A stretch of 64,000 nucleotides of DNA, taken from assembly GCA_965223265.1 (NCBI GenBank), contig OZ244999.1, positions 3,424,001 through 3,488,000 on the forward strand, in the 5' to 3' direction. A model generated the notes under the pieces. The model worked only from the letters and a program-made list of their open reading frames with translations. It searched no databases and was not told where the DNA came from. Of the stretch, positions 1 to 64,000 are shown piece by piece. Each line of letters starts with the position of its first letter. The first letter of the stretch is position 1. The DNA is from Planctomycetota bacterium (lineage in GTDB: Bacteria > Planctomycetota > UBA8108 > SXIK01). The position numbers were made by a program, and so were the translations under genes.

Positions 1-1859
1 TTTTCCCGCATCCGGCTTTCGGACAAGGTTCATACTTTCGCCCACGGAAAGTTGCGCGTCCGCTCAGTGAGTCGGACTAGACCGAGTACGCGGTGCAGGT
101 ATGTGTCGGGAAATCGTGACGTTCCTCGACCCGGCACTTTGTGTTTACGGCACAACCACTGACGCAGCCGGTTGCCGGCGTGCAAATCCACGGTGGCATA
201 GGCCTTGCTAACAGGCCCAAGGCGGAAGTAGTTGGCCCAGCCGATCATGGTTCGGTTGAGTTCAGCTACGAGCTCCTTGGCGTCGCGGGTACTCCAGCGA
301 CGGCTGGTCTTTTCACTAATCGTGCGACAAAGCCCCACGACCTTCTTCTTGGACGGGCGTGTGCCGATGTAGGCTCGACCCGTCTTAGGCGACCAGCACC
401 TTCCCAGCGTGTAGCCCAGAAAGTCGAACGTCTCGTCCGGGACGCGGCATTGACGTGTCTTTGACTCGTTCACCGTCAGCTTCAGCCGTTGCATCATGTT
501 CCTCATCACGCGCATGGCCTCGTCGGCACTGCCGCGACAGCAGATCACGAAATCGTCGGCGTAGTTGACAATTCGGGCGCGCAAGCGCCTCTGGTACCCG
601 AGCACCTTCCAACCCACGATGAATCGTCGCATGTAGAGGTTACTAAGCAGCGGTGAGATCGGAGCGCCTTGCGGACAGCCCCGGCCCTCGTCCTTATTGC
701 GCGTCGTTCGTTGTTTTCGACCCCGCTCGTCCGTCTCTTCTACCGGCGCGACAAGCCACATCTTGATCAGGTGCAGTACCTGTTTATCACTGATGCGACG
801 TGCCACCGATTTCATGAGCTCGGTGTGTGGGATCGTGTCGAAGTAGCCGCTTAAGTCTGCGTCGATGACCTCTGTATGGCCAGTATTCAGTAGCGAGTGG
901 ATCTTGCCTATGGCCTCCAAAGCGCTACGGTTGGGACGGTAGGCGTACTGCTCCGGCTGCAGGTCTGCCTCGAATATCGCTTCGAGGATCAGCACGGCTG
1001 CCGTCTGCACGACACGGTCGCGGATCGTTGGGATACCCAACGGCCGCTGCTTACCATTCGCCTTCGGAATATACACCCGGCGAACCGCTTGCGGACGATA
1101 CCTCTTCTCTTTGAGCTCCGTCGTCAGTTCGTCCAACCACCGCTCGAGACCTTCTCTCTCGATGTCTTCGAACCGCTCGCCGTCCACTCCTGCGGCTCCA
1201 CCGTTGGCACGGCAGCAGCGGTAGGCGTGTTCGAGAACGTCCGGTCGATACACCTTGTCGTAGAGGGCATAGAAACGAAAGTTGGGCGATTCCTTCGCTT
1301 TGGTATGTAACGCCGCCTGCAGCTTCCGAACCTTTGGTGGGGTTGGTAGGCTCATGCCAATCTCCCGGCTCTCATGGCTTCTGACGTTAGCCTTGAACTA
1401 AGGCCCCTTCCCTCGACCGGCATTACCCGGCGTCTGCGGTACTACGGGCCTATCCGCCGCCCTGGACGGCCCGGCCTGCTCCTCGCGGAGTTCCGGTTTG
1501 GCGCTCACGCCGCGCCACCGTCGGGGTTTCCCGTGTTGCATCGAATCTCCGTTGGCACGCATGCCATCGCCACTACCCCGGCAGGAACCACTGGATGCTG
1601 TCGCTCTTCTCGTCCATTGGTTGGCAGCCTTCCCCTGTTTAGCGGAGGGTCGGCTCCTGCATTGACTCTTTCGAGGCCTGCTCGGCGTTCACTCACGTTA
1701 CGGCCTGCGTGCTCGCTGGGTCGCCCAGCGACCCTTTTCCTGAAGTACTTCGACGTAGGTCGTTGCCTCCCTCCGTCGCTCCGGGTGCTACCGGCTGGAG
1801 CGACCAGTTGCCGGGTGGGATTCTCACCCACTGAGGATTCGTGCCTTTTCACGGCGTAC
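1..1859 (-). mobile_element. Group II intron (3' end beyond window edge)
   Basis: Minus strand starts GTACGCCGTGAAAAGGCACG at 1859 (GUGYG-like). About 500 nt of non-coding leader precede the RT ORF. The start of domain V (GAAAGCCGGATGCGGGAAAA) follows the RT stop at positions 20-1. Confidence 0.9.
30..1355 (-). CDS. ltrA: Group II intron reverse transcriptase/maturase, no endonuclease domain
   Basis: [38 protein letters not shown] and maturase X domain (GWANYF); 441 aa. Confidence 0.95.
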
Positions 1860-1871
1860 GCCAAACTCGAG
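1860..1871. mobile_element. Outer 12 bp of an IS701-type terminal inverted repeat, interrupted by the intron
   Basis: GCCAAACTCGAG is identical to the ends at 28277-28288 and 53455-53466; followed by GTTAG, which resembles the GCTAG/GTCAA target duplications. Confidence 0.75.
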
Positions 1872-1924
1872 GTTAGGAGCGGATTCAGATCAAGCGCGGG
1901 CAGAGGGCAACGGACGTCCCGCGA

Positions 1925-3058
1925 TCAACCAGCGATCCGTTCCACCGCTTGCAACAGCGCTTTGATGTAGCCGTAGCCGAAGGCGAACCCCTGCAGCCCG
2001 CCTGGATCGTCTTTGTGACCGGGCATGTGGTCAGGCATGAGCATGTACTCGTAGTCGACTTCGTGAAGCGTCAGCGCGACCTCAAGCATGTCCATGTCGC
2101 CTTCGTCCGGGTACACCTCTTGAAAGTCGTCGCGCCGGCCGCGGATGTTGCGAAAGTGGATATTGAAGATCTTCTTTCGCTTGCCGAAGTACCGGATGAC
2201 TTCGTGGATCTCACGACGCGGGTCTTGCAGCATTTCGGCAGTTGTCCCAAGGCAAAGATTGAATCCGTGGTAGGGACTCTCCTCGATCGCGGCGAATCTT
2301 TTGAGCCCTTCGAACGTGCCAAGCACGCGGTCGATTCCCTGGTAGCCTTCCGGCGGCATACCAGGATCGTGCGGGTGACAAGCAGCGCGAATCTTGTATT
2401 CGTTACAGACAGGAATGATACGTTCGAGAAAGTACGTGATGCGTTCCCAAAAGATGTCGGCAGTGACGTGGCCGGCTCGAGTGAGCGGTGTCGGCGGCTT
2501 GGCGTCGCGCAGGCGCCACGTGCTGTACGAAGAGCCGCCGCGGCCGGGAGTGCGTTCAGTGCGAGGCACACCGAGAAGGCTCATGTTGTACTTCATAGCG
2601 GGAATGCCGGCGGCGGCGCAGTGTGCGATCATCTTTTGAATGTGCTCAATGTCGCGATCGCGCTCGGGGCTCTTTCCGAGCATGATGGCGCCCCGTTTCT
2701 CACGATCGATGTGGCTCGAACTAAGAAACGGCAATGCGACCATGTCGAGCGTGATGCCGTGACGTTCGCAAAGCTCGCGGGTTTTCTCCAGGTCTTCCAC
2801 GCTCCAGTAGCCACGTTCGCCGGGATGCGGCGGGTAGCCGCAGATGTGGTTGACGCCGTGGCGCTTGAAATACTCCAGCCGCTCCGGGGTGGTTCCTGGG
2901 CGCTGCGTGCCAACGTACATTTTGACTGGGCGCCTCGGCCGCGCGGGCGATCGGTCGGGGGTCGCCGCGCGCGTCGGCTTGTGCGCGGAAGTCGTGGCGG
3001 CTACGGCGGCTCCACCCAGTCCGGCAGTGGCGGTGGTGAGAAAGTCACGGCGATTCAT
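1925..3058 (-). CDS. Mannonate dehydratase (UxuA family) with Tat signal
   Basis: MNRRDFL Tat motif; HPHDP, GFNLCLGT, IHFRNIRG and MPDHMP motifs. Confidence 0.85.
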   Translation of the reverse strand: MNRRDFLTTATAGLGGAAVAATTSAHKPTRAATPDRSPARPRRPVKMYVGTQRPGTTPERLEYFKRHGVNHICGYPPHPGERGYWSVEDLEKTRELCERHGITLDMVALPFLSSSHIDREKRGAIMLGKSPERDRDIEHIQKMIAHCAAAGIPAMKYNMSLLGVPRTERTPGRGGSSYSTWRLRDAKPPTPLTRAGHVTADIFWERITYFLERIIPVCNEYKIRAACHPHDPGMPPEGYQGIDRVLGTFEGLKRFAAIEESPYHGFNLCLGTTAEMLQDPRREIHEVIRYFGKRKKIFNIHFRNIRGRRDDFQEVYPDEGDMDMLEVALTLHEVDYEYMLMPDHMPGHKDDPGGLQGFAFGYGYIKALLQAVERIAG

Positions 3059-3488
3059 TACAGACCTCGTGGCTCAGGTTGGTGGTGGCCTCGCCCCCTC
3101 CTATCGGTCGAGCTCGGCAGTGAGAGGCTACCTGGACTCCATTTCCTGCGTCTGCAAAAAAAAGCTGAGCGAAAGTCTCGTTGGTGGCGATGCATCGCTC
3201 ACCTCATGGAGCCGCCACGAGCGGGGGCGCTGCGCCTGTCGACTTCGGAGCTGCGTGCGTGCCTCCGCGCCTGCCTCCTCATTCGGCTCGGTTTCTCAAC
3301 TTCAAGCACACGTCGGATCCGTTCGACGCAGGGCGCCGGCGTCCAACAACACCAAACACGGAGCACGGGTTCGATGACTCAAATCGAGCTTCTGCAAGAC
3401 TTTCGGAGATCTCGTGAGAACCATAGCTGGAGTGACTTGAAACGATCCGAGGTCGAGAGTCGAGCGTGCATTGGTGTTACTGTTTTGT

Positions 3489-3543
3489 GTGTAAGAAAAG
3501 ATTACACTTTCGACTTGCGTCTGAGTCGCGCAGCGGCTACCGT
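3489..3543 (+). promoter_or_regulatory. Sigma70-type promoter with upstream palindromic operator
   Basis: TTGCGT(3515-3520)-N17-TACCGT(3538-3543); AT-rich upstream tract contains GTGTAA-N7-TTACAC (3489-3507). Confidence 0.5.
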
Positions 3544-3549
3544 GAGCGT

Positions 3550-3719
3550 TGCTTAAGTCCGGGACGACTTGATACACGTTGCCCGGCAGCAACTCTTGGA
3601 ACGCGTCGATTGACGCGCGACGTCGAACCCCTGCCCGTGGGAATTCCGGGGGGAAGGCAAGGGAAAGACGTGATCAAGGCTTCGACCGGCGAGCCGACGG
3701 AATCGCCGGTCTTTTTTTT
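3550..3719 (+). ncRNA. Candidate structured small RNA, family unassigned
   Basis: Lies between the promoter and terminator with no credible ORF; nested pairings 3568-3580/3667-3678, 3593-3601/3644-3652 and 3602-3607/3612-3617. Confidence 0.5.
3684..3719 (+). terminator. Intrinsic terminator
   Basis: GACCGGCGA-N10-TCGCCGGTC perfect 9-bp stem followed by T8. Confidence 0.8.
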
Positions 3720-3778
3720 GGGGGCGAGGTTTCGCTCTTCTCTCGTAGCGCTTGGCGCGGCGTCTCTCGCCAGCGACT

Positions 3779-6700
3779 CTAACGGTCGCAGCCGAGCGCG
3801 TCCTGCGTGGTGTCGACACCGCCATTGGGGAACGGCGCGGCGGGCGGCGGACCGCTCCTGAAAAGGTAGTTGAGGACGCCGAGGGCGTCGGAGAGGTCCA
3901 GCGTACCGCTGTCATCGACGTCAGCGCTGTCCTCGCACGGCAGCGCGGCACCGCGAAACAGCCGGAGCAAGATGGCGATCCCGTCGCTGACGTTGAGGCG
4001 CTCATCGCGGTCGGCGTCACCGCGGGTGAAGATGACACCGTCGACGACGCTGACGCGCAAGGTAGAGACCGCCGGCGGTGAGTTCTCGTCCTGGGTGAAG
4101 CCCGCGATCGTGAATTCGCTCACGTCTTCGGTGAGGGTGATCGGACGCTGCCAACGCGTGGGAGTCACCCAATTCGGCTCGAACGGGAGCTCGCTGCCGT
4201 CCGGCTCGGTGAGGACGAACCTCTCAATCTCGACAGGGGCGTCGCCCTCGAGGACGATCTCCCGATCGTTCGTGCTGAGCTCTGGCGCACCGACGAACCC
4301 GAATCGATCCGTCAGGAGCGGAGCTATTTCCTCACGGCCCATCTCATGGGCACGATTGATAAAAGCGGTAAAAATAAGGCCTTCACGTCGATCCAGGGCT
4401 GTCAGAAACGGCGCCGCATCCTCCTCGTTCCAGTAAGTGCGAAAGGCGTCCTCAAGGACGCGGAGGTAGACTCGCACGAACTTCGGGCGTGACAGGATGC
4501 GCCGCAGGAAAGGATTACCGCCGGGAAACAACGTGCGATGCTCGCGCAGCGCCCCGTCGATGTCGAAAGGGATGTGAACCCAGCGTTCGTCGACAGGGTT
4601 GTAGGCGATGTAGCCGTTTTTACCACCAATGAACAGCGCGTCCCAGTCAGCCACCAGAAGACGAAACGCGATGGCGCGGAGAAACTGCTCGATGTGAAAG
4701 GACGCATCGATGGTGGCGTCGAAGGTGGCGTCGTCGGTTTCTGCGGCGTCGGCTACTTTTGTCATCGTGGCGAAACGGGTCCAATCGTCGCGGGTCTGGT
4801 GAATGCTATGGAACCAGTAAGCGCGGTAATTCTCAGATTGACCGCCGCGATACGTCAACGTGGCGCTGCCAAATCCATTCGCCAGCATCGTGCAAGAGTC
4901 GCCGAAGTACTGCCGACCGGTTCCCTTGAGCACCACTGCCGCATCGGTGCTCTCGTCGCCGTACCACTTGGCGACGTAGTCGGTGTCCATGGGCTGCACA
5001 AAGGCTCTCGTCCCTTGGACAGTCCCGTTCACTGCTGTCGCCACATACAGATACTCAGCCGCCGGCGTTGGCGCTTCTGACGTTCCCGCACGTGTCAACA
5101 GGTAGTGGGCGGCGCCTTCGTTTTTGTTCTCGCCGCGGTTGCTGATGTTGATCGAGCGTCGTCCGCGAAGAAAAGGTTTGTCTCTGTTGAATGAGACACG
5201 AAAGTTCTTGCCGATCGAGACGTCGCGTGTCCATGGGCTGCCGCGATAACGTACCCCGACGTCATAGAAGACCTGACTGTCATTGAGTACGAGCGTACCG
5301 CTCACCAAGTCGTTAGAGTGAACGGGTCGGGCCCGCAGCTGGCGATTCTGATCCTCGTCAAGAATCAGTCGTGCCACGTCGACCGGCGCAGTGATGGCGC
5401 GTTCGACCATGAAAACGTGAGTCTCTTCAGGTGCGTTGACGGGAAAGCGCCGCACGGCGCCTAAGGAATCAACTGCTTCGACGTAGTAAACCCAGCGCGT
5501 GCGATTCGCGAAGCTACCAATCGTCCCGCCATAGATCCCATCTCCGGCGCTACCGTCGTTGGCCTCACCGGAATCGACCAGAGAGACACTCGTGAATTCG
5601 CCGAGCGGCGAGTCTTCTTGGAAGAAGACGTGGACGCTCTCTATCCCGTCGGCGTCGGAAACCCTGGCAGCTATGCTCACCGGTTCGTCCGCACGTGGCG
5701 AGGCAGGGTGATGTCGCACGTGAGAGAAAACTGGACCCAACTGCACACTTCCCGTCTCCTCGCGTAGGCGGAGTGTGGCGCTGTTTTCGCGCCCGGGGGT
5801 GCCGAGATTCGTCGGCACAGTCAAACGCAAACGCGCACCGAGGCCGTTACCCGAGACAGCATCGTAGCTGCCGGGCGTGAACTCGCCGTGAGTGATCAGC
5901 AGGCTCGAGCCGAGCTGCCACTTCGCCCACAAAGAAACGTCATAGCTTCCGGCATCCATGACGGGGTCTGTGTCGACTTCGATGCGGTTGCACCGCGTAT
6001 CCCCTTTGCCTGTTGCGACCAGCTGAAGTGCTGCAGATCCCGACTGCACGTCATGTGTGACGATTCCGGAGTGCACATGAGTCCCTTCGATTTTCCACGG
6101 TGTTGTGTCGGTCTCGAACCCGGGATTGGGCACGAAGTTGTCGCTACCACCGCTGCGGCGAATCGACACGTCGTCGATGAGGCAAATCCCCTTTTCGACC
6201 AAGAAGATATGAAATTCAGTCTCGAGCACAGGAGCGAAATCAGGCGCCGTGTAGGTGAGTTCTTCCCAGGTGGCTTTCGTCGACTCGTCGCTGTGCGTCC
6301 ACGCCGAAGCGACGCCGTTATCTTGCCGCGGATCGATGAGCTCCAGGCTCGCACCTCGGCCGTCGGCCCATTCGGACCAGACGCCACCATCGAAGTAACG
6401 CACTTCATCCACGAGATTGCCGGCGCCATCGAAAAGGGTGAGATTCTCACCGCGGTTGCTCAGCCTTCCTTGATACGGGCCGAAAACCTCAGAGAGCCCG
6501 TGGTGGCCTGCGACCAGTTCAGGGGCGTTGCTCAAAACGAGATACTCTCCAGGTCCAAGCGCTGTGCCGGCGGGAAAGCTGAACTCGATGCCGTCGAAAT
6601 GGTAGCCTGACAAATCGCGAGCCGTCTCGCCGCGGTTGTAGAGTTCGACGAATTCTCCTTCACGGTCCTCAGGCGGATGGTAAAAGATTTCGTTGATGAC

Positions 6701-7720
6701 GAGATCAAGGTCGCGCTCGACCGCGTTCGCAGCTTCCGGTGTCGGCGTGAGACTTATCCAACCGGGCCGTTGACCGTCGGGATATCTCGCTTCGGAGTAA
6801 GAGCCGATCTCGGCACCGGGAGGTGCCGCGCGCGCGAACGCTTCTGCCGCGACGACGCTACCGTCGTCGCGGCGGAGAAAGAGCTCTACCTCAGGCGTCG
6901 ACAGCGCCACCGAGCTTTCAGACTCCGTGACGACAAGAAAGCCGCGTGGCGGCACAGACGTTCCAGCCTCAAATCGGTATCCTGCTTGATCGACGTCGTC
7001 ACTGAGTGTATGTCCGCCCAGGTCGATCGGAACGCTCGTCGAGTTGAAGATTTCGATCCACCCATCGCCGGATGCACCGCGAAAAAGCTCGTTGAAGACG
7101 AGTGGCGCCCGCGGCGTAAAGCCTCCTGGACGTGTCTCAGGAATCGAGGCGGAATCGAAATCGACGGTGCCTGGATCGCCGCCGAGTGAGGCGCTCAGAG
7201 TCCAGTGCTCAGGCTCGCTGTGATCGAGAAGGCCATGAATAAGCGTCAAGCTGTGCCCCGTTCCGTTCGCCCCCAACGGCCATTTGCCGCTGGCGTTGTA
7301 GCGTAGCGTCGCAACCAAGGCGCCAACGTGGTTGACCAGGGTGATTCGTTCTCTGCCGTTATTGAGGCGTCCGCTGAAGTCTCCAACTGCGTTTTCGATG
7401 CCGTAACGAGCTCGGACGGCATCGACATTGGAGCAGACAACGATGACCTCACGCGCACCCAGGACAGTCCTCGGAGGGAACGTGAACTCGATCCCTTCGA
7501 CGAACGCGAATCCGGAGAGATCTTGCGGGGTGGACGTTTCGTTGGCGACCTCGATAAACTCTAACGAATCTTCGCCCTCGACCGGGTGGTAATGAATCTC
7601 CGAAAAGACGACCCCAAACGCCGGACGAGTTATGCACACTAGAAGTAGCAACTGAAACAGCCAAGGGAGTCGCCGCGTGCTGCAGCTCACGCTGTTTGCT
7701 GCGATCTGTCGTTTCGTCAC
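3779..7720 (-). CDS. Secreted lamin-tail-domain / CotH-kinase-like protein with C-terminal dockerin-like domain
   Basis: Three LTD starts (VFSEIHYHP, VFNELF, VINEIFYHP), CotH-like GVRYRGSPW...IPFDID, C-terminal RGDAD..SD...DSADVDDSG.LDLSD; GTG start at 7720 with AGGAG RBS and a signal peptide. Confidence 0.8.
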   Translation of the reverse strand: MTKRQIAANSVSCSTRRLPWLFQLLLLVCITRPAFGVVFSEIHYHPVEGEDSLEFIEVANETSTPQDLSGFAFVEGIEFTFPPRTVLGAREVIVVCSNVDAVRARYGIENAVGDFSGRLNNGRERITLVNHVGALVATLRYNASGKWPLGANGTGHSLTLIHGLLDHSEPEHWTLSASLGGDPGTVDFDSASIPETRPGGFTPRAPLVFNELFRGASGDGWIEIFNSTSVPIDLGGHTLSDDVDQAGYRFEAGTSVPPRGFLVVTESESSVALSTPEVELFLRRDDGSVVAAEAFARAAPPGAEIGSYSEARYPDGQRPGWISLTPTPEAANAVERDLDLVINEIFYHPPEDREGEFVELYNRGETARDLSGYHFDGIEFSFPAGTALGPGEYLVLSNAPELVAGHHGLSEVFGPYQGRLSNRGENLTLFDGAGNLVDEVRYFDGGVWSEWADGRGASLELIDPRQDNGVASAWTHSDESTKATWEELTYTAPDFAPVLETEFHIFLVEKGICLIDDVSIRRSGGSDNFVPNPGFETDTTPWKIEGTHVHSGIVTHDVQSGSAALQLVATGKGDTRCNRIEVDTDPVMDAGSYDVSLWAKWQLGSSLLITHGEFTPGSYDAVSGNGLGARLRLTVPTNLGTPGRENSATLRLREETGSVQLGPVFSHVRHHPASPRADEPVSIAARVSDADGIESVHVFFQEDSPLGEFTSVSLVDSGEANDGSAGDGIYGGTIGSFANRTRWVYYVEAVDSLGAVRRFPVNAPEETHVFMVERAITAPVDVARLILDEDQNRQLRARPVHSNDLVSGTLVLNDSQVFYDVGVRYRGSPWTRDVSIGKNFRVSFNRDKPFLRGRRSINISNRGENKNEGAAHYLLTRAGTSEAPTPAAEYLYVATAVNGTVQGTRAFVQPMDTDYVAKWYGDESTDAAVVLKGTGRQYFGDSCTMLANGFGSATLTYRGGQSENYRAYWFHSIHQTRDDWTRFATMTKVADAAETDDATFDATIDASFHIEQFLRAIAFRLLVADWDALFIGGKNGYIAYNPVDERWVHIPFDIDGALREHRTLFPGGNPFLRRILSRPKFVRVYLRVLEDAFRTYWNEEDAAPFLTALDRREGLIFTAFINRAHEMGREEIAPLLTDRFGFVGAPELSTNDREIVLEGDAPVEIERFVLTEPDGSELPFEPNWVTPTRWQRPITLTEDVSEFTIAGFTQDENSPPAVSTLRVSVVDGVIFTRGDADRDERLNVSDGIAILLRLFRGAALPCEDSADVDDSGTLDLSDALGVLNYLFRSGPPPAAPFPNGGVDTTQDALGCDR

Positions 7721-7895
7721 ATGGACTCCTTTCCGAGGCGCCGTCTGCGGGCGGATCCTGCTCCTTGAAGCGGATACCTCCTGCCGGCATCCCTCCGTCG
7801 AAACCATCTTAGCCCGCGGCCGTTCGCTGGCGAATTACATTCCGCAGGCTGTGTGGGAACGGTCCAGGGTCCGAACGCTGGGGCCGTTCCCGTAC

Positions 7896-8061
7896 AGCAG
7901 CCCGTTGAAAAAGTGCTTCGAGCCGAAAACTGGTCTCTTCGCGTCCAGATCGGCCGCGGTAAACGCAGGCAATCTTCGAGATTTTCGAGTATTGACGCGG
8001 TCGAGCTGGGCGTGAAGAGGCCAGTTTCCTCGGCCGAATGACTTTCTCAATGGGCTGCTAG
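7896..8061 (+). mobile_element. MITE-A copy 1 (IS5-type ends, palindromic)
   Basis: AGCAGCCCGTTGAAAAAGT...ACTTTCTCAATGGGCTGCTAG; near-identical to 51851-52017. Confidence 0.85.
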
Positions 8062-8079
8062 CCCGAGTCAGGAGACAAC

Positions 8080-9699
8080 TTGCCTATTCAATCCCTCAGC
8101 GGTGATGCCGCATTCGCCCGGGGTGCGCTCGAGGCCGGCGTGGCTGTCGTCGCGAGTTATCCCGGATCTCCCAGCTCTGGGACCGTGCAGGAGCTCCTAC
8201 GCCTGACGGATCCCAGCGACGTGTACGTCGAATGGTCGACGAACGAAAAGGTCGCCTTCGAGCTGGCTCTCGGCGCATCCATCGCCGGTAGTCGGGCTCT
8301 TGTGTGTGTCAAAAGTGTCGGCATGAACGCGCTCGTCGACCCGCTCATGGTTGCCAACCTCACCGGTGTGCGCGGCGGCATGGTCGTTCTGCTCGGAGAC
8401 GATCCTGGCGCGTACGGATCGCAGAATGATCAGGACACACGCCCGCTGGCAGAGTTCGCGGAGTTGCCGCTCCTTGAACCGGCGACACCCCAGGCGGCGA
8501 AAGATCTCATGGTCACGGCCTTTGAGATTTCCGAACAACTTGAGACTCTCGTCATTCTTCGCGAGACACGAAGTTTCTCTCAGTGTGGCGCGGATGTGTC
8601 TGTTGCGGAGTTGCCGCAGCGCAAACCGCGTGTTGCATACCGCCGTGAAGCGTGTCGATATGTGCCGTTTCCGAAAAACGCCGTGAAGATGCATGCAGAT
8701 CTTCATGCCAAGGTGCAGCGTCTGCAGCAGTGGATGGAGACGATTTCGCAGAACGTCTCTTTCGGCACCGGTGCACGCGGCGTTGTCGCAGTCGGGTTCG
8801 CTGCGTCGAAGCTCGATGACGTGCTGGCGGACTTCAGTGGCGAACTGCGGCGGTTAAACCTTGCAAGCGTCTTCCCGCTGCCGCGTCAGCGCGTCGCAGG
8901 TTTTCTGCGCGAGTGCGACGAAGTCCTGGTGCTGGAAGAAAACGAACCATACGTCGAGACGCAGCTGAAAGCGATAGCCTACGACGCAGAGCTCCACGTC
9001 TCGATTCATGGCAAGACTAGCGGTCACGTGAGCAGAGAGGGGGAGCTCTTTCGCTGGCAGATCGAGGAGTCCCTGCGGCAGTTTCTCGGTGAGCACACTG
9101 CGCAGCCGCGATACAGTGCGGCAGATGAGGCCGCCGAGCTGCCGCGCCGACGCGACAACTGCGCGGGTTGCCCGTTTCGCGCCATCGTCGAGACGCTTCG
9201 TGAAGTCGCGGCCGAGCTTGACCTCGACCCGATGGTGGTCGGCGACCCCGGCTGCCTCGTGAAAGCGTCGGACCTTTTCGACGCCAAATTCGCCATGGGA
9301 TCGGCGGTCGCAGCAGCTCAAGGGTTCCTGCGCGGCGGAGTCGAGTCGCGGTCGATTGCTGTTTTCGGCGATTCCGCGTTCTTTCATACCTCGATTCCCG
9401 GGGTCATCAACGCGGTACAACACGGCGCCGAGATTCACATGCTCGTGCTCGACAACCGATCCACAGTGACGTCCGGGTTCCAGCCAAACCCTGGCAGCGC
9501 TGAGACGGCTCGGGGCGATCCAGCGCCACACATCAGTATCGAAGCGATTGCAGCCGCTTGTGGTGTGCCGAATGTCTTTTCTGTTGATCCCAGCGGCGAT
9601 CTTGCCAAGCTTCGCATCGCGTTTTTGGAATTCCTGCAGGCAGACGGGCCGGCACTGCTGGTCGTTCGGCAGCTCTGCGAGCGCCCGGAGGGGACTTAG
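8080..9699 (+). CDS. iorA: Indolepyruvate:ferredoxin oxidoreductase alpha-subunit-like, TPP-dependent
   Basis: SYPGSPSS, EWSTNEKVAFE, DDPG..SQNDQD, CAGCP, GDPGC and GDSAFFH..N motifs. Confidence 0.8.
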   Translation: MPIQSLSGDAAFARGALEAGVAVVASYPGSPSSGTVQELLRLTDPSDVYVEWSTNEKVAFELALGASIAGSRALVCVKSVGMNALVDPLMVANLTGVRGGMVVLLGDDPGAYGSQNDQDTRPLAEFAELPLLEPATPQAAKDLMVTAFEISEQLETLVILRETRSFSQCGADVSVAELPQRKPRVAYRREACRYVPFPKNAVKMHADLHAKVQRLQQWMETISQNVSFGTGARGVVAVGFAASKLDDVLADFSGELRRLNLASVFPLPRQRVAGFLRECDEVLVLEENEPYVETQLKAIAYDAELHVSIHGKTSGHVSREGELFRWQIEESLRQFLGEHTAQPRYSAADEAAELPRRRDNCAGCPFRAIVETLREVAAELDLDPMVVGDPGCLVKASDLFDAKFAMGSAVAAAQGFLRGGVESRSIAVFGDSAFFHTSIPGVINAVQHGAEIHMLVLDNRSTVTSGFQPNPGSAETARGDPAPHISIEAIAAACGVPNVFSVDPSGDLAKLRIAFLEFLQADGPALLVVRQLCERPEGT

Positions 9700-9952
9700 T
9701 GACGGTCGGCGACGGTTTCTCTCACGCGCTCCAGCGCTTCAATTGCGGCGACCTCTCAAACGACGACGGCGTGGAACTGGCGAAGCGGATTCACGCGAAT
9801 CCAGCCAGATCTGCTATGATATGAAGAGCCAGTTCTTGTTTCACTGGCAGAGAGAACCACGGCTATCTCGCCGCCGGTTGTCGAAAACTGCTGTCCTCGC
9901 GCCCTCTTGTGAATTCACGGCGTAGCGACCTTGCCGCTGATCGGCTGACCTC

Positions 9953-11182
9953 ATGAGCGATATCGTCCAACTGGGTGACTTCTCCCCGGACCACAATCAC
10001 CACACGGTGCATCGACAACGCTTCGACGTCCGCTTCTCGTATGACGTCCACTTCACTCGTGGGGTCTTTGATCCTCGCAATTCGCTTCTGCCCGACGTCA
10101 TGGAGTCTTGTGGCGAAAAGAAGCGCCATCGCTTACTCGTAGCGATCGATTCCGGAGTCGCTGCGGCACACCCTGAATTAGTCCGACAGATCAAAGACTA
10201 CGGCCATCGATACCAAGAGCGGATCGAACTGGTGTCAACACCGGAGATCGTCGCTGGCGGCGAAAGCGTCAAATCCGACTGGTCCCTCGTCGAAGACCTC
10301 ATGATCTCCCTCGGCAACCACCACATGGATCGACAGAGCTTCGTTCTCGCCATCGGGGGCGGTAGCGTGCTTGACATGGTTGGATTCGTCGCTGCGCTCG
10401 TGCATCGCGGCCTCCGATTGATTCGCATGCCGACCACGGTGCTCGCCCAAAACGACGCAGGCGTCGGCGTCAAGAACGGTATGAATGAACACGGGATGAA
10501 GAATTTTGTCGGAACATTTGCCCCACCCTTCGCGGTGATCAACGACTTTTCGTTCTTGCCGACGCTGACTGACGAGCATTGGCGTGGGGGCATAGCCGAG
10601 GCGTTCAAGGTCGCGTTGATCAAGGACGCCGAATTCTTCGATTTCCTCGTTCGCGAGTCCGAGGCGTTTCGCGCCCGCCGTCAAGGACCGATGGAGGAAC
10701 TGATTCGCCGCTGCGCGATCCTCCACCTGGAACACATCGCAAGCACCGGGGACCCGTTCGAGATGGGGACCGCTCGGCCTTTGGACTTCGGGCATTGGTC
10801 AGCACACAAGCTCGAAACCTTGTCGAACTACCGCATCAGTCACGGCGCGGCAGTCGCGGTGGGAGTGGCACTGGACTCCTACTATGCAATGAAGAAGGGA
10901 TTCATTACCTCGAGCGATTTCGGTCGCGTTCTCTCCGGACTCACGCAAAGCGGCCTTGCGGTGTGGTACCCAGAACTAGATCGACGCGATGCCAACGGAA
11001 CGCTTCAGATACTCGCCGGCCTCGAAGAGTTTCGCGAACACCTCGGCGGAACATTGACGGTGACGCTCCCTCGTCCGGTTGGCGAAAAGTGCGAGGTTCA
11101 CCACGTCAATGTGGACTGGGTCGAAGAAGGAATCGTGTATCTGCGCACATTTGAGAGAGACCGTCGTCAAACTGCGAACTGA
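9953..11182 (+). CDS. 3-dehydroquinate synthase-like sugar-phosphate cyclase (EboD type)
   Basis: IGGGSVLD, MPTTVLAQND, AEAFKVALIKD and RPLDFGHWSAHKLE. Confidence 0.85.
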   Translation: MSDIVQLGDFSPDHNHHTVHRQRFDVRFSYDVHFTRGVFDPRNSLLPDVMESCGEKKRHRLLVAIDSGVAAAHPELVRQIKDYGHRYQERIELVSTPEIVAGGESVKSDWSLVEDLMISLGNHHMDRQSFVLAIGGGSVLDMVGFVAALVHRGLRLIRMPTTVLAQNDAGVGVKNGMNEHGMKNFVGTFAPPFAVINDFSFLPTLTDEHWRGGIAEAFKVALIKDAEFFDFLVRESEAFRARRQGPMEELIRRCAILHLEHIASTGDPFEMGTARPLDFGHWSAHKLETLSNYRISHGAAVAVGVALDSYYAMKKGFITSSDFGRVLSGLTQSGLAVWYPELDRRDANGTLQILAGLEEFREHLGGTLTVTLPRPVGEKCEVHHVNVDWVEEGIVYLRTFERDRRQTAN

Positions 11183-11360
11183 AACCGTCCTTGACGCGCT
11201 CGACTGGTGTCTCGAACCCGCGCAGCTGGAGATGGGTAGGAGCTTCGCTAAAAGGTCGATGGAGGGTCTTAGCGGGGTTCGCAACATCGCGAGACGAACG
11301 TGAATCCGGAGGTCGTGCCGTCGACTTCAAGGGCGCACGACGCCGACTGAGGAGGAGCGA

Positions 11361-12143
11361 ATGGGAGTTTTTGAGCGATTTCGACTCGACGGCAAACGCT
11401 TCCTGATCACCGGGGGCAGCCGTGGGCTCGGCAAAGAGATGGCTCTTGCCTTCGCCGAGGCTGGAGCTGACGGCGTACTCGTCGGCCGGGATCATGAGGC
11501 TCTTGAGACGACGGCGGACGCCCTGCGCGCGCTTGGCTGCGACGCCGCGATCGTGACCGCTGACGTTGGCGAACCACGCGAGTGTGAGGCGCTATGCGAA
11601 GAGATGGTGGAGAACCACCCACCGATCGACATCCTGGTCAACAACGTCGGCGGGCGCTGTATCGACGTCGCAACGGAGGATTTGCCGCTCGCGGAGTGGC
11701 AGAGAATCATAGACCTGAATCTTACGAGTACATTCATCTGCACGAAGGTCCTCGGTGGTGCTATGGTCCGGCGCGGAAACGGCGGACGTGTGATCAACAA
11801 CGCTTCCATCTCGGGCCTTATCGCCAACCGGGGAATCGGGGGGCGTTCCTACGAAACGTCAAAGGCGGCGGTGATCCAGTTTACGCGTGCCGTCGCCGTC
11901 GACTGGGCGCCTCACGGAGTCACCGTAAATGCGATCTGCCCAGGTGGGTTTCTGACCGCTCCGAATCGGCGCTGGGCACACGAAAAACCAGAAGTGATCG
12001 CGGAATTCGAAGCGCAAATCCCGATGGGCCGACTTGGCGAACCGCGGGATATCGGCCCGCTTGCCCTCTACTTGGCAAGCGACGCTTCAAGCTACGTGAC
12101 CGGTTCGAATTTCGTCATAGACGGTGGTTACACTGCGTGGTGA
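11361..12143 (+). CDS. SDR family NAD(P)-dependent oxidoreductase
   Basis: TGGSRGLG, NNVG, YETSK, VNAICPG, IDGG; GAGGAGG RBS. Confidence 0.93.
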   Translation: MGVFERFRLDGKRFLITGGSRGLGKEMALAFAEAGADGVLVGRDHEALETTADALRALGCDAAIVTADVGEPRECEALCEEMVENHPPIDILVNNVGGRCIDVATEDLPLAEWQRIIDLNLTSTFICTKVLGGAMVRRGNGGRVINNASISGLIANRGIGGRSYETSKAAVIQFTRAVAVDWAPHGVTVNAICPGGFLTAPNRRWAHEKPEVIAEFEAQIPMGRLGEPRDIGPLALYLASDASSYVTGSNFVIDGGYTAW

Positions 12144-12405
12144 GGCTTGTAGCGTAGAAGCGGGGCTATGCAGCCGCGGCGATGTGTCTCACTCTCAGGC
12201 CGACGACGGGCAGGCTTCGTCGTCGGGGTGGGCCGGGGCCGCGCGGCTGGCGGTGGTGCGGCAGAGGTTTTCGGTCGACCAAGCAGATTCGTCGCGTCGT
12301 TGCCTTCCGAGAACGCGAGGCTCACTGCAAAAATCGGCGCACCGTCGTACTCTTTTTGGTCTTCGCTCGTGTCGTGTACGTTGCACGTGAAGATCTCAGT
12401 TTATT

Positions 12406-14370
12406 GTGACTAGTGCAGCAGTTGGAGCCATGGTAGGGACGACGACAACAGAGAGTACAGCGGCCAGCGCGGCTCAGAGCGAACGCTCTTTCGATTCCGA
12501 TCGCGAAGCGTCGGCGCCGGAACAAAAACGCTCCGTCGATCTGGAAAACGCCGGGCATGACGCCGCCTCGACTGCGACGAGCACGGCAAAAGAGGTCGAC
12601 CCCAGCGGCACAGCGAATCGTGCCTCGACTACCCACGGCGCGGCAGGCGAGACCGGAGTTGCCGCCGAATCCGTCAACACCGCGCAGCCTAACCACGTTG
12701 ACTCCGTCGCGAAAAAGCACGCTTGTGATTCCGAGACGACCGCTGTTCCTGAGTCATCACCGGTGTCGAAACGGCGAGCTTTTGAGGCCATTCGGGCGGT
12801 CGCTAGGCGCGCTCCACCGTGGTCTTCTGGTGTCCTGATCGTGGTCGTCGGAATGATTCTGGTTGGGGCTGTCGCCCTCCCGATCGGGCTTGTGGTCCGC
12901 GCGTTGGAGCCACCAAGTATCTTCGCGATGGTTCTTATCCTTCTGCTCGGAGGGTTTACTTTCGCTTCGAGTTTTCGCTGGTTTCGAGAGCTCTTGAACC
13001 ATCTTGTGAACTCCGACACGGTGGAGCAACGAGTCGGAGACGAAAGTGGGTCTCAGCAACCAGATTCACAGGAGATGAGTCGCCCGCTGGTTCAGACTTC
13101 GGAAACGCCGACTCGACCAAGTCAAGGCGGCCTAGGCGCAGGGGAGCTGTTGCAGGATACGATTGGCGAACTGTTTCGCCTGCAGACGACCGTCGAAACT
13201 GTGGAAAAGCGGCTGCGGAGCGACACTTTGCGTGAGATCTCCCGTGTGAGGACTCTCGTCGAAACTCTCGTCGAGCAGTCGACGGAACCACAAGCCGCGG
13301 CCGAAGTCGCGGGAACTGCGATCGGTAGCGAAATCGTAGCGGCGCAGAGAGATGCACTTGCCGCCTCGCAGGAGGAGAACGCGACGCTGCGAGAAAGCAT
13401 CCTCGAGCTCAAGGCGGAGATCGAAGCAAAGGACGAACAGATTCAGTGTCTTGAAGAGCAGTGTGCCGAGTGGTGGCAGGACCAAATCTTCCTTCTCGAG
13501 CATGGAGATGAAGCCAGCGGCGAGGTCGAAGCTGCCGAGGAGCCTTCGACGCTGACAGCTGAAGACGGACGTGACGCGGGGAGTTCAGCAGATGCATTTG
13601 AGACTTCCGCTGGGCTGGCGAACGATTTGCCGCCAAGCGCGAGCATCGAAGTTGAGGACGTCCGAATTCTGGCTCGCGTTGTTCCCCAGCTGAGAAGTCA
13701 TGTGCAATCGGTCTCACGTTGGGCCGCCGAGCACGAGGAGGATCGTACATCAGCGTCGGCGAAGAGCAGTGACGAACGCACCGAGCATCAGCGCAAAGCA
13801 ATGGAAGTGCGGACTCACCTGGTGGCACTCGAGTTGTTACTCAATCAGGTGGCGGACTACTCGAAACTACACTCACGCGCATGGCAAACGGTGTATTCGA
13901 AGGTGAAGATCCGCGAATTCGTCGACCGCTGCCTCAGCGATATCAAGTCCGTCATCGAACGGCATGGATTGAAGGTGCGCACCCACGTGCCGCGACGCTT
14001 ATGTGTAGAGACTGACCGGCGGCTCTTGGCTCGAATTCTTCGCGAGCTACTGACGAATGCGGTGAAGTATACGAGTCGCGGCGGTGAAGTCTCGATCGCG
14101 GCCGAGAAGTGGAAGAGCGATTCCGGTGTGAAAGGGATCCGTTTGACCGTACGCGACAACGGTCCCGGCATCGCGCCGAACGACTTCGATCGCGTCTTTG
14201 AACCCTTCGAACAGGGGAACCAACCACGCTTCGCCCTCAGTACGCTTGGCGTTGGCCTCGGGCTCACACTGGTCCGTGAGTGCGTCGACTACTTGGACGG
14301 AAGCATCACTGTCGAGAGCGATCCTGGGCTCGGCAGCGTCTTCACCGTCTTTGTGCCTGGTCATTCTTGA
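12406..14370 (+). CDS. Membrane sensor histidine-kinase-like protein with a degenerate H-box; start uncertain
   Basis: Two TM helices, coiled coil, N box LLTNAVKYT, G1 DNGPGI, F box VFEPF, G2 GVGLGL. Confidence 0.75.
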   Translation: MTSAAVGAMVGTTTTESTAASAAQSERSFDSDREASAPEQKRSVDLENAGHDAASTATSTAKEVDPSGTANRASTTHGAAGETGVAAESVNTAQPNHVDSVAKKHACDSETTAVPESSPVSKRRAFEAIRAVARRAPPWSSGVLIVVVGMILVGAVALPIGLVVRALEPPSIFAMVLILLLGGFTFASSFRWFRELLNHLVNSDTVEQRVGDESGSQQPDSQEMSRPLVQTSETPTRPSQGGLGAGELLQDTIGELFRLQTTVETVEKRLRSDTLREISRVRTLVETLVEQSTEPQAAAEVAGTAIGSEIVAAQRDALAASQEENATLRESILELKAEIEAKDEQIQCLEEQCAEWWQDQIFLLEHGDEASGEVEAAEEPSTLTAEDGRDAGSSADAFETSAGLANDLPPSASIEVEDVRILARVVPQLRSHVQSVSRWAAEHEEDRTSASAKSSDERTEHQRKAMEVRTHLVALELLLNQVADYSKLHSRAWQTVYSKVKIREFVDRCLSDIKSVIERHGLKVRTHVPRRLCVETDRRLLARILRELLTNAVKYTSRGGEVSIAAEKWKSDSGVKGIRLTVRDNGPGIAPNDFDRVFEPFEQGNQPRFALSTLGVGLGLTLVRECVDYLDGSITVESDPGLGSVFTVFVPGHS

Positions 14371-17300
14371 CACCTGGCACGGTTGCCTCGATTCCCAAAC
14401 AGGAATGACCGCGTTCCATGAACGCCTGGATGAGCGGTTTCTCTGCGGCGGTCAGGTCATCGCAAGCGCGGATGCGCTGTAACCGAGCTTCCTCGGTTGG
14501 CTCCTCTTCGATGATGCGAGCTGCGATCGCTTCCGCGACGAGGTTCTGGTACCTCTGTGGTGTCCAAGTTCGCCTCGCACCCTCAAGCGTTCTAAACCAC
14601 ATGCGCACGGTGTTGTCGTCACCGGCTGAGATGATGCAGTTCTCGTCGCGCGTGATTGCGAGAGCGCTCACTCGGCTCGTGTGCTCCTCCAAGACCGCGA
14701 TGCGCTTCAGGGCCTTCATATCCCAGATCACGACCGTTCGGTCTTCGCTCGCTGACACTAGGCGCGTGCCGTCTGCAAGGTAGGCGATGGCGCGAACGTT
14801 GTAAACGTGCCCTCTGAGAATCTGAGGTGGGGCATCGGCTCGGGAGTTTGACAGCGCCCAAACGTAAATACTGCCGTTCGAACATCCGCAAGCAATCTGC
14901 TGCCCATCTTGACGTACGGCTAGCGCTCTGCCGTGCTCAGGCAACCCGTCGAGCGTCTGGATGAGTTCTCCTGTTCGAACATCCCAGAGCTTGACAGTCG
15001 GGTCGTCCGCACTCGAGGCGAGGATCGGACGCTGCGGAAGAAACACTGTCTGCAGGACAGTTTTCCGCGCGTAGTCTTTGAGGTTCCCATGCGGTTTTTG
15101 CCATTTGAGTTCGGGTTTGGGGCCGCGCATGTCGTAGACGCGGACGAAGCCGTCTTCACTACCAGCCGCCAAAAACCCGTCAGCACTCCACTCGATCGAG
15201 CGGATCGAACCCTTGAATCCACGGATCGTAGTGACGGATCCCGATCCCGAGACTGGCCAGATGTGAATCGTGCGCTTTTTGTCACCCGACGCGACAAATC
15301 GATTTGTCGGATCGAAGGCGACGGCCCAGACGTCGTCGGAATGGCCTTCGTAGACCTTCACCGTAGTGCCTGTCATGTCGCGGACAATCACTTGGCTGTT
15401 CTGGTCGCCGGCTGCGAAAAGAGTGTCATCCGAACTGATGTCGACACAGGTGACGAATCCGTCGTGCGAGCAGAGGGTCGAAACGCCCGCGGTGGTCAAT
15501 AGATCCCATTCCTTGACCATGCCGTCGACAGATGCCGAGTAGAAGCGCTCGCCCTTGATTCTGATCGATGAGACTCCTGCCTGGTGACCTGGGAGAATCG
15601 CGACCTGTCTCACCGCACGAACATCGATGACCGAAATCGTACCATCTTCGTTGGCTGCGAGAATTTGGCGATCACCCGCCATGAAGGTGACGCACCGAAC
15701 GCTGCGACGATTGATGATGACTCGCGAACGTTCATTAGTTCTTAGGTCAACGATTTCCACCGTTCCGAAGAGCGCGTCTTTCTGGTTCCGCGTGCCGGCA
15801 GCGAGAAGACGGCCATCACGCGAGATCGCGAGACTTAGCGGTCGGTCCTGCAACTGAATGGGGGCCTTCGGCTGCCGGTTGTGCGGATCCCATCGATAAA
15901 CTTTCCCCTTGTAGTGGCTGGCGTACAGCGTGCCGTCTGGGCCGTACAGCACGAAGTCGACGAGGCCGAATTCAACGGGGCGCACCTCTAATTGGGAAAG
16001 ATCTTTGAGATTCCAAATCCACACGTTGTCGGGGCCGGAGACCGCGACAGATTCGCTGTCGGGGCTGATGGCGATGCTGCGAGCGTTCGCTGGAATGCCG
16101 GTTTGAGGGTCCATCTTGTCACGAGCGGGTGAGACACGACGGACCGAATCGTCCGTGAAATCCCACACCAGCACACCGGAATCTGACGTCGCGGCAACGA
16201 CCTCCGTCGCGGTGCACGCGATGCGCATAGGATAGATTCCGCCATCCAAAGCGTGCACAATCGTGCGTTTGCTTTGAAGATCGGTAATGCGAATCGTGCC
16301 GTCTCGAGAGCTCGAAACGAGACGTCCGTCATCGAGAAACGCGATATCGGTGATCCCGTCTTCGTGACTGAGGACGTCGCCGAGCGAAAGATCGCAGCGC
16401 AATCGCAAGTGATCGTAGGCGAAGGAATCGTGGAAAGCGCTCGGCCAGCGCTGCAGGTCAAGGGCCGCCTCCGCGAAGTCACGATTGTTGATCTTTTGGC
16501 TGGCGCTACGGCCGACGGAATGGACGAGAATCCTCTCGGCTCGCTGCAGCGCCGAAAACGTCAGTGCGAAGGAAAGCGAGAGACCGATGATCACTAGGGC
16601 TGCCAGCAAAGCCGAGATCAAAACGATACGACGGTGCCGCACCATGAGGCGCGCACCGCGATCCCAGAGCGCCGGGCGCTGCGCGACGATCCGCCGTCCT
16701 CTGGAGAATCTCGTCAAATCCTGCGCCAGCTCAGCGCCGGTTTGATAGCGATCCTCAGGGTGCTTCTCCAGACATCTGTGGATGATCGTCTCAAGGTCGA
16801 CGTGGATCGCCGGATTGGTGCGTCTCGCCGGCGTTGGAGCTTTGTGAATGACGTTCAGTAGCGTCTGACGTTGTGTCTCTCCTCGGCATGGGCGCTCAAG
16901 CGTTAGGAGCTCGTAGAGTGTGGCGCCGAGACTGTAAATGTCCGTTCGGTGATCGATCGGCATCTCGCGAGGCGAAGCTTGCTCCGGACTCATGTAGGAG
17001 GGCGTGCCCACGATATCGCCGCTCATTGTCAGGCTAGTGACACCCTCGAGTCGTGCCAAGCCGAAGTCCAAAAGGCGAATCGCACGACTCGCATCGATCA
17101 CGAGGTTTGAAGGTTTGACGTCGCGGTGAATGACATTCATTGAATGGGCCGTGTCGAGGCCACTGGCGACGCCAGCGAAAAGTTCGGCGACGCACCGCTG
17201 CTCCGTGACCGAATCAACGCGAAGGAGATCGATCGCGGCGACGAGCTTCGCCGACGGCAAATCATCGTCTTCGGACAGGTTCTGCGAAGGCTTCGAATCC

Positions 17301-17887
17301 TTGGGAGGAGCCGAATCACATTCGAGCTTGGTTGACACTTGGGAGGGGTCGCGAACTTCTCTCACGTGAGAGATGACCTGAGCCAGCGTCACGCCATCGA
17401 CCAGTTCCATGGCGAAGTACGGACGGTCTTCATGGCGGCCGACATCGTAAACCGGCACGATGTTGTCGTGCTTCAGAGACGCGGCGACTTCAGCCTCCCG
17501 GAGAAATCGCTTGAACGCAACCTGATCGTCTGAAAGCGAGAAGGGCAGAATCTTGAGGGCTACTCGCCGCTTCTCAGAAGGCTGCCATGCCTCGTAGACG
17601 ATGCCCATTCCCCCTTGTCCAACGACACGGCGCAGTTCGTACTCGCCGATCATCGTTCTCTCTGAGAGCGGCTGAGAGTTGACGGGGATGCCGCGGAAGG
17701 TTTCTATTTCTAAGAGAATCCGTGCGGCAAATTGCGGGTACTGACTAATGACCTCAGCAGCACTGATCTGCTCGCCGAGAATAATCCGATCGATGTACTC
17801 CGCGACGGCGTCATTCAGCGCTGCGTCGTCGTCGATCGGTGTGTCGTCGGTGCGCCCGTCACCAGGGTCGCTGGTAGGATCTGCCAC
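14342..17887 (-). CDS. Ser/Thr protein kinase with TM helix and WD40 repeats
   Basis: GQGGMG, VALK, HRDVKPSN, DFG, YMSPE; many GH..WD repeats; GTG start with GGAGG RBS. Confidence 0.92.
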   Translation of the reverse strand: MADPTSDPGDGRTDDTPIDDDAALNDAVAEYIDRIILGEQISAAEVISQYPQFAARILLEIETFRGIPVNSQPLSERTMIGEYELRRVVGQGGMGIVYEAWQPSEKRRVALKILPFSLSDDQVAFKRFLREAEVAASLKHDNIVPVYDVGRHEDRPYFAMELVDGVTLAQVISHVREVRDPSQVSTKLECDSAPPKDSKPSQNLSEDDDLPSAKLVAAIDLLRVDSVTEQRCVAELFAGVASGLDTAHSMNVIHRDVKPSNLVIDASRAIRLLDFGLARLEGVTSLTMSGDIVGTPSYMSPEQASPREMPIDHRTDIYSLGATLYELLTLERPCRGETQRQTLLNVIHKAPTPARRTNPAIHVDLETIIHRCLEKHPEDRYQTGAELAQDLTRFSRGRRIVAQRPALWDRGARLMVRHRRIVLISALLAALVIIGLSLSFALTFSALQRAERILVHSVGRSASQKINNRDFAEAALDLQRWPSAFHDSFAYDHLRLRCDLSLGDVLSHEDGITDIAFLDDGRLVSSSRDGTIRITDLQSKRTIVHALDGGIYPMRIACTATEVVAATSDSGVLVWDFTDDSVRRVSPARDKMDPQTGIPANARSIAISPDSESVAVSGPDNVWIWNLKDLSQLEVRPVEFGLVDFVLYGPDGTLYASHYKGKVYRWDPHNRQPKAPIQLQDRPLSLAISRDGRLLAAGTRNQKDALFGTVEIVDLRTNERSRVIINRRSVRCVTFMAGDRQILAANEDGTISVIDVRAVRQVAILPGHQAGVSSIRIKGERFYSASVDGMVKEWDLLTTAGVSTLCSHDGFVTCVDISSDDTLFAAGDQNSQVIVRDMTGTTVKVYEGHSDDVWAVAFDPTNRFVASGDKKRTIHIWPVSGSGSVTTIRGFKGSIRSIEWSADGFLAAGSEDGFVRVYDMRGPKPELKWQKPHGNLKDYARKTVLQTVFLPQRPILASSADDPTVKLWDVRTGELIQTLDGLPEHGRALAVRQDGQQIACGCSNGSIYVWALSNSRADAPPQILRGHVYNVRAIAYLADGTRLVSASEDRTVVIWDMKALKRIAVLEEHTSRVSALAITRDENCIISAGDDNTVRMWFRTLEGARRTWTPQRYQNLVAEAIAARIIEEEPTEEARLQRIRACDDLTAAEKPLIQAFMERGHSCLGIEATVPGVKNDQAQRR

Positions 17888-18479
17888 TACCGTCGATTCC
17901 TCCGGGGGGCTGCGCCGGCAGGGCAAGGCTCCCGCTCTCATCGCCGAACAGAATGCGGAGTCGGTCGAGCGCGCGGCGCACGAGCTTCGTCACCGCCGCA
18001 GGAGATCGGCCCATCTGGGCCGCTACGTCGCGGATCGGCATTTGTTGGATGCGCGTCATCACCAGCACGTCACGATAGTCGTCAGGAAGCGATGAGATTG
18101 CGGCCTCCAAACGTTCAAAGCGTTCGATTCGCCGCAGCGTCCGGCTTGGAGTGGGATCCGCTCCTGGTTCGTCTCCAAGCCGAGCGGCACGTCGCTTCAC
18201 TCGGCGGCCGATCTCGGCGATGCGACTATGCGCGATGGTAGCGAGCCACGCGAAGAAGGCCCGGTCCCCGTTCCAAGTGAATTCAGGCAAACGCTTGAAC
18301 GCAGCTAGAAACACATCCTGGAGCACATCCTCAGGATCGGCATAGCCGCGAAGGTGCTCTCCGGTGCGATCGCAAATGAATTTTCTCAGGCGCGGTCGGT
18401 ACTGTTCTATCAGCGCCTGAAACGCCTCTTCAACGCCGGCAGCAGCAGCCTTAACAAGAGATTCGTTGTCTTGGGACAT
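17859..18479 (-). CDS. ECF sigma-70 factor overlapping the kinase gene
   Basis: DPEDVLQDVFL, FFAWLATIA, LPDDYRDVL..VAAQMGRS. Confidence 0.9.
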   Translation of the reverse strand: MSQDNESLVKAAAAGVEEAFQALIEQYRPRLRKFICDRTGEHLRGYADPEDVLQDVFLAAFKRLPEFTWNGDRAFFAWLATIAHSRIAEIGRRVKRRAARLGDEPGADPTPSRTLRRIERFERLEAAISSLPDDYRDVLVMTRIQQMPIRDVAAQMGRSPAAVTKLVRRALDRLRILFGDESGSLALPAQPPGGIDGSGRSYQRPW

Positions 18480-18840
18480 CGGGACCCTCGGGCTGAAGTG
18501 ATCCGCTAGCGAAACCTCGAGAACAAGCGACGAGAAAGATTATGAAAGCGTAAATAAAGACATCATTGAGTGTAGGACAAATCGGGCCTCAAAGGAAGCT
18601 GCAACAGCGCTATCGGCGGGGTCACGCGGCCTGGAATCTCTTCGTAACCATGTTGATGGACGGTCGTTAGAGACGGCCGAGACGGGTGCAGTGGCCTGGT
18701 CTCAGTGCGGTCAGTTGCCCCTTATTGACCCTGAGGGGATTAAGGGTCGAGCCGGAGAATAAGGGGCCATCTCGAGGCCACTGGCGAGGCAAGAGCGTCC
18801 AAGCGGCAGAACGGCGCGCGTGGTAAAACTTGACGCCGCG

Positions 18841-20235
18841 CTAAGGCCAATCACGCAGTAGAAAATAGCACAGCAGCGTCGTCACAACCGCACCGACTAG
18901 ATTGAGCACGAAGCCTTGCTTCACCATGTCTTTGACCGTCAGCCGCCCGCTCCCAAAAACGATGGCGTTCGGCGCCGTTGCCACCGGCAGCATGAAGGCG
19001 CAGCTGGCGCTCACAGCAGCCGGGACCATCAATAACGCCGGTTCGATCCCGGCGGCGCGACCAGCCTCCGCAAGGACCGGCATGAGAAGTGTGGTCGTGG
19101 CCGTGTTGCTGGTGAGTTCTGTGAGGAAAGTGACTGTAAGTGCGACGATGAAGATCAAAGGTAGAGAAGGCCAAGTGGCGAGAAGCGACAGACGCTTCCC
19201 GAGTGCGACGCTGAGTCCGGTCTCTTGAAAGCCGGCCGCGATCGCGAGACCACCACCGAAAAGAAGGAGAAGCCCCCAGGGAATCCGCACGGCTGTCTGC
19301 CAGTCGAGGAGAGCATTGCCTGTGCCGTCGGGAATCAAAAACATCGCGCAGACCGCCACCAAGGCCACTGTGCCATCCCCGACCCATTCCGGTTGGCTCA
19401 AAAGCGAGCTCCAGCCGCCGAACGGCTCCGATCGGGTCACCCATGCGATCGCGGTGAGGCCGAAGACCGTGAGAACTCGCACTTCGGCCGGACGCCACTT
19501 GCCAGGGTGAGGAATGGTGAGTTTCTCGGCCGGCCCTAGTCTCCGGCTCAGCCAGAGCCAAGCCAACGGCACAAGGATGACGACGACGGGGACACCGATC
19601 TTCATCCACGAGAGAAACGTGATCTCGGCGGTCGGATCGACACGCTCCATGTACTGCGCTTTGAAGACCAGATTGGGTGGAGTGCCGACCGGTGTTCCGA
19701 TACCGCCGACGTTGGCTGCGTAGGCGACGCCGAGAAGCAGCGGTAAGGCGAGTTTGTCGTCGCGGCTCTGCTCGAGCACAGCCATTGCCACGGGGAGTAG
19801 CATGAGCGTTGTCGCGGAGTTCGAGATCCACATGCTGAGGACGGCCGAAGCGGTCATGAATCCTAAGACGAGCCGGCGTCCACCCGATCCACCGACCGCC
19901 CGCACCATTCCGAGGGCCAGGCGGCGATGGGCACCGCTGCTTTCCATCGCGCGGGAGAGCATGAAACCACCGAGGAGAAGAAGGATCAATCGGTGCCCGT
20001 AGGCGCCTGCCACAGCTTTCTCGCTCAGCACTCCCGTCAGCGGAAAAAGCGCGAATGGAAGCATCGACGTGGCCGGGATCGGAATCGCTTCCGTAACCCA
20101 CCACACCGCGCAAAGCGTCGTGATGGCCGCACACCAAGCCGCTTCTGACTTCGCGTCGTACGCGAGGCAGACAAGTCCGACGCAAGAGGCGATGATCGGT
20201 CCGGCGAGGAGAGCCGCTGACGTGCGGCGGTTCAT
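18841..20235 (-). CDS. SLC13/DASS family anion:sodium symporter
   Basis: SMWISNSATT, GTPVGTPPN, TELTSNTATT, FMLPVATAPNAI; multiple TM helices; start uncertain. Confidence 0.9.
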   Translation of the reverse strand: MNRRTSAALLAGPIIASCVGLVCLAYDAKSEAAWCAAITTLCAVWWVTEAIPIPATSMLPFALFPLTGVLSEKAVAGAYGHRLILLLLGGFMLSRAMESSGAHRRLALGMVRAVGGSGGRRLVLGFMTASAVLSMWISNSATTLMLLPVAMAVLEQSRDDKLALPLLLGVAYAANVGGIGTPVGTPPNLVFKAQYMERVDPTAEITFLSWMKIGVPVVVILVPLAWLWLSRRLGPAEKLTIPHPGKWRPAEVRVLTVFGLTAIAWVTRSEPFGGWSSLLSQPEWVGDGTVALVAVCAMFLIPDGTGNALLDWQTAVRIPWGLLLLFGGGLAIAAGFQETGLSVALGKRLSLLATWPSLPLIFIVALTVTFLTELTSNTATTTLLMPVLAEAGRAAGIEPALLMVPAAVSASCAFMLPVATAPNAIVFGSGRLTVKDMVKQGFVLNLVGAVVTTLLCYFLLRDWP

Positions 20236-20637
20236 CCTTCGGCGAGGAGGTGCGTCAGAGTTCTCTGGCTGGATGTTCACGAATTCGTGCTTCGTCAGTC
20301 CTTGGTTGGGTCGAGGTATAGCATGTTTGCCGATCGGTAGCCAGGAACGTGCTCCGAGGAGAAACACAACGAGTGGCGCCAGGGCTCGCCACTTGAGTGC
20401 TTCGAGTGTGCGACGCACGAGACCGAACATGTATCTGGCTGCACGCTCGATCGTGCGACCTTGACTTCGCTCGGACGCTGGACAAGACTTGGTGCTTCAA
20501 TGAATGACCTTCCGCCGACATCGAAACGTGATTCGAGTGGCGGCTTCTCCGCCCATCCCCTCACTCGATTGCGACAAGCGCGCTTCGCCGATGGCTGGAA
20601 CCAAAGAACGTTCACAAGATTCACCAAGCGGACTTGA

Positions 20638-23600
20638 TTGATGGTTTTCGATTGCATCGCGAGCCGTTGCGACTGCAGCAAGTTGCCTTCTCTTGCCGGT
20701 CCGGTCATCGCACTCTTCACGCTTCTCGTGCTAGGGGACGCGTGCTTTTCCACGGAGACGCCGACCTCGGAAGCAACCATCGAGCGTCAAGTCGAGTGGA
20801 GCACGTCGCGTGTTGTGGGCACCCCAGAGCCGCCCCGGCCGTACGCGGCCGAACGCGTCTTTCCAAACCTGCAGTTCGTCAATCCCGTCGTGGTGACGCA
20901 GCAGCCGAATCTGCAGCGCCTCTTCGTCGTCGAACAGTTGGGGAAAATCTTCAGCTTCCCAAGCGACCGCGATGTCCTGCGCCCGGACCTGGCAGTCGAC
21001 GTCGCGTCGATTGGCGGCGTCACGGCCGTCTACGGTATGGAGTTTCACCCGCGCTTCGCCGACAACCGCTTCGTGTTCATATGCTACGTCAGCCCGCAGC
21101 GAGATCCACATGGGACAAGCGTATCGCGATTCGAGGTGACGGAACTCGATCCACCGCGAATTGATCTGGCGACGGAGCAGCAGATCATCACATGGGTCTC
21201 GGGCGGTCACAATGGCGGCTGTCTGAAGTTCGGCCACGACCGAATGCTCTACATCTCCACTGGAGATGCGACGGCACCGTTTCCGCCAGACGGTTTGAAT
21301 ACGGGGCAGGACAACAGTGACCTTTTGTCGGCAATCCTGCGCATTGATATCGACCGTGCGGCAAGCGGTCGAGCCTACTCAATCCCTGCTGACAACCCTT
21401 TCGTTGCCCTCGAGACCGAACGCGCCGAGGTTTGGGCCTACGGTTTTCGGAATCCCTGGAAGATGAGCTTTGGGCCAAAGGGGCACCTGTGGGTCGGCGA
21501 CGTGGGCTGGGAATTGTGGGAGATGATCTACCGCGTCAAATCTGGTGGAAACTACGGTTGGAGTGTGATGGAAGGTCCGCAGCGTGTGAAGCCAGACGAT
21601 CGCATCGGCCCAACTCCGATTCTTCCTGCGACCGCTGCACACTCGCATACCGAAGCGAGGTCCATCACCGGTGGCATGGTCTATCAGGGGGCGCGCCTGC
21701 CCGAACTACAGCATGCCTACATCTATGCTGACTACGAGACAGGGAAGATCTGGGCGCTGAGCATGGCTGGAGACGAGGTGACCTCGATCGATGAGATCGC
21801 TGACTCGACGCTACGGATCGTCGCGTTCGGTGAAGACTATCGGGGCGAGCTCTTTTTCGCTGCACACCAAGGTGGAGGCCTGTACCGGCTGCGGCGAACC
21901 ACCGTCGACGCCGGTACCCCGACGTTTCCGCAGACTCTCAGCGCGACGGGAATCTTTCGGGCGCTGTCGGATTTGGAACCCGAGAGCGGAGTGTACGAGT
22001 ATCGCCTGAGTGTCGAACCATGGATGAACGGAGCGACGGCGGTACGGCACGTTGCAGTTCCCGGTAGCGCGTCGATCGATGCCAGTTCGCCGCTGACATG
22101 GAGTTTTCCAGCTGGAACCGTTTTGGTGAAAACACTGTCGATGGAAATGGAAGTTGGCAACCCTGCGAGCGCCCGTCGCATCGAGACGCAGCTTCTCCAC
22201 CGCGGGGATGACGCGGAGTGGCGACCGTACACCTATGCGTGGAACGAAAACCAAACGGACGCTCGGCTTGTTCCGGCCAGTGGAGAAAAAGTCGTTCTTC
22301 CAATTGTCGATGCTTCGTCACCGCACGCCTCAACCCCTCGACGCTTCACGTGGCGTTTTCACAACCGGACGCTCTGTCTGATTTGCCACAACACGTTTAG
22401 CCATTCTGTGCTCGGCCTGAACTCTCGTCGACTCAACCGAGATGTCGAGCCCGCAGATCATCGCATCAACCAATTGGAATACTTTCAGCAGGTCGGTCTA
22501 CTGCAGAACGCATACGAGACGAGTCCTGCCTCTGTGGCGACTCTTCCTGACCCCATCGACTCGTCCGTGCCGGTCAGTTTGCGGGCGCGTTCCTACCTGC
22601 ATGCAAACTGCGCCCACTGTCACCGCCGTCATAGCGGCGGGACCTCCGCCGTCGAGCTGCCCTTCGAGACAGATCTCGCGAAGACGCACACTGTCGGCGT
22701 CAGACCCGGGCTCGGGGCATTCGGCATCGACGACGCCGCGATCGTTAGCCCCGGCGATCCTCACCGTTCGACGCTCTTTTACCGATTCGTCACTTCCGGT
22801 GCAGCCCGCATGCCGCGCCTCGGCTCAAGTGTGGTCGACCTGAAAGGAACGGAACTTCTTCATGAATGGATCCGATCGTTGCGCCCTGCCGTCGGCGATG
22901 GCAATTCTGCGCCGAAAGGCGCCGAGGCTGACAACGTCGCCAGCGAATCTCGCGGCAAAGCGTTGATGAAAGAGCGCGATGAGCTCACCAAGATCTTGCG
23001 ACAGGCTTCCGAGGATGAGCGTCAACGTGTCATCGCGCGCCTTCTCGCAACGACCAGTGATGCTCTCCGACTGGTACTCCTGATCGATACCGGCGTGGTC
23101 GAAGCGACGATCGCGGACGAGATCGTTCAGCGTGGACTGGAAGCTGAAAGCGCGTACGTCCGCGCGCTCTTCGAACGTTTTCTTCCTGAAGAAGCCCAGG
23201 TCGACCGGTTGGGTGAGTCGTTCGAGATGGAGGAAGTGTTGTCGCTCATCGGCGACGTCGATCGCGGGGCGAAGCTCTTTCGTGGTGAGGGGGCGGCGCG
23301 CTGCGGGGACTGCCACAAGGTGCACGGAAGTGGACAAGACGTGGGGCCGGATCTGACAGAGATCTCTAAAAAATATTCTGCACGAGAACTTCTCGAGAGC
23401 ATCGTCGACCCGTCAAAGAAGATCGAGCCGGCGTACGTCTCTTACGTGTTGATCACGACAGGCGGCACGGTCGTCACGGGGCTCCTCCTCGAACGCAACG
23501 ACAAGCGGGTCGTGCTCAAGGAGAGCAACGGAGAGGTCGTGGAAGTTGTCGCCACCGACGTTCAGGCGTTGTCACCGCAGCAGGTGTCACTCATGCCGGA

Positions 23601-23712
23601 GATGCTGCTTCGGGACATGACAGCGCAGCAGGCGGCAGACCTCCTGGCTTTCTTGCTGGCGACGACGAACACGGGGGTCCAGAGTGCCGCGCCGGATGCC
23701 GGTGGCCGTTGA
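20638..23712 (+). CDS. PQQ-dependent sugar dehydrogenase (GSDH) fused to cytochrome c domains
   Basis: HNGG, AYGFRNPW, GDVG, GGNYGW; CxxCH motifs CLICH, CAHCH and CGDCH; start uncertain. Confidence 0.85.
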   Translation: MMVFDCIASRCDCSKLPSLAGPVIALFTLLVLGDACFSTETPTSEATIERQVEWSTSRVVGTPEPPRPYAAERVFPNLQFVNPVVVTQQPNLQRLFVVEQLGKIFSFPSDRDVLRPDLAVDVASIGGVTAVYGMEFHPRFADNRFVFICYVSPQRDPHGTSVSRFEVTELDPPRIDLATEQQIITWVSGGHNGGCLKFGHDRMLYISTGDATAPFPPDGLNTGQDNSDLLSAILRIDIDRAASGRAYSIPADNPFVALETERAEVWAYGFRNPWKMSFGPKGHLWVGDVGWELWEMIYRVKSGGNYGWSVMEGPQRVKPDDRIGPTPILPATAAHSHTEARSITGGMVYQGARLPELQHAYIYADYETGKIWALSMAGDEVTSIDEIADSTLRIVAFGEDYRGELFFAAHQGGGLYRLRRTTVDAGTPTFPQTLSATGIFRALSDLEPESGVYEYRLSVEPWMNGATAVRHVAVPGSASIDASSPLTWSFPAGTVLVKTLSMEMEVGNPASARRIETQLLHRGDDAEWRPYTYAWNENQTDARLVPASGEKVVLPIVDASSPHASTPRRFTWRFHNRTLCLICHNTFSHSVLGLNSRRLNRDVEPADHRINQLEYFQQVGLLQNAYETSPASVATLPDPIDSSVPVSLRARSYLHANCAHCHRRHSGGTSAVELPFETDLAKTHTVGVRPGLGAFGIDDAAIVSPGDPHRSTLFYRFVTSGAARMPRLGSSVVDLKGTELLHEWIRSLRPAVGDGNSAPKGAEADNVASESRGKALMKERDELTKILRQASEDERQRVIARLLATTSDALRLVLLIDTGVVEATIADEIVQRGLEAESAYVRALFERFLPEEAQVDRLGESFEMEEVLSLIGDVDRGAKLFRGEGAARCGDCHKVHGSGQDVGPDLTEISKKYSARELLESIVDPSKKIEPAYVSYVLITTGGTVVTGLLLERNDKRVVLKESNGEVVEVVATDVQALSPQQVSLMPEMLLRDMTAQQAADLLAFLLATTNTGVQSAAPDAGGR

Positions 23713-23746
23713 GCGTATCCGGACCGAGCTTATTCTCGGTGAGCGT

Positions 23747-25606
23747 TCACCGCTCGCTGATCGTAACAAGCGCCTCTGTCACCGGGCCATAGTCTCGGGC
23801 GTCTACCGAGACCTGAGCGGTTAACAAGTGGCGCCGATTGAGTCGATTGCTCGTGGCTGCAGCGATAGAGAAAGTGACCTCACCTTTTGCTTCTGGCTCC
23901 AACGTGATCTGTGCGCTCCGAGGTCGACAAGAAAACTCCAGCTCGCCACCTCTCAGATAGAGATTGAAGGTCGCGGTCCGGTCGAACGAGTTTCGCAATT
24001 CGACGGTGACCGGCATCTCGGTTCCAGCCGAGTCGAGACTTATCTGATAGGGGAGAATGCGTGCCCAGAACAGATCGATTCCGAGATCTGCAGGTTCCGG
24101 AAGGAGCTTTCGCCAGAGCGACTCCTTCTTCTCGATATAGCCTCGATGTTCAGCGAACGCTTCGTCGGGGATCTTCCAGTAGGGGCCGTGACCCGGGCAG
24201 AGGAGGTCTGGTCGTAGGCGATCAAATTCGTCGGCGCACTTTCGATGCATCGACAGCGTTAAAGAGTTGCGCAGAACGGTGTTGACCATCCACTCACGTT
24301 GACGATCCGGTAGATAGCGCTTGAGTGGATAACTGCTGTCACCACTGAATAACACCCTGCGCCCATCGATCTCACCGAGGATCGCCGCATGGAACTCGGT
24401 TTGCCCAGGGTAGAAGACAATCTCTAGCGGAAACTCTTCCCATGTGAAAGAATCGCCGTCTTGAAAACGTCGATCGATACGAATCGGATCGGGAAAAAGG
24501 CAGGGCGTATTCCAACGCTCCGGAGATTCGAGCACCTTGGCGACATCCTCAAGTGCCCAGCACTGCGTGTTGTGGTGTCGTTGAAGGTGGGGTATGCCGC
24601 ACACGTGATCGTCGTGAATGTGAGTAGGAATGACGAGGTCGAAGCTTGAGATGCCCCAGCGCTCGCGTAGTTCATCCAAATGATGTTCTATGAAGCGGAG
24701 CGTCGCGAACGGCTCCGGCGAGTGCAGTGCCGTCATAAACGTAGTGTGAGACGGATGGGGGTAGTCGATAAAGAGGGCTCGTCCTGTGTCGGACTTGATT
24801 ACGTAGAAGTTCGAGCACGTCTCACCGCTTCCCCATAGCAGGTGAGGCGAGATCTCCTCCATTTCGATCTCATGTGCGAAGCGGTGTCCGACTCGGTCGG
24901 TTTGCAAGTCCATGAGTTCGTGCAGTCGCGCGTCGAGAAGATCGATGCAGGGTTTGGGGTCGTCGATCAGCGGCCCGTGTGACGGCAAAACGATCTCAGG
25001 TTCCTCTTTTTTCAGTGCTTGGAGCGACTGTGCCACCCAGTTTGCACCGACGATGTCGCCGTATTCGTACTCAAGTGCGTGGAGTTGGTAGAGCTTGCCG
25101 CCGGCGTGCAGGAGGTCCCCGGTGAAGGCCACGCGACGACCGTCAACGGCGCCCACCAGTGACACGCTGCCGAGGGTGTGGCCTGGAGTCGGGAGAACGA
25201 AGAACTCGTACGTCCCCCAGTCGAATTTCTCATAGTCGAGAAGCGACGCTTGAACGGGCACGCTCTCCCCGAGAGAGAAGAACGTGCTGCGGTCGTTGTA
25301 GTTGTCGTAGATCCGTTTCTGCTGCCAATAGTCACTGGCGTTCTCGAAGAGATAGCGTTCGTGCTGCGGTACGGCGAGCCGGGCCCCCTTGCTAGCGAGC
25401 TCGCCGGCGCCGGAGCATTGGTCACGGTGGTGATGTGTGAACAGCACCCAGTCGATACTTGCGACTCCAGCAGTCGAGGCGAGCGACTCGATGTGGCCGC
25501 TGCCGCAATCGATGACGAGCCCACGCGTTCCGTCGCGAACGAGGTAGGAATTGCAGGTATCTTCGTAGACGAAGAGGTTGGGTAGAATCTGTCTCAGGTT
25601 GGACAT
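23747..25606 (-). CDS. Tandem MBL-fold metallo-hydrolase
   Basis: THHHRDQ...TPGHT...FTGD...PSHG and THIHDDH...FSGD...PGHG. Confidence 0.85.
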   Translation of the reverse strand: MSNLRQILPNLFVYEDTCNSYLVRDGTRGLVIDCGSGHIESLASTAGVASIDWVLFTHHHRDQCSGAGELASKGARLAVPQHERYLFENASDYWQQKRIYDNYNDRSTFFSLGESVPVQASLLDYEKFDWGTYEFFVLPTPGHTLGSVSLVGAVDGRRVAFTGDLLHAGGKLYQLHALEYEYGDIVGANWVAQSLQALKKEEPEIVLPSHGPLIDDPKPCIDLLDARLHELMDLQTDRVGHRFAHEIEMEEISPHLLWGSGETCSNFYVIKSDTGRALFIDYPHPSHTTFMTALHSPEPFATLRFIEHHLDELRERWGISSFDLVIPTHIHDDHVCGIPHLQRHHNTQCWALEDVAKVLESPERWNTPCLFPDPIRIDRRFQDGDSFTWEEFPLEIVFYPGQTEFHAAILGEIDGRRVLFSGDSSYPLKRYLPDRQREWMVNTVLRNSLTLSMHRKCADEFDRLRPDLLCPGHGPYWKIPDEAFAEHRGYIEKKESLWRKLLPEPADLGIDLFWARILPYQISLDSAGTEMPVTVELRNSFDRTATFNLYLRGGELEFSCRPRSAQITLEPEAKGEVTFSIAAATSNRLNRRHLLTAQVSVDARDYGPVTEALVTISER

Positions 25607-25658
25607 CGAATCATTCCCGAACTGATTGCATTGAGGCAGGCGCGACTGCCGGAAGCAT

Positions 25659-26438
25659 CTACGTTCCGGCTCGTCGCCATCGATCAAAAGCTCCGGCAGT
25701 CTCACGCATACCGTTTGCGAGGAGGCCACCATCGGAGCCACACGCGATGAAGGTGAACCCTTCGTCGATGTAGCGCCCGATATCGGCCGGTTGGGCAACC
25801 AAGATTCCAGCCGCCTTCCCGGTAGCTCCACAAGCGGCAACGACGCGTCTGGTCGCCGCGCGAAAATCCGGGTGATCGAAGTTCGAGCGCTGGCCAAGTG
25901 CGACGCTCAGATCAAGCGGCCCGACGAAAAGGCAGTCGATGCGCTCAACAGCTGCGATCTCTTCTGCATTTTCGACGCCGTCGACGGTCTCAATCTGAGC
26001 CACCAGGAGCAGGTTGTCATTGACCGTGGTGAAGTAGTTGTCGAAATCGGATCCGAACGTTGAGGCGCGGGTAAAACGCGCCACTCCGCGCTGTCCGTTC
26101 GGTGGATAGAGAGCCGTAGTGACGACCTTTTCCGCCTCCCCAGCTGTGCTAACAAACGGCACCATAAGCCCGGCGGGCCCCAGATCGAGGATGCGCTTGA
26201 ACGTCGCCGCAGAGCATTCGGGGACGCGTACGATCGGGCTCGCGTTGCTAGCCTGAACTGCCTGCAACTGCTGCACGAGCTGCTGGCGGCCTCCGAGTCC
26301 GTGTTCTAGATCGAAGAGGAGCCAGTCAAATCCTGCTTGAGAGCTGATTTCGGCGACGGCGCTTGAGCCAAGGCCGAGGAACGTGCCGGCGAGCACGCGC
26401 GACTCGAGCGCCGCCTGTCGAATCCATGGAATCGTCAT
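25659..26438 (-). CDS. HpcH/HpaI aldolase family
   Basis: FDLEHG, YPPNGQRG, QIET, FVGPLDLS. Confidence 0.92.
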   Translation of the reverse strand: MTIPWIRQAALESRVLAGTFLGLGSSAVAEISSQAGFDWLLFDLEHGLGGRQQLVQQLQAVQASNASPIVRVPECSAATFKRILDLGPAGLMVPFVSTAGEAEKVVTTALYPPNGQRGVARFTRASTFGSDFDNYFTTVNDNLLLVAQIETVDGVENAEEIAAVERIDCLFVGPLDLSVALGQRSNFDHPDFRAATRRVVAACGATGKAAGILVAQPADIGRYIDEGFTFIACGSDGGLLANGMRETAGAFDRWRRAGT

Positions 26439-26461
26439 GTTCTGTGCTTCGCCACCGCGCC

Positions 26462-27829
26462 CTATTGACTTCTATGAGAAGGAGCTTTCGTCGGGGTGCT
26501 CGGTCTCGGCCCCCCCGGTTCGATCCATTTCGGCTCGGGCATATCCTCGGTAATGATCTTCCACGTTGCACCCATTTCGCGTACCGCGCGGAAGTCCTTC
26601 GGTCGATACGAGAAGTGAAGCTGCGGCGTCTGAATGACTGCTCCGCCGCGATGTCTCGACTCCATCATGGCGTCGAGCATACCGGTCACGAGGAGGGTCC
26701 GCTCGGCTGGGTAAGGGGCCTCGCCGGTGACGATGTGCAGCTGAATCGCCCGCGAGAGTGCTTTGAACAGGTTTCGATTACGCCATGGTCCGACGTAGTA
26801 GCTCGTGGCGAGTGGGTTCGTTTGTCCTTCAACGTAGCACGCAAAGTTCCAACGAAAATCATTGCTACCGATGCGGATGACCGTCGCCTGCAAGCCATCA
26901 CGGTAAGTGACGATCGTGGCATGCGAAGGGCGAGCCGAACCGTCAAGCGGCTCGACGAACTTGCGCAGCGGGCGTGCCTCGCCGAGCTCGGCGAGCATTG
27001 CCGCTTCAGCTAGTTCGAAAGACCAGCGCCCGTTGTCCGCCGCCTCCCAGACGGCGTCGCCTTCGAGGAACTCGACTTTCTCCACACCAGTCTCACCGCC
27101 GGCGCGAAACTCGATCAGCGACTGTAGAACCTCCATGATGTGAAAGTCATAGATTTCCAAGGGGCCACCGTGGATCGCCACGGCTTCCTTCAATTTCGCT
27201 CCGCTCGGGATGTCGATAGGGGGGCGTCGCTGCGCGAGCGGCACCGAACTACCCGCAAGAAGTGGCGCGTTGTGGCGCTTGGCCGCTTCGACCATCTCTT
27301 TGGCCCAGTCCCAGCGATACGAAAGGTGCTTGTCGTTGAAGACCGGGACGGACCGCCCGCTTCTGTCGAATACGGCGATGATTTCGTCGAAGAATCGTTT
27401 CCTTGGGTAGAGGATCTGTCCCTTTTCGTTGCGTGGGTAGTTGCCAAACTCGGCGATCGAGAGCACGCCGTCGACGGCAAGTGTGTCACCACCGAGACAG
27501 AGAGCCGCCTCAATCGTCGGATAGATCGTGATGCCGTACTCCCTAGCTACGCGCCCCGACATATCGCCGCTTTCAGGATTCTGATCAACGTAGAAGCTCA
27601 CGACGTCAACGCCAGGGTCTGTGAGCTCGCCGTTAAAGTAGTAGTGCTCGAGGAAGTTCTCGAGGATGACGTGGGCGTGCGATCGATAGGTGAACTCAGT
27701 GATCAACGCCGCCACCTTCGGACGAGAGGCGTCGGCAGCGAGTGGGCTTGTGAGGAGAAAGAGAGTAAGCACCCAGAGCGAGCTGCACTGAAGCGTGCGT
27801 CGGTAGACGTCTGGTTGAAAGTGATTCAT
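26462..27829 (-). CDS. Conserved exported hypothetical protein (Gfo/Idh/MocA-like N-terminus)
   Basis: Signal peptide; DGVLSIAEFGNYP, VFNDKHLS, LAGSS, YDFH motifs. Confidence 0.6.
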   Translation of the reverse strand: MNHFQPDVYRRTLQCSSLWVLTLFLLTSPLAADASRPKVAALITEFTYRSHAHVILENFLEHYYFNGELTDPGVDVVSFYVDQNPESGDMSGRVAREYGITIYPTIEAALCLGGDTLAVDGVLSIAEFGNYPRNEKGQILYPRKRFFDEIIAVFDRSGRSVPVFNDKHLSYRWDWAKEMVEAAKRHNAPLLAGSSVPLAQRRPPIDIPSGAKLKEAVAIHGGPLEIYDFHIMEVLQSLIEFRAGGETGVEKVEFLEGDAVWEAADNGRWSFELAEAAMLAELGEARPLRKFVEPLDGSARPSHATIVTYRDGLQATVIRIGSNDFRWNFACYVEGQTNPLATSYYVGPWRNRNLFKALSRAIQLHIVTGEAPYPAERTLLVTGMLDAMMESRHRGGAVIQTPQLHFSYRPKDFRAVREMGATWKIITEDMPEPKWIEPGGPRPSTPTKAPSHRSQ

Positions 27830-27851
27830 GTTTCGTGGTGATCCGTGGCTG

Positions 27852-28035
27852 AACAGTCCGTTGAGAAAATGCTTCGAGCCGAAAACTGGTCTCTTCGCGT
27901 CCAGATCGGCCGCGTCAAACGCAGGCAATCTTCGCGCCCTCTTCTTTCGATTCTGATGGCGAGTATTGACGCGGCCCGTCTGGGCGTGAAGAGGTCAGTT
28001 TCCTCGGCCGAATGACTTTTTCAATGGGCTGTCAA
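27852..28035 (+). mobile_element. MITE-A copy 2
   Basis: Same arms as copy 1 (GCTTCGAGCCGAAAACTGGTCTCTTCGCGTCCAGATCGGCCGCG...GAATGACTTTTTCAATGGGCTG) with a longer centre. Confidence 0.85.
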
Positions 28036-28288
28036 CTCGAGTTTGGCCATTTCGCGTCGAGCCTGCGAACGCCAGGAGCGTCGAGGCCAAGGAGCGACGA
28101 CAACGCGATCCCGCTCGGGTCGTGGCGGAGGAGCGACGCAGGCATCGGCGCTCCTGGCGTTCCCCGAAGGGCCGGACAGGAGTTTTTGAACATGCACAAG
28201 GGTTCTCAGGGTACTAAAAAGTCGAAAGGGCCTTTGAATTCCCGCGAAACTCGTCCGGCCAGGCCGGCGCGAAATGGCCAAACTCGAG
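28036..28288. mobile_element. MITE-B: non-autonomous 253-bp element with IS701-type ends
   Basis: Perfect 21-bp TIR CTCGAGTTTGGCCATTTCGCG; 5-bp TSD GTCAA (28031-35 / 28289-93); first 15 bp identical to the IS at 52018. Confidence 0.9.
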
Positions 28289-28403
28289 GTCAAGTCAAAA
28301 GCGGTGCCTCGACGGCGACGACCAGGGGGCGCTACACCCACCATGGGAACTGAGGTGCACGTCCATGATGCTGTTCCCCATCATGGGTAACCCACAAACG
28401 CGT

Positions 28404-29723
28404 TCACGACAAAACTGGATTCAGGGCGCTGCGACCCATGCCGGCGTAGGCAAACCCTAGGCTCTTGATCTGTTCTGGGGTGTAAATGTTACGGCAATCG
28501 ATCATGTTCGGGTCGCGCATGAGGTCTTTAACACGGTTGAGATCGAGATTGCGAAACACATCCCATTCCGTCATGACGACGACAGCGTCGGCGTCTCGCA
28601 CCGCATCATACGGGGTTTGGGCGTATGAGATCGAGTCGCCGAACACCCCTTGAGTGTTCTCCACAGCCTCGGGATCGTATGCCGTGACCGAGGCCCCTTC
28701 TTCCAGCAACTGCTCGATGAGCGTGAGAGAGGCGGACTCGCGGATGTCGTCCGTCCTCGGCTTGAACGCCAGTCCCCAAACCGCAATCTGTTTGCCGTTC
28801 AACTCAGGTAGGAATCGTTGAATGCGCGCCAGATGAGATTTCTTGTGATGCTCGTTGACCTGATCGATGGCGCGGAACAGCGTTGCGCTGACCTGGTGAC
28901 TCTCCAGCGTGTCGATGAGGGATCGAACGTCCTTTGGGAAACAGGAACCTCCGTAACCCGGCGACGCCTGCAAGAATCGTGACCCTATGCGCGTGTCGAG
29001 TCCGATCCCGGTCGCGATATCCTTAATATCTGCACCGATTTTTTCGCAGAGCCCGGTGAGCGCGTTCATGAACGAGATGCGGCAGGCGAGCATAGCATTC
29101 GCCGCGTACTTGATGAGCTCGGCAGTCTCGCAATTCATGAAAAGAATAGGGCGATTCACGCGGGAGTGTGAGGAATAGAGCCGCCGCATGACCTCCTTCG
29201 CGCGCTCACTTTCCGCGCCAATGACGATGCGGTCCGGGTTTTGAAAGTCCTTTATGGCAGCGCCTTCTTTCAAGAACTCCGGATTCGAGATCACCTCGAA
29301 CTCAACGTCTGTTAATTTGCTCAGCTCACGTGTTAAACGCCGAGCCGTACCAACGGGCACGGTGCTTTTGTCCACGATTAATGTGAAATCGTCGATGTGC
29401 TGCACGACTGACTCGGCCGCCTGAAAGACATAGGACATTTCCGCCTTGCCGGAGCTTCGCTGCGGCGTACCGACGCAGATAAAGACGACCTGCCGGCCTG
29501 GAATCGCGTCTGCGAGTTGCGTTGTGAACGTCAGTCGTCCCTCGGAGACGTTGCGTTGGATCAGCTCCGCGAGACCAGGTTCGTAGATCGGCACCTTGCC
29601 GTCGTTCAGCTGGGCAATCTTCTCGGCGTCGATGTCCAAGCAGGTGACGTCGTTGCCGAGATCGGCAAAGCACGCTCCCGTCACGAGTCCTACGTATCCT
29701 GTACCAACGATCGCGACCCTCAT
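28404..29723 (-). CDS. ugd: UDP-glucose 6-dehydrogenase
   Basis: GTGYVG, KSTVPVG, SNPEFLKEG, GYGGSCFPKD, GLAFKP.TDD.RES. Confidence 0.95.
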   Translation of the reverse strand: MRVAIVGTGYVGLVTGACFADLGNDVTCLDIDAEKIAQLNDGKVPIYEPGLAELIQRNVSEGRLTFTTQLADAIPGRQVVFICVGTPQRSSGKAEMSYVFQAAESVVQHIDDFTLIVDKSTVPVGTARRLTRELSKLTDVEFEVISNPEFLKEGAAIKDFQNPDRIVIGAESERAKEVMRRLYSSHSRVNRPILFMNCETAELIKYAANAMLACRISFMNALTGLCEKIGADIKDIATGIGLDTRIGSRFLQASPGYGGSCFPKDVRSLIDTLESHQVSATLFRAIDQVNEHHKKSHLARIQRFLPELNGKQIAVWGLAFKPRTDDIRESASLTLIEQLLEEGASVTAYDPEAVENTQGVFGDSISYAQTPYDAVRDADAVVVMTEWDVFRNLDLNRVKDLMRDPNMIDCRNIYTPEQIKSLGFAYAGMGRSALNPVLS

Positions 29724-30012
29724 TGGTGAGCTCCTCTGATGTCGAAAGTTGTCACGCCGCTCGCGAGACTTTCGCGACGACGGGGTCTACAAATGTGCTT
29801 TTTTAACCAATGCTGCAAAAACAACGCTCCGCCATTGTTCCCATTGACGCCTCTTCCGCCAACGAAATATGGACTGAAGGCACGCATGTGCGGGGCTGCC
29901 CCGTGCGGGAGCGGGCTCCTTTGCTCGAATGTCGACGTCGCGGCCAGCCATGCCACCCGCGCGTCAGCGTGGGGGTCGTCCGTTCGCCCATGCACTGCGG
30001 CTCCATCACACG

Positions 30013-32919
30013 CTATCTGGGACGAGGAGTCGTTGACTCGCTTCCAAGGTTGAACACTGGGCGAAAACCGGTAACGGGTAGTCTGCTTTGTGGCGCGAGA
30101 CCGTGTCGGTACGCGGAGCGACAATGGACCGCGTGATGCATCCAACTGCCACCGCGCACAGAGCGCAGCTTACTGCCGGATTGAGCCACGGGGTCCAGCG
30201 CGGACGCGTCCTCGCGTGCGTAGAAGTCCGGGTCGAAGACGTCGGCGCACCACTCCATGACGTTGCCGTGCATGTTGTGGAGGCCGAATCCGTTGGCGCG
30301 GAAAGCGTCGACTGGTACCGTTTTGCCACGACGACGTCCCTCGGCTGCGCCGGGCGTGGGATGGCGCCCGTCGAAATTGAACGCATCGTCGCCGGGGTTA
30401 ACGCCGATGCCAAACGCACCGGCCGCCCCGCCGCGCGCAGCATACTCCCACTGCGCTTCACTCGGGAGTTCAAGGCCAGCGAGCTGGCAGAATTTGACAC
30501 AATCGTCCCAGGAAACCCGCTCGACCGGCAGAGAGCCACCGCGAAACTGCGACGCGCTGTTTTTGTCCATCACGTAGCGCCAGTCAGACTGCGAGACCTC
30601 GTATTTGGCGATCAGAAACGAGCTCAACGTGACCTCGTGGACGGGTCGTTCCTCGGGGGCGCCAGTGTCGGCGGGCGGTGTACCCATGCGGAATGTTGTT
30701 CCCGGCAGGTGCACCATACGAAGTCCGCTGTCGATATGGCGGTACTCCGGCAGGCCTTTGTCGTTGATCATCAGAAAGGTGAGACCAGGGATTCGCAAAC
30801 GAGCATCGCGTGTTGGTGGCGCTGGAGTGGCAGCGCCACCTGGGTTGACGGAGGGCTGGGTGGGAGATTTGCGGAGAACCGTCACCGCGGAGTCGACCGC
30901 CGGGTTCGAGACCGAATCCGAGCGCGCGGTAGATTCGACGTCCGAGCTGAGAGGCGCTTCGGGATCGCCGCTTGTGAGCTCTGTGATCGTCCCAGCCGCG
31001 GTGGGCGGTACCCGCAGCGCAGCGCCTGTGTCATCAGAGCTTTCATCGGGTCGAGGCAACCTGAGCTCTCCCGGCGCGGTGTCTGCCCGAGACACCGAAG
31101 GCGCGTGCGCGTCGGGACGCGAAGGCACCACCGATTCCGACGCCACAACTAGTTCTGTCGCGGCGCTTTCCTCGACGTCGGGTTCCCCCTTGGGTTCTGT
31201 CTCGCCGCTCTCAGTTTCTGGATTCGACGCTGTCGCCGACTTCACCTCCCGATCCACCCCAGCATCCGTGCCCGTCGCTTCTGCCTCTGTCTCTGTCTCC
31301 GTCTCTGTCTCCGTCTCTGTCTCCGTCTCTGTCTCCGTCTCTGTCTCCGTCTCTGTCTCTGCTTCTGTCTCCGTCTCTGCTTCTGTCTCTGCCCCCGCCC
31401 CTGCCTCAGTCTCTGAATCTTCTCCTCCTCCCGCTGCTTCTCCTCCTCCCGCTGCTTCTTCTTCCACCGCCGCACCTACCGCCGCACCTGCCTCGTCCGC
31501 TCTCGTCTCTCCTCCCACCTCTCCGCCCGATGTCGCCGCCACGAGAGCCTGCGACGCCAACGATGCATCCCTCTCGGCGCCGTCGTCTGCGACGAATCCG
31601 GAAATCACGTCGTTCACCGATTCCGGCGCCACGGTCGCTGCCGCTACCGCGTTCGTGGCGTCACGATCGGCATGTGGCGCTCGGCTGACGTCTCCAGACG
31701 CGGCGTTGTCAGCGGCCCCGCCGACGACCAAGAATCCGACTGCGATGATCGCGATGCAGACGATCCCCGCGACAGCACCCGCCAGCCATCTGCGGCGGCG
31801 CGCCGGCACAGGGGGGCTGAGGTTTGGTAGTGTCGCGGCTTCGCTCAAACCGGTCTGGGACACGCGATCGAGTCGTGAGCGTGCCAGTGCGGCTCGCGTG
31901 GCTTCGCCAATGCGAGAAATCACCGCCGCCGGTGGGGGGGAGACAACGCTACAGTGGTTCGCATGATCCGCCTCGGCCGGGACCGACGGAATGGAGTTGA
32001 GGTTTCGTGCGCGGACGATGCGATCAAGTTCGCTGACGAGCGCGTTCGCCGTCGCGTAGCGCTTTCGCGGATCGTGATCGGTGCAGCGCCTGAGGAGCTC
32101 CGCGATCTCGCCGGGAACGTCGTCACGCTCGGCCCCGACGTTGGGAAAGTCTTCCATGCAGACGCGACGCATCACCGCCGGGCGCGTCGCGCAGTCGTAC
32201 GCATCCCGGCCAGCAAGAAGGAAGAAGAGCGTCGCACCGAGCGCCCAGACGTCGCCGGGGGGGCCGACGCGATTCAGTCCTTCCCACTGCTCCGGGGGCA
32301 TGTAGCGAGGGGTACCCATGGGGACATGTGACAGGGTCAGACCCGAGCCGGAGTTGTCGTCGCTCTCCTCGTCAATGAGTCGGCCGAGCCCGAGGTCTCC
32401 GAGCTTCACTTTGCCTTCGAGCGAGATCAAAATGTTGTCCGGTTTGATATCGCGGTGCACGATGCCTTCTTCGTGCGCCGCTGCGAGGCCTCGCGCCGCC
32501 ATCAGAACGAGTGTCACGGCCTCAGCGATGGGCAGTTGCCCTTTGCGCACGACGCGTTCGCGCGCTGTCTCGCCGCGGACGTACTCCATGATCATGTAGT
32601 GCAGTCCGTAGCGATGCCCGACGTCAAACACCCGCACAAGGTTGGGGTGGGTGACTCGTGCCGCGAGCTTGGCCTCGCGTTCGAATCGCTGCACGAGATC
32701 CGTGCCGCGCGCGAGGTTGGGGAGGAGACACTTCACCGCCACGTCGAGGTCAAACTTGAGGTGCACGCCGCGGTAGACCGCGCCCATACCTCCCTCGCCC
32801 ACCTTGTCGTAGAGGATGCAGGGATCGATGACCTTGTAGCCATCGATTTCCGGTGCGTCCGCGAGCAGCGGATCTGTGACGATGTCGGCGACGAATTGCG
32901 TCGTCATCTCTTCGCGCAT
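30013..32919 (-). CDS. Ser/Thr kinase - TM - acidic linker - FGE/SUMF1-like domain
   Basis: GEGGMG, HRDIKPDN, DLG; C-terminal LPSEAQWEYAARG, NGFGLHNMHGNVMEW, RGGSW. Confidence 0.9.
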   Translation of the reverse strand: MREEMTTQFVADIVTDPLLADAPEIDGYKVIDPCILYDKVGEGGMGAVYRGVHLKFDLDVAVKCLLPNLARGTDLVQRFEREAKLAARVTHPNLVRVFDVGHRYGLHYMIMEYVRGETARERVVRKGQLPIAEAVTLVLMAARGLAAAHEEGIVHRDIKPDNILISLEGKVKLGDLGLGRLIDEESDDNSGSGLTLSHVPMGTPRYMPPEQWEGLNRVGPPGDVWALGATLFFLLAGRDAYDCATRPAVMRRVCMEDFPNVGAERDDVPGEIAELLRRCTDHDPRKRYATANALVSELDRIVRARNLNSIPSVPAEADHANHCSVVSPPPAAVISRIGEATRAALARSRLDRVSQTGLSEAATLPNLSPPVPARRRRWLAGAVAGIVCIAIIAVGFLVVGGAADNAASGDVSRAPHADRDATNAVAAATVAPESVNDVISGFVADDGAERDASLASQALVAATSGGEVGGETRADEAGAAVGAAVEEEAAGGGEAAGGGEDSETEAGAGAETEAETETEAETETETETETETETETETETETETEAEATGTDAGVDREVKSATASNPETESGETEPKGEPDVEESAATELVVASESVVPSRPDAHAPSVSRADTAPGELRLPRPDESSDDTGAALRVPPTAAGTITELTSGDPEAPLSSDVESTARSDSVSNPAVDSAVTVLRKSPTQPSVNPGGAATPAPPTRDARLRIPGLTFLMINDKGLPEYRHIDSGLRMVHLPGTTFRMGTPPADTGAPEERPVHEVTLSSFLIAKYEVSQSDWRYVMDKNSASQFRGGSLPVERVSWDDCVKFCQLAGLELPSEAQWEYAARGGAAGAFGIGVNPGDDAFNFDGRHPTPGAAEGRRRGKTVPVDAFRANGFGLHNMHGNVMEWCADVFDPDFYAREDASALDPVAQSGSKLRSVRGGSWMHHAVHCRSAYRHGLAPQSRLPVTGFRPVFNLGSESTTPRPR
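31278..31456. repeat. Intragenic tandem repeats encoding (ET)n and (EAAGGG)2
   Basis: About 5 units of GTCTCCGTCTCT plus degenerate hexamers (31278-31392), and TCTCCTCCTCCCGCTGCT x2 (31421-31456). Confidence 0.9.
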
Positions 32920-33114
32920 GGCGAGGGCAATCAGGCTCCGGACGAGTTGCCGATCGGAAGGGACTCTCTCCTTAGATCGGCTGCTCCCCGGCGACTTTGA
33001 AGCCCGTTGATCAGCGTCGCGCCGCTTTCTCGGATGTCGTGCGCAGCACCGTCGTCAGCACGTCATTGTTGTCGTTGTCGCCGCGGTCGCCGAGGCGGCG
33101 ACGGTTCGTCCGAT

Positions 33115-33936
33115 CTACAGCTCGTCGTACCACTTCAGTAGCCGGACTTCGATCGCCGCGTCGCCTTTTTGCACCAGCTGCTTGAACTTCGCCGGATCCT
33201 GTGTGCCGCCTTCGCCGCGACCGCGATAGTGATATGGAATCACGACTGCGGGCTGGAACTCGCGAACTGCCGACGCGGCGCTCTCCGCGGTCATGGTGTA
33301 AGGCAGATTCATGCAGACGAACGCCACATCTATCTTCTGCAGCTGGCGCATTTCCGGAACGTCTTCGGTATCGCCGGAGACGTAGACTCGCGTCTCGCCG
33401 AGCGTGACGACGTAGCCGTTTCCACGCCCCTTGGGATGAAACTTCATCCTTTCGGTTGTCAGGTTGTACATTGGAATCGCTTCGATTGTGATGCCCTGCG
33501 CCGTGGTCGATTCGCCGTTAGCGAGACGCACAACCGACGTTTGATCGATGCCTGCTTCGATCAGTTTCGAGGCGACGGCGTGGGGAGCGACGATCGTCGT
33601 TCGATTCTGTCGCACAGCCTTGATCGTATCTGGATGCATATGATCCCCGTGAATGTCCGTCACCAAAATGAGCTGTGGGCCCGGGTGTCCTTGAAAGCGC
33701 TGCACGCCGCCGACTGGATCGACGAAGATGGTCTTGCCGTTCCAGCGCATGACGAATGTGGCGTGTTCGAGAGCGTGGACACGAAGCTTCCCTTTCGCCG
33801 TGTCGATCTCGGTGGTGGCGATTTTGTCTTCAGTCGCAGCTGCACGAGGAGCGGCGTTTTCGGCGAACGCGCCGCCGACGATCCACCCGATCGTGACGAG
33901 CACCAGCACTCGCGACAAGGGCGTTTGAGTTTTCAT
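33115..33936 (-). CDS. Exported MBL-fold metallo-hydrolase
   Basis: Signal peptide; TDIHGDH, YVSGDTE, IPYHY. Confidence 0.88.
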   Translation of the reverse strand: MKTQTPLSRVLVLVTIGWIVGGAFAENAAPRAAATEDKIATTEIDTAKGKLRVHALEHATFVMRWNGKTIFVDPVGGVQRFQGHPGPQLILVTDIHGDHMHPDTIKAVRQNRTTIVAPHAVASKLIEAGIDQTSVVRLANGESTTAQGITIEAIPMYNLTTERMKFHPKGRGNGYVVTLGETRVYVSGDTEDVPEMRQLQKIDVAFVCMNLPYTMTAESAASAVREFQPAVVIPYHYRGRGEGGTQDPAKFKQLVQKGDAAIEVRLLKWYDEL

Positions 33937-33977
33937 GGTGAGCTCCTACCTTCGAGACGAAGCTGAACGGCGCGTGC

Positions 33978-35318
33978 TTACAACCTCATGATCGAAATGT
34001 TTCGAAACTGCACAGGATCGCCGTGCCCGGCAAAGCCGAAGTGTCCTTCTTTCAGATCATGCCCGATGTACTTGCTTCGATCGCCACCCATGAAGTCCTC
34101 TACCTGCGAGAGGTCGGCGTCGACGATCGTCGTGCCGTTCAATTCGACTTTGATTCGCGAGCCGATCACCGTGACTTGCTGAAAATTCCACTCACCGACC
34201 GGCCGTAAATAACCGCGGTGGGCCGCAACTTTGCCGTAGACGGAACCGTGAAACTGGCGCGGGTCGAGTCCTTCATCGGCGTAGCTGGAGTTGTCGAGCA
34301 CCTGCAGCTCGCACATACCACCGTAAGCTGGGTCGTTGACGCTGCCATTAGGGGCATTGGGGACGATGCCTGGAAAGCGGATAGCGAGCCCGTTGTTACC
34401 ATGGTGCGGCAGGCGAAACTCGAGGCGAACGATGAAGTCGCCGTAGATCTCGGTGGTGTAGAGCGTGCCACCCTTGCCCTTCTTACACTGAATGGCTCCA
34501 TCGACGACCTCGTACGACTCGACGGCGCCCTCCCAGCCGTCGAGGTTGCGGCCGTTAAAGACCGAGACGAAGCCGTTGTTGCCAAGAAACGCGCGCGCTT
34601 CCTGCGGAGCGATTTCGCGAACGAAGATGTTGCGCCAGCGAATTTCACCACCGTGCGTCTGCAGCTGGATCGGCCCGGTCGGGAAGAGCGGCTGGCTGCG
34701 ATCCCAGGTGTTCTCCATTACTGCGTTGTCGACCACCAGGAGACCGTTGAGGTAGACGGTAGTGCGGTCGCCGATCTGAATGATGCGGAATCGATTCCAC
34801 TCGCCAAACGGCCGGTCCGCATGCACCAGCGGGTCCTTGCCGGGCTTACCTTGGCCGTTGTTCCATAGACCCCCAGAGCCTTTGAGGGCACCGAGCGATT
34901 CCTTGCCGCCCTCGGGTGTGGTGTCCCAGATTTGCACCTGCGGCGTTGCCCGAAGGTAGATGCCGCTATCGGCCTTGGCCACGGTCTTGTAGTCGATGAG
35001 GAGCTCAATATCGCCGAACTGCTGGTCGGTCGTCAGATAGGGTCCTTCGCCGTCGTTGACGATTTCCCCGTTTTCGACGTGCCAGTGCTTGAGCATCGCG
35101 TCGAGATCGTGCGCACGTTTTTCGGCTCGCTCCGTCGGGTTCATCGCGGCCAACTTTCTGGGGTCGAAATGCCCCATCCCATGCCAGCCGGTGAGATCTT
35201 TGCCGTTGAACAGAGCGACGAAGCCCGGCGGTGGGACGTTGAGTTGATCGTCCGCAGTCAGTGGAAGATCGCAGAATGCGCCGTATGCGACGACGACCAT
35301 CAGCACGCGCTGTATCAT
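33978..35318 (-). CDS. Tandem DUF1080 (3-keto-disaccharide hydrolase-like) protein
   Basis: LFNGKDLTGW/VFNGRNLDGW, GEWN, LQTHGG..WRNI and FAGHG..FRNI; signal peptide. Confidence 0.88.
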   Translation of the reverse strand: MIQRVLMVVVAYGAFCDLPLTADDQLNVPPPGFVALFNGKDLTGWHGMGHFDPRKLAAMNPTERAEKRAHDLDAMLKHWHVENGEIVNDGEGPYLTTDQQFGDIELLIDYKTVAKADSGIYLRATPQVQIWDTTPEGGKESLGALKGSGGLWNNGQGKPGKDPLVHADRPFGEWNRFRIIQIGDRTTVYLNGLLVVDNAVMENTWDRSQPLFPTGPIQLQTHGGEIRWRNIFVREIAPQEARAFLGNNGFVSVFNGRNLDGWEGAVESYEVVDGAIQCKKGKGGTLYTTEIYGDFIVRLEFRLPHHGNNGLAIRFPGIVPNAPNGSVNDPAYGGMCELQVLDNSSYADEGLDPRQFHGSVYGKVAAHRGYLRPVGEWNFQQVTVIGSRIKVELNGTTIVDADLSQVEDFMGGDRSKYIGHDLKEGHFGFAGHGDPVQFRNISIMRL

Positions 35319-35481
35319 GCTCGCTCCTTGTGGCTCTTCTGTCAGAACCGTCGCTCTCTTCGAGTTTTGTAGGTGTTGGCTTTGTGGGTCTGGCGGGACA
35401 GGCGACGATTAGGGTATACCCGAGGCCTGCTGGTCGTCCAGTCAGAGCGCGCGAGTTTTCCGTCGGCCGTCAACAAGCACG

Positions 35482-37785
35482 ATGAAGACAGATTCAGAAC
35501 CCATCGTCAAAGATCTCGTCCTTGTCGGCGGTGGGCACAGCCACGTGATCGTCATGAAGCGGTTCGGGATGAAGCCGCTCCCGGGCGTTCGCTTGACGCT
35601 GATCGCACGGGACGTTCACACCCCGTATTCCGGCATGTTGCCCGGCTTTGTGGCCGGGCACTATGACTTCGACGATATCCACATCGACCTTGGTCGTTTG
35701 GCCATGTTCGCCGGGGTGCGGCTCTTTCATGACGAGGTCATTGGTCTCGATCCGGGCGCGCGCCTTCTTCGCTGTCGGGGCAGACCGCCAGTCCCCTACG
35801 ACGTCGTATCGATCAACATCGGTTCGACGCCCAGCCTTCGTGGTCTCGACGAAACTTCAGCCGCGCGCGTGGTGCCCGTGAAACCGGTCAACAACTTCGT
35901 CGGCCGTTGGGAAGCCTTGAAGGAGCGCATCCTCGCGGCTGCAGGTGCCGTGCGCATTGGATTGATCGGTGCTGGCGCCGGCGGGGTCGAGCTGTGTCTA
36001 TCAATGCAGCACCGTTTGCAGCGGCTCGTGGCCGAGCGTGGTGACGCTGACGCCGCGGCGGCATCGCAGCTTGAGTTTCAGCTTTTCACGGCGTCCGATA
36101 CGATTCTTCCGACTCACAATCCACGCGTGCGCCGAAAACTCGAGCGAGTGCTGCGCGAACGACACGTTGGCGTCTACACGCGGACACCGGTGGCGTCGGT
36201 CGAGCCTGGCGCCATCGTCACCGGCGACGGGCGCAGATTCCAGCTTGACGAGGTGGTGTGGGTAACCCAGGCGGCCGCGGCTCCTTGGGTGGCTGAGTCG
36301 GGCCTGGATGTCGATGACGACGGCTTTATCGTGGTGAACGACTCGCTCCAGTCCACCTCGCACGAGGAGGTGTTCGCGGCCGGCGACATAGCGGCCATGG
36401 TGAACCATCGCCGTGAGAAAGCGGGGGTCTTCGCGGTGCGACAAGGCAAGCCCCTGGCGGAGAACCTGGGCCGCGCACTGCGCGCCGAGCCTCTCGTAGC
36501 GATGACGCCGCAGAGCCGGTTCCTAAGCCTCATCAGCACCGGAGATCGTTACGCGGTCGCCTCACGCGCGGGCTGGGCCCTTGAGGGCAAATGGGTGTGG
36601 CGCTGGAAGGACTGGATCGATCGGCGATTCATGCGGCGATTCAGCGACCTCGCGCCAATGTCGACGGCACCACCAACCGGGGCCTTGCTCGCCCTGGCGT
36701 CGGAGTCGGACCGCGCGGAGCTGTCGCGTGCGGCCCTACGCTGTTCTGGCTGCGGCTCAAAGGTAGGGGCGAGCGTTCTCGAACGCGTGCTCGCACGGCT
36801 GACTCCGATCGCGCGGCAAGAGGTCGTTGCCGGTCTCGACGCTCCCGACGACGCTGCGGTGCTACGGGTGCCGCCGGGAAAAGTTGTGGTCAACACCGTA
36901 GATTCGTTTCGGGCACTCATTGACGACCCCTTCCTGTTCGGCAAGATCGCCGCCAACCACGCTCTCAGCGACATTTTCGCTATGGGTGCGGAGCCGATCG
37001 CGGCGCTTGCGATCGTGACGCTGCCGTATGGCGTCGAACGGAAAGTAGAAGAAACGCTGGAGCCTTTGCTCGCTGGGGCGCTCGAAGTTCTTGGGGATGC
37101 CGGTGCCGCGCTCGTGGGTGGTCACACGTCTGAAGGTGCGGAGTTGACTCTGGGATTTGCTGTGACGGGCGTCGCGGCTCCTGACGACATCCTTGCCAAG
37201 GGTGGTATGCGTCCAGGTGAGCGGCTCATTCTGACCAAGCCGCTCGGAACTGGCGTCCTCTTCGCGGCGCACATGCGGCTGCAAGCGAAGGGGCGATGGA
37301 TCTCCTCGGCGATCGACATGATGCTGCGATCGAACCGAGACGCCGCGCGCTGCTTTCAGCGCCACGGTGCCACCGCTCTGACCGATATCACCGGCTTCGG
37401 CCTCCTCGGGCATGTCGTCGAGATGGCGCGTGCTAGTGGTATGAGCGTCGAGATCGAACCGACGGCGATTCCTGCCCTCGACGGTGCGATCGAACTTCTC
37501 GGCAGCGGAATTTCCAGCTCACTTCAGCCTTCGAATTTGCGACTGCGGCGTGCAGTGCAGGATGTTGAGGTGTGGGCAGGCCACCCCGTGTATCCGCTGC
37601 TCTTCGATCCGCAAACCTCCGGTGGTCTCGTCGCTTCAGTCCCTAAGGATGCGGTGACCGCTTGCCTGACAGAGCTTCGCGCGCTTGGATGTGAACGAGC
37701 CGCCGAGATCGGCTTCGTCGGCGTTCCAACTGAAGCGACCGAGCGAATCATTCTCCACGAACCATCACGAGTCGAAAAACCATGA
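35482..37785 (+). CDS. selD: FAD-dependent oxidoreductase fused to selenide,water dikinase
   Basis: GGGHSH, YSGMLPG, AAGD, KAGVFAVRQG; RCSGCGSK, DDAAV, GGHT, LTKPLGTG, TDITGFGLLGH, DPQTSGGL. Confidence 0.9.
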   Translation: MKTDSEPIVKDLVLVGGGHSHVIVMKRFGMKPLPGVRLTLIARDVHTPYSGMLPGFVAGHYDFDDIHIDLGRLAMFAGVRLFHDEVIGLDPGARLLRCRGRPPVPYDVVSINIGSTPSLRGLDETSAARVVPVKPVNNFVGRWEALKERILAAAGAVRIGLIGAGAGGVELCLSMQHRLQRLVAERGDADAAAASQLEFQLFTASDTILPTHNPRVRRKLERVLRERHVGVYTRTPVASVEPGAIVTGDGRRFQLDEVVWVTQAAAAPWVAESGLDVDDDGFIVVNDSLQSTSHEEVFAAGDIAAMVNHRREKAGVFAVRQGKPLAENLGRALRAEPLVAMTPQSRFLSLISTGDRYAVASRAGWALEGKWVWRWKDWIDRRFMRRFSDLAPMSTAPPTGALLALASESDRAELSRAALRCSGCGSKVGASVLERVLARLTPIARQEVVAGLDAPDDAAVLRVPPGKVVVNTVDSFRALIDDPFLFGKIAANHALSDIFAMGAEPIAALAIVTLPYGVERKVEETLEPLLAGALEVLGDAGAALVGGHTSEGAELTLGFAVTGVAAPDDILAKGGMRPGERLILTKPLGTGVLFAAHMRLQAKGRWISSAIDMMLRSNRDAARCFQRHGATALTDITGFGLLGHVVEMARASGMSVEIEPTAIPALDGAIELLGSGISSSLQPSNLRLRRAVQDVEVWAGHPVYPLLFDPQTSGGLVASVPKDAVTACLTELRALGCERAAEIGFVGVPTEATERIILHEPSRVEKP

Positions 37786-38744
37786 CCGAACGAGTCGTCT
37801 ACTTGAGCGGTGAGTATGTTCCCGAGCACGAGGCTCAAATCTCGATTTTCGACTCAGCCCTCATGTTCGGCGACATGGCGTTCGAAATGACACGAACGTT
37901 TCGAGGCGAGCCGTTCAAATTGCGAGAGCATCTTGAGCGACTGTTCACGTCGCTACGATTGCTTGAGATCGACTGTGGCATGTCGATCGACGAGATGGAA
38001 GACGTGACGCAGGATGTTCTTGCACGCAACCGCGCCACGGAACCGGAGGACGTCGATTGGCAGATCATGCATGACGTCTCGCGCGGACCGCTTGGGCTTT
38101 ATCAAAGCGTTTTCGCGCGCGGGGTCCGGCCGACCGTGTCGATCAACTGCTGGCCGCTCGTGACGCACATGGGATCATTCGCCGCCACATATGACTCCGG
38201 CGTGCATGTTGCCATACCGGCGCAGCAGGCACTCCCAGCACACCTCGTCGATCCGAAAGCCAAGACTCGCAGTCGCATGCACTATCAGCTCGCGCTCCTG
38301 CAAGCCAAACGTATGGGGGATGGCGTCTGGCCCGTCCTGCTCGATCCAGACGGTTTCCTCGCCGAAGGCCCCGGTTGGAACATCTTCCTCGTCAAGGATG
38401 GCGCTCTCTACACCTCCGAGCCGAGAAACATCCTCTTGGGGGTGAGTCGCGCCGCCACGATGCAGCTCGCGCGCGAGCTCGGTATCGAGGTGCGCGAAAA
38501 GAACCTGGGCCGCCTCGAAGCTCTCGACGCGGATGAGATCTTTTGCACGGCGACCACGTTTTGCCTCGTGCACGCGGTCAGTTTCGAGGGACAAGCGCTT
38601 GGTGCGGCTTCGCCCGGACCGTTGTTCAAACGCCTCCGGGCCGCGTGGCAAGAACACGTTGGGCTCGACTTTGTTGCCCAGGCGCACTCCTATGCTCAGC
38701 GACTCCCCGAGTGGGAATCCGCACAAGTCCGCCGGGCGCGCTGA
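37782..38744 (+). CDS. Aminotransferase class IV (PLP fold IV)
   Basis: GDMAFE, KAKTRS, EGPGWNIF, ILLGVSR, ADEIF; ATGA overlap with selD. Confidence 0.88.
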   Translation: MTERVVYLSGEYVPEHEAQISIFDSALMFGDMAFEMTRTFRGEPFKLREHLERLFTSLRLLEIDCGMSIDEMEDVTQDVLARNRATEPEDVDWQIMHDVSRGPLGLYQSVFARGVRPTVSINCWPLVTHMGSFAATYDSGVHVAIPAQQALPAHLVDPKAKTRSRMHYQLALLQAKRMGDGVWPVLLDPDGFLAEGPGWNIFLVKDGALYTSEPRNILLGVSRAATMQLARELGIEVREKNLGRLEALDADEIFCTATTFCLVHAVSFEGQALGAASPGPLFKRLRAAWQEHVGLDFVAQAHSYAQRLPEWESAQVRRAR

Positions 38745-38939
38745 ACGGATCGCGAACCGGGGTCGGCCTCCATCGCAAGGCCGCTACGGCGTGGAGCCAG
38801 TCCAAATACCCGGCTAGCTACGGAATTCCCTGAAGAGATTTCGATCGCCGCGGGCACTCCCTGTACAAATGGAAGGGACACCGGCCGGTTCCCGGATTCT
38901 GTCGTGGACCGCCCGTTCCACGGGCGCCAAACAATCCAA

Positions 38940-40787
38940 ATGAACACTGAAGAACTCCTTCGCCATCATGCCTGGATGCGCCCTCTGGCGCGAAGCCTCG
39001 TGCGCGACGACTCGCTTGCGGACGACGTGCTGCAGCAGGCGTGGTTGGCAGCCACCCGAGATGGGAGCGTGAGCGTCCGCTCGCCGGTCGCGTGGTTGTC
39101 GACCCTAGTGCGCCGAGCGGCAGGGCGAATGCATCGCGAGGACTCGCGCCGAAGACGGCGGGAGCACGTCGTCGCCCGCCGCCGGCAGCAGCTCCCAGCC
39201 CCTTCCTCTCACGATGTGCTCGAGCGAGCGGAGATGCAGCGTCAAGTCGTGGAGTCGGTACTGAGCTTGGAAGAGCCTTATCGCTCAACGATCCTCCTGC
39301 GTTACTTCGAGGGGCTGAGCCCGAAGGAGATCGCGCAGCGCGAATCGATTCCCACGGCGACGGTGTGGACCCGCCTACGGCGTGCTCTTGAGAGCCTTCG
39401 TCAGAAGCTCGACGGGGTGCACCAGGGGCGCCGCAAGGCTTGGATGACGTCGCTCCTGCCGATCGCGGGGATTCAGCTGACGACCGAGAAGGCCGCCAGC
39501 GCTGCTAGCGTGACGTCGGGCACGGGTGCCGTCACGACGACGAGTGGAGTTCTCGGAACCGCCGGAGGTGCTATCGTGTCACAGAAACTCGCGATCGCTG
39601 TTGTTAGCGTCGCCGCTCTAGTTGGTGTCGGTGTGGGAATCAGCGTCGGCGCCAGTCATTTTGGCGCTGACATGAGCCGCGACGAGGCCAAGGCGCAATT
39701 TGGCCTAGTGGACCAGTCGGCTCATGAAGATCTTCGCAGACGTTATGAGCAGACCGCCTCAAAGCTGACCGCCCTGCGGTCCGAGCTGAAGACCGCGTCG
39801 AGGGGTGCGGCAAGCGCCGCGGCGCGGCCAGAGGTGCCGGCGGCGGCATCGCAACAACAGGACGACACAGTAGCGTCCAGCAAAGCCCTGTCGGCTTTCG
39901 ATCTGCAGGAGATCAAGGACGCAGATTGGACGCACCTCGGACGTGCAGCTTTCAGCATGCGTGAGCTCATGGCAGAGATCATGGAGACGCAGCGTGCAGG
40001 AAAGCCACCTCCCATCGGGCTGGCCAGCAAGCTCCAAGCGAAGAACCAACAGCTGTTGGCACTTGCCGCGTCGCTGCAGGGGAAGCTGCCGACGCACGTC
40101 ATCGGCAACGGAGAATTCACCCATCCGGCGGTGCTAACGCGCCTCATGGATGGAATGCTCGCGGCCCATGACCTACCGCTTTCGACCGCGCAGCGAGAGT
40201 CTGTCGAGGAGCTAGTTCGCGCGTACGAAATCGAATATGCCGAGCTGCAGGACGACTACGGAGCAGCGACGCCGAATCTTGCGAAGGTTCTCGACGAGCT
40301 TGAAATGAAGCTCGTGGTCATGGAAGACGTGAAGGCCCTTCTCAGCGCAGAACAGCTTGAGTTCGCCTACCCTGAGGCTACCGAAGGCACCATTCCTGCC
40401 GACTTGTTGTCGCCAGGCCTGATGACGATGTCACAGACGTCTCTGCAGCACATCGGCTCCGCCGAAGCAGCGCGTGAGAACTATATGGAATACCTTGGCG
40501 AAGTGTACGAACTCGACTCCGGCCAACTCGCCGCGCTCGAGGAGCCGATCAGCGCATGGGAAGAGGCGATCCAGCCGTACTTGGAGACGCCGTCCGAGAC
40601 GATAGAAATGTTTGGCAGCGTCGATCAAGCCATCGCTGAAGGGCGCGCACACGCTCGTGTGGTGGAGAGCATGGTCTCACTCCCCGGTCTCGACGACGGC
40701 CTGCGCGACCGAATTCTCGGAAGTGTCACATGGCGCGTCACACGCGTGGCGGCGTCGAAGGAGAAGTCGGAACAGGGTCCGCAGTGA
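38940..40787 (+). CDS. ECF sigma factor with TM helix and long C-terminal extension
   Basis: ADDVLQQAWL, LEEPYRSTILLRYFEGLSPKEIA..TVWTRLRRA, followed by a hydrophobic segment and about 350 further residues. Confidence 0.85.
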   Translation: MNTEELLRHHAWMRPLARSLVRDDSLADDVLQQAWLAATRDGSVSVRSPVAWLSTLVRRAAGRMHREDSRRRRREHVVARRRQQLPAPSSHDVLERAEMQRQVVESVLSLEEPYRSTILLRYFEGLSPKEIAQRESIPTATVWTRLRRALESLRQKLDGVHQGRRKAWMTSLLPIAGIQLTTEKAASAASVTSGTGAVTTTSGVLGTAGGAIVSQKLAIAVVSVAALVGVGVGISVGASHFGADMSRDEAKAQFGLVDQSAHEDLRRRYEQTASKLTALRSELKTASRGAASAAARPEVPAAASQQQDDTVASSKALSAFDLQEIKDADWTHLGRAAFSMRELMAEIMETQRAGKPPPIGLASKLQAKNQQLLALAASLQGKLPTHVIGNGEFTHPAVLTRLMDGMLAAHDLPLSTAQRESVEELVRAYEIEYAELQDDYGAATPNLAKVLDELEMKLVVMEDVKALLSAEQLEFAYPEATEGTIPADLLSPGLMTMSQTSLQHIGSAEAARENYMEYLGEVYELDSGQLAALEEPISAWEEAIQPYLETPSETIEMFGSVDQAIAEGRAHARVVESMVSLPGLDDGLRDRILGSVTWRVTRVAASKEKSEQGPQ

Positions 40788-40830
40788 GCGCCGACTGACA
40801 TTTCGAGTCGTGTCGCGATGCATCATGAAT

Positions 40831-42219
40831 CTATCGCAGCCGCGCGACCTCATCGCGTAGACAACGAGCGACGACGACACATGCGTGAGGAGTGTAATGG
40901 CCGATTCCGTATCGGTCGGCGGGATCGACTTCCTCCAAACATCGCGTGAGGTCCGCTTGCGGATACTCGGCTCCGCGCAAGATCTGTTGCGAGAAGGTCT
41001 CGCCACGCGCTTCTGAGCGACCCGAGAGACTCGCTAACTTGGTCGGCAGGTAGACGAGGAGAGGGGTGGAACCCTCGCTTTCGGCCAGCCTCGCGAAGGC
41101 GTCCAGCAAGGCGGCGTTGAGGTCATGCTGCATCCGTGCGTTCACCTGCGGGCGAAAACTTCGTCGCTGGAACCGCGACAAGGCAAACCGAACAGCGTAC
41201 GAGCTATGGTAGAACTGCCTCTGCCACTTCGAGCGCTCGTAGCTGGCGTCGTAGCTAACAAATGGAAGCTCGTGGATCGAAGCAGAGGCGAGAATCTCCC
41301 CGGGTTGTAGCACCGGCACGTTGATGAGCTCTAAGCCGTCACTGGTTAGCGTGAAGCGTGGCTTGGCGAACGGAAAGTCTGACTCGGGAAAAACAAGAAA
41401 GCCGTAGACGCTGATCGAACGGTAGAGATCGTGCTCCGACAGGCCGAAGATCACAAGGTCCGGCTTCCACGCGCGAACGTCCTCTCGGTAGCGAAGGAAC
41501 GCCTGGTCGACTCCGTAGCCATCGACGCCAAAATTCAGAACTTGTACGTCTGGGCCCATTAACGTCTCGAGCTGATGCCCCCACGTCTCCTCGAAACGGA
41601 TCTCGTTCCCGAAGGTGTGCGAATCTCCCACGAGCGCGATGCGAAACTCGGGCTGACGGTCCGAGTACGAGATGCCCACGACTGCACTGCGCAGGCCTTC
41701 CGTGCTGCTGAAACTTTCGCCGTTCGCCCCGCTGCGGCTCTTGCCGATTGTCCAGCCAAGAATCGGATGGTGGACAAGAAAGGGCGGTTGATTCGCCGTC
41801 TCGTCTAGTACCGCGCGGATACGCTCCGAGGTCGCATTCCAGTTTTTCGGCAGCAGCCGGAGAGAACCGACGAACTCACCACGCGGGGTCGTCTTGGCGA
41901 CGGCTCGCAGAGCTACCTCGACGACCGTGAACGTGAGCGCGGTGACAAAGACCCCAAGGCCACACGTCAGCAGCGCGCGCCGTCGACCGCCGTGGACCGG
42001 GCGAAGACAGCGCCACAGCGAGAAAACCAGCGACATGCCAGCAGCGACGATAGCGAAAACCAAGATCTTTCCGATCTTGTGCCCGGCGATCGCTGCAAAC
42101 GATCTTTCACCCTTGTTGTACAGAGCGAACACCGCGAGCACGACGCTGAACTCGAACAGCCAGAGAGCTAGCAGCAGTGGAAGATCGATCTTCCTGCTGG
42201 GAGTGCGTGGTTCGGACAC
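40831..42219 (-). CDS. Membrane-anchored SGNH/GDSL hydrolase family protein
   Basis: Three N-terminal TM segments; VGDSHTFG, NFGVDGYG, terminal GHYT. Confidence 0.75.
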   Translation of the reverse strand: MSEPRTPSRKIDLPLLLALWLFEFSVVLAVFALYNKGERSFAAIAGHKIGKILVFAIVAAGMSLVFSLWRCLRPVHGGRRRALLTCGLGVFVTALTFTVVEVALRAVAKTTPRGEFVGSLRLLPKNWNATSERIRAVLDETANQPPFLVHHPILGWTIGKSRSGANGESFSSTEGLRSAVVGISYSDRQPEFRIALVGDSHTFGNEIRFEETWGHQLETLMGPDVQVLNFGVDGYGVDQAFLRYREDVRAWKPDLVIFGLSEHDLYRSISVYGFLVFPESDFPFAKPRFTLTSDGLELINVPVLQPGEILASASIHELPFVSYDASYERSKWQRQFYHSSYAVRFALSRFQRRSFRPQVNARMQHDLNAALLDAFARLAESEGSTPLLVYLPTKLASLSGRSEARGETFSQQILRGAEYPQADLTRCLEEVDPADRYGIGHYTPHACVVVARCLRDEVARLR

Positions 42220-42274
42220 GTGGAGGGCTCCGCGGGCAGTGGGTTTCGCGTCACGGCAGGGGCGTTGGGGTTTA

Positions 42275-43417
42275 CTATGTCGTCGAAGATGCATCAGAAC
42301 CTGCCTCAAGCGTCATGCTCCTGGCAAGCTTGCTCACGACTTCGGCACCCATGGTGAGCGGTGCACCATCGCGGGCGTGATGATGTGCGAGGACCTCCGC
42401 CATCACACTAACCGCGATTTCTTCGGGTTGACGGCCACCTAGGTTGAGCCCTACGGGTGCGCGGATCTCACGTACACGCTCCGTGGGTATTCCCTGAGCG
42501 AGGAGATCTCGAAAGATCAGCACCGCCTTGCGTTTGCTTCCAAGCAGACCGACATACCCGGCACCGGATCGCGCTGCTGCGATGAGGGCCACGTCGTCGA
42601 GCTTGTGACCTCGTGTCGCCACGACGACCGAATGGTTTGGGCCGAGGTCCAAACTGGTGATCCCATGATCGAAGTCGCTCAGAATGACTCGGTCCGCGTT
42701 AGGAAAACGCTCGTGACTGGCGAACTTCTCGCGGTCGTCGATGACGATCGTGCGAAATCCGAGGAAGTCCGCAACGTGGTAGAGCGCCTTACCGACATGC
42801 CCACCGCCAACGATGACGACAGTGGGAGGCCGATTGAAAGCCTCGACGAAGATGCGACATCCACTCGTTTCGAGCCAGCGTTCGCCGCCTCTCGGCATTT
42901 GCTCGAGAGCGCTCGACGTCGCGAGCTCATCGAGTTCCGCGGCGCCGAGGCTGCCGACCATGTTGCCGTCGGCGTGAACGAATGCCTTCGCGGCTCGCGT
43001 GACCTCGCCGTTCGTTTCGTTGCTGACGAGCGTCGCTAGAGCGCGCGCACCGTGGCCATCAAATGCTGCAAGGATCTCGTCCACCAACGGCGCCAGGCTG
43101 GCGTCGCGAATCGGGTCGACGAGAATCTCCATGACGCCGCCGCACACCAGGCCATCCTGCGCCGCGATGTCTTCGTTAAGCTCGAAACGCCACACCTGTG
43201 GCTTGGAGGCGCTGGCGAGCATCTCTTTCGCGACGGCCCAAACATCCGCCTCGACGCAGCCGCCGCCAAGGGTTCCCACGATCGTGCCATCGCGTCGGAC
43301 CAGGAGCTTGGCTCCGGGCTTTTGTGGCGTCGATCCGGTCGTCTTGACGACCGACGCCAATACGAACGGCTCTCCAGCCTCGAGCTGTTTTTTAGCTTCC
43401 TTGAAGACCTCGAGCAT
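42275..43417 (-). CDS. xdhC: XdhC/CoxI family molybdenum hydroxylase maturation factor
   Basis: GSTPQKPGAK, GGGCVE, VCGG, GGGHVG, TRGH..D, APVGLNLGG..PEEIA. Confidence 0.9.
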   Translation of the reverse strand: MLEVFKEAKKQLEAGEPFVLASVVKTTGSTPQKPGAKLLVRRDGTIVGTLGGGCVEADVWAVAKEMLASASKPQVWRFELNEDIAAQDGLVCGGVMEILVDPIRDASLAPLVDEILAAFDGHGARALATLVSNETNGEVTRAAKAFVHADGNMVGSLGAAELDELATSSALEQMPRGGERWLETSGCRIFVEAFNRPPTVVIVGGGHVGKALYHVADFLGFRTIVIDDREKFASHERFPNADRVILSDFDHGITSLDLGPNHSVVVATRGHKLDDVALIAAARSGAGYVGLLGSKRKAVLIFRDLLAQGIPTERVREIRAPVGLNLGGRQPEEIAVSVMAEVLAHHHARDGAPLTMGAEVVSKLARSMTLEAGSDASSTT

Positions 43418-43567
43418 CGCTGCCTCGCTAGTAGAGTAGGGTCGTCTATACTACTTCAATTGGCACTCGGTCGCTACGCGCCCCGCGGCAGCGATGGGAA
43501 GCCCGACGATTCCGATGATATTGATCCCGCACCGGGTGCCGAAACACAACACGAAGGAGCTGCCATC

Positions 43568-44185
43568 ATGAATAGTTCACGGCGGGCGCAATCGTGGCGT
43601 CGCTACTTCGCCTTTGGTGCGGCAGCGTGTGCAGCGGGCTTTGTTTTCGTACTTGCCCACCAGGTAGATTTCGACGCAGCCGACGTGGCACGCCCGCGGA
43701 TCGTCGCTGCAGCTGCACCTGTCACAGCTGCTCCAGCGGCGCCACGGCCACGCGCTTTTCGCGTTCGCGGCCACCTGATCTGTCTCGCCGAGGAAATGCA
43801 GCAACGCTTTGGCGCGCAAGTGCAGCCAGTCCACGAGCACCTCTTCGGCTTTCGTTCGTCGCCGTCCCAGCGTGAAAGTCGGGACGACTACGAATACCAC
43901 ACGATCGTGCGGACGGCTCAGTCGGAGGCGCTGTTCGTTGAGAAGCGATTTCGCCAGCACGAGCTCGTTCTCACCGGTCGCGTTTTTCCAGGCACTCGTC
44001 TCCTTGAGCTGAGTGCCTGGCAGTGGATTCGCGACGGTCAGCTGTACGACATTCACTACTGGTGTGAGGTGTGCTCGATCCGTGGCGTCGACCCCGGGTT
44101 GTGCGCCTGCTGTCAAGGTGACGTCGAGTTGCGCGAGGAGCCTTCCAAGGGCAAGATCCCGCCAACGCGAACGCGGGGGCCTTGA
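43568..44185 (+). CDS. Exported/membrane-anchored hypothetical protein with C-terminal Cys cluster
   Basis: GAAGGAG RBS; N-terminal hydrophobic segment; YWCEVC...CACC. Confidence 0.7.
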   Translation: MNSSRRAQSWRRYFAFGAAACAAGFVFVLAHQVDFDAADVARPRIVAAAAPVTAAPAAPRPRAFRVRGHLICLAEEMQQRFGAQVQPVHEHLFGFRSSPSQRESRDDYEYHTIVRTAQSEALFVEKRFRQHELVLTGRVFPGTRLLELSAWQWIRDGQLYDIHYWCEVCSIRGVDPGLCACCQGDVELREEPSKGKIPPTRTRGP

Positions 44186-44556
44186 GGCGATCGCGACGGG
44201 CTGGGCACGACTGTTTCGCTTCACGGCCGGCTTCAGAGACACTTTCCCAGAAAAGAGCTTGTGAGGCGGGGATCCCTGTCGTTACAACGATGAAGTAGGA
44301 AGATCGACCAGGGTCGTGTCGATCAGCAGTTTGGTGGCACGAGCTCCGGCCTTCACGCCGGGTCGTCGCGGACTGCGTATTCGTGCACACGGAGTGACTT
44401 CGTGGACGTGTTGTCGCGCTCATCATCTGAGTCCTTGCCGCGGGCGGCCTCGCAGCGCTTCGCAGTGCTGTGCGCCCCGGTCGGAAGTGAGGCACCACGC
44501 GGAATCAACCGTTCTTCTCAGCGAGTGCATTCGGGTCAATTGGGAGAGGACCACTC

Positions 44557-45243
44557 ATGACGGAACCTAAGGACGCTAACCAGCCCGAAAAAACAGCAAG
44601 CGGCCAGAGTCACAACGGGGGCGTGAGCCGCCGGCAGTTCCTCAAAGTTGTTGGCGCCGGCGCCGCGGCAGGCCTTGCTGACGAGGGACTGGTCTCGGGG
44701 GCCACCGAACCTGTGAGAACCGGAGAAGAGGCGTGGGGGCCGGATCGAGTTCCCGTCACTCTTCACGTCAACGGAGCGCCTTTGCAGGTCAAGGTGGAGC
44801 CTCGTGTGACGCTCCTCGACTGTCTGCGCGATCACAAATTGGTCAACTCGTCTGACGCGGTTGACCTCACCGGCGCCAAGCGAGTCTGCGACCGTTCGGC
44901 CTGCGGCGCCTGCACGGTGCTTCTCAGCGGCAAAACGGTCTACGCCTGCAGCGTGCTTGCCGTCGAGGTCGACGGACAAGAGATCGTCACAGTCGAAGGG
45001 TTGGGCGATCCAGGCGATCTTCACCCGCTCCAGGAAGCTTTCGTCGAGCACGACGGGCTGCAGTGCGGTTTCTGCACGCCCGGTTTCGTCATGTCGTCGG
45101 TGGCACTACTCGATGAGAATGGTAGCCCGGACGACGCGGAGATCGATCGCAACTTGAGTGGCAACATCTGTCGCTGCGGTACGCAAGTACGCGTTCGCGA
45201 GGCGATTCACGCCGCCGCGAAGAAGATGCGGGGAGGGAGGTAG
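44557..45243 (+). CDS. Mo-hydroxylase 2x[2Fe-2S] subunit with Tat signal (PaoA-like)
   Basis: SRRQFLK; CDRSACGAC, QCGFC, NICRC. Confidence 0.92.
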   Translation: MTEPKDANQPEKTASGQSHNGGVSRRQFLKVVGAGAAAGLADEGLVSGATEPVRTGEEAWGPDRVPVTLHVNGAPLQVKVEPRVTLLDCLRDHKLVNSSDAVDLTGAKRVCDRSACGACTVLLSGKTVYACSVLAVEVDGQEIVTVEGLGDPGDLHPLQEAFVEHDGLQCGFCTPGFVMSSVALLDENGSPDDAEIDRNLSGNICRCGTQVRVREAIHAAAKKMRGGR

Positions 45244-45247
45244 AAAC

Positions 45248-47368
45248 ATGCCACATTGGCCAGAGACACGCCGCATCATCGGTACGGGAGTTCCCCGCGT
45301 TGACGGCGCGCTCAAAGTGAGCGGCCGCGCGAAGTACTCTTTCGATCGCAACCTGCCGGGCATGCTGCACGCGAGAATCCTTAGATCGCCGCATGCACAC
45401 GCTAAGATCAAGTCCGTCGATACGTCGACGCTCGCAGCCATTGCAGGGGTGCGCGCAGTTCATGAGATCAAGTCGGCGGGCGCCGAGCTGCACTATGCAG
45501 GGGATGAAATCGTCGCGGTCGCAGCGGAGACGGAAGCCGTCGCCAACGAAGCGATCCGCGCCATCCGGGTTGACTACGAGGTGCTGCCACACGTCGCCGA
45601 CGAGACCGAGGCGTTTCAAACGAGCGGCCCCACGGTTCTCGAGCCCAACGTCCAAGAGGAAGGAGATGTTGAGGCCGCTCTTGCGGGCGCTAATGTGTCG
45701 ATCAGCGGCGAATACGGCGCGCCGGTCATCACACACGTCTGCCTTGAATCTCACGGCCTGGTGGCCGACTGGATCGCCGACGATGAGCTCGTCGTCTACG
45801 CTTCGACGCAGGCGGTGCACTCGACGGCCAACGGACTCAGGAATCACTTCAAGGGCATTGAAAACCTGAAGGTGACCTGCAACGCTCCTTTCATGGGCGG
45901 CGGTTTCGGCAGTAAGTTCGGCCCCGACGTGCAAGGGATTGCCGCAGCGGAGCTCGCCCGTAAGGCTGGTCGTCCGGTCAAACTCATGCTCGACCGCGCC
46001 GAGGAACACGTGGCTGGCGGCAACCGACCGTCGGCCTACGCGCGCGTCAAAGCCGGGATTGATGGCAATGGCACGCTGACCGCGCTTGACGCTACCACGT
46101 GGGGCACCGGCGGGCACTCGCGCGGTGCTCGGTTCCCACTCCCATACATTTACGCGCCAACGAGCCGGCGCGTCCGCCATCACGATGTGCGCGTCAACGC
46201 CGGCGACGCGCGGGCCATGCGTGCACCAGGGCACCCGCAGGGATCTTTGGTGATGGAGCAGGTAATGGACGACCTCGCCGACAAGGCGGGGATCGACCCT
46301 GTCGAATTCCGGCTCCAAAATCTGCCGGAGACCAACGACACGTTCAAGACACTGAAAGCTATCTACACACGCGAGCTTAAGCTCGGGGCGGAGCGCATTG
46401 GCTGGAAAGCCAATCGCCACCCGCGCGGTGACCAGACGCGCGGTCCGATCAAGCGTGGACTCGGCTGCGCCCTCAGCACTTGGGGCGGGCGACCGGGTGG
46501 CTCTCAGGCGACCTGTACGATCTACCCGACGGGACAGGTTGAGGTGCGCTGCGGCACGCAGGACCTTGGTGTGGGTACGACCACCTTGGTGCCATTGGTC
46601 GCGGCGGAGATCCTTGGCCTCGAGCCAAGCGACGTCACCGGTTTGATTGGCAGCTCGGCGTTCCCGCAATCTGGAGGCAGCGGTGGTAGCACCACCGTCG
46701 GGGGCGTGAGCCTGTCGACGGCGATCAGCACGCAGAAGGCGTTAGCGAAGCTCCTCAGTGTCGTCGCAGACCATCTCGATGTGGCAGCAGATCAGCTCGA
46801 AGCCAAAGGCGGGAAAATCGTCGTCAAGGGCGGCGATCGGAGCCTCAGCTGGCGACGCGCCTGCACGCTTCTCGGTGTCGACCCGGTCAGCGCCAACGCC
46901 GACAAACGCGAAGGCGAGAAAACCATGGCGAGCCAGGGAGTCGGTGGCGCTCAGTTCGTTGATCTATCCGTCGACACGGAGACCGGGGAAGTGCGTCTCA
47001 ACAAGATCGTCGCCGTGGCCGACTGTGGCATGGTGATGAATCGCCTGCTGTGCGAAAGCCAGGTGATCGGCGGCGTCATCATGGGACTCAACTACGGACT
47101 CTTCGAAGATCGTCGCCTCGACCGCGCCAGCGGCCGCCAAGTGAACCCCGATCTCGAGTGGTACAAGCTCGCCAGCCACGCGGACATCGGCGAGATCGAG
47201 TGCCACCTGCTCGACTACCCCGAGCGTGGCACGATCGGCATCGGCGAACCGCCGACGATTCCGACGGCAGCGGCGATCGCCAACGCTGTCTGCAACGCGA
47301 TTGGCGTGCGCGTCGGTACGATTCCCATGTCGCCGAAACGAATCCTCGATGCCCTTAGCAAAGCTTAA
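45248..47368 (+). CDS. Xanthine dehydrogenase family molybdopterin-binding subunit (PaoC-like)
   Basis: RSPHAHA, GGGFGSK, AMRAPG, QDLGVG, SGGS, GIGEPP. Confidence 0.92.
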   Translation: MPHWPETRRIIGTGVPRVDGALKVSGRAKYSFDRNLPGMLHARILRSPHAHAKIKSVDTSTLAAIAGVRAVHEIKSAGAELHYAGDEIVAVAAETEAVANEAIRAIRVDYEVLPHVADETEAFQTSGPTVLEPNVQEEGDVEAALAGANVSISGEYGAPVITHVCLESHGLVADWIADDELVVYASTQAVHSTANGLRNHFKGIENLKVTCNAPFMGGGFGSKFGPDVQGIAAAELARKAGRPVKLMLDRAEEHVAGGNRPSAYARVKAGIDGNGTLTALDATTWGTGGHSRGARFPLPYIYAPTSRRVRHHDVRVNAGDARAMRAPGHPQGSLVMEQVMDDLADKAGIDPVEFRLQNLPETNDTFKTLKAIYTRELKLGAERIGWKANRHPRGDQTRGPIKRGLGCALSTWGGRPGGSQATCTIYPTGQVEVRCGTQDLGVGTTTLVPLVAAEILGLEPSDVTGLIGSSAFPQSGGSGGSTTVGGVSLSTAISTQKALAKLLSVVADHLDVAADQLEAKGGKIVVKGGDRSLSWRRACTLLGVDPVSANADKREGEKTMASQGVGGAQFVDLSVDTETGEVRLNKIVAVADCGMVMNRLLCESQVIGGVIMGLNYGLFEDRRLDRASGRQVNPDLEWYKLASHADIGEIECHLLDYPERGTIGIGEPPTIPTAAAIANAVCNAIGVRVGTIPMSPKRILDALSKA

Positions 47369-47383
47369 GCAGAGGAAGTTCCA

Positions 47384-48361
47384 ATGAAACCCTTCAAATA
47401 CACTGCTCCCGTCACCGAAGCCAGCGCCTGTGGGCTGCTCGGCGAGGGCTCCCTCGCTTTTGCTGGTGGCACTAGCGCGATGAACCTGCTCAAAGAAAAC
47501 GTCCTGACGCCAGACGTCGTTGTCGATCTCAAGCGCATCGAAGGGCTCTCTTCGATCGAGCCGACATCGTCGGGTCTGCGCATCGGGGCGAACGTCACGC
47601 TCGACGAGGTTCTCGCACACGATGGTGTGCGCCGCGACTACCCCGTGCTGCACCAAGCACTCTTCAACGCAGCGACGCCACAGATTCGCAATCGCGCCAC
47701 ACTCGGTGGGAACCTGTGCGCCCGCCCGGCCTGCTGGTACTTCTCTCAAGAGGCGTTCGGCTGTGCCAAGAGCGGCGGATCAGGTTGCCCTGCAAAGGAA
47801 GGCGAGAACGAGCACCACGCCATCTTCGACACCGATGGTCCTTGTGTTATGGTGCACGCTTCAAGCGCTGCGCCCGCGCTTTTGGCGCTTGAGGCCAAGG
47901 TGCGAATTGTTGGCCCCGGTCGTCAGCAAATCATCGGACTCGATGATTTCTTCACGTCTCCGTCGGCAGACGTCAAACGCGAGAATGTTTTGGCGGCGAA
48001 CGAGATCATCACTCATGTCGTGCTTGGCGCGCCCAGCGCCAAGAGCGCAACATACGAGGTAAGGCAGAAGGCAACGCACGATTGGCCGATTGCCCTCGCC
48101 TCTGTGGCACTGGATATCCGCTCCGGGGTGTGCCAAGCTGCCCGCATATTCCTTGGCGCCGTCGCACCGCTTCCGGTCCGGGCGAGCGGCGGCGAGAAGG
48201 CTCTGGTCGGCCAGCGCATCGACGCCCAGGTGGCTGCGCGTGCGGCCGCCAAAGCCGTCGAACGTGCGCGGCCGCTCCGCCAAAACGGCTACAAGGTGGC
48301 GGTGGCTCAGGCGGTGGTCAAGCGGGCTATTCTGCAAGCGGCGACGGGATCGTGGCAGTGA
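47384..48361 (+). CDS. Mo-hydroxylase FAD subunit with Cys insertion (PaoB-like)
   Basis: AGGT, ATPQIRNRATLGGN, CWYF..C....GC..HAI...C, QNGYK. Confidence 0.9.
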   Translation: MKPFKYTAPVTEASACGLLGEGSLAFAGGTSAMNLLKENVLTPDVVVDLKRIEGLSSIEPTSSGLRIGANVTLDEVLAHDGVRRDYPVLHQALFNAATPQIRNRATLGGNLCARPACWYFSQEAFGCAKSGGSGCPAKEGENEHHAIFDTDGPCVMVHASSAAPALLALEAKVRIVGPGRQQIIGLDDFFTSPSADVKRENVLAANEIITHVVLGAPSAKSATYEVRQKATHDWPIALASVALDIRSGVCQAARIFLGAVAPLPVRASGGEKALVGQRIDAQVAARAAAKAVERARPLRQNGYKVAVAQAVVKRAILQAATGSWQ

Positions 48362-48390
48362 GGCGGAGCGAGCTTTCAAGGAGAAGCACC

Positions 48391-48636
48391 ATGAGCAAAT
48401 CGGTACAGCAGCCCTGTTTCAATCTGCGCTCGAAGGAGATGCTCTACGGCGAGAAGACCGACGAGGCGATCGCTCACGACAAAGAAGTCGAACGTCTGTT
48501 CGGTGCCTGCGATACAGCGGCGTACTGGTGTCAATGCACTCAGACCGGCCGCGGTCCCGACGATCAGCCGGTCAATCGACCGGCGTGCAGCCTCCTCGGC
48601 CGCAAGTGCTATGAAGGGATCGGCGATCTGACCTAG
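48391..48636 (+). CDS. Small Cys-rich hypothetical protein (81 aa)
   Basis: AAGGAG RBS; CFNLRSK...YWCQCTQTGRGPD...C......C. Confidence 0.7.
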   Translation: MSKSVQQPCFNLRSKEMLYGEKTDEAIAHDKEVERLFGACDTAAYWCQCTQTGRGPDDQPVNRPACSLLGRKCYEGIGDLT

Positions 48637-48800
48637 CCCGTGGCGCTGACGTCGCTGGCTCCGGCCGCCGAATGTTGAACGCTCCGACGTGGAGTCGCGT
48701 CGGAGCAAAACGCAGCCTTGATGCTCCCGCCTCTTCCCTCCAGAATGATGTCTTCAGCAGTTCAATGTTGACGTCATGTTCGATGTTTGGAGGAACAGTT

Positions 48801-49520
48801 ATGAAGCTCAAGCTGGCTGGCGCGGCAGTGGCGCTCGTAGCGTCGGTGGCGATATGCGCTCTCCTGAGCGAAGACTTTGCAGCGGCAAAGGGGCTTTCGC
48901 TGGCCAAAATCGAGGGCGAGTACGTTGAAGCCCGCACCTGTGACGTTTGGACGGGGCCGTGCTTCACGAACGGCGAGATCAACCTACGGGGAGACCACGC
49001 CATCATGGGATGGTCTCTGAAGCGCGGCAACTGGCAAGGCGTACAACTTGTCGGACTGCGCGTCGCTGCGGCCATCGATTCGGAAGGCACGCTCGGCACC
49101 CGCACTGAAGGCAAGGTGCGTTCGGTCGTGTTCGTCGATGCGAAGGCAAGCGACTCGCAAGCAAAGGCGTTAGTGGCGCTGGCACGTGAGTTAGCACCGA
49201 AGTACCTCGGCGACATCGTTCAGGTTCGGCGTGCAAAGATCACCTACAAGCGCGTCATGAGCGAGGTCACCCTCGATGTACACGCGAGCCGCAACGAGAA
49301 AAGCTCTGACGGGGCCGAGGTGCGGCTGAAAACCACGATGCTTCGACCTCATTGCGACGTCATCTGCGGCAATGAGGAGAAGGCGTTTCCGTCGCTGGCT
49401 TCGACGGTGAGCTCCAGGTGCGCGAAGGTCGTCACCAACGCCTACCAGGGTGGCGATCTCGGCCAGCGCTGGAGTGATCCGAACACTCGTGGCGCCATGA
49501 TTGGCAGTTTTCGCCTTTAG
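48801..49520 (+). CDS. Exported DUF1326-like protein
   Basis: GGAGG RBS; signal peptide; GEYVEARTCDVWTGPCFTNGE. Confidence 0.7.
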   Translation: MKLKLAGAAVALVASVAICALLSEDFAAAKGLSLAKIEGEYVEARTCDVWTGPCFTNGEINLRGDHAIMGWSLKRGNWQGVQLVGLRVAAAIDSEGTLGTRTEGKVRSVVFVDAKASDSQAKALVALARELAPKYLGDIVQVRRAKITYKRVMSEVTLDVHASRNEKSSDGAEVRLKTTMLRPHCDVICGNEEKAFPSLASTVSSRCAKVVTNAYQGGDLGQRWSDPNTRGAMIGSFRL

Positions 49521-49573
49521 CAGGCTGTTCGCAGCCTGTTGACCCCGAGTTTGGCCGTGGTGTTGCGAGAATC

Positions 49574-50305
49574 ATGAAGAAAGACAAGGCTTCGAGTCGG
49601 CAGCGTGTTGCTTCACTTCTAGGATGGATGGGTGTCGGCTGTGCGGCCGTCGTTTTCTGTCTCGGAGGGTTTCAGCAGGGCACGGCCGAGACGCCAACAG
49701 GATACAAGCTCTCGAAGCTCAAGGAGGCGGCGCCGAAAAGCGCCGCGAAGAACGTCCGCGAGCTGCTGGCACCGTCTGGTTTGCGAGTCTCCGACTCGAA
49801 AGACAAGCCATTCATTGACGTTTGGCTGCGTAAGAGCGTTCAGACGCAGAACGATCCGGGACAGCTCGGAGTCGACTACGGCATGCTCCCGGAGGGCACG
49901 ATCCTCGGCCTCCTGCGTTTCCATGATGCTGGTGGTGGTGACTTTCGTGACAACAAGATCCCGGCGGGCGTATATCTCTTCCGCAGCGCGATTCAGCCGG
50001 AGGATGGGGATCATCAAGGGGTGTCGGACAGCCGCGACTTCGCCCTTGTCTGCCCAGCCGAGGGTGAGATCAGCGTCGGGCCAATGTCCACCGACGAGGC
50101 CGTCAAGGAGAGCGTCAAAGTCTCGGGAATCGAGCACCCCAGCGTGCTTTTCTTGAAGAAGTTTTTCGACGAAGCGAAAGATCTGCCACGCCTTGTGAAG
50201 GAGGACGGTGGCTTCTGGATTCTCGACTGCCAGGTGCCTGACGCGAAGAAGGGCGCCGACCCGGTGCGGCTCGGGATCGTGCTTGTCGGGCACGCTGACG
50301 AATGA
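49574..50305 (+). CDS. Exported hypothetical protein
   Basis: Signal-like N-terminus; DFR..IPAGVY...QPEDGDHQGVS..RDF. Confidence 0.65.
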   Translation: MKKDKASSRQRVASLLGWMGVGCAAVVFCLGGFQQGTAETPTGYKLSKLKEAAPKSAAKNVRELLAPSGLRVSDSKDKPFIDVWLRKSVQTQNDPGQLGVDYGMLPEGTILGLLRFHDAGGGDFRDNKIPAGVYLFRSAIQPEDGDHQGVSDSRDFALVCPAEGEISVGPMSTDEAVKESVKVSGIEHPSVLFLKKFFDEAKDLPRLVKEDGGFWILDCQVPDAKKGADPVRLGIVLVGHADE

Positions 50306-50326
50306 TCGGCGGCTGACGGAGACGGC

Positions 50327-51319
50327 ATGGAATACAGACGCTTAGGTGCGAGCGGTCTTCTCGTCTCTCCGGTCTGCTTGGGCACGATGACGTTCGGCAC
50401 GCCGGTGGGGGAGGACGATGCGGTCCGCCTCGTGCATGCCGCAATCGATCTCGGTATCAACTTCGTCGACACGGCGAATGTCTACGAAGGCTACACGAGA
50501 TACCTCGGCAGCGACGGTGGCGTTGCCGAGGAGATCGTCGGCCGGGCGCTCGAGGGACGGCGTGAGAAGGTCGTGCTGGCAACGAAGGTCGGTGCGCCCC
50601 TGGGACCCGGACCGCAGGACCGCGGCCTGTCGGCAACTCACATCCTGCGTGAGGTCGACTGCAGTCTGCAGCGCCTGAAGACGGACTACATCGATCTCTA
50701 TATCATTCATTGGCCGGACTGCGAAGTGGCGCTCGAGACGACGCTCAAGGCTGTCGACGTGGCTGTGCGCCAAGGCAAAGTGCGCTGCTTTGGAGCTTCC
50801 AATCACTCCGCAGCTGAGCTGTGCGAGTTTCTGTGGCTCGCCGACAAGACCGCTGGCCCGCGGGTCGTCTCGTCGCAGATACCGTACAGTCTGATGCGAA
50901 GGGAGTTTCATGGCGACTTGGCATTCTGCGCTCGCCACGACATTGCGGTGACTCCGTATCAGCCTCTCCAGGGGGGCCTTCTAACGGGCAAGTACCGCCG
51001 GCACGCCGCACCGCCGGCCGACTCACGCGCGGCCGAAAAGCCGGACTGGATTTGGCAGCTCGACGAGCAGAAATACGACCAACTCGAGGCGCTCGAAGCG
51101 CTCGCCAACGAGCTTGGCGTATCGATGACGGAGTATGCCCTGGCGTGGACCCTGACGCAGCCAGCGATGGCCTCCGTGGTTGTCGGCGCGAAACGCGTCG
51201 AACAGATCGCGGAGGCTGTAAGAGCTGCTGAGGTCGAGATCCCGACTGCGCACGCCGGGAAAATCGACACGATCTTCCCACCGCCGTGGCGACAGATGGA
51301 TCCGCTGCGGGGGATGTGA
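50327..51319 (+). CDS. Aldo/keto reductase
   Basis: LGTMTFG, DTANVY, LATK, SLQRLKTDYIDLYIIHWPD, GGLLTGKY. Confidence 0.95.
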   Translation: MEYRRLGASGLLVSPVCLGTMTFGTPVGEDDAVRLVHAAIDLGINFVDTANVYEGYTRYLGSDGGVAEEIVGRALEGRREKVVLATKVGAPLGPGPQDRGLSATHILREVDCSLQRLKTDYIDLYIIHWPDCEVALETTLKAVDVAVRQGKVRCFGASNHSAAELCEFLWLADKTAGPRVVSSQIPYSLMRREFHGDLAFCARHDIAVTPYQPLQGGLLTGKYRRHAAPPADSRAAEKPDWIWQLDEQKYDQLEALEALANELGVSMTEYALAWTLTQPAMASVVVGAKRVEQIAEAVRAAEVEIPTAHAGKIDTIFPPPWRQMDPLRGM

Positions 51320-51347
51320 AGCGCTCGCATCAGCCAGTGGTCGCTCT

Positions 51348-51674
51348 CTAATCCTGCACGGACCGCTCGATCGCTCGACGAAGTTCGTTGGGGTCGGCGA
51401 CGGCAAGCTCTATCCTGTGTTCGCCGAGAATCGAGCGTAGTTCCTCGATCGTCTGACTGGAACGTTCCAGCGCATCGTCAACTGTTTCACAATCACGTCT
51501 AGCCATGGCGACGTAGAGCGTCTCGTTCTTTCTCGCAATCGGAAGCACTCCCTTATCGAGGGCGACCTGCCTGGGCACTATATCGACAAACTCTGCCGGA
51601 ATAGATGCCTTCGACAAGTTTGCGAAGGGAGCGTCCAGTGTCAATGCGAGGTATCTCGGGTCGTCTGGATCCAT
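51348..51674 (-). CDS. Stand-alone GspE/PilB N-terminal (T2SSE_N)-like domain
   Basis: LA..L..PF..L......VP...A....VLPI......LYVAM...I....A...ELRRAIER pattern. Confidence 0.6.
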   Translation of the reverse strand: MDPDDPRYLALTLDAPFANLSKASIPAEFVDIVPRQVALDKGVLPIARKNETLYVAMARRDCETVDDALERSSQTIEELRSILGEHRIELAVADPNELRRAIERSVQD

Positions 51675-51850
51675 ATCCGGAGTTTAGAGCGAGATCGTCG
51701 TTTTCTCACATCGACTCGAATCGTTTTCGACGCCGTTTCATCACGCTTGTCAGAATCAACGGCGAGTCTGCCGTCGACCAAGTTACGTCTTTGCCTGAAG
51801 GCGTCTCGTGTAGGAAAAGGTATGTTCGAGAACCTGCAGCTCGCGATGAG

Positions 51851-52017
51851 CTAGCAGCCTGTTGAAAAAGTGCTTCGAGCCGAAAACTGGTCTCTTCGCG
51901 TCCAGATCGGCCGCGGCAAACGCAGGTAATCTCCGAGATTTTCGAGTATTGACGCGGTCGAGCTGGGCGTGAAGAGGCCGGTTTCTCGGCCGAATGACTT
52001 TTTCAACGGGCTGCTAG
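51851..52017 (+). mobile_element. MITE-A copy 3
   Basis: CTAG-CAGCCTGTTGAAAAAGT...ACTTTTTCAACGGGCTG-CTAG, with CTAG at both ends. Confidence 0.9.
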
Positions 52018-53466
52018 CTCGAGTTTGGCCATGGAATAGGCCGGTAAAGAAAGACACCTCCGCTACCGATAACGAAGTTGCAAAACACTATTATCGGACG
52101 GAGGTGAAGAGTGTCTCCAGTATCGTCGTTTCTGTCCCTCTTGGCCAGCTTTGCTCCACTGATGACGCCGTCGAGTTTTGAGAACTTCCAGTTGCTCGCC
52201 GGTGGCTGGGTCCTGAGCACGCGACGAAGGACGGTTACCGAGCTCATTCAGCGTGTAGGTGTGGTAGAACTGAAAAGCTACTCGACGTTCCATCGATTTT
52301 TCAATCGCGCACAGTGGTCGATCGACGAAGTTGGCCGCTTGGTACTGTCGCTCGCGCTGCGTCTGATTCCACCGGGTGGAGTTGTCCGCCTCGTCGTCGA
52401 CGACACGCTTTGCAAAAAAGGCGGGCAGCACATCTTCGGCAGTGGTATGCACCGTGATGCTTTGGCGTCGACTCGTAAGCTCGCGAGACTGAGCTGGGGC
52501 CACAACTGGGTGGTCGTCGGCGTGATCGTCGAGTTCCCGTTCGCGCGTGGAATCTCGTGGTGTCTTCCGATCGCGTTTCGACTCTACGTCACCAAGACGA
52601 GACCGAAGAGCCAGCGGTGGCGTGAAGAGACCGTCTATCGCACACGTCCCGAGCTCGCAGTGGAGATGCTCGAGATGATCGCCAAATGGCACCCAAATAG
52701 GCGTTTCCTGCTGGTTGGCGATTCGGCGTATGGCGGTGGTTCGGTGTTGAGAAATCTTCCCGAGCGGTTTCACCTCACCAGCCGCATCGTCATGGATGCC
52801 GCGCTCTTTGCTCCGCCGCCACGGCGCTATGCGGGTACGGGGCGTCCACGGCGAAGAGGAAAGCGTCTGCCGAGTCCTAAACAGATCGCGTCTTCGAGAA
52901 GGCCATGGAAAAAGCTGAATCTTCGACTCTACGGGGCGAAGCGTCGCGTTCTCGTCAAAGAGACCGAAGGCCTCTGGCTCAAGAGCGACTACCGCCCCAT
53001 CAAGGTCGTCGTGGTGCGCGACCCTCGTGGTGTGAACAAAGACGAAGCGTTCTATTCCACCGACACCAAGGCGTCCGCAACGACCATTCTTCAGACCTAC
53101 TCGCGACGATGGAGCATCGAGGTCGCATTCGAAAACGCCAAGGGGCACTTCGGCTTTGAAGATCCACAGAATCGAACCGTCGAAGCCGTGCAACGCACGG
53201 CGCCTTTCGGTGCGTTGTTGTACAGCATGGTGATTCTTTGGTTCAACGCCCACGGTCATAAGAAATGTCGATTCCCAAATCGCCCTTGGTATGAACGTAA
53301 GTGCTTTGCTTCGTTTAAAGATATGGTCGATACGCTACGAGCCGAATCACTCCACGAGCACTTTCGACGCACCCCGGCTTCTGTTCGGGGGCGACAAAAG
53401 ACCCTTCAGGCTGCGTTCGCAGCATTGGGGCTCGTTGCATGACCAGAATCCATGGCCAAACTCGAG
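52018..53466 (+). mobile_element. IS701-family insertion sequence, 1449 bp
   Basis: 18-bp perfect TIR CTCGAGTTTGGCCATGGA; 5-bp TSD GCTAG (52013-17 / 53467-71); one transposase ORF. Confidence 0.92.
52111..53442 (+). CDS. IS701-family DDE transposase
   Basis: VVDDTLCKK, WGHNWVV, LPIAFRLY, GDSAYG, YSRRWSIEVAF. Confidence 0.9.
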   Translation: MSPVSSFLSLLASFAPLMTPSSFENFQLLAGGWVLSTRRRTVTELIQRVGVVELKSYSTFHRFFNRAQWSIDEVGRLVLSLALRLIPPGGVVRLVVDDTLCKKGGQHIFGSGMHRDALASTRKLARLSWGHNWVVVGVIVEFPFARGISWCLPIAFRLYVTKTRPKSQRWREETVYRTRPELAVEMLEMIAKWHPNRRFLLVGDSAYGGGSVLRNLPERFHLTSRIVMDAALFAPPPRRYAGTGRPRRRGKRLPSPKQIASSRRPWKKLNLRLYGAKRRVLVKETEGLWLKSDYRPIKVVVVRDPRGVNKDEAFYSTDTKASATTILQTYSRRWSIEVAFENAKGHFGFEDPQNRTVEAVQRTAPFGALLYSMVILWFNAHGHKKCRFPNRPWYERKCFASFKDMVDTLRAESLHEHFRRTPASVRGRQKTLQAAFAALGLVA

Positions 53467-53479
53467 GCTAGACCAATAG

Positions 53480-54982
53480 CTAACCGATCACCTTCTCCAT
53501 CACCTCGCCGCCCTGATCGGTGAGGCGGAAGTCGAGCCCCTTGAAGCGATAGGTCAGACGCAGGTGATCAAGACCGAGGAGGTGCAGCATGGTAGCGTGG
53601 AAATCGTTGACGTGCATGGAGTCTTCGATGGGACGAAACCCGAGTTCATCGGTCTGGCCGACGACCGTACCGCCTCGGACGCCGCCCCCGGCCATCCAAG
53701 TTGAAAACGCGTAGCGGTGGTGATCGCGGCCGGCTCCCGGACCCGGCTCGGAGTTTTGCGTCATCGGCGTGCGGCCGAACTCGGTGCCCCAAATCACCAG
53801 CGTCTCGTCGAGAAGCCCGCGCTCCTTGAGGTCGCGCAGTAGCGCCCCGATGGGCTGGTCGACGACGTGGCAGTTGGTCCGCACGCCGCCCTCGACCGCA
53901 GCGTGGTGGTCCCAGCGACGATGGAAGATACTGACGAAGCGGACGCCACGCTCGACCAAGCGGCGGGCAAGAACGCAGTTGACCGCGAAACTGTTGGCTT
54001 CCGCGCCGTCGCGTCCCACACCATAAGACTCGAGAGTGCGCTGCGACTCGCGACGAAAATCGACAAGCTCCGGCGCGGCCATCTGCATACGAAATGCAAG
54101 CTCGTAGGCGTCGATTCGATTCTGGATGCTCGGGTCGAGCACGGTTTCGAGACGCTGACGGTTGAGATCGCGCAGAGCGTCTAGCTGCGAGCGCTGCGCC
54201 TCGAGAGTCACACCCGGCGGACTGGCCAGATTGAGAACCGGTTCGCCTCGACTGCGAAAGAGGACGCCCGCGTGCTGCGTCGGCAGGAAACCGCTCCCCC
54301 AGGCGAGACCGCGGCTGACGGGGCCGCGCCCGGTCATGAGAACGACGTACGCCGGTAGATTTTCGGCTTCGCTACCTAGACCGTAGGAGATCCACGCGCC
54401 CGCGCTCGGTCGTCCGGGAGAGTCTTCGCCGGTGCTGAAGAGGATCTCGGCCGGTCCGTGATCGAAGGAATCCGTGTGGAGAGAACGAAGAACGGCGATA
54501 TCGTCTGCCATCGAGCCCACGTGCGGCAGCAGCGAGCTCATCTCAAGACCGCTCTGTCCATAGCGACGAAAAGGAAAACGGCTGCCCATCAGCTTCGCGG
54601 ACTCGGGTTTGACGAACGCGAAAAGCTCTTTCTTGTTGAACGACTCCGGAATGCCTTTGCCCGTCAACTCAGTGAGCTTGGGTTTAGGGTCGAACAGCTC
54701 GATTTGGCTCGTACCACCGGCAAGGTAGATAAAAATGGCGCGCTTCGCCGTGGGTGGAAAGTGCGCGCCCTGTCGATCAGCTGGAGTTGTCGACGCAGGC
54801 GGTTCCGTTTCAGCGGTCGGATCTGCTTCGGCGGGCGCCGCGATCGCCTCTCCCGTGAGCAGCGAGCCAAGCGCGGCCGCGCCAAGGCCACTGGTGGCGC
54901 TGGTGAGAAAAGCACGTCGGTCCTGCTCCTGCTCAGATCGCAGGCTCACGCCCGGCCCTTGGTTTCGGTTCTCACGTCGCAT
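53480..54982 (-). CDS. DUF1501 family protein (Tat)
   Basis: RRAFL; GGTSQIELFDPKP, ARRLVERGVRFV, WDHH, TEFGRTP, GRDHH. Confidence 0.92.
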   Translation of the reverse strand: MRRENRNQGPGVSLRSEQEQDRRAFLTSATSGLGAAALGSLLTGEAIAAPAEADPTAETEPPASTTPADRQGAHFPPTAKRAIFIYLAGGTSQIELFDPKPKLTELTGKGIPESFNKKELFAFVKPESAKLMGSRFPFRRYGQSGLEMSSLLPHVGSMADDIAVLRSLHTDSFDHGPAEILFSTGEDSPGRPSAGAWISYGLGSEAENLPAYVVLMTGRGPVSRGLAWGSGFLPTQHAGVLFRSRGEPVLNLASPPGVTLEAQRSQLDALRDLNRQRLETVLDPSIQNRIDAYELAFRMQMAAPELVDFRRESQRTLESYGVGRDGAEANSFAVNCVLARRLVERGVRFVSIFHRRWDHHAAVEGGVRTNCHVVDQPIGALLRDLKERGLLDETLVIWGTEFGRTPMTQNSEPGPGAGRDHHRYAFSTWMAGGGVRGGTVVGQTDELGFRPIEDSMHVNDFHATMLHLLGLDHLRLTYRFKGLDFRLTDQGGEVMEKVIG

Positions 54983-54983
54983 C

Positions 54984-57053
54984 TCACTCTCGTGTGATGA
55001 ATTCTTCCACGTTGATGAGCGTCCTGGCAACCACCAGCCACGCTGCGCTCTCGGCAACGTCGATGCCTTCGGCACCTGAGGCGCCGACGAACAGCTGAGC
55101 TGCGTCGCGCTCCGCATTGTACAGCGTTCGCTGCGTCGCGAAGAGCTGCGAAATTGTGTTCAATTCACCGGTCGATGGCTGCCGTGCTAAGCAGCGTTGG
55201 AACGCCTGACGAATTCTCTGGTCGATCGAATCCGACTCGCCAGCCAGGCGGCGGCCCAGCTCGCGCGCGCACTCCAAGAAGGCGCGTTCATTCAGCAGCG
55301 TTAACGCTTGGAGCGGCGTCACGGAACGTTCCCGCTTGGTGCATGGAACGTTCGGATCGGCGACGTCAAACGTTCGCAGCGACGGGTAGAGAAAGGTTCG
55401 CTGTACGTTGACGTAAAGGCCGCGCCGGTAGCGCTCGTCGCTTTGATCCTCCTCACGAAAGTTCTCGTTCTTCAGCTCTCGAACTTCGGTCAAGCCGCTG
55501 GGCAGCGGTGGCTGCACACTTGGCCCGCCAATGCTTCGCACAAGGAGCTGGCTAGCGCCGAGTGCTAGGTCACGGACAACCTCGGCTTCGACCACGACAC
55601 GATTCTGCCTCGCGAGGAGACGATTTTCAGGGTCTCGCACCCGGAGCTCGGGTCGACCACGAGACGACTGCTGGTAGGTAGACGACAGAACGATCCGGCG
55701 GATGAGCGCTTTCCGTTGCCAGCCACTGTGTAGCAGCTCCGCCGCCAACCAGTCGAGAAGAAGAGGGTGGCTGGGCGGTTCGCCCTTGATCCCGAAGTCT
55801 TCCGGGGTCGGGACCAAACCACGGCCGAAGAGGTGCTGCCAAACTCGGTTGGCGACCACGCGCGCTGTCAAGGGGTTGGTGGGTGACACGATCCATCGAG
55901 CGAGATCGAGACGGTCGGCGGCAGAGCCGCGCACGGCAAGCGGCGGCAGGAAACGTGGCGTCCGGGCGCTGACATTCTCGCCGCGATCGCGAAAATCGCC
56001 ACGCTCGTGCACGTAGCTCTGTCGCGGCACCGACGCAGAGATGAGAGTCAGCGCCTTGGTACTGGGGGGCTTGGGGATGTTGTTGAGGTTGTCGAAGCCG
56101 CCTTTCGCGTTTTTCTTCGCGACGGCGTAGGTGTCCCAGAAGCGCGCAGGTAAAGATGGGGCGTCGATGTCGAATTCTTCGGTCTGATCGTAGAATGCGT
56201 AGAGCTCGTAGTATTCTCGTTGGTTGAGGGGATCGTATTTGTGCGCGTGGCATTCAGCGCAGCCGACGGTGAGCCCGAGCCACACCGTTCCAGTCGTGCC
56301 GATCCGGTCCTTTACTGTCTTGACTCGATACTCTTCGTCGACGTTGCCGGCGCCGGCTTCGTTCGACGGCGTCATGCGGTGAAACCCAGTTGCGACGCGT
56401 TGCGCGTACGTCGGCGCGGGTAGAAGGTCCCCGGCAATCTGCTCAACGGTGAACTGATCGAATGGTTGGTCATGGTTAAAAGAGGAGACGACCCAGTCAC
56501 GGAAACGCCACGCGTCCGGGCGATACTGATCGTCCTCGTACCCGTTACTGTCAGCGTAGCGCGCCAGGTCCAGCCAGTGACGTCCCCACCGTTCGCCAAA
56601 ATGAGGGGATGCGAGAATGAGGTCGACGAGTTTTTCCACGGCCCATGGCGACGCGTCGCTGGCGAACGAGGTGACGACCTCTGGTGGCGGCAGGAGCCCG
56701 AGAAGATCGAGGTAGAGACGCCGACACAGCGTGACGCGGTCGGCCGCTTCGGCGAGCGCCAAACCGTGCGTCTCTAGTCGAGCCATGACGAACGCGTCGA
56801 TCGGCTGGGCTACGCTCTTGGCGCTGGCGATCCGTGGTGCTTCGGGTCTCCGAAGCGGCCGGTAGGACCAATGGTTCGACGCGTCGCCGGCCGAATCGTT
56901 GGCCGCGCTAGTCTCGGCGCGTAGGCTCAGACCGCCGGTGCCGCGGCGCTCCTCGCCAAGGTCGCCAGCTCCGGCGACGACCAGCGCGAGCCCAAGTGCG
57001 GCGAACGCTAACCTAAAATGGTGCCTTTGGTGCGGTCTCAAGCGAGGATCCAC
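54984..57053 (-). CDS. DUF1549/DUF1553 (PSD1) planctomycete protein
   Basis: GERWGRHWLDLARYADS, CAECHAHKYDP, TARVVANRVW, PSHPLLLDWLA, TPLQALTLLN. Confidence 0.92.
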   Translation of the reverse strand: MDPRLRPHQRHHFRLAFAALGLALVVAGAGDLGEERRGTGGLSLRAETSAANDSAGDASNHWSYRPLRRPEAPRIASAKSVAQPIDAFVMARLETHGLALAEAADRVTLCRRLYLDLLGLLPPPEVVTSFASDASPWAVEKLVDLILASPHFGERWGRHWLDLARYADSNGYEDDQYRPDAWRFRDWVVSSFNHDQPFDQFTVEQIAGDLLPAPTYAQRVATGFHRMTPSNEAGAGNVDEEYRVKTVKDRIGTTGTVWLGLTVGCAECHAHKYDPLNQREYYELYAFYDQTEEFDIDAPSLPARFWDTYAVAKKNAKGGFDNLNNIPKPPSTKALTLISASVPRQSYVHERGDFRDRGENVSARTPRFLPPLAVRGSAADRLDLARWIVSPTNPLTARVVANRVWQHLFGRGLVPTPEDFGIKGEPPSHPLLLDWLAAELLHSGWQRKALIRRIVLSSTYQQSSRGRPELRVRDPENRLLARQNRVVVEAEVVRDLALGASQLLVRSIGGPSVQPPLPSGLTEVRELKNENFREEDQSDERYRRGLYVNVQRTFLYPSLRTFDVADPNVPCTKRERSVTPLQALTLLNERAFLECARELGRRLAGESDSIDQRIRQAFQRCLARQPSTGELNTISQLFATQRTLYNAERDAAQLFVGASGAEGIDVAESAAWLVVARTLINVEEFITRE

Positions 57054-57466
57054 GGGTCGACTCAGGGCTGGCCGCGACGGATTCGGACCGGGTTCAGCCG
57101 GCCCACAATCCCTATCGTAGCCGAAAGCGAAAACATGCGAAACAGAGGGGCGCCCAACGGGCCCTCAAATGTGAGCCCCAAGAGCGGCGGGCTCGCCGCT
57201 CTTCGCTGGGGTCGACGATAGTGTCCGAAACCGCAACAATTTCGTCAACGTCTTGGCGTTCGGGCCGTGTTCGGTTTGGGGCGGTTATCGCCACGTTCCA
57301 CGTTTCACAGGTTGAGCGAGGCTGCCGTCGTCTCACATCATTTGCTACAATTCTTTCCTAATGCCGCCTTTCAATTCGTTCGACCCAGAAGACGAACCGA
57401 ACGAGTGATCGGCCCGGCTGCGATCACAAACTTGGGGTTTCGCATCAGCAAACGGGAGGAAGATTC

Positions 57467-59083
57467 ATGTCTCACCGGCGGACCAGATTTGCGCTCTTTT
57501 GCTTGATTCTCTTTAGCGCCTCCACGCTATGCCAGAGTGGGTTCGCCGACCACCACGAAGCGATGAAGTTCGCTCGCGTGCGTGCTGGGAGCGAGATCTT
57601 TCATGCCCTGGTCGAAGGTGATCGTGCAACGAGGCTTTCAGGCGACCTCTTCGGAGCGTGGACGAAGACCGATGATTCGTACGCTCTCAGCGATGTAGAG
57701 ATCTTGGTACCGACAACGCCATCGAAGGTGTTCGCTCTAGCCGGAAACTATCTCGACCACCTTGGCGACCAGGCACCGCCAGCGACGCCGGAACCTTTTT
57801 TTAAGCTGCCGACCTCGCTTCTGAAACACGAAGGTCTCGTCGTGCAGCCCCCGGACACCGAGGCCGTTCACTACGAGGCGGAAGTGGTGATCGTGATTGG
57901 CAAGCGCGCACGCAACGTCAGCGTTGATGATGCGATGAGCTACGTGTTGGGAATCACTTGCGGCAACGACATCAGTGCGCGCGTGTGGCAGCGCGGTGAC
58001 ACACAATGGTGGCGCGGCAAAGGCAGCGACACTTTCGGGCCGTGTGGGCCATTCGTCGTCACCGGCATCGACTTCAGCAACCTCGACGTGACCCTTCGCG
58101 TCAATGGCGAAGTGCGGCAGAAGACGAATACAGCGAACATGATTCATTCGCTCGCTGATGCCGTGAGCTTCATCAGCCAACACGTCACCCTCGAGCCGGG
58201 GGATCTCATCTACACCGGGACCCCAGGAAAGACTCTGGGGATGCAGCCAGGCGACGTCGTCGAGGTTGAGATCGAAAAGGTTGGGGTGCTTCGCAATCGC
58301 ATCGTGGCGGCTCGACCGCAGGAGCCGGTTCGCTTTGCACGCTTCCGCGTCGGGTCGAAGGTCGCGTATGGTGTTGTCGATTGGTACCGCATTCGGGAAA
58401 TCGACGGGACACCTTTCGGCGACTGGAAAGAGACCGGCCAGACGTACGCTCTGCACGAAGTCGAAGTACTCGTGCCGACAACCCCCTCGAAAGTTTTCGC
58501 GCTCGCCGGTAACTATCGTGACCATTTGGGCGACAGCCCAGTGCCGGTGCACCCGGAACCGTTCATCAAGGCTCCGTCCTGTCTGCAGCGCCATGAAGGC
58601 CCCGTCGTGCAGCCAAAGAACGCTGAACCCGTGCACTACGAGGCAGAAGTCGTGGTCGTTATCGGCAAGGAGGCAAGAAACGTGCACGCTGACGACGCCA
58701 TGGACTACGTCCTCGGCATCACGTGCGGCAATGATATCAGCGCACGTGCGTGGCAGCAGAAGGACGTCCAATGGTGGCGTGCCAAGGCAAGCGACACGTT
58801 TGGGCCATGCGGTCCGTACATCACTTCGGGTATCGACTTTGGCAACCTCGAAATGGTGCTACGAGTCAATGGCGAGGTGCGTCAGCGAACAAACACCCGC
58901 AACATGATTCACGGCATCGCCGAGGCGGTGAGTTTCATCAGTCGACATGCCACGCTCAAACCTGGCGACTTGATCTTCACCGGGACGCCAGGGAAAACTC
59001 GAGGCATGAAAATCGGCGACGTTGTCGAGGTCGAAATTGAGGGCGTCGGCGTCCTGCGCAACACGGTCGTGCCAGCAGAGTGA
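57467..59083 (+). CDS. Tandem-duplicated fumarylacetoacetate hydrolase family protein with signal peptide
   Basis: Two copies of AGNY.DH, VHYEAEV, CGNDISAR.WQ, K.SDTFGPCGP and PGDLI.TGTP. Confidence 0.9.
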   Translation: MSHRRTRFALFCLILFSASTLCQSGFADHHEAMKFARVRAGSEIFHALVEGDRATRLSGDLFGAWTKTDDSYALSDVEILVPTTPSKVFALAGNYLDHLGDQAPPATPEPFFKLPTSLLKHEGLVVQPPDTEAVHYEAEVVIVIGKRARNVSVDDAMSYVLGITCGNDISARVWQRGDTQWWRGKGSDTFGPCGPFVVTGIDFSNLDVTLRVNGEVRQKTNTANMIHSLADAVSFISQHVTLEPGDLIYTGTPGKTLGMQPGDVVEVEIEKVGVLRNRIVAARPQEPVRFARFRVGSKVAYGVVDWYRIREIDGTPFGDWKETGQTYALHEVEVLVPTTPSKVFALAGNYRDHLGDSPVPVHPEPFIKAPSCLQRHEGPVVQPKNAEPVHYEAEVVVVIGKEARNVHADDAMDYVLGITCGNDISARAWQQKDVQWWRAKASDTFGPCGPYITSGIDFGNLEMVLRVNGEVRQRTNTRNMIHGIAEAVSFISRHATLKPGDLIFTGTPGKTRGMKIGDVVEVEIEGVGVLRNTVVPAE

Positions 59084-59107
59084 GAAGAACGACCGTCGGT
59101 CGAGCTG

Positions 59108-59294
59108 TTAACAGCCCGCCTGAAAAAGTCATTCGGCTGAGAAATCGGCCTCTTCACGCCCGGATCAGCCGCGGCGAGCCTCGCCGTGTATATCTTTATA
59201 GAAGAGGGCTCGGAGATTACTTGCGTTCGCCCGGCTGATATGGACGCGAAGCGACCAGTTTTCAGCTCAATCACTTTTTCAACAGGCTGGTTAA
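59108..59294 (-). mobile_element. MITE-A copy 4 (inverted, more diverged)
   Basis: TTAA-CAGCCCGCCTGAAAAAGTCATTCGGC...CACTTTTTCAACAGGCTG-G-TTAA; reverse complement of copies 1-3. Confidence 0.8.
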
Positions 59295-60475
59295 GATTGG
59301 CAAAACTCGTACGCCGTCAGCGCGTACACGAGCGCGACGCGTTCGAGTTCCGCTATGGGGACCTCCTCGTTTGTCGTGTGGGCGCCTTTCGCGGCTGGCC
59401 CATGCGTGATGGCGGGGATGCGTCCGTGTGCGACGAACGCGTTGCCATCGTCGACGAACGGTTTCGCACCGGTTGGCAGTCGCTGGCCACTCGAAAGCTC
59501 CATGGCGTTTTGGAAGGCGCTGACGATCAATTCGCTTGGTGAGATCGCAAACGCGTCCCGTGTACAACTGAACTCCACCTCTACCGTCGTTCCCGTCATG
59601 TCGGCAACAGCTGCCGCCAACGACGTGATCTGCGCTTCGGCTGCGTCGATGTCTGAGCCTGGAACCCAACGACGCGTTCCCTCGATGAGAAACTCTGACG
59701 GCGCCTGATTGTAGATTTCGCCGCCAAGTGCTTTGCCGACAAAGACACTCGAGCGACCGGCGACAGGATGACGCTGGGTGGCAACTTCCTGGTCGAGCTC
59801 GGCCAAACGACGGACGATTTCCGCGCCGGCATAGATAACGCTGGGGGCGTCGATGCCACCGAGCACTTCGTGGACAGGGTCGCCGTCACGGCGCACGACA
59901 ATCTTGAACGTCGCGAGTCCGCGCCCGGCGACCGGTACCCGGTCACACAGATACTCGGGTAGCATGACGGCATCGCCGAGATAACCTGCATCCATCAGTT
60001 TTGTGACTTGAGTTCCATCGCCCCAAGGCGACTCGTGAAGGTCATGGGCTGTCAAGAGGATCGCTCCGCGCTTCAGGAGTCCGGAGTCTCGAAGCGCGCG
60101 TGTCGCCTCGACGGCAGCCGCAAAACCGCCTTTCATGTCCGACGCGCCGCTGCCATACAGCTTTCCATCTTCGACGCGAGGCGCAACGAACGGCAGGTGG
60201 ACGGTGTCGATGTGACCGTTGAACTGAAGCGTTCTACCGTCCTCTCCGGGCTGCCAGCGACAGGCGACGGCGGGTGACGCAGGATAACCTGCCTCGGGTC
60301 GGTCGACCTCGAAATCATCGTCCGCAAGAAGCTCCTCCAGTCGAGCGGCGACTTCTCCTGCACTCTTCGTCGGGCTAGGAACGCCTACAAGTTTCACCGC
60401 TGTGTCGATCAACCGCTCGGTGTTGACGGCGCTGCGAAGCTGCTCGCGCACTTCTTGGGTGGCACGTTTCGTCAT
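59291..60475 (-). CDS. M20/ArgE/DapE family metallopeptidase or deacylase
   Basis: NGHIDTV, YGSGASDMKGG, GAHTTNE. Confidence 0.88.
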   Translation of the reverse strand: MTKRATQEVREQLRSAVNTERLIDTAVKLVGVPSPTKSAGEVAARLEELLADDDFEVDRPEAGYPASPAVACRWQPGEDGRTLQFNGHIDTVHLPFVAPRVEDGKLYGSGASDMKGGFAAAVEATRALRDSGLLKRGAILLTAHDLHESPWGDGTQVTKLMDAGYLGDAVMLPEYLCDRVPVAGRGLATFKIVVRRDGDPVHEVLGGIDAPSVIYAGAEIVRRLAELDQEVATQRHPVAGRSSVFVGKALGGEIYNQAPSEFLIEGTRRWVPGSDIDAAEAQITSLAAAVADMTGTTVEVEFSCTRDAFAISPSELIVSAFQNAMELSSGQRLPTGAKPFVDDGNAFVAHGRIPAITHGPAAKGAHTTNEEVPIAELERVALVYALTAYEFCQS

Positions 60476-60605
60476 GTCTGTAGGTTCCTCTTGCGGTGGG
60501 ACGTTGTGGAAAGCCGGAAGCGTTGTTCTAATACCTGGCGTAGCTGTTTGTCTACACTTGCTGATACTTCAAGTTCGCCTTTTGAGCCTTTTGAAGGAAG
60601 AGTCT

Positions 60606-61373
60606 ATGAAGCTTCACGAGTCCACTTGGCCAGAGGTCGCCCGTCTTGATCGCGACAGGACCCTCGTGATCGCACCGGTAGCAGCCTGCGAGCAACACAG
60701 TCGCCATCTACCGACGTTTACGGACACGATTCTTTGCGGCGGCATCGCAGAGCTGGTCGAACAACGCCTGTCAGATCGAGTACTGCTTCTGCCGGTGCAG
60801 TGGCTAGGCGCCAGCGATCATCACTTCGCCTTCGGGGCGACTCTCAGCCTACCGGTCGACTTTCACATGCGCATGCAGGTCGAGATTCTCAAGCCGCTAC
60901 TAGATGATGGCTTCAAGCGCTGCATGATCCTCAATGGCCATGGTGGCAATATCGACACGCTCCACATGGCCTTGAGGCTTCTCCGGGTCGATTATCCAGC
61001 GTGCCAGTTGACCGGTGCCAGCTACTGGGAGATTGCGAGCCGGGAACTCGCGGCGCTAGCGACGGCCGAGCGCAAGGAGATGGGACACGCGTGTGAGTTC
61101 GAGACGTCGATGGTCATGCATTTTCGTCCGGAACTGGTGAAGCGCGAGGAGATCAAGAATGATCACCCTGCGTCGCCGGACGTTCTGCGCGGTCTCTTCA
61201 AACCGCTCGACATGGGTCAAAGGACACAGCAGGGTTGCGTTGGCTATCCGGAGGCTGCATCACCTGAGCTCGGCAAGAAGTTCGTCGACGCAGTCGTCGA
61301 TCGTGTCGTCGAGGTGGTTGAGCATCTAGTGGAGGAGCCACTTGTTCCCAAACGCGAGCGCGTGCAGCCGTAG
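60606..61373 (+). CDS. Creatininase family amidohydrolase
   Basis: EQHSRHLP..TD, GASDHH, NGHGGN, GHACEFETS. Confidence 0.92.
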   Translation: MKLHESTWPEVARLDRDRTLVIAPVAACEQHSRHLPTFTDTILCGGIAELVEQRLSDRVLLLPVQWLGASDHHFAFGATLSLPVDFHMRMQVEILKPLLDDGFKRCMILNGHGGNIDTLHMALRLLRVDYPACQLTGASYWEIASRELAALATAERKEMGHACEFETSMVMHFRPELVKREEIKNDHPASPDVLRGLFKPLDMGQRTQQGCVGYPEAASPELGKKFVDAVVDRVVEVVEHLVEEPLVPKRERVQP

Positions 61374-61394
61374 AGATCAGGTGCCACCCGGACT

Positions 61395-62819
61395 GTGACA
61401 ACTTCGGAGACGATCATGCCCCAGCGCCTGCAAAGAGCTTTGCCGACTTCAGAAGCAACTCCACTTGGCCGCCGGCAATTCCTTTCAAGCGTTGGGGCGG
61501 CGGCGCTGGCATCGACCTATTTCACGCGACACCGAAACACGGCGCTGGCCGCAGCTCGCACTGCTGAGAGCGTCCACGGAAAGCTCCGAGTCACAGACGT
61601 CGAAGTGCACGAGATCCATCCCGAATACGTCGACTGGATCCATTACCAGCTGCAGCACTACTACGGCCCGTCGAAGCGGTACGTTTACGTCGTCAAGACG
61701 AACAAGGGCATCACCGGCCTTGGGGAGAGCGGTGGGCGCGAGAGCGACGGGACGATCGAGGGTTACATCGGCACAAATCCGTTCGACTGGATCGGCGACG
61801 AGACGTCTCTCGGACTCGGCACGGCGATGTACGACCTCATGGGCAAGGCGGCCGGTGTTCCGGTCTACAAGCTCTTCGGCCAGAAGTACCGCTCGTGGAT
61901 TCCCGTTGGCTGCTGGACGGTATCGACAGCGCCGAAACGTATGGCGGAGACCGTACGCAACTATGCTGCGATGGGTTATACGTGGATGAAGTTCCACCTC
62001 TCCCCCTTCGAGAACATCCTCGATCAGAACGCGGCCATGCAAGCCGTGGCGCCGAAGGGTTTCCGGGTCCTCTACGATGTCACCGGTCACGGCACGGTCG
62101 ATCACATGCTTGAGCTGATCGAGAAAATCACGGCCTTCCCGATTGCCGGTGCCTTCGAAGATCCGCTGACCTCCCGTGATCTCGAAGGATACATCGAACT
62201 ACGCAAGCGTTGCCCAGTGCCGGTCATCCTGCACCACAGCCCGCTTGGACACACAATCGACGTTCTTAGGCGCGCGGCAGACGGCTACATCGTCGGGCAT
62301 GCCCGAATCGGCGTCGCGATGCGGCGCGCTGGCCTGTTCGCTGCCGCCAACGTCCCGTTCATGCTACAGAACGTCGGCGGGCACATCACACGCTCCATGA
62401 CGACCCACATGCACGCAGCCTTCAAGACAGCGACGTGGCCGTTTCACAGCGACGCCGAGACGTGGGCATCGGACGTCGTCAATGAGCGCCTCGAACCAGT
62501 CAATGGTCTCCTGCGCGTGCCGGAGAAGCCAGGCCTCGGCGTCACCCTTGACCGTGCTGAGCTGGAACGACTCAAGAAGCAGAAACTGCCGCAGCAAGAG
62601 AAATGGATTATCAAGACCAGATTCGACAACGGCGTCGCGATGTACAACATTGCCGACCCGAAGCAGTCGATCTTCATGGTGCGCCCGAACGTCCGGCGTC
62701 AGATTCCGCTCAGCTACGACGCCCCTCTGCAGACGGAGTATTGGGATAACGACGGCTCGCCGGAGTACAAGGCGATGTTCGCTCGTCTCGAGCGCGAGGG
62801 CGTCGTGCTCGAGCGGTAA
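61395..62819 (+). CDS. Mandelate racemase/muconate lactonizing enzyme family protein with Tat signal
   Basis: GRRQFL; TNKGITGLGE, DLMGKAAGVPVYKLFG, FEDP, PEKPGLGV; start may be 61416. Confidence 0.82.
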   Translation: MTTSETIMPQRLQRALPTSEATPLGRRQFLSSVGAAALASTYFTRHRNTALAAARTAESVHGKLRVTDVEVHEIHPEYVDWIHYQLQHYYGPSKRYVYVVKTNKGITGLGESGGRESDGTIEGYIGTNPFDWIGDETSLGLGTAMYDLMGKAAGVPVYKLFGQKYRSWIPVGCWTVSTAPKRMAETVRNYAAMGYTWMKFHLSPFENILDQNAAMQAVAPKGFRVLYDVTGHGTVDHMLELIEKITAFPIAGAFEDPLTSRDLEGYIELRKRCPVPVILHHSPLGHTIDVLRRAADGYIVGHARIGVAMRRAGLFAAANVPFMLQNVGGHITRSMTTHMHAAFKTATWPFHSDAETWASDVVNERLEPVNGLLRVPEKPGLGVTLDRAELERLKKQKLPQQEKWIIKTRFDNGVAMYNIADPKQSIFMVRPNVRRQIPLSYDAPLQTEYWDNDGSPEYKAMFARLEREGVVLER

Positions 62820-63111
62820 GTAGGCAAACAGTCGAAGGGCATGCGCGGAAGTCCGAATCGACTCGGCGAGGCGCAGTGGGGCAGTGGTTCGTGACGGATT
62901 TGTGTCCATCATCTACGCAGCGGACGTGTCTCTGCTTCTGTTTCGAGCCGTTCCGGGCCGGGCTGTTAGAACGGCGGGACGCAGAACTCGCGGCGGCACG
63001 CTGTTCGGAGTAAGATCGTCAGCGAAAGCTGCGTGAACCCGCCAACCGGCGGTTGCTTCGAGTCCGAACGCCCAGAAATCGTGGATTCCGGCACGGCGAA
63101 AGGAAAGTGCG

Positions 63112-63720
63112 ATGTCCAAGCTAACGGCGATGGTCGCATTGATCGGCGTAGGCGTTATTGCCGGGTTGTTTCTGAAGACGTGGTCGACGACATCGCAGGG
63201 GGAATTTGCAGGAGTCGCTCCCGGAAGAGTCATAGATTCGACCGGGGTCCCGAACGGAAAGTACCGAGCGGTTGCTGTAGACGACGGTTGAAACTTCGAT
63301 TGCTATCTGGTCGAGGTGGCAACGCAGAGAGTCAGCTTCTCGTTTTCAGGTCCAATCAAGAGTGAGTATTACGCAGCCATCTCTCCACGCGAGACCTATC
63401 TGGCCTCTTCCAAGATCTTCTCAAGACAGATCTCGCTGTGGTCTATCGACACGGGCGAAGTCGTCAAGGAGTTGAAAGGCCACGAATCCGCTACGATCGC
63501 CGTTGCCTTCTCGAAAGACGAAAAAACACTGGCATCAGTGGGCAAGGATCGAACGCTCAAGGTGTGGGATCTGGAGACGCAGAGCCTTGTCGTCAAGCAT
63601 GAACTTCCGCCCAAGAAGTACCGATCACTGCGCTTCCACGATGACGGATTCGTTGTCGTCGAGTTCGACAGCGGGGTCCCTCGTTCGTACGCTCCACTTA
63701 TCGGGGATGTCGCCGAGTGA
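63112..63720 (+). pseudogene. Membrane-anchored WD40 protein gene with one in-frame TGA (63289-63291); pseudogene or recoded
   Basis: AAGGAAAG RBS, then MSKLTAMVALIGVGVIAGLFLK...PNGKYRAVAVDDG*NFDCYLVEVATQRV, in frame with the 63316-63720 ORF (LKGHES..VAFS..LASVGKDRTLKVWDL). Confidence 0.7.
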
Positions 63721-63818
63721 CGATTGGCTTGGCTACGCGGTCGGCTGCCGCCGGTTAGCAATCGATCAACGCACAACTTTCGGCTGTGCTCGGCTCTATC
63801 TCGCTCGTCCACGGCTCC

Positions 63819-63998
63819 TCAGCAACCCGTGGACTGGACGCACTCCAAGTCGTCTAGCGTTGGATCGATTCCACAGGCGTCGAAGGGAGGGTTGAGCTCG
63901 ACGACGTCCGTAAAGAAGAGAAAGAGCAACAGGAAGACGCCATCGGAGATGTCAACAATGCCGTCGTCGTTGACGTCGGCGGTCTTCATGCAGGCTGG
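63819..63998 (-). CDS. 3' end of a gene with a C-terminal dockerin-like domain (starts beyond window)
   Basis: Manual translation PACMKTADVNDDGIVDISDGVFLLLFLF..PPFDACGIDPTLDDLEC..GC*, similar to the C-terminus of the 3779-7720 protein. Confidence 0.8.
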   Translation of the reverse strand, partial: PACMKTADVNDDGIVDISDGVFLLLFLFFTDVVELNPPFDACGIDPTLDDLECVQSTGC

Positions 63999-64000
63999 AA

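What the first reader, a model, noticed from the sequence alone, without database searches (positions are those of the whole stretch)
1840..1876. Group II intron inserted inside an IS701-type terminal inverted repeat
Seen: on the minus strand the intron 5' end (1859) is directly preceded by CTCGAGTTTGGC. These are the outer 12 bp of the TIR CTCGAGTTTGGC|CAT, which occurs intact four times elsewhere (28036, 28288, 52018, 53466). Just outside lies GTTAG, matching the GYYAR pattern of the two observed target duplications. Known: bacterial group II introns often reside in IS elements, usually within ORFs. Inference: this endonuclease-less intron homes to the TIR itself, a multicopy target present twice per IS or MITE, and would inactivate that end at the DNA level. 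GCCAA(A/C), complementary to the 5' exon end, occurs three times in the intron leader (plus-strand 1497-1502, 1551-1556, 1620-1625); these are EBS1 candidates.
Basis: partly seen in the sequence, partly recalled or inferred. Interest (0 to 1): 0.85.

Follow-up and report, generated by a model that had tools for sequence, protein, structure and literature searches.

The report
Group II intron homing into MITE ends
A self-splicing, mobile group II intron without its own DNA-cutting domain sits at exactly the same spot inside the terminal repeat of a family of small transposons in all five of its copies in this genome, a parasite-on-a-parasite arrangement that has one published precedent in another bacterium.

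Summary
On the minus strand a 1988-nt group II intron (window -128..1859) starts right after CTCGAGTTTGGC, the outer 12 bp of the terminal inverted repeat (TIR) of an IS701-family IS and its ~253-bp MITEs. Beyond the window's left edge the 3' exon continues the TIR (CGTTTCGCGCC against consensus CATTTCGCGCC). All 5 intron copies in the 9.18-Mb genome sit at this 12|13 position. The introns are 98.6-99.9% identical and their host MITEs 65-91%, so the intron entered already diverged MITEs.

The protein has RT and maturase domains only, with no endonuclease. Comparison with 58 relatives places EBS1 (GCUAAAC), EBS2 (GAG) and EBS3 (G). These pair with TIR positions 6-12, 1-3 and 13.

A truncated copy of a related intron lies at the same TIR position in a genome of another family of the same order.

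The strategy is already published for RmInt2 in the inverted repeats of ISRm17 (PMC4615759). This is therefore a new member of a known kind: the intron lacks the class D motif, the IS family differs, and the hosts are MITEs. Loss of mobility of the interrupted end, and splicing itself, remain untested.

The parts
1..1859 (-). Group II intron, the part inside the window. The full element is 1988 nt and runs to window -128 (genome 3423872-3425859). 5' end GUACG, 3' end CUCUAC.
   Evidence: blastn gives copies aligned over 1..1988. Flanks rejoin to the uninterrupted TIR. Rfam hit. DV and DVI with a bulged A lie left of the window.
1860..1871 (-). 5' exon = outer 12 bp of the MITE/IS701 TIR (CTCGAGTTTGGC). 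Holds IBS2 (CUC, -12..-10) and IBS1 (GUUUGGC, -7..-1).
1872..1876 (+). GTTAG flank of the host MITE, like a target duplication. The other flank, outside the window, is GTGAA (3 of 5 match).
1637..1643 (-). EBS1 GCUAAAC (intron 217-223), in a hairpin loop. Makes 7 pairs with GUUUGGC, one of them G.U. All Watson-Crick with the UUUAGC variant of copy c5.
   Evidence: Covariation with 5' exons in 59 sequences: 4.73 observed against 2.87 shuffled, 0 of 1000 shuffles reach it. RNAalifold hairpin loop. Two held-out introns agree.
1665..1668 (-). EBS2 GAGU (intron 192-195), directly after the conserved CCUCGAAA. GAG pairs with CUC at -12..-10, the first three bases of the TIR.
   Evidence: Covariation 4.07 observed against 3.15 shuffled, 0 of 1000. 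Unpaired internal loop.
1573..1573 (-). EBS3 G287, in a 2-nt bulge of GGGGUAGUGG. Pairs with C at +1 of the 3' exon (TIR position 13).
   Evidence: Complementary to +1 in 40 of 42 sequences, including 8 of 9 where +1 is not C. Unpaired.
1747..1747 (-). U113, C in 57 of 58 relatives. Proposed epsilon' partner of A3 (G in 58 of 58 relatives), so G3-C would have become A3-U.
   Evidence: The assignment to epsilon-epsilon' is an inference from general group II anatomy (recalled).
1693..1833 (-). Domain I segment matched by Rfam RF02003 group-II-D1D4-4.
   Evidence: 90.3 bits, E 1.4e-18
30..1355 (-). Intron-encoded protein, 441 aa: reverse transcriptase and maturase (X) domains, no D/En domain.
   Evidence: Pfam RVT_1 2.5e-36 and GIIM 2.8e-15. 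TIGR04416 350 bits against a cutoff of 300.
1925..3073 (-). Upstream gene in the same orientation as the intron (UxuA-like mannonate dehydratase). Its stop codon lies 65 nt before the intron 5' end, so it is a possible source of read-through transcription.
   Evidence: PF03786, 1.6e-44
28036..28288 (.). Uninterrupted 253-bp MITE of the host family (end A at 28036, end B at 28288), duplication GTCAA. Shows the empty target CTCGAGTTTGGC|CATTTCGCG.
52018..53466 (+). Autonomous 1449-bp IS701-family element with the same 15-bp TIR tip and duplication GCTAG. Transposase at 52111-53442.

Best explanation
This is a mobile bacterial group II intron with a IIB-like domain I, a protein with reverse transcriptase and maturase domains only, and no endonuclease. 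Its natural homing site is the tip of the terminal inverted repeat of an IS701-family MITE/IS family.

The intron RNA recognises the site by base pairing. EBS2 (GAG) pairs with TIR bases 1-3. EBS1 (GCUAAAC) pairs with TIR bases 6-12. EBS3 (G) pairs with TIR base 13. The RNA reverse-splices between bases 12 and 13.

Because the protein cannot cut the second strand, copying into DNA is most likely primed by a nascent strand at a replication fork, as in other endonuclease-less introns. This step is inferred.

The roughly 140 unoccupied MITE/IS ends in the genome form a large, mostly intergenic pool of targets where an insertion should do little harm. Five are occupied. Transcription probably comes by read-through from neighbouring genes (inferred). 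The insertion separates the outer 12 bp of the TIR from the rest by 2 kb, which should cripple that end for transposition (inferred, not tested).
For: Same site in every copy. 5 of 5 copies found by blastn lie between CTCGAGTTTGGC (c5: CTCGAGTTTAGC) and C(A/G)(T/A)TTCGCGCC, which continues the TIR. Their outer flanks are unrelated.

Independent insertions. Introns are 98.6-99.9% identical, while their four measurable host MITEs are 65-91% identical.

Recognition elements.
- EBS1 and EBS2 were placed by covariation with 5' exons in 59 sequences; 0 of 1000 shuffles reach the observed value for either.
- EBS3 is complementary to +1 in 40 of 42 sequences.
- An RNAalifold consensus of 36 sequences puts EBS1 in a hairpin loop and EBS2 and EBS3 in unpaired internal positions. 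18 of 34 pairs carry compensatory changes.
- Two introns not in the alignment obey the same EBS1 rule.

Signs of function.
- The ORF is intact in 3 of the 5 copies (c1, c2, c3).
- c1 and c2 differ at 19 ORF positions, 10 synonymous and 9 non-synonymous.
- DV with the AGC triad and a DVI with a bulged A 7 nt from the 3' end are present.
- The unusual A3 is matched by U113.

No endonuclease: Pfam finds only RVT_1 and GIIM.

Other genomes. Genome G012 (same order, different family) has 64 nt of a related GUACG intron directly after CTCGAGTTTCGC, and 3 uninterrupted CTCGAGTTTCGCCAT.

Orientation. 4 of 5 copies have their sense strand on the leading strand, which equals the lagging-strand template.

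Upstream genes. Real genes in the intron's orientation end 65 nt (UxuA, c1) and 13 nt (DUF1501, c4) before the intron.

Precedent. RmInt2 in the inverted repeats of ISRm17 (PMC4615759, passages read).
Against: There is no direct evidence of splicing or mobility. No RNA run was listed.

The EBS2-IBS2 pairing in this intron is only 3 bp (4 bp in c3).

The 5' end is GUACG, not the GUGCG of all 58 relatives. The compensating U113 is a single event whose assignment to epsilon' is inferred.

Own domain I differs from relatives at 15 of 220 columns that are at least 95% conserved. This is near the top of the leave-one-out range of 0-16. It could reflect decay or simply phylogenetic distance.

The strand bias of 4 in 5 is not significant against 68 co-oriented of 140 empty sites.

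Occupancy is low (5 of 145), and two of the five copies are dead: c4 is cut by an IS1634-family element, and c5 is a 372-nt deletion derivative that lacks EBS1.

All five sit in B-type or B-like ends, though A and B ends are identical through +9. This is unexplained and not significant (Fisher p=0.16).

3 of 5 occupied sites have G at +2 against 8 of 140 empty sites (p=0.003). This is also unexplained.
Confidence: 0.82

Rival explanations
1. The intron inserted once into one MITE. The MITE-plus-intron composite was then spread by the IS701 transposase, so the shared flanks reflect transposition of the host and not intron homing.
For: All copies lie in the same type of MITE end (B or B-like). 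MITEs of this family are clearly mobile: 33 of 53 paired elements have perfect 5-bp duplications.
Against: Host MITEs of the four measurable copies are only 65-91% identical, and one belongs to a different subfamily (far end CATTCGGTGCACC). The introns are 98.6-99.9% identical.

0 of 4 intron-bearing elements has a perfect duplication and only 1 of 4 has an exact far TIR. This is the opposite of what recent transposition would leave.

The TIR is split 12 bp from its tip.

EBS1, EBS2 and EBS3 pair with exactly this site.
Confidence: 0.04
2. The intron did home to the TIR in the past but is now an immobile relic. The GUACG 5' end and accumulated changes have killed splicing or mobility, and the copies are simply decaying.
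For: A3 replaces the G3 found in 58 of 58 relatives, and 15 of 220 conserved domain I columns differ. Two of five copies are broken. The intron was not found in the 3 same-family genomes searched. Occupancy is only 5 of 145 sites.
Against: Three copies keep a full 441-aa ORF. c2 and c3 are 99.9% identical, so they duplicated recently. Differences in the ORF are 10 synonymous to 9 non-synonymous, which fits purifying selection. A3 is matched by U113. The G012 remnant also starts GUACG, so this 5' end is a lineage trait older than these copies.
Confidence: 0.12
3. The site preference is set mainly by the protein or by DNA structure at transposon ends (for example single-stranded or nicked TIRs during transposition), and not by the EBS-IBS pairings proposed here.
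For: EBS2-IBS2 is only 3 bp. A ends offer a better -13 base for EBS2 (33 of 52 have A or G) yet none is occupied. G at +2 is enriched at occupied sites (p=0.003), and no RNA pairing found here explains it. For the related class D introns the protein reads the distal exon positions (PMC4615759, passages).
Against: EBS1, EBS2 and EBS3 covary with their exons across the clade. A 7-bp EBS1 pairing plus EBS3 fits the site exactly. A cut by the transposase at the TIR tip lies on the 5'-exon side, where it cannot prime cDNA synthesis (inference).
Confidence: 0.1

Closest known systems
RmInt2 of Sinorhizobium meliloti GR4, which homes to the inverted repeats of ISRm17 (Martinez-Rodriguez et al., RNA Biol 2014, PMC4615759; passages read)
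   Same: An endonuclease-less group II intron whose genomic copies all lie inside the terminal inverted repeats of a transposable element. Recognition uses IBS2, IBS1 and IBS3 with a weak EBS2 pairing. The repeat offers two sites per element on opposite strands. Copy number is low (7 there, 5 here).
   Different: RmInt2 is ORF class D with a 419-aa protein carrying the motif LX3AX3PXLF[V/A]HW. The protein here is 441 aa and its C-terminus lacks that motif.

The host here is an IS701-family repeat, and all five occupied sites are in non-autonomous MITEs; 0 of 8 IS ends are occupied.

RmInt2 mobility and its lagging-strand bias were shown experimentally. Here they are only inferred.

I did not see Fig. 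S1 of that paper, so I cannot compare the exact position within the repeat.
RmInt1 in ISRm2011-2, Sr.md.I1 in an IS66-family transposase ORF, and relatives of the present intron lying under annotated IS66-family transposase genes
   Same: Endonuclease-less introns that use multicopy insertion sequences as homing sites. The IIB-like EBS1/EBS2/EBS3 logic is the same.
   Different: Those targets lie inside transposase genes (PMC4615759, passages). For relatives of the present intron, 5 of the 25 listed plasmid records have an IS66-family transposase annotated under the match. The present target is the non-coding TIR tip.
Class C (IIC) group II introns that insert after terminators or at attC sites
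   Same: Endonuclease-less introns that use a repeated, structured, non-coding DNA motif as a safe haven.
   Different: IIC introns lack EBS2 and recognise a DNA stem-loop (statement in PMC3753933, passages). This intron has EBS1, EBS2 and EBS3 that covary with a sequence-defined site.

Membership tests
Bacterial mobile group II intron | Conserved ribozyme domains: domain I core, DV with the AGC triad, DVI with a bulged branch-point A | tested here: met
   Rfam RF02003 at 90.3 bits against a gathering score of 49. DV AAGCCGGAUGCGGGAAAACCGCACGUCCGGUUU and a DVI helix with a bulged A 7 nt from the 3' end. The same layout is seen in 52 relatives.
Bacterial mobile group II intron | 5' boundary GUGYG and 3' boundary AY | tested here: inconclusive
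   The 3' end is ...CUCUAC. The 5' end is GUACG in all 5 copies and in the G012 remnant, whereas 58 of 58 relatives have GUGCG. A possible compensating change is C113 to U.
Bacterial mobile group II intron | EBS1/IBS1, EBS2/IBS2 and EBS3/IBS3 pairings with the flanking exons | tested here: met
   In this intron: EBS1 7 bp, EBS2 3 bp, EBS3 1 bp.
Bacterial mobile group II intron | Intron-encoded reverse transcriptase/maturase in domain IV | tested here: met
   TIGR04416 at 350 bits against a cutoff of 300, plus RVT_1 and GIIM
Endonuclease-less (RT-X only) intron lineages | No D/En (HNH) domain after domain X | tested here: met
   Pfam at E<=0.01 lists only RVT_1 (residues 96-317) and GIIM (343-410) in 441 aa. 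Only 31 residues follow GIIM.
ORF class D (RmInt1/RmInt2 type) | C-terminal class D motif LX3AX3PXLF[V/A]HW (as given in PMC4615759) | tested here: not met
   The C-terminus reads ...[27 protein letters not shown], with no PxLF[V/A]HW. A tblastn of the last 112 aa against plasmids listed Sinorhizobium fredii at 43.8% and no S. meliloti among the 25 rows shown. The intron's class was not otherwise assigned.
IS701 family (host repeat) | DDE transposase matching the family model above its cutoff | tested here: met
   NF049999 transpos_IS701_3 at 348 bits against a cutoff of 170; Pfam DDE_5 at 5.8e-25
MITE derived from that IS | Short, multicopy, shares the IS's TIR tip, flanked by the same target duplication | tested here: met
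   34 of 53 paired elements are 250-259 bp. They share the 15-bp tip CTCGAGTTTGGCCAT with the 1449-bp IS. 33 of 53 have perfect 5-bp duplications. Absence of coding capacity was not formally tested.
TIR-homing strategy (RmInt2/ISRm17 type) | All genomic copies lie within the terminal inverted repeat of one transposon family | tested here: met
   5 of 5 copies, plus a remnant in G012
TIR-homing strategy (RmInt2/ISRm17 type) | Bias towards the lagging-strand template | tested here: inconclusive
   4 of 5 copies are co-oriented with the leading strand, against 68 of 140 empty sites. Five copies are too few.
TIR-homing strategy (RmInt2/ISRm17 type) | Demonstrated retrohoming into the cloned repeat | not testable with these tools
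   Needs a donor/recipient plasmid assay.

The most novel reading that the evidence does not exclude
TIR homing has arisen independently in an intron lineage that lacks the class D motif, and here it is aimed at MITEs. By splitting the TIR 12 bp from its tip, the intron would act as a brake on MITE and IS701 mobility. Intron-bearing MITEs would become frozen and decay: 0 of 4 have a perfect duplication against 33 of 53 paired elements overall. The consensus TIR (A at +2) would be a deliberately poor target, with the rare G(+2) and UUUAGC variants preferred.
Probability: 0.3. Interest if true: 0.55.

Novelty: new member of a known kind. Interest (0 to 1): 0.42.

Why it matters
This is a second, independent natural example of a group II intron using transposon terminal repeats as its homing site. 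The bacterial lineage differs, the intron lacks the class D motif, and the hosts are MITEs. That suggests the strategy recurs and is not peculiar to Sinorhizobium.

The case is also a clean natural data set: 140 empty and 5 occupied near-identical sites, with EBS1, EBS2 and EBS3 mapped. It could be used to study target rules of endonuclease-less introns, including the unexplained G(+2) enrichment and the preference for one MITE end. It could also be used to ask whether an intron can silence a transposon end.

It does not change the general picture of group II intron biology.

Tried and rejected
I tested them for covariation with the 5' exon and rejected them: 375, 161 and 661 of 1000 shuffles reach the observed value.

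First automatic scan for EBS sites over the whole domain I alignment. It gave no clear signal, because stem bases and alignment shifts blurred it. I replaced it with a reading of the alignment and then loop-restricted tests. An intermediate version still included stem bases, and I do not use its numbers.

Single-sequence MFE fold of domain I. Not trusted for 560 nt. Only the DV/DVI fold from that call is used.

RNA evidence. No RNA holder was listed by the look-up of sequencing runs. Contigs of four runs of unknown kind were laid on the locus. They break at the repeat borders, and no contig joins across the intron or spans it, so they say nothing about splicing or about an empty allele.

Class assignment. 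The passages I read in PMC3753933 and PMC3552965 did not let me assign the intron to class E, F or another variety. The tables listing members are supplementary files, which I could not see and which may bear on this. Only class D was tested, and it was not met.

Preference for the B-type MITE end: not significant (Fisher p=0.16). Replication-strand bias: not significant with 5 copies. Exchange of flanks by recombination between intron copies was considered as a cause of the missing duplications. No 5' flank of one copy matches the far flank of another (flanks, compared by eye).

Transposase nicks at the TIR tip as primers for cDNA synthesis. Rejected on geometry, because the tip lies on the 5'-exon side.

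Literature. Searches for 'group II intron' with 'miniature inverted-repeat' and 'retrohoming' found 0 papers. 'Group II intron' with 'IS701' found 2, which looked unrelated by their titles and abstract openings. 'Group II intron' with 'MITE' and 'terminal inverted repeat' found 14 papers, 11 listed. I opened only PMC9769881, and it was unrelated.

Rows dropped:
- Of the 80 loci, 58 had a recognisable 5' end with at least 30 nt upstream and 520 nt downstream and were aligned. The other 22 were left out as truncated or unmatched.
- 52 of those 58 had a DV match. 41 of them, plus the window's intron, had a 3' end with at least 3 following bases and were used for EBS3.
- For fold_alignment I gave 36 of the 55 distinct sequences, chosen by hand.
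Full report
What is there.

On the minus strand, window 1871-1860 reads CTCGAGTTTGGC. The next base (1859) starts GTACGCCGTG.... Rfam's group-II-D1D4-4 model matches 1833-1693(-) at 90.3 bits against a gathering score of 49.

The window lies in a single 9.18-Mb contig, so I could read on to the left. The element ends at window -128 with ...CCACCUCUCGACUCUAC. Before that end come a canonical domain V (AAGCCGGAUGCGGGAAAACCGCACGUCCGGUUU) and a long domain VI whose closing helix carries a bulged A 7 nt from the end. The length is 1988 nt.

The ORF at 30-1355(-) encodes 441 aa with RVT_1 and GIIM domains, and scores 350 bits against TIGR04416 (cutoff 300). Only 31 residues follow GIIM and no endonuclease domain is found.

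The host repeat.

The 12-mer is the tip of the TIR of a 1449-bp element at 52018-53466. Its 443-aa protein matches the IS701 model NF049999 at 348 bits against a cutoff of 170. The same tip ends ~253-bp MITEs such as 28036-28288.

The exact 12-mer occurs 134 times in the genome. Allowing one mismatch and requiring MITE or IS context, there are 140 unoccupied ends: 52 of type A, 58 of type B, 8 IS ends, 8 of type C and 14 others. Of 53 paired elements, 34 are 250-259 bp long and 33 have a perfect 5-bp duplication of the GYYAR type.

Joining the intron's two flanks gives CTCGAGTTTGGC + CGTTTCGCGCCGGCCTGGCCGGACGAG. This is the B-type MITE end with one change, G for A at +2. The host element ends 234 bp further on with an exact ATGGCCAAACTCGAG. 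Its flank there is GTGAA on the + strand and not GTTAG.

All copies.

blastn of the intron against the genome finds five copies: three of full length, one interrupted at position about 1788, and one 372-nt derivative (positions 1-213 joined to 1830-1988). Every copy lies between the 12-mer and C(A/G)(T/A)TTCGCGCC; c5 has the 12-mer variant CTCGAGTTTAGC. The sequences outside the TIR are unrelated.

The interrupting insert in c4 is an IS1634-family element: transposase 340 bits against a cutoff of 100, with a 14-bp overlap of the flanks.

The introns are 98.6-99.9% identical. The c4 values are slightly underestimated because my script kept 14 duplicated bases. The four host MITEs that can be measured are only 65-91% identical, and the window's host belongs to another subfamily. 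The intron therefore entered diverged MITE copies separately. It did not ride on a transposing composite.

The ORF is intact in c1, c2 and c3. c1 and c2 differ at 26 positions. 19 are in the ORF, 10 synonymous and 9 non-synonymous. Since far fewer sites are synonymous than non-synonymous, this points to purifying selection (inference).

How the site is read.

A scan of genome contigs gave 80 loci whose RT is 56-71% identical. 58 had a usable 5' end and were aligned with the window's intron. All 58 start GTGCGCCGTG.

Reading the alignment beside the 5' exons showed two variable patches that track the exon.
- EBS1: the loop of a hairpin, ACCCU-CCGCUAAAC-AGGGG in this intron.
- EBS2: the 4-5 bases after an invariant CCUCGAAA.

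Restricted tests confirm both.
- EBS1: the mean run of pairs anchored at -1 is 4.73 against 2.87 for shuffled exons, and 0 of 1000 shuffles reach it.
- EBS2: 4.07 against 3.15, and 0 of 1000 shuffles reach it.

One column, G287 in GGGGUAGUGG, is complementary to the first base of the 3' exon in 40 of 42 sequences, including 8 of the 9 in which that base is not C. This is EBS3.

RNAalifold on 36 of the 55 distinct sequences puts EBS1 in a hairpin loop, EBS2 in an internal loop and EBS3 in a two-base bulge. 18 of 34 pairs carry compensatory changes. This layout is IIB-like.

Two introns outside the alignment follow the EBS1 rule: Planctomyces sp. SH-PL62 plasmid (GACAUAA with UUAUGUC) and Frigoriglobus plasmid (CAGGC with GCCUG).

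In this intron:
- EBS1 GCUAAAC (window 1643-1637) makes 7 pairs with GUUUGGC, one of them G.U. With the UUUAGC of c5 the six pairs to -6..-1 are all Watson-Crick.
- EBS2 GAG (1668-1666) pairs with CUC, the first three TIR bases.
- EBS3 (1573) pairs with C at +1.

The RNA-read part of the target is thus TIR bases 1-3 and 6-13.

An odd 5' end.

All five copies, and the remnant in G012, start GUACG where 58 of 58 relatives have GUGCG. Position 113 is U where 57 of 58 relatives have C. By general group II anatomy (recalled), positions 3-4 pair with two bases in domain IC. G3-C becoming A3-U would keep that contact. This is an inference from a single event.

Own domain I differs from relatives at 15 of 220 strongly conserved columns, near the top of the leave-one-out range of 0-16.

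Elsewhere.

Among 40 related genomes the intron's 5' part was found only in G012 and G024, and in none of the 3 same-family genomes.

In G012 (same order, other family), 64 nt of a related intron follow CTAGC-CTCGAGTTTCGC and then break off. The same genome has three uninterrupted CTCGAGTTTCGCCAT. The link between this intron lineage and this TIR is therefore older than the present copies, or the pair moved together.

The G024 matches have other 5' exons.

Likely life cycle.

Shown: the sequence-specific site, separate insertions, intact ORFs, and the absence of an endonuclease.

Inferred:
- Read-through transcription. A UxuA-like gene ends 65 nt before the intron in c1, and a DUF1501 gene ends 13 nt before it in c4. 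Both are in the intron's orientation.
- Maturase-assisted splicing.
- Reverse splicing into the TIR.
- Priming by a nascent lagging strand, as for the endonuclease-less RmInt1 and RmInt2 (PMC4615759, passages).

GC skew puts the origin near 7.95 Mb and the terminus near 3.545 Mb. 4 of 5 copies have their sense strand on the leading strand, that is, on the lagging-strand template. The window's copy is the exception, about 120 kb from the terminus. Against 68 of 140 empty sites in that orientation this is not significant.

The claim that the split TIR is dead for transposition is plausible but untested. A hint in its favour is that 0 of 4 intron-bearing MITEs have a perfect duplication and only 1 of 4 an exact far TIR, against 33 of 53 paired elements with a perfect duplication.

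Unexplained.

All five copies are in B-type or B-like ends, although A and B ends are identical through +9 (Fisher p=0.16). 3 of 5 occupied sites have G at +2 against 8 of 140 empty ones (p=0.003). Among 41 relatives, +2 is G in 17, C in 14, A in 8 and T in 2.

What is known.

RmInt2 of S. meliloti GR4 has all its copies inside the inverted repeats of ISRm17. Its authors describe this as a way to double the number of targets and to guarantee one on the lagging-strand template (PMC4615759, passages read).

The present case uses the same strategy. It differs in three ways:
- The protein lacks the class D motif given in that paper.
- The IS family is IS701.
- All five occupied sites are in MITEs.

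My searches found no paper on a group II intron homing to MITEs or to IS701 repeats, but the library does not hold most subscription journals.

Verdict.

This is a new member of a known kind.

Noticed in passing
window 28016-28035 and 51998-52017; genome-wide: The MITEs and the IS often sit at the end of another repeat, ...GACTTTTTCAACGGGCTG followed by YTAR. That 15-mer occurs 417 times in the genome with up to 2 mismatches, and 29 of these are followed within 20 nt by the TIR. The next four bases are mostly TTAA, CTAG, CTAA or TTAG, which contain stop codons. It looks like an IS that targets a REP-like element or gene ends.
   Followed up: partly
genome 1896553-1898513 (L093), inside intron copy c4: An IS1634-family element (587-aa transposase, 340 bits) is inserted in the 3' part of the intron ORF, with a 14-bp overlap of the flanks. 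The result is an IS within an intron within a MITE. A second copy lies at genome 6866101-6868077, with a partial tandem piece just before it.
   Followed up: partly
genome 4285302-4285673 (in L090): A 372-nt ORF-less derivative of the intron (positions 1-213 joined to 1830-1988). It lacks EBS1 and most of domains I-IV. It sits in the only TIR copy with the UUUAGC variant, which pairs perfectly with EBS1.
   Followed up: partly
left of the window (window -20..-128); L004-L079: Domain VI of this intron clade is very long, about 110 nt, with a structured insert between the two strands of the branch-point helix. It is conserved in most of the 52 relatives in which DV was found.
   Followed up: no
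genome-wide MITE ends: MITE orientation is biased relative to replication. A ends: 17 co-oriented and 35 anti. B ends: 36 co-oriented and 22 anti.
   Followed up: no
L084 (G012:C170) and L086 (G012:C43): A genome of another family in the same order holds a 64-nt 5' remnant of a GUACG intron at the same TIR position, and a second, badly decayed copy (68% identical over 254 nt) after a degenerate TIR-like word.
   Followed up: partly
occupied sites in the genome against 140 empty sites: G at +2 of the 3' exon is found at 3 of 5 occupied sites but only 8 of 140 empty ones (Fisher p=0.003). No pairing partner for +2 was found.
   Followed up: partly
plasmid records H48, H50-H53: Relatives of this intron's protein on Bradyrhizobium elkanii and Burkholderia plasmids lie under annotated IS66-family transposase genes, so use of IS elements as targets seems common in the clade.
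   Followed up: no

What the first reader, a model, noticed from the sequence alone, without database searches (positions are those of the whole stretch)
27852..53471. IS701-type elements insert at the same end of an IS5-type MITE: possible three-tier mobile-element hierarchy
Seen: both complete IS701-type elements (MITE-B 28036-28288 and the IS 52018-53466) follow the same end of MITE-A (...GAATGACTTTTTCAAYGGGCT). Each duplicates the 5 bp that start at the terminal G of MITE-A (GTCAA and GCTAG). The equivalent sites in copy 1 (GCTAG, 8057-8061) and copy 4 (GTTAA on the minus strand) are empty. The third TIR at 1860-1871 is flanked by GTTAG, as expected for the same target. Inference: MITE-A ends act as intergenic landing pads for the IS701-type family, whose TIR is in turn the target of the group II intron. 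Caveat: IS5-subgroup and IS701 elements are both known to favour YTAR sites, which could partly explain the pattern, although GTCAA is not YTAR. The sample is only two insertions plus one partial.
Basis: partly seen in the sequence, partly recalled or inferred. Interest (0 to 1): 0.85.

Follow-up and report, generated by a model that had tools for sequence, protein, structure and literature searches.

The report
IS701 elements home to MITE ends
In this 9.2-Mb bacterial genome, an IS701-family jumping gene and its miniature derivatives land mostly at the tips of a different, abundant miniature transposon, and their own tips are in turn hit by a group II intron and an IS91-type element, which makes a nested hierarchy of mobile DNA.

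Summary
The window's two cases (MITE-B 28036-28288, IS 52018-53466) both sit 4 nt beyond a MITE-A end. Each has a 5-bp duplication made of MITE-A's terminal G plus its 4-bp TSD.

- **Adjacency:** 33 of 48 complete IS701-type elements abut a MITE-A-type end. These include all 4 identical 1449-bp IS copies.
- **Enrichment:** MITE-A ends supply only about 9% of non-coding GYTAR sites, so chance is excluded (p about 1e-22).
- **Order of insertion:** two tests show the IS701-type element arrived second.
- **Excision scars:** thirty further empty MITE-A ends carry a tandem GYTARGYTAR, which I read as an excision scar. This duplication occurs only at period 5.
- **Not site saturation:** MITE-A rarely sits next to MITE-A (2 of 506 ends), so a shortage of neutral sites does not explain the pattern.
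- **Higher tiers:** all 5 group II intron copies and all 4 copies of an IS91-type element split the IS701-type TIR at fixed positions.
- **Other organisms:** five metagenome contigs show the same junction with diverged elements.

The concept has known parallels (IS231A/Tn4430, IS5075/Tn21). I therefore class this as a new variant of a known kind. How the target is recognised remains unknown.

The parts
7898..8057 (.). MITE-A copy 1 (160 bp). Both ends are empty, and the right end is followed by CTAG (8058-8061).
27854..28031 (.). MITE-A copy 2 (178 bp). Its flanks are TGAA on the left and TCAA on the right. The right end is occupied by MITE-B.
28031..28035 (+). Left copy of the 5-bp target duplication GTCAA. 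It consists of MITE-A's terminal G plus the 4 nt beyond it.
28036..28288 (.). MITE-B (253 bp), a non-autonomous element with the IS701-type 15-bp TIR CTCGAGTTTGGCCAT at both ends. Its TTCGCGTCGA end faces MITE-A.
28289..28298 (+). Right TSD copy GTCAA (28289-28293) followed by a further GTCAA (28294-28298). I read the extra copy as the scar of an earlier visit to the same site.
51855..52013 (.). MITE-A copy 3 (159 bp) with a perfect 4-bp TSD CTAG (51851-51854 and 52014-52017).
52018..53466 (+). IS701-family insertion sequence, 1449 bp, with perfect 15-bp TIRs and a 5-bp TSD GCTAG (52013-52017 and 53467-53471). It is one of 4 identical copies in the genome, all at MITE-A ends.
52111..53442 (+). 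Transposase gene (443 aa). It matches NCBIfam NF049999 IS701 family at 348 bits (cut-off 170) and Pfam DDE_5.
59112..59289 (.). MITE-A copy 4 (178 bp). Both ends are empty.
1860..1876 (-). The first 12 nt of an IS701-type TIR (CTCGAGTTTGGC, 1860-1871) plus the flank GTTAG (1872-1876). This is the 5' exon of the intron insertion site.
1..1859 (-). Group II intron, about 1988 nt in total. Its 5' end is at 1859, and about the last 130 nt lie upstream of the window. The intron-encoded protein gene is at 30-1355 (441 aa, RVT_1 + GIIM). Rfam D1-D4 matches 1693-1833.

Best explanation
The 1449-bp IS701-family element, and the ~253-bp MITEs that carry only its 15-bp TIR, insert with a 5-bp duplication of consensus G-YTAR. 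They strongly prefer the GYTAR formed where an already resident IS1182/IS5-like MITE (MITE-A) ends: its terminal G plus its own 4-bp YTAR duplication.

Every MITE-A insertion therefore creates two such sites. The IS701-type transposase uses them roughly 15 to 40 times more often per site than other non-coding GYTAR sites.

The elements also leave again. Empty MITE-A ends often carry a tandem GYTARGYTAR. This is the scar expected if an IS4-like hairpin excision leaves blunt flanks that are rejoined by end joining (inferred).

The IS701-type TIR is itself the fixed insertion site of a group II intron (between GGC and CAT) and of an IS91-type element (between CTCGAG and TTTGGCC).

Shown: the adjacency, the enrichment, the order of insertion, the period-5 scars and the fixed positions of the higher tiers. 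Inferred: that the preference comes from recognition of the MITE-A terminus (its DNA sequence, its T-tract bend, or a protein bound there) rather than from selection, and that the scars arise by excision and end joining.
For: **1. Adjacency**
- 33 of 48 paired elements abut a MITE-A-type end.
- All 4 of 4 IS copies do so. They are identical at 1449 of 1449 positions and have different junction 4-mers and flanks.
- 33 of 48 elements have perfect 5-bp TSDs.

**2. Enrichment**
- There are 13871 GYTAR sites in the genome, 3583 in crude non-coding DNA and 322 at MITE-A ends.
- 27 of 35 G-side TIR ends are at MITE-A ends, against a null of 8.8% (p 4e-22).
- Element present: 29 of 410 MITE-A-related non-coding sites against 7 of 3582 other non-coding sites (odds ratio 39).
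- Scars: odds ratio 11.6 (35 scarred and 346 plain sites against 31 and 3544; sites holding an element left out).

**3. Order of insertion**
- The far flank is always G plus the junction 4-mer. If MITE-A had come second, the base before its distal TSD would also have to be G.
- That base is non-G in 7 of 13 occupied ends and 10 of 22 scarred ends.
- The reverse order also predicts equal numbers at +4 and +5. Observed: 63 against 8 (p 1e-11).

**4. Scars**
- At 463 free MITE-A ends, tandem duplication starting at the terminal G occurs 30 times at period 5 and 0-1 times at periods 3, 4, 6 and 7.
- Genome-wide there are 70 such tandems, and 30 of them are at strict MITE-A ends. Three sites are triple repeats.
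- A Ku gene is present (154 bits).

**5. Not saturation of neutral sites**
- MITE-A also targets YTAR, yet it is followed by another MITE-A at only 2 of 506 ends.

**6. Other organisms**
- Of 8 metagenome contigs with the junction, 5 show a TTTTTCAA..GGCTG end that the search pattern did not require.
- These ends sit beside B-like elements 73-82% identical to MITE-B. One (L019) sits beside a full-length IS1182-like IS.

**7. Higher tiers**
- 5 of 5 intron copies are at one TIR position.
- 4 of 4 near-full-length IS91-type copies (99.7% identical) lie beside a B TIR; the split of the TIR was read directly in one copy and in a 48-bp relic.
Against: - 15 of 48 complete elements are not at a strict MITE-A end, so the end is preferred but not required.
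- In a relative (G017), 3 of 3 B-like ends examined have flanks that are not MITE-A-like.
- The non-coding null rests on my own crude codon-usage gene caller (5595 genes, 86.5% coding). It wrongly of 322 MITE-A-end sites coding.
- Selection against insertions elsewhere in intergenic DNA cannot be fully separated from targeting. Enrichment is lower for scars (about 12-fold) than for resident elements (about 39-fold), which suggests selection adds about a factor of 3.
- G before the distal TSD is somewhat commoner at visited ends (18 of 35) than at plain ends (75 of 221; p 0.058). A minority of reverse-order events therefore remains possible.
- Solo sites share only GYTAR with MITE-A ends, so no short extended motif explains the preference.
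- The far-side TSDs are not preserved in the 3 metagenome elements that could be checked.
- No empty-versus-filled polymorphism was observed directly.
Confidence: 0.8

Rival explanations
1. There is no real targeting. Both families simply like YTAR. Insertions elsewhere in the compact genome are purged, so survivors pile up where a MITE already shows that an insertion is tolerated (a passive safe haven).
For: - Both element types use YTAR cores.
- Resident elements or scars are almost absent from coding DNA: 7 of 9847 sites.
- Enrichment is about 3-fold lower for 5-bp scars than for resident 253-bp elements, as expected if selection contributes.
Against: - MITE-A ends are about 9% of crude non-coding GYTAR sites but hold 77% of G-side ends.
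- MITE-A persists at hundreds of different intergenic YTAR sites (at least 181 two-ended copies), so such sites are tolerant of insertion.
- MITE-A almost never lands beside another MITE-A (2 of 506 ends), although those flanks are equally neutral.
- Scars, which should be under little selection, are still about 12-fold enriched.
- +4 is used far more than +5 (63 against 8).
Confidence: 0.12
2. The order is reversed. The IS701-type elements inserted first at GYTAR sites, and MITE-A (4-bp YTAR target) later inserted into the YTAR of their flanking duplication.
For: - The window's IS copy fits both orders, because the base before MITE-A's distal CTAG is G.
- G at that position is mildly over-represented at visited ends: 18 of 35 against 75 of 221 (p 0.058).
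Against: - That base is not G in 17 of 35 informative composites or scars, although the model requires G in all of them.
- The model predicts equal numbers at 4 nt and 5 nt spacing. Observed: 63 against 8.
- The four IS copies are identical and therefore young, whereas the MITE-A copies are diverged.
Confidence: 0.04
3. The composites are copies of a few ancestral MITE-A+MITE-B units that spread together, by segmental duplication or joint mobilisation. On this view they are not independent insertions.
For: In one metagenome contig (L020), the MITE-A-like plus B-like unit is flanked on both outer sides by GTAAG. This hints at a possible joint move. It is a single case.
Against: - Junction 4-mers differ: CTAG 8, CTAA 8, TTAG 6, TCAA 3, TTAA 3, TTAC 2 and others.
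- Both MITE-A ends and both subfamilies are used.
- The outer flanks are all different, and the far flank repeats G plus the junction 4-mer rather than MITE-A's distal flank.
Confidence: 0.02

Closest known systems
IS231A (IS4 family) inserting into the terminal inverted repeats of Tn4430 in Bacillus thuringiensis
   Same: A DDE transposon of the IS4 superfamily whose preferred natural target lies in the end of another transposon. In that case the preference was ascribed to a short consensus plus DNA bending. MITE-A ends likewise carry a T5 tract 10-11 nt from the target.
   Different: - The IS family differs (IS701).
- The TSD is 5 bp GYTAR, not 11 bp GGGN5CCC.
- The target straddles the host element's last base and its TSD rather than lying inside the TIR.
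- The host is a high-copy MITE.
- Excision scars are present here.

   Basis: the IS231A target motif and the Hallet 1994 title were seen in a table and reference list of PMC2577343. The association with Tn4430 was seen only as a reference title in PMC6199540. The Tn4430-end detail is recalled and was not read.
IS4321/IS5075 (IS1111 group, IS110 family) targeting the TIRs of Tn21-family transposons
   Same: An IS whose specific target is the terminal inverted repeat of another transposon family, inserted at a fixed position and orientation.
   Different: Those are DEDD recombinase elements, now known to be guided by a bridge RNA, and they make no TSD. The element here has a DDE transposase with a 5-bp TSD and only a statistical preference, not an absolute one.

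   Basis: abstract and reference list of PMC8269217; search listing of PMC11208160.
Group II intron RmInt1 homing into ISRm2011-2 in Sinorhizobium meliloti
   Same: A bacterial group II intron with an RT-maturase protein (no endonuclease domain was detected here) whose natural homing site lies inside an insertion sequence. It therefore spreads with, and within, the IS copies.
   Different: The homing site here lies within the 15-bp TIR and is shared by MITEs and the IS. Only 5 of roughly 100 intact TIRs are occupied.

   Basis: abstract of PMC1802570 in the search listing.
REP/BIME-targeting IS (for example ISPpu9, IS110 family, in Pseudomonas putida REP sequences)
   Same: A mobile element that uses an abundant intergenic repeat as a safe landing site.
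   Different: The landing pad here is the end of a transposon-derived MITE plus its TSD, not a REP hairpin. The enzyme class also differs.

   Basis: abstract of PMC12288879 in the search listing.

Membership tests
IS701 family (the 1449-bp IS) | A DDE transposase that matches a curated IS701-family model above its cut-off | tested here: met
   NF049999 scores 348 bits against a cut-off of 170. Pfam DDE_5 scores 88.8 bits.
IS701 family (the 1449-bp IS) | A single transposase ORF in an element of about 1.4-1.5 kb bounded by short TIRs, with a short TSD (the family description is recalled from ISfinder and was not checked in a call) | tested here: met
   The element is 1449 bp with one 443-aa ORF, perfect 15-bp TIRs and a 5-bp TSD.
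IS701 family (MITE-B as its non-autonomous derivative) | Same TIR and same TSD length and target as the autonomous element | tested here: met
   The 15-bp TIR is identical and the TSDs are 5-bp GYTAR-type. There is no internal homology to the IS: the blastn search with the IS found only its 4 full copies.
IS5 / IS1182 families (MITE-A and its parent) | A transposase-bearing element with the same termini, whose transposase passes a family model | tested here: inconclusive
   A 1519-bp IS at genome 8354778-8356296 has the same terminal ~16 nt and a CTAG TSD. Its 446-aa protein scores IS1182 199.7 bits (below 270) and IS5_4 104.8 bits (below 140). Pfam finds DUF772 + DDE_Tnp_1.
IS5 / IS1182 families (MITE-A and its parent) | A 4-bp target duplication of YTAR type | tested here: met
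   128 of 181 two-ended copies have a perfect 4-bp TSD, and 108 of those 128 are CTAG, CTAA, TTAG or TTAA.
Transposons that target the ends of other transposons | A fixed position relative to the host element's end, at a frequency far above what target-motif availability predicts | tested here: met
   33 of the 43 adjacent cases are at exactly +4. 27 of 35 G-side ends are at MITE-A ends against 8.8% expected. The odds ratio is 17 against other non-coding GYTAR sites.
Transposons that target the ends of other transposons | Target preference shown in a transposition assay free of selection | not testable with these tools
   This needs bench work.
Bacterial group II intron | Ribozyme domains, an RT-maturase ORF and a conserved insertion site | tested here: met
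   Rfam RF02003 scores 90.3 bits against a gathering threshold of 49. The ORF has RVT_1 (125.7 bits) and GIIM (56.5 bits). 5 of 5 copies share the same 5' junction.
IS91 family (element X) | A Y2 HUH rolling-circle transposase | tested here: met
   Pfam Y2_Tnp scores 201.4 bits, and there is a second ORF of the Phage_integrase family. Ends and target tetranucleotide were not analysed.

The most novel reading that the evidence does not exclude
The IS701-family transposase has evolved to recognise the terminus of an unrelated IS1182/IS5-like element, either its DNA or the transposase bound to it. It uses that element's MITEs as dedicated, renewable docking sites. It hops on and off them by cut-and-paste, with Ku-dependent rejoining that leaves countable 5-bp scars. 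The partnership is old enough to persist between diverged versions of both partners in other organisms. Together with the intron and the IS91-type element that home to the IS701 TIR, this forms a four-member chain of hyperparasitic mobile elements. Its visit history can be read directly from one genome.
Probability: 0.4. Interest if true: 0.75.

Novelty: new variant of a known kind. Interest (0 to 1): 0.6.

Why it matters
Target choice is poorly understood for the IS701 family. This genome offers an unusually large natural data set for one transposase: about 70 insertions or scars at one defined kind of site, an internal control (MITE-A itself avoids those sites), and a readable record of excision.

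If the preference reflects recognition of another element's terminus, it would be a compact DDE system for safe-haven integration. It would also be a clear bacterial case of layered parasitism among mobile elements (a MITE, then an IS701-type IS and its MITE, then an intron and an IS91-type element).

The period-5 scars also suggest that cut-and-paste excision with end joining is frequent in a bacterium that carries Ku. Such scars are not something I know to be well documented for bacterial IS elements; I did not check this beyond one search listing.

On the practical side, these nested repeats explain why short-read assemblies of this organism break here.

Tried and rejected
**Relatives**
- A blastn search with MITE-B over 30 relatives gave only weak partial hits in G012 and G017.
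- The exact TIR occurs 103 times in G000 and 0-1 times in each of 20 other genomes of the order. The reversed-pattern control gave 0 in G000.
- No sister strain was therefore available for an empty-versus-filled comparison.

**Genome contigs**
- The junction pattern gave 0 hits.
- The 21-nt MITE-B end gave one hit, in a MAG, which looks like a chance match in unrelated sequence.

**Sequencing runs**
- Four runs of one study hold the region.
- When laid on window 45000-60000, their contigs break at every repeat copy. None bridges an empty site.
- The IS has about 4 times the depth of its flanks.
- This says nothing for or against polymorphism.

**Metagenome junction contigs**
- The far-side TSD was not preserved in the 3 of 8 contigs where it could be checked.
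- These contigs therefore confirm the junction geometry only.

**Search for an extended target motif**
- Solo sites do not share the bases upstream of GYTAR with MITE-A ends.
- Among sites with GGCT before GYTAR that blastn does not recognise as MITE-A, 6 of 108 carry scars. By eye these look like degenerate MITE-A-type ends, so no minimal motif could be defined.
- A position-by-position comparison of visited and plain MITE-A ends showed no discriminating position. Perfect ends are visited more often (50 of 326) than ends with 1-2 mismatches (13 of 166).

**Literature**
- Searches found no paper describing IS701-type insertion at MITE or IS ends. Only open-access full texts are covered.
- PMC98933 is not held.
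- The passages read in PMC8944449 and PMC6199540 gave nothing on IS701 target choice or on IS231/Tn4430 ends beyond reference titles.
- Supplementary files were not consulted.

**Tools and steps not used or not followed up**
- I rejected the idea that ends of the form 'CATTCGGTGCACC' mark the intron boundary. They belong to a third MITE subfamily that shares the TIR.
- Structure prediction, complex prediction and large protein searches were not used, because they would not bear on the question.

Full report
**What is in the window.**
- MITE-A copy 2 (27854-28031) ends ...TTCAATGGGCTG. Four bases later (TCAA), MITE-B begins with CTCGAGTTTGGCCAT (28036-28288). GTCAA, which is the last G of MITE-A plus TCAA, recurs at 28289-28293.
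- MITE-A copy 3 (51855-52013) is flanked by CTAG on both sides. The 1449-bp IS (52018-53466) follows the right-hand CTAG, and GCTAG recurs at 53467-53471.
- Copies 1 (7898-8057) and 4 (59112-59289) have empty ends.
- The IS encodes a 443-aa protein that matches the NCBIfam IS701-family model NF049999 at 348 bits (cut-off 170), as well as Pfam DDE_5.
- MITE-B shares only the 15-bp TIR with the IS. A blastn search with the IS finds only its four full-length copies.

For the IS copy, the base before MITE-A's distal CTAG is G. The arrangement G-CTAG-[A]-CTAG-[IS]-GCTAG therefore fits two histories equally well. Either the IS inserted into the MITE-A end, or MITE-A inserted later into the CTAG of the IS's left duplication. 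Only genome-wide data can decide between them.

**Genome-wide census.** The window is G000:C1:3424001-3488000 of a single 9.18-Mb contig with 60.8% GC.
- Patterns for the two MITE-A terminal variants find 506 ends at up to 2 mismatches.
- 181 copies have both ends. 128 of these have a perfect 4-bp TSD, and 108 of those 128 are CTAG, CTAA, TTAG or TTAA.
- A TIR-plus-inner-sequence search finds 164 IS701-type ends. They pair into 48 complete elements: 44 MITEs (43 of 228-269 bp and one of 504 bp) and 4 IS copies.
- 33 of the 48 abut a MITE-A-type end (32 at one end, 1 at both) and 15 do not. 33 of the 48 have a perfect 5-bp TSD.
- All four IS copies are identical at 1449 of 1449 positions. Each abuts a MITE-A end, with junctions TTAA, CTAG, CTAA and CTAG and unrelated flanks.
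- Counted from the MITE-A side, the 506 ends divide as follows: 33 carry the TIR at exactly +4, 4 at +5, and 6 at other offsets up to 10; 30 carry a tandem G-YTAR-G-YTAR; 4 carry YTARC-YTARC; 429 are plain.

**Is this more than YTAR frequency would give?**
- The genome has 13871 GYTAR sites on both strands.
- A crude codon-usage gene caller that I wrote (5595 ORFs, 86.5% coding) leaves 3583 of them in non-coding DNA. 322 lie at MITE-A ends.
- MITE-A ends are therefore about 8.8% of plausibly neutral GYTAR sites. Yet they hold 27 of the 35 TIR ends that have GYTAR on their G side (p 4e-22).
- Per site, an element or a scar is present at 64 of 410 MITE-A-related non-coding sites, 38 of 3582 other non-coding sites and 7 of 9847 coding sites.
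- The odds ratios are 17 overall, 39 for resident elements and 11.6 for scars.
- The crude caller wrongly marks 68 of 322 MITE-A-end sites as coding. It therefore probably understates the non-coding pool, which would make the true enrichment larger.

**Order of insertion.** Two independent tests favour the IS701-type element arriving second.
- *First test.* If MITE-A had inserted into an existing TSD, the base before its distal TSD would have to equal the first base of the far-side duplication, which is always G. Among composites with a perfect MITE-A TSD, that base is C in 7 and G in 6 of 13. Among scarred ends it is G 12, C 6, A 2, T 2 of 22. Plain ends give G 75, C 107, T 29, A 10 of 221.
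- *Second test.* The reverse order predicts MITE-A equally often 4 nt from one side and 5 nt from the other side of the element. Observed: 63 against 8 (p 1e-11).
- A mild excess of G (18 of 35 against 75 of 221; p 0.058) leaves room for a few reverse-order events.

**Scars.**
- GYTARGYTAR tandems occur 70 times in the genome. 30 are exactly at strict MITE-A ends, 5 lie just beyond a TIR, 4 or more are on the YTARC side of a MITE-A end, and others follow degenerate MITE-A-like ends. Three sites are triple repeats.
- At the 463 free MITE-A ends, duplication starting at the terminal G occurs 30 times at period 5 and 0-1 times at periods 3, 4, 6 and 7. This matches the 5-bp TSD of the IS701-type elements and not the 4-bp TSD of MITE-A.
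- I read these as excision scars that retain both TSD copies. That is the product expected if an IS4-like transposase hairpins the transposon ends, leaves blunt flanks, and end joining reseals them. The Tn5/Tn10 mechanism is established knowledge; its transfer to IS701 is my inference.
- The genome encodes Ku (PF02735, 154 bits).
- The window shows one such case: the extra GTCAA at 28294-28298.

**Targeting or passive safe haven?** The best internal control is MITE-A itself.
- MITE-A also inserts at YTAR, and every copy creates two YTAR flanks in DNA that is already disrupted.
- Despite this, a MITE-A end is followed by another MITE-A at only 2 of 506 ends (one pair seen from both sides).
- A shortage of neutral sites therefore does not force elements together.
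- Scars should be under little selection, and they are still about 12-fold enriched. The gap between 12-fold and 39-fold suggests that selection adds about a factor of three.

**Other features of the preference.**
- Both MITE-A ends and both subfamilies are used: 37 of 215 and 20 of 198 by end, and 41 of 366 and 22 of 126 by subfamily.
- Perfect ends are visited more than mismatched ones: 50 of 326 against 13 of 166.
- By junction, CTAA, CTAG and TTAG are visited at 19-23% and TTAA at 9%.
- The TTCGCGTCGA end of MITE-B faces MITE-A in 19 of 23 cases and faces the G side in 5 of 8 solo cases. The orientation bias therefore belongs to the asymmetric 5-bp target.
- Solo sites share nothing with MITE-A ends beyond GYTAR.
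- What is recognised remains open: the terminal sequence, the T5 tract 10-11 nt away, or a bound protein.

**The likely parent of MITE-A.**
- A 1519-bp IS at genome 8354778-8356296 has the same terminal ~16 nt and a CTAG TSD.
- It encodes a 446-aa DUF772 + DDE_Tnp_1 protein. Its best family hits are IS1182 (199.7 bits, cut-off 270) and IS5_4 (104.8 bits, cut-off 140).
- 'IS5-type' is therefore only approximate.

**Higher tiers.**
- Rfam finds group II intron domains at 1693-1833 on the minus strand.
- The 441-aa ORF at 30-1355 has RVT_1 and GIIM domains.
- Five intron copies exist: three full-length, one interrupted and one deleted. All five have the junction CTCGAGTTTGGC|GTACGCC. The 3' junction is ...CTCTAC|CGTTTCGCGCC.
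- One copy (genome 3515652) shows all three tiers in a row: MITE-A end, CTAG, TIR, intron.
- Separately, a 2.56-kb element encoding a Y2 (IS91-type) transposase and a tyrosine recombinase has four near-full-length copies, 99.7% identical, each lying beside an IS701-type TIR. In the copy I read base by base (L022) and in a 48-bp relic it splits the TIR between CTCGAG and TTTGGCC; three further TIRs carry its end sequence in place of their first bases.

**Elsewhere.**
- The TIR family is essentially confined to this genome among those held: 103 exact copies here, against 0-1 in each of 20 genomes of the order.
- A metagenome scan for GGCTG-YTAR-TIR returned 8 contigs.
- 5 of the 8 show a TTTTTCAA..GGCTG end that the pattern did not require, next to B-like elements only 73-82% identical to MITE-B. 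One of these (L019) lies next to a full-length IS1182-like IS.
- Because the pattern presupposed the junction, this shows that the arrangement recurs but gives no rate.
- In relative G017, 3 of 3 B-like ends examined have other flanks.

**Comparison with what is known.** Insertion into the ends of other transposons is established for IS231A/Tn4430 and for IS4321/IS5075 in Tn21-family TIRs. Intron homing into an IS is established for RmInt1 in ISRm2011-2 (the IS231A/Tn4430 end detail is recalled).

The following points appear not to be described in the literature searched:
- the IS family involved;
- a target that straddles the host MITE's last base and its TSD;
- the scale of the natural sample;
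- the scar record;
- the four-element chain.

**Verdict.** This is a new variant of a known kind, and the recognition mechanism is unresolved.

Noticed in passing
genome 3517852-3520427 (locus L022 about 157-2720), plus 3 more copies at about 96675-99245, 2247720-2250255 and 3569322-3571893: A 2.56-kb element encodes a Y2 (IS91-type) transposase and a tyrosine recombinase. It has four near-full-length copies, 99.7% identical, each beside an IS701-type TIR. In the copy I read (L022), it splits the TIR between CTCGAG and TTTGGCC. A 48-bp relic of its end sits in the same TIR position at genome 1901854.
   Followed up: partly
genome-wide, for example 4038212, 5430602 and 7212318 (minus strand): Several tandem scars are preceded by YTAGC, giving for example CTAGC-GCTAG-GCTAG. 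CTAG-C-G-CTAG is what excision of MITE-A would leave if one terminal base were kept on each side. MITE-A may therefore also excise and leave footprints. This is speculative.
   Followed up: no
window 28294-28298; genome 2034162, 3220882 and 8337873 (minus strand): Extra copies of the 5-mer, including triple tandems, occur at MITE-A ends or beyond MITE-B. They imply repeated insertion and excision at the same end.
   Followed up: partly
genome 7234164-7234408, 3423638 and 8 more ends: A third MITE subfamily shares the IS701-type TIR but continues CATTCGGTGCACC... with an internal palindrome. It hosts the window's intron copy.
   Followed up: partly
window 48900-48914 and 49544-49558: There are two degenerate TIR-like matches with 2 mismatches each. 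The second is preceded by ...CAGCCTGTTGAC, which resembles a MITE-A left end. These may be decayed elements.
   Followed up: no
window 31256-31439: A 12-nt tandem repeat array (TCTGTCTCCGTC-like, about 11 or more units), probably coding low-complexity sequence.
   Followed up: no
locus L020 (metagenome contig): A MITE-A-like plus B-like composite is flanked on both outer sides by GTAAG. This is a possible joint transposition of the pair. It is a single case and could be chance.
   Followed up: no
genome 7469040-7469642: One MITE-B is flanked by MITE-A ends on both sides without a matching TSD (GTTAG against CTAGC). This is most simply explained by recombination between two MITE-B copies.
   Followed up: no
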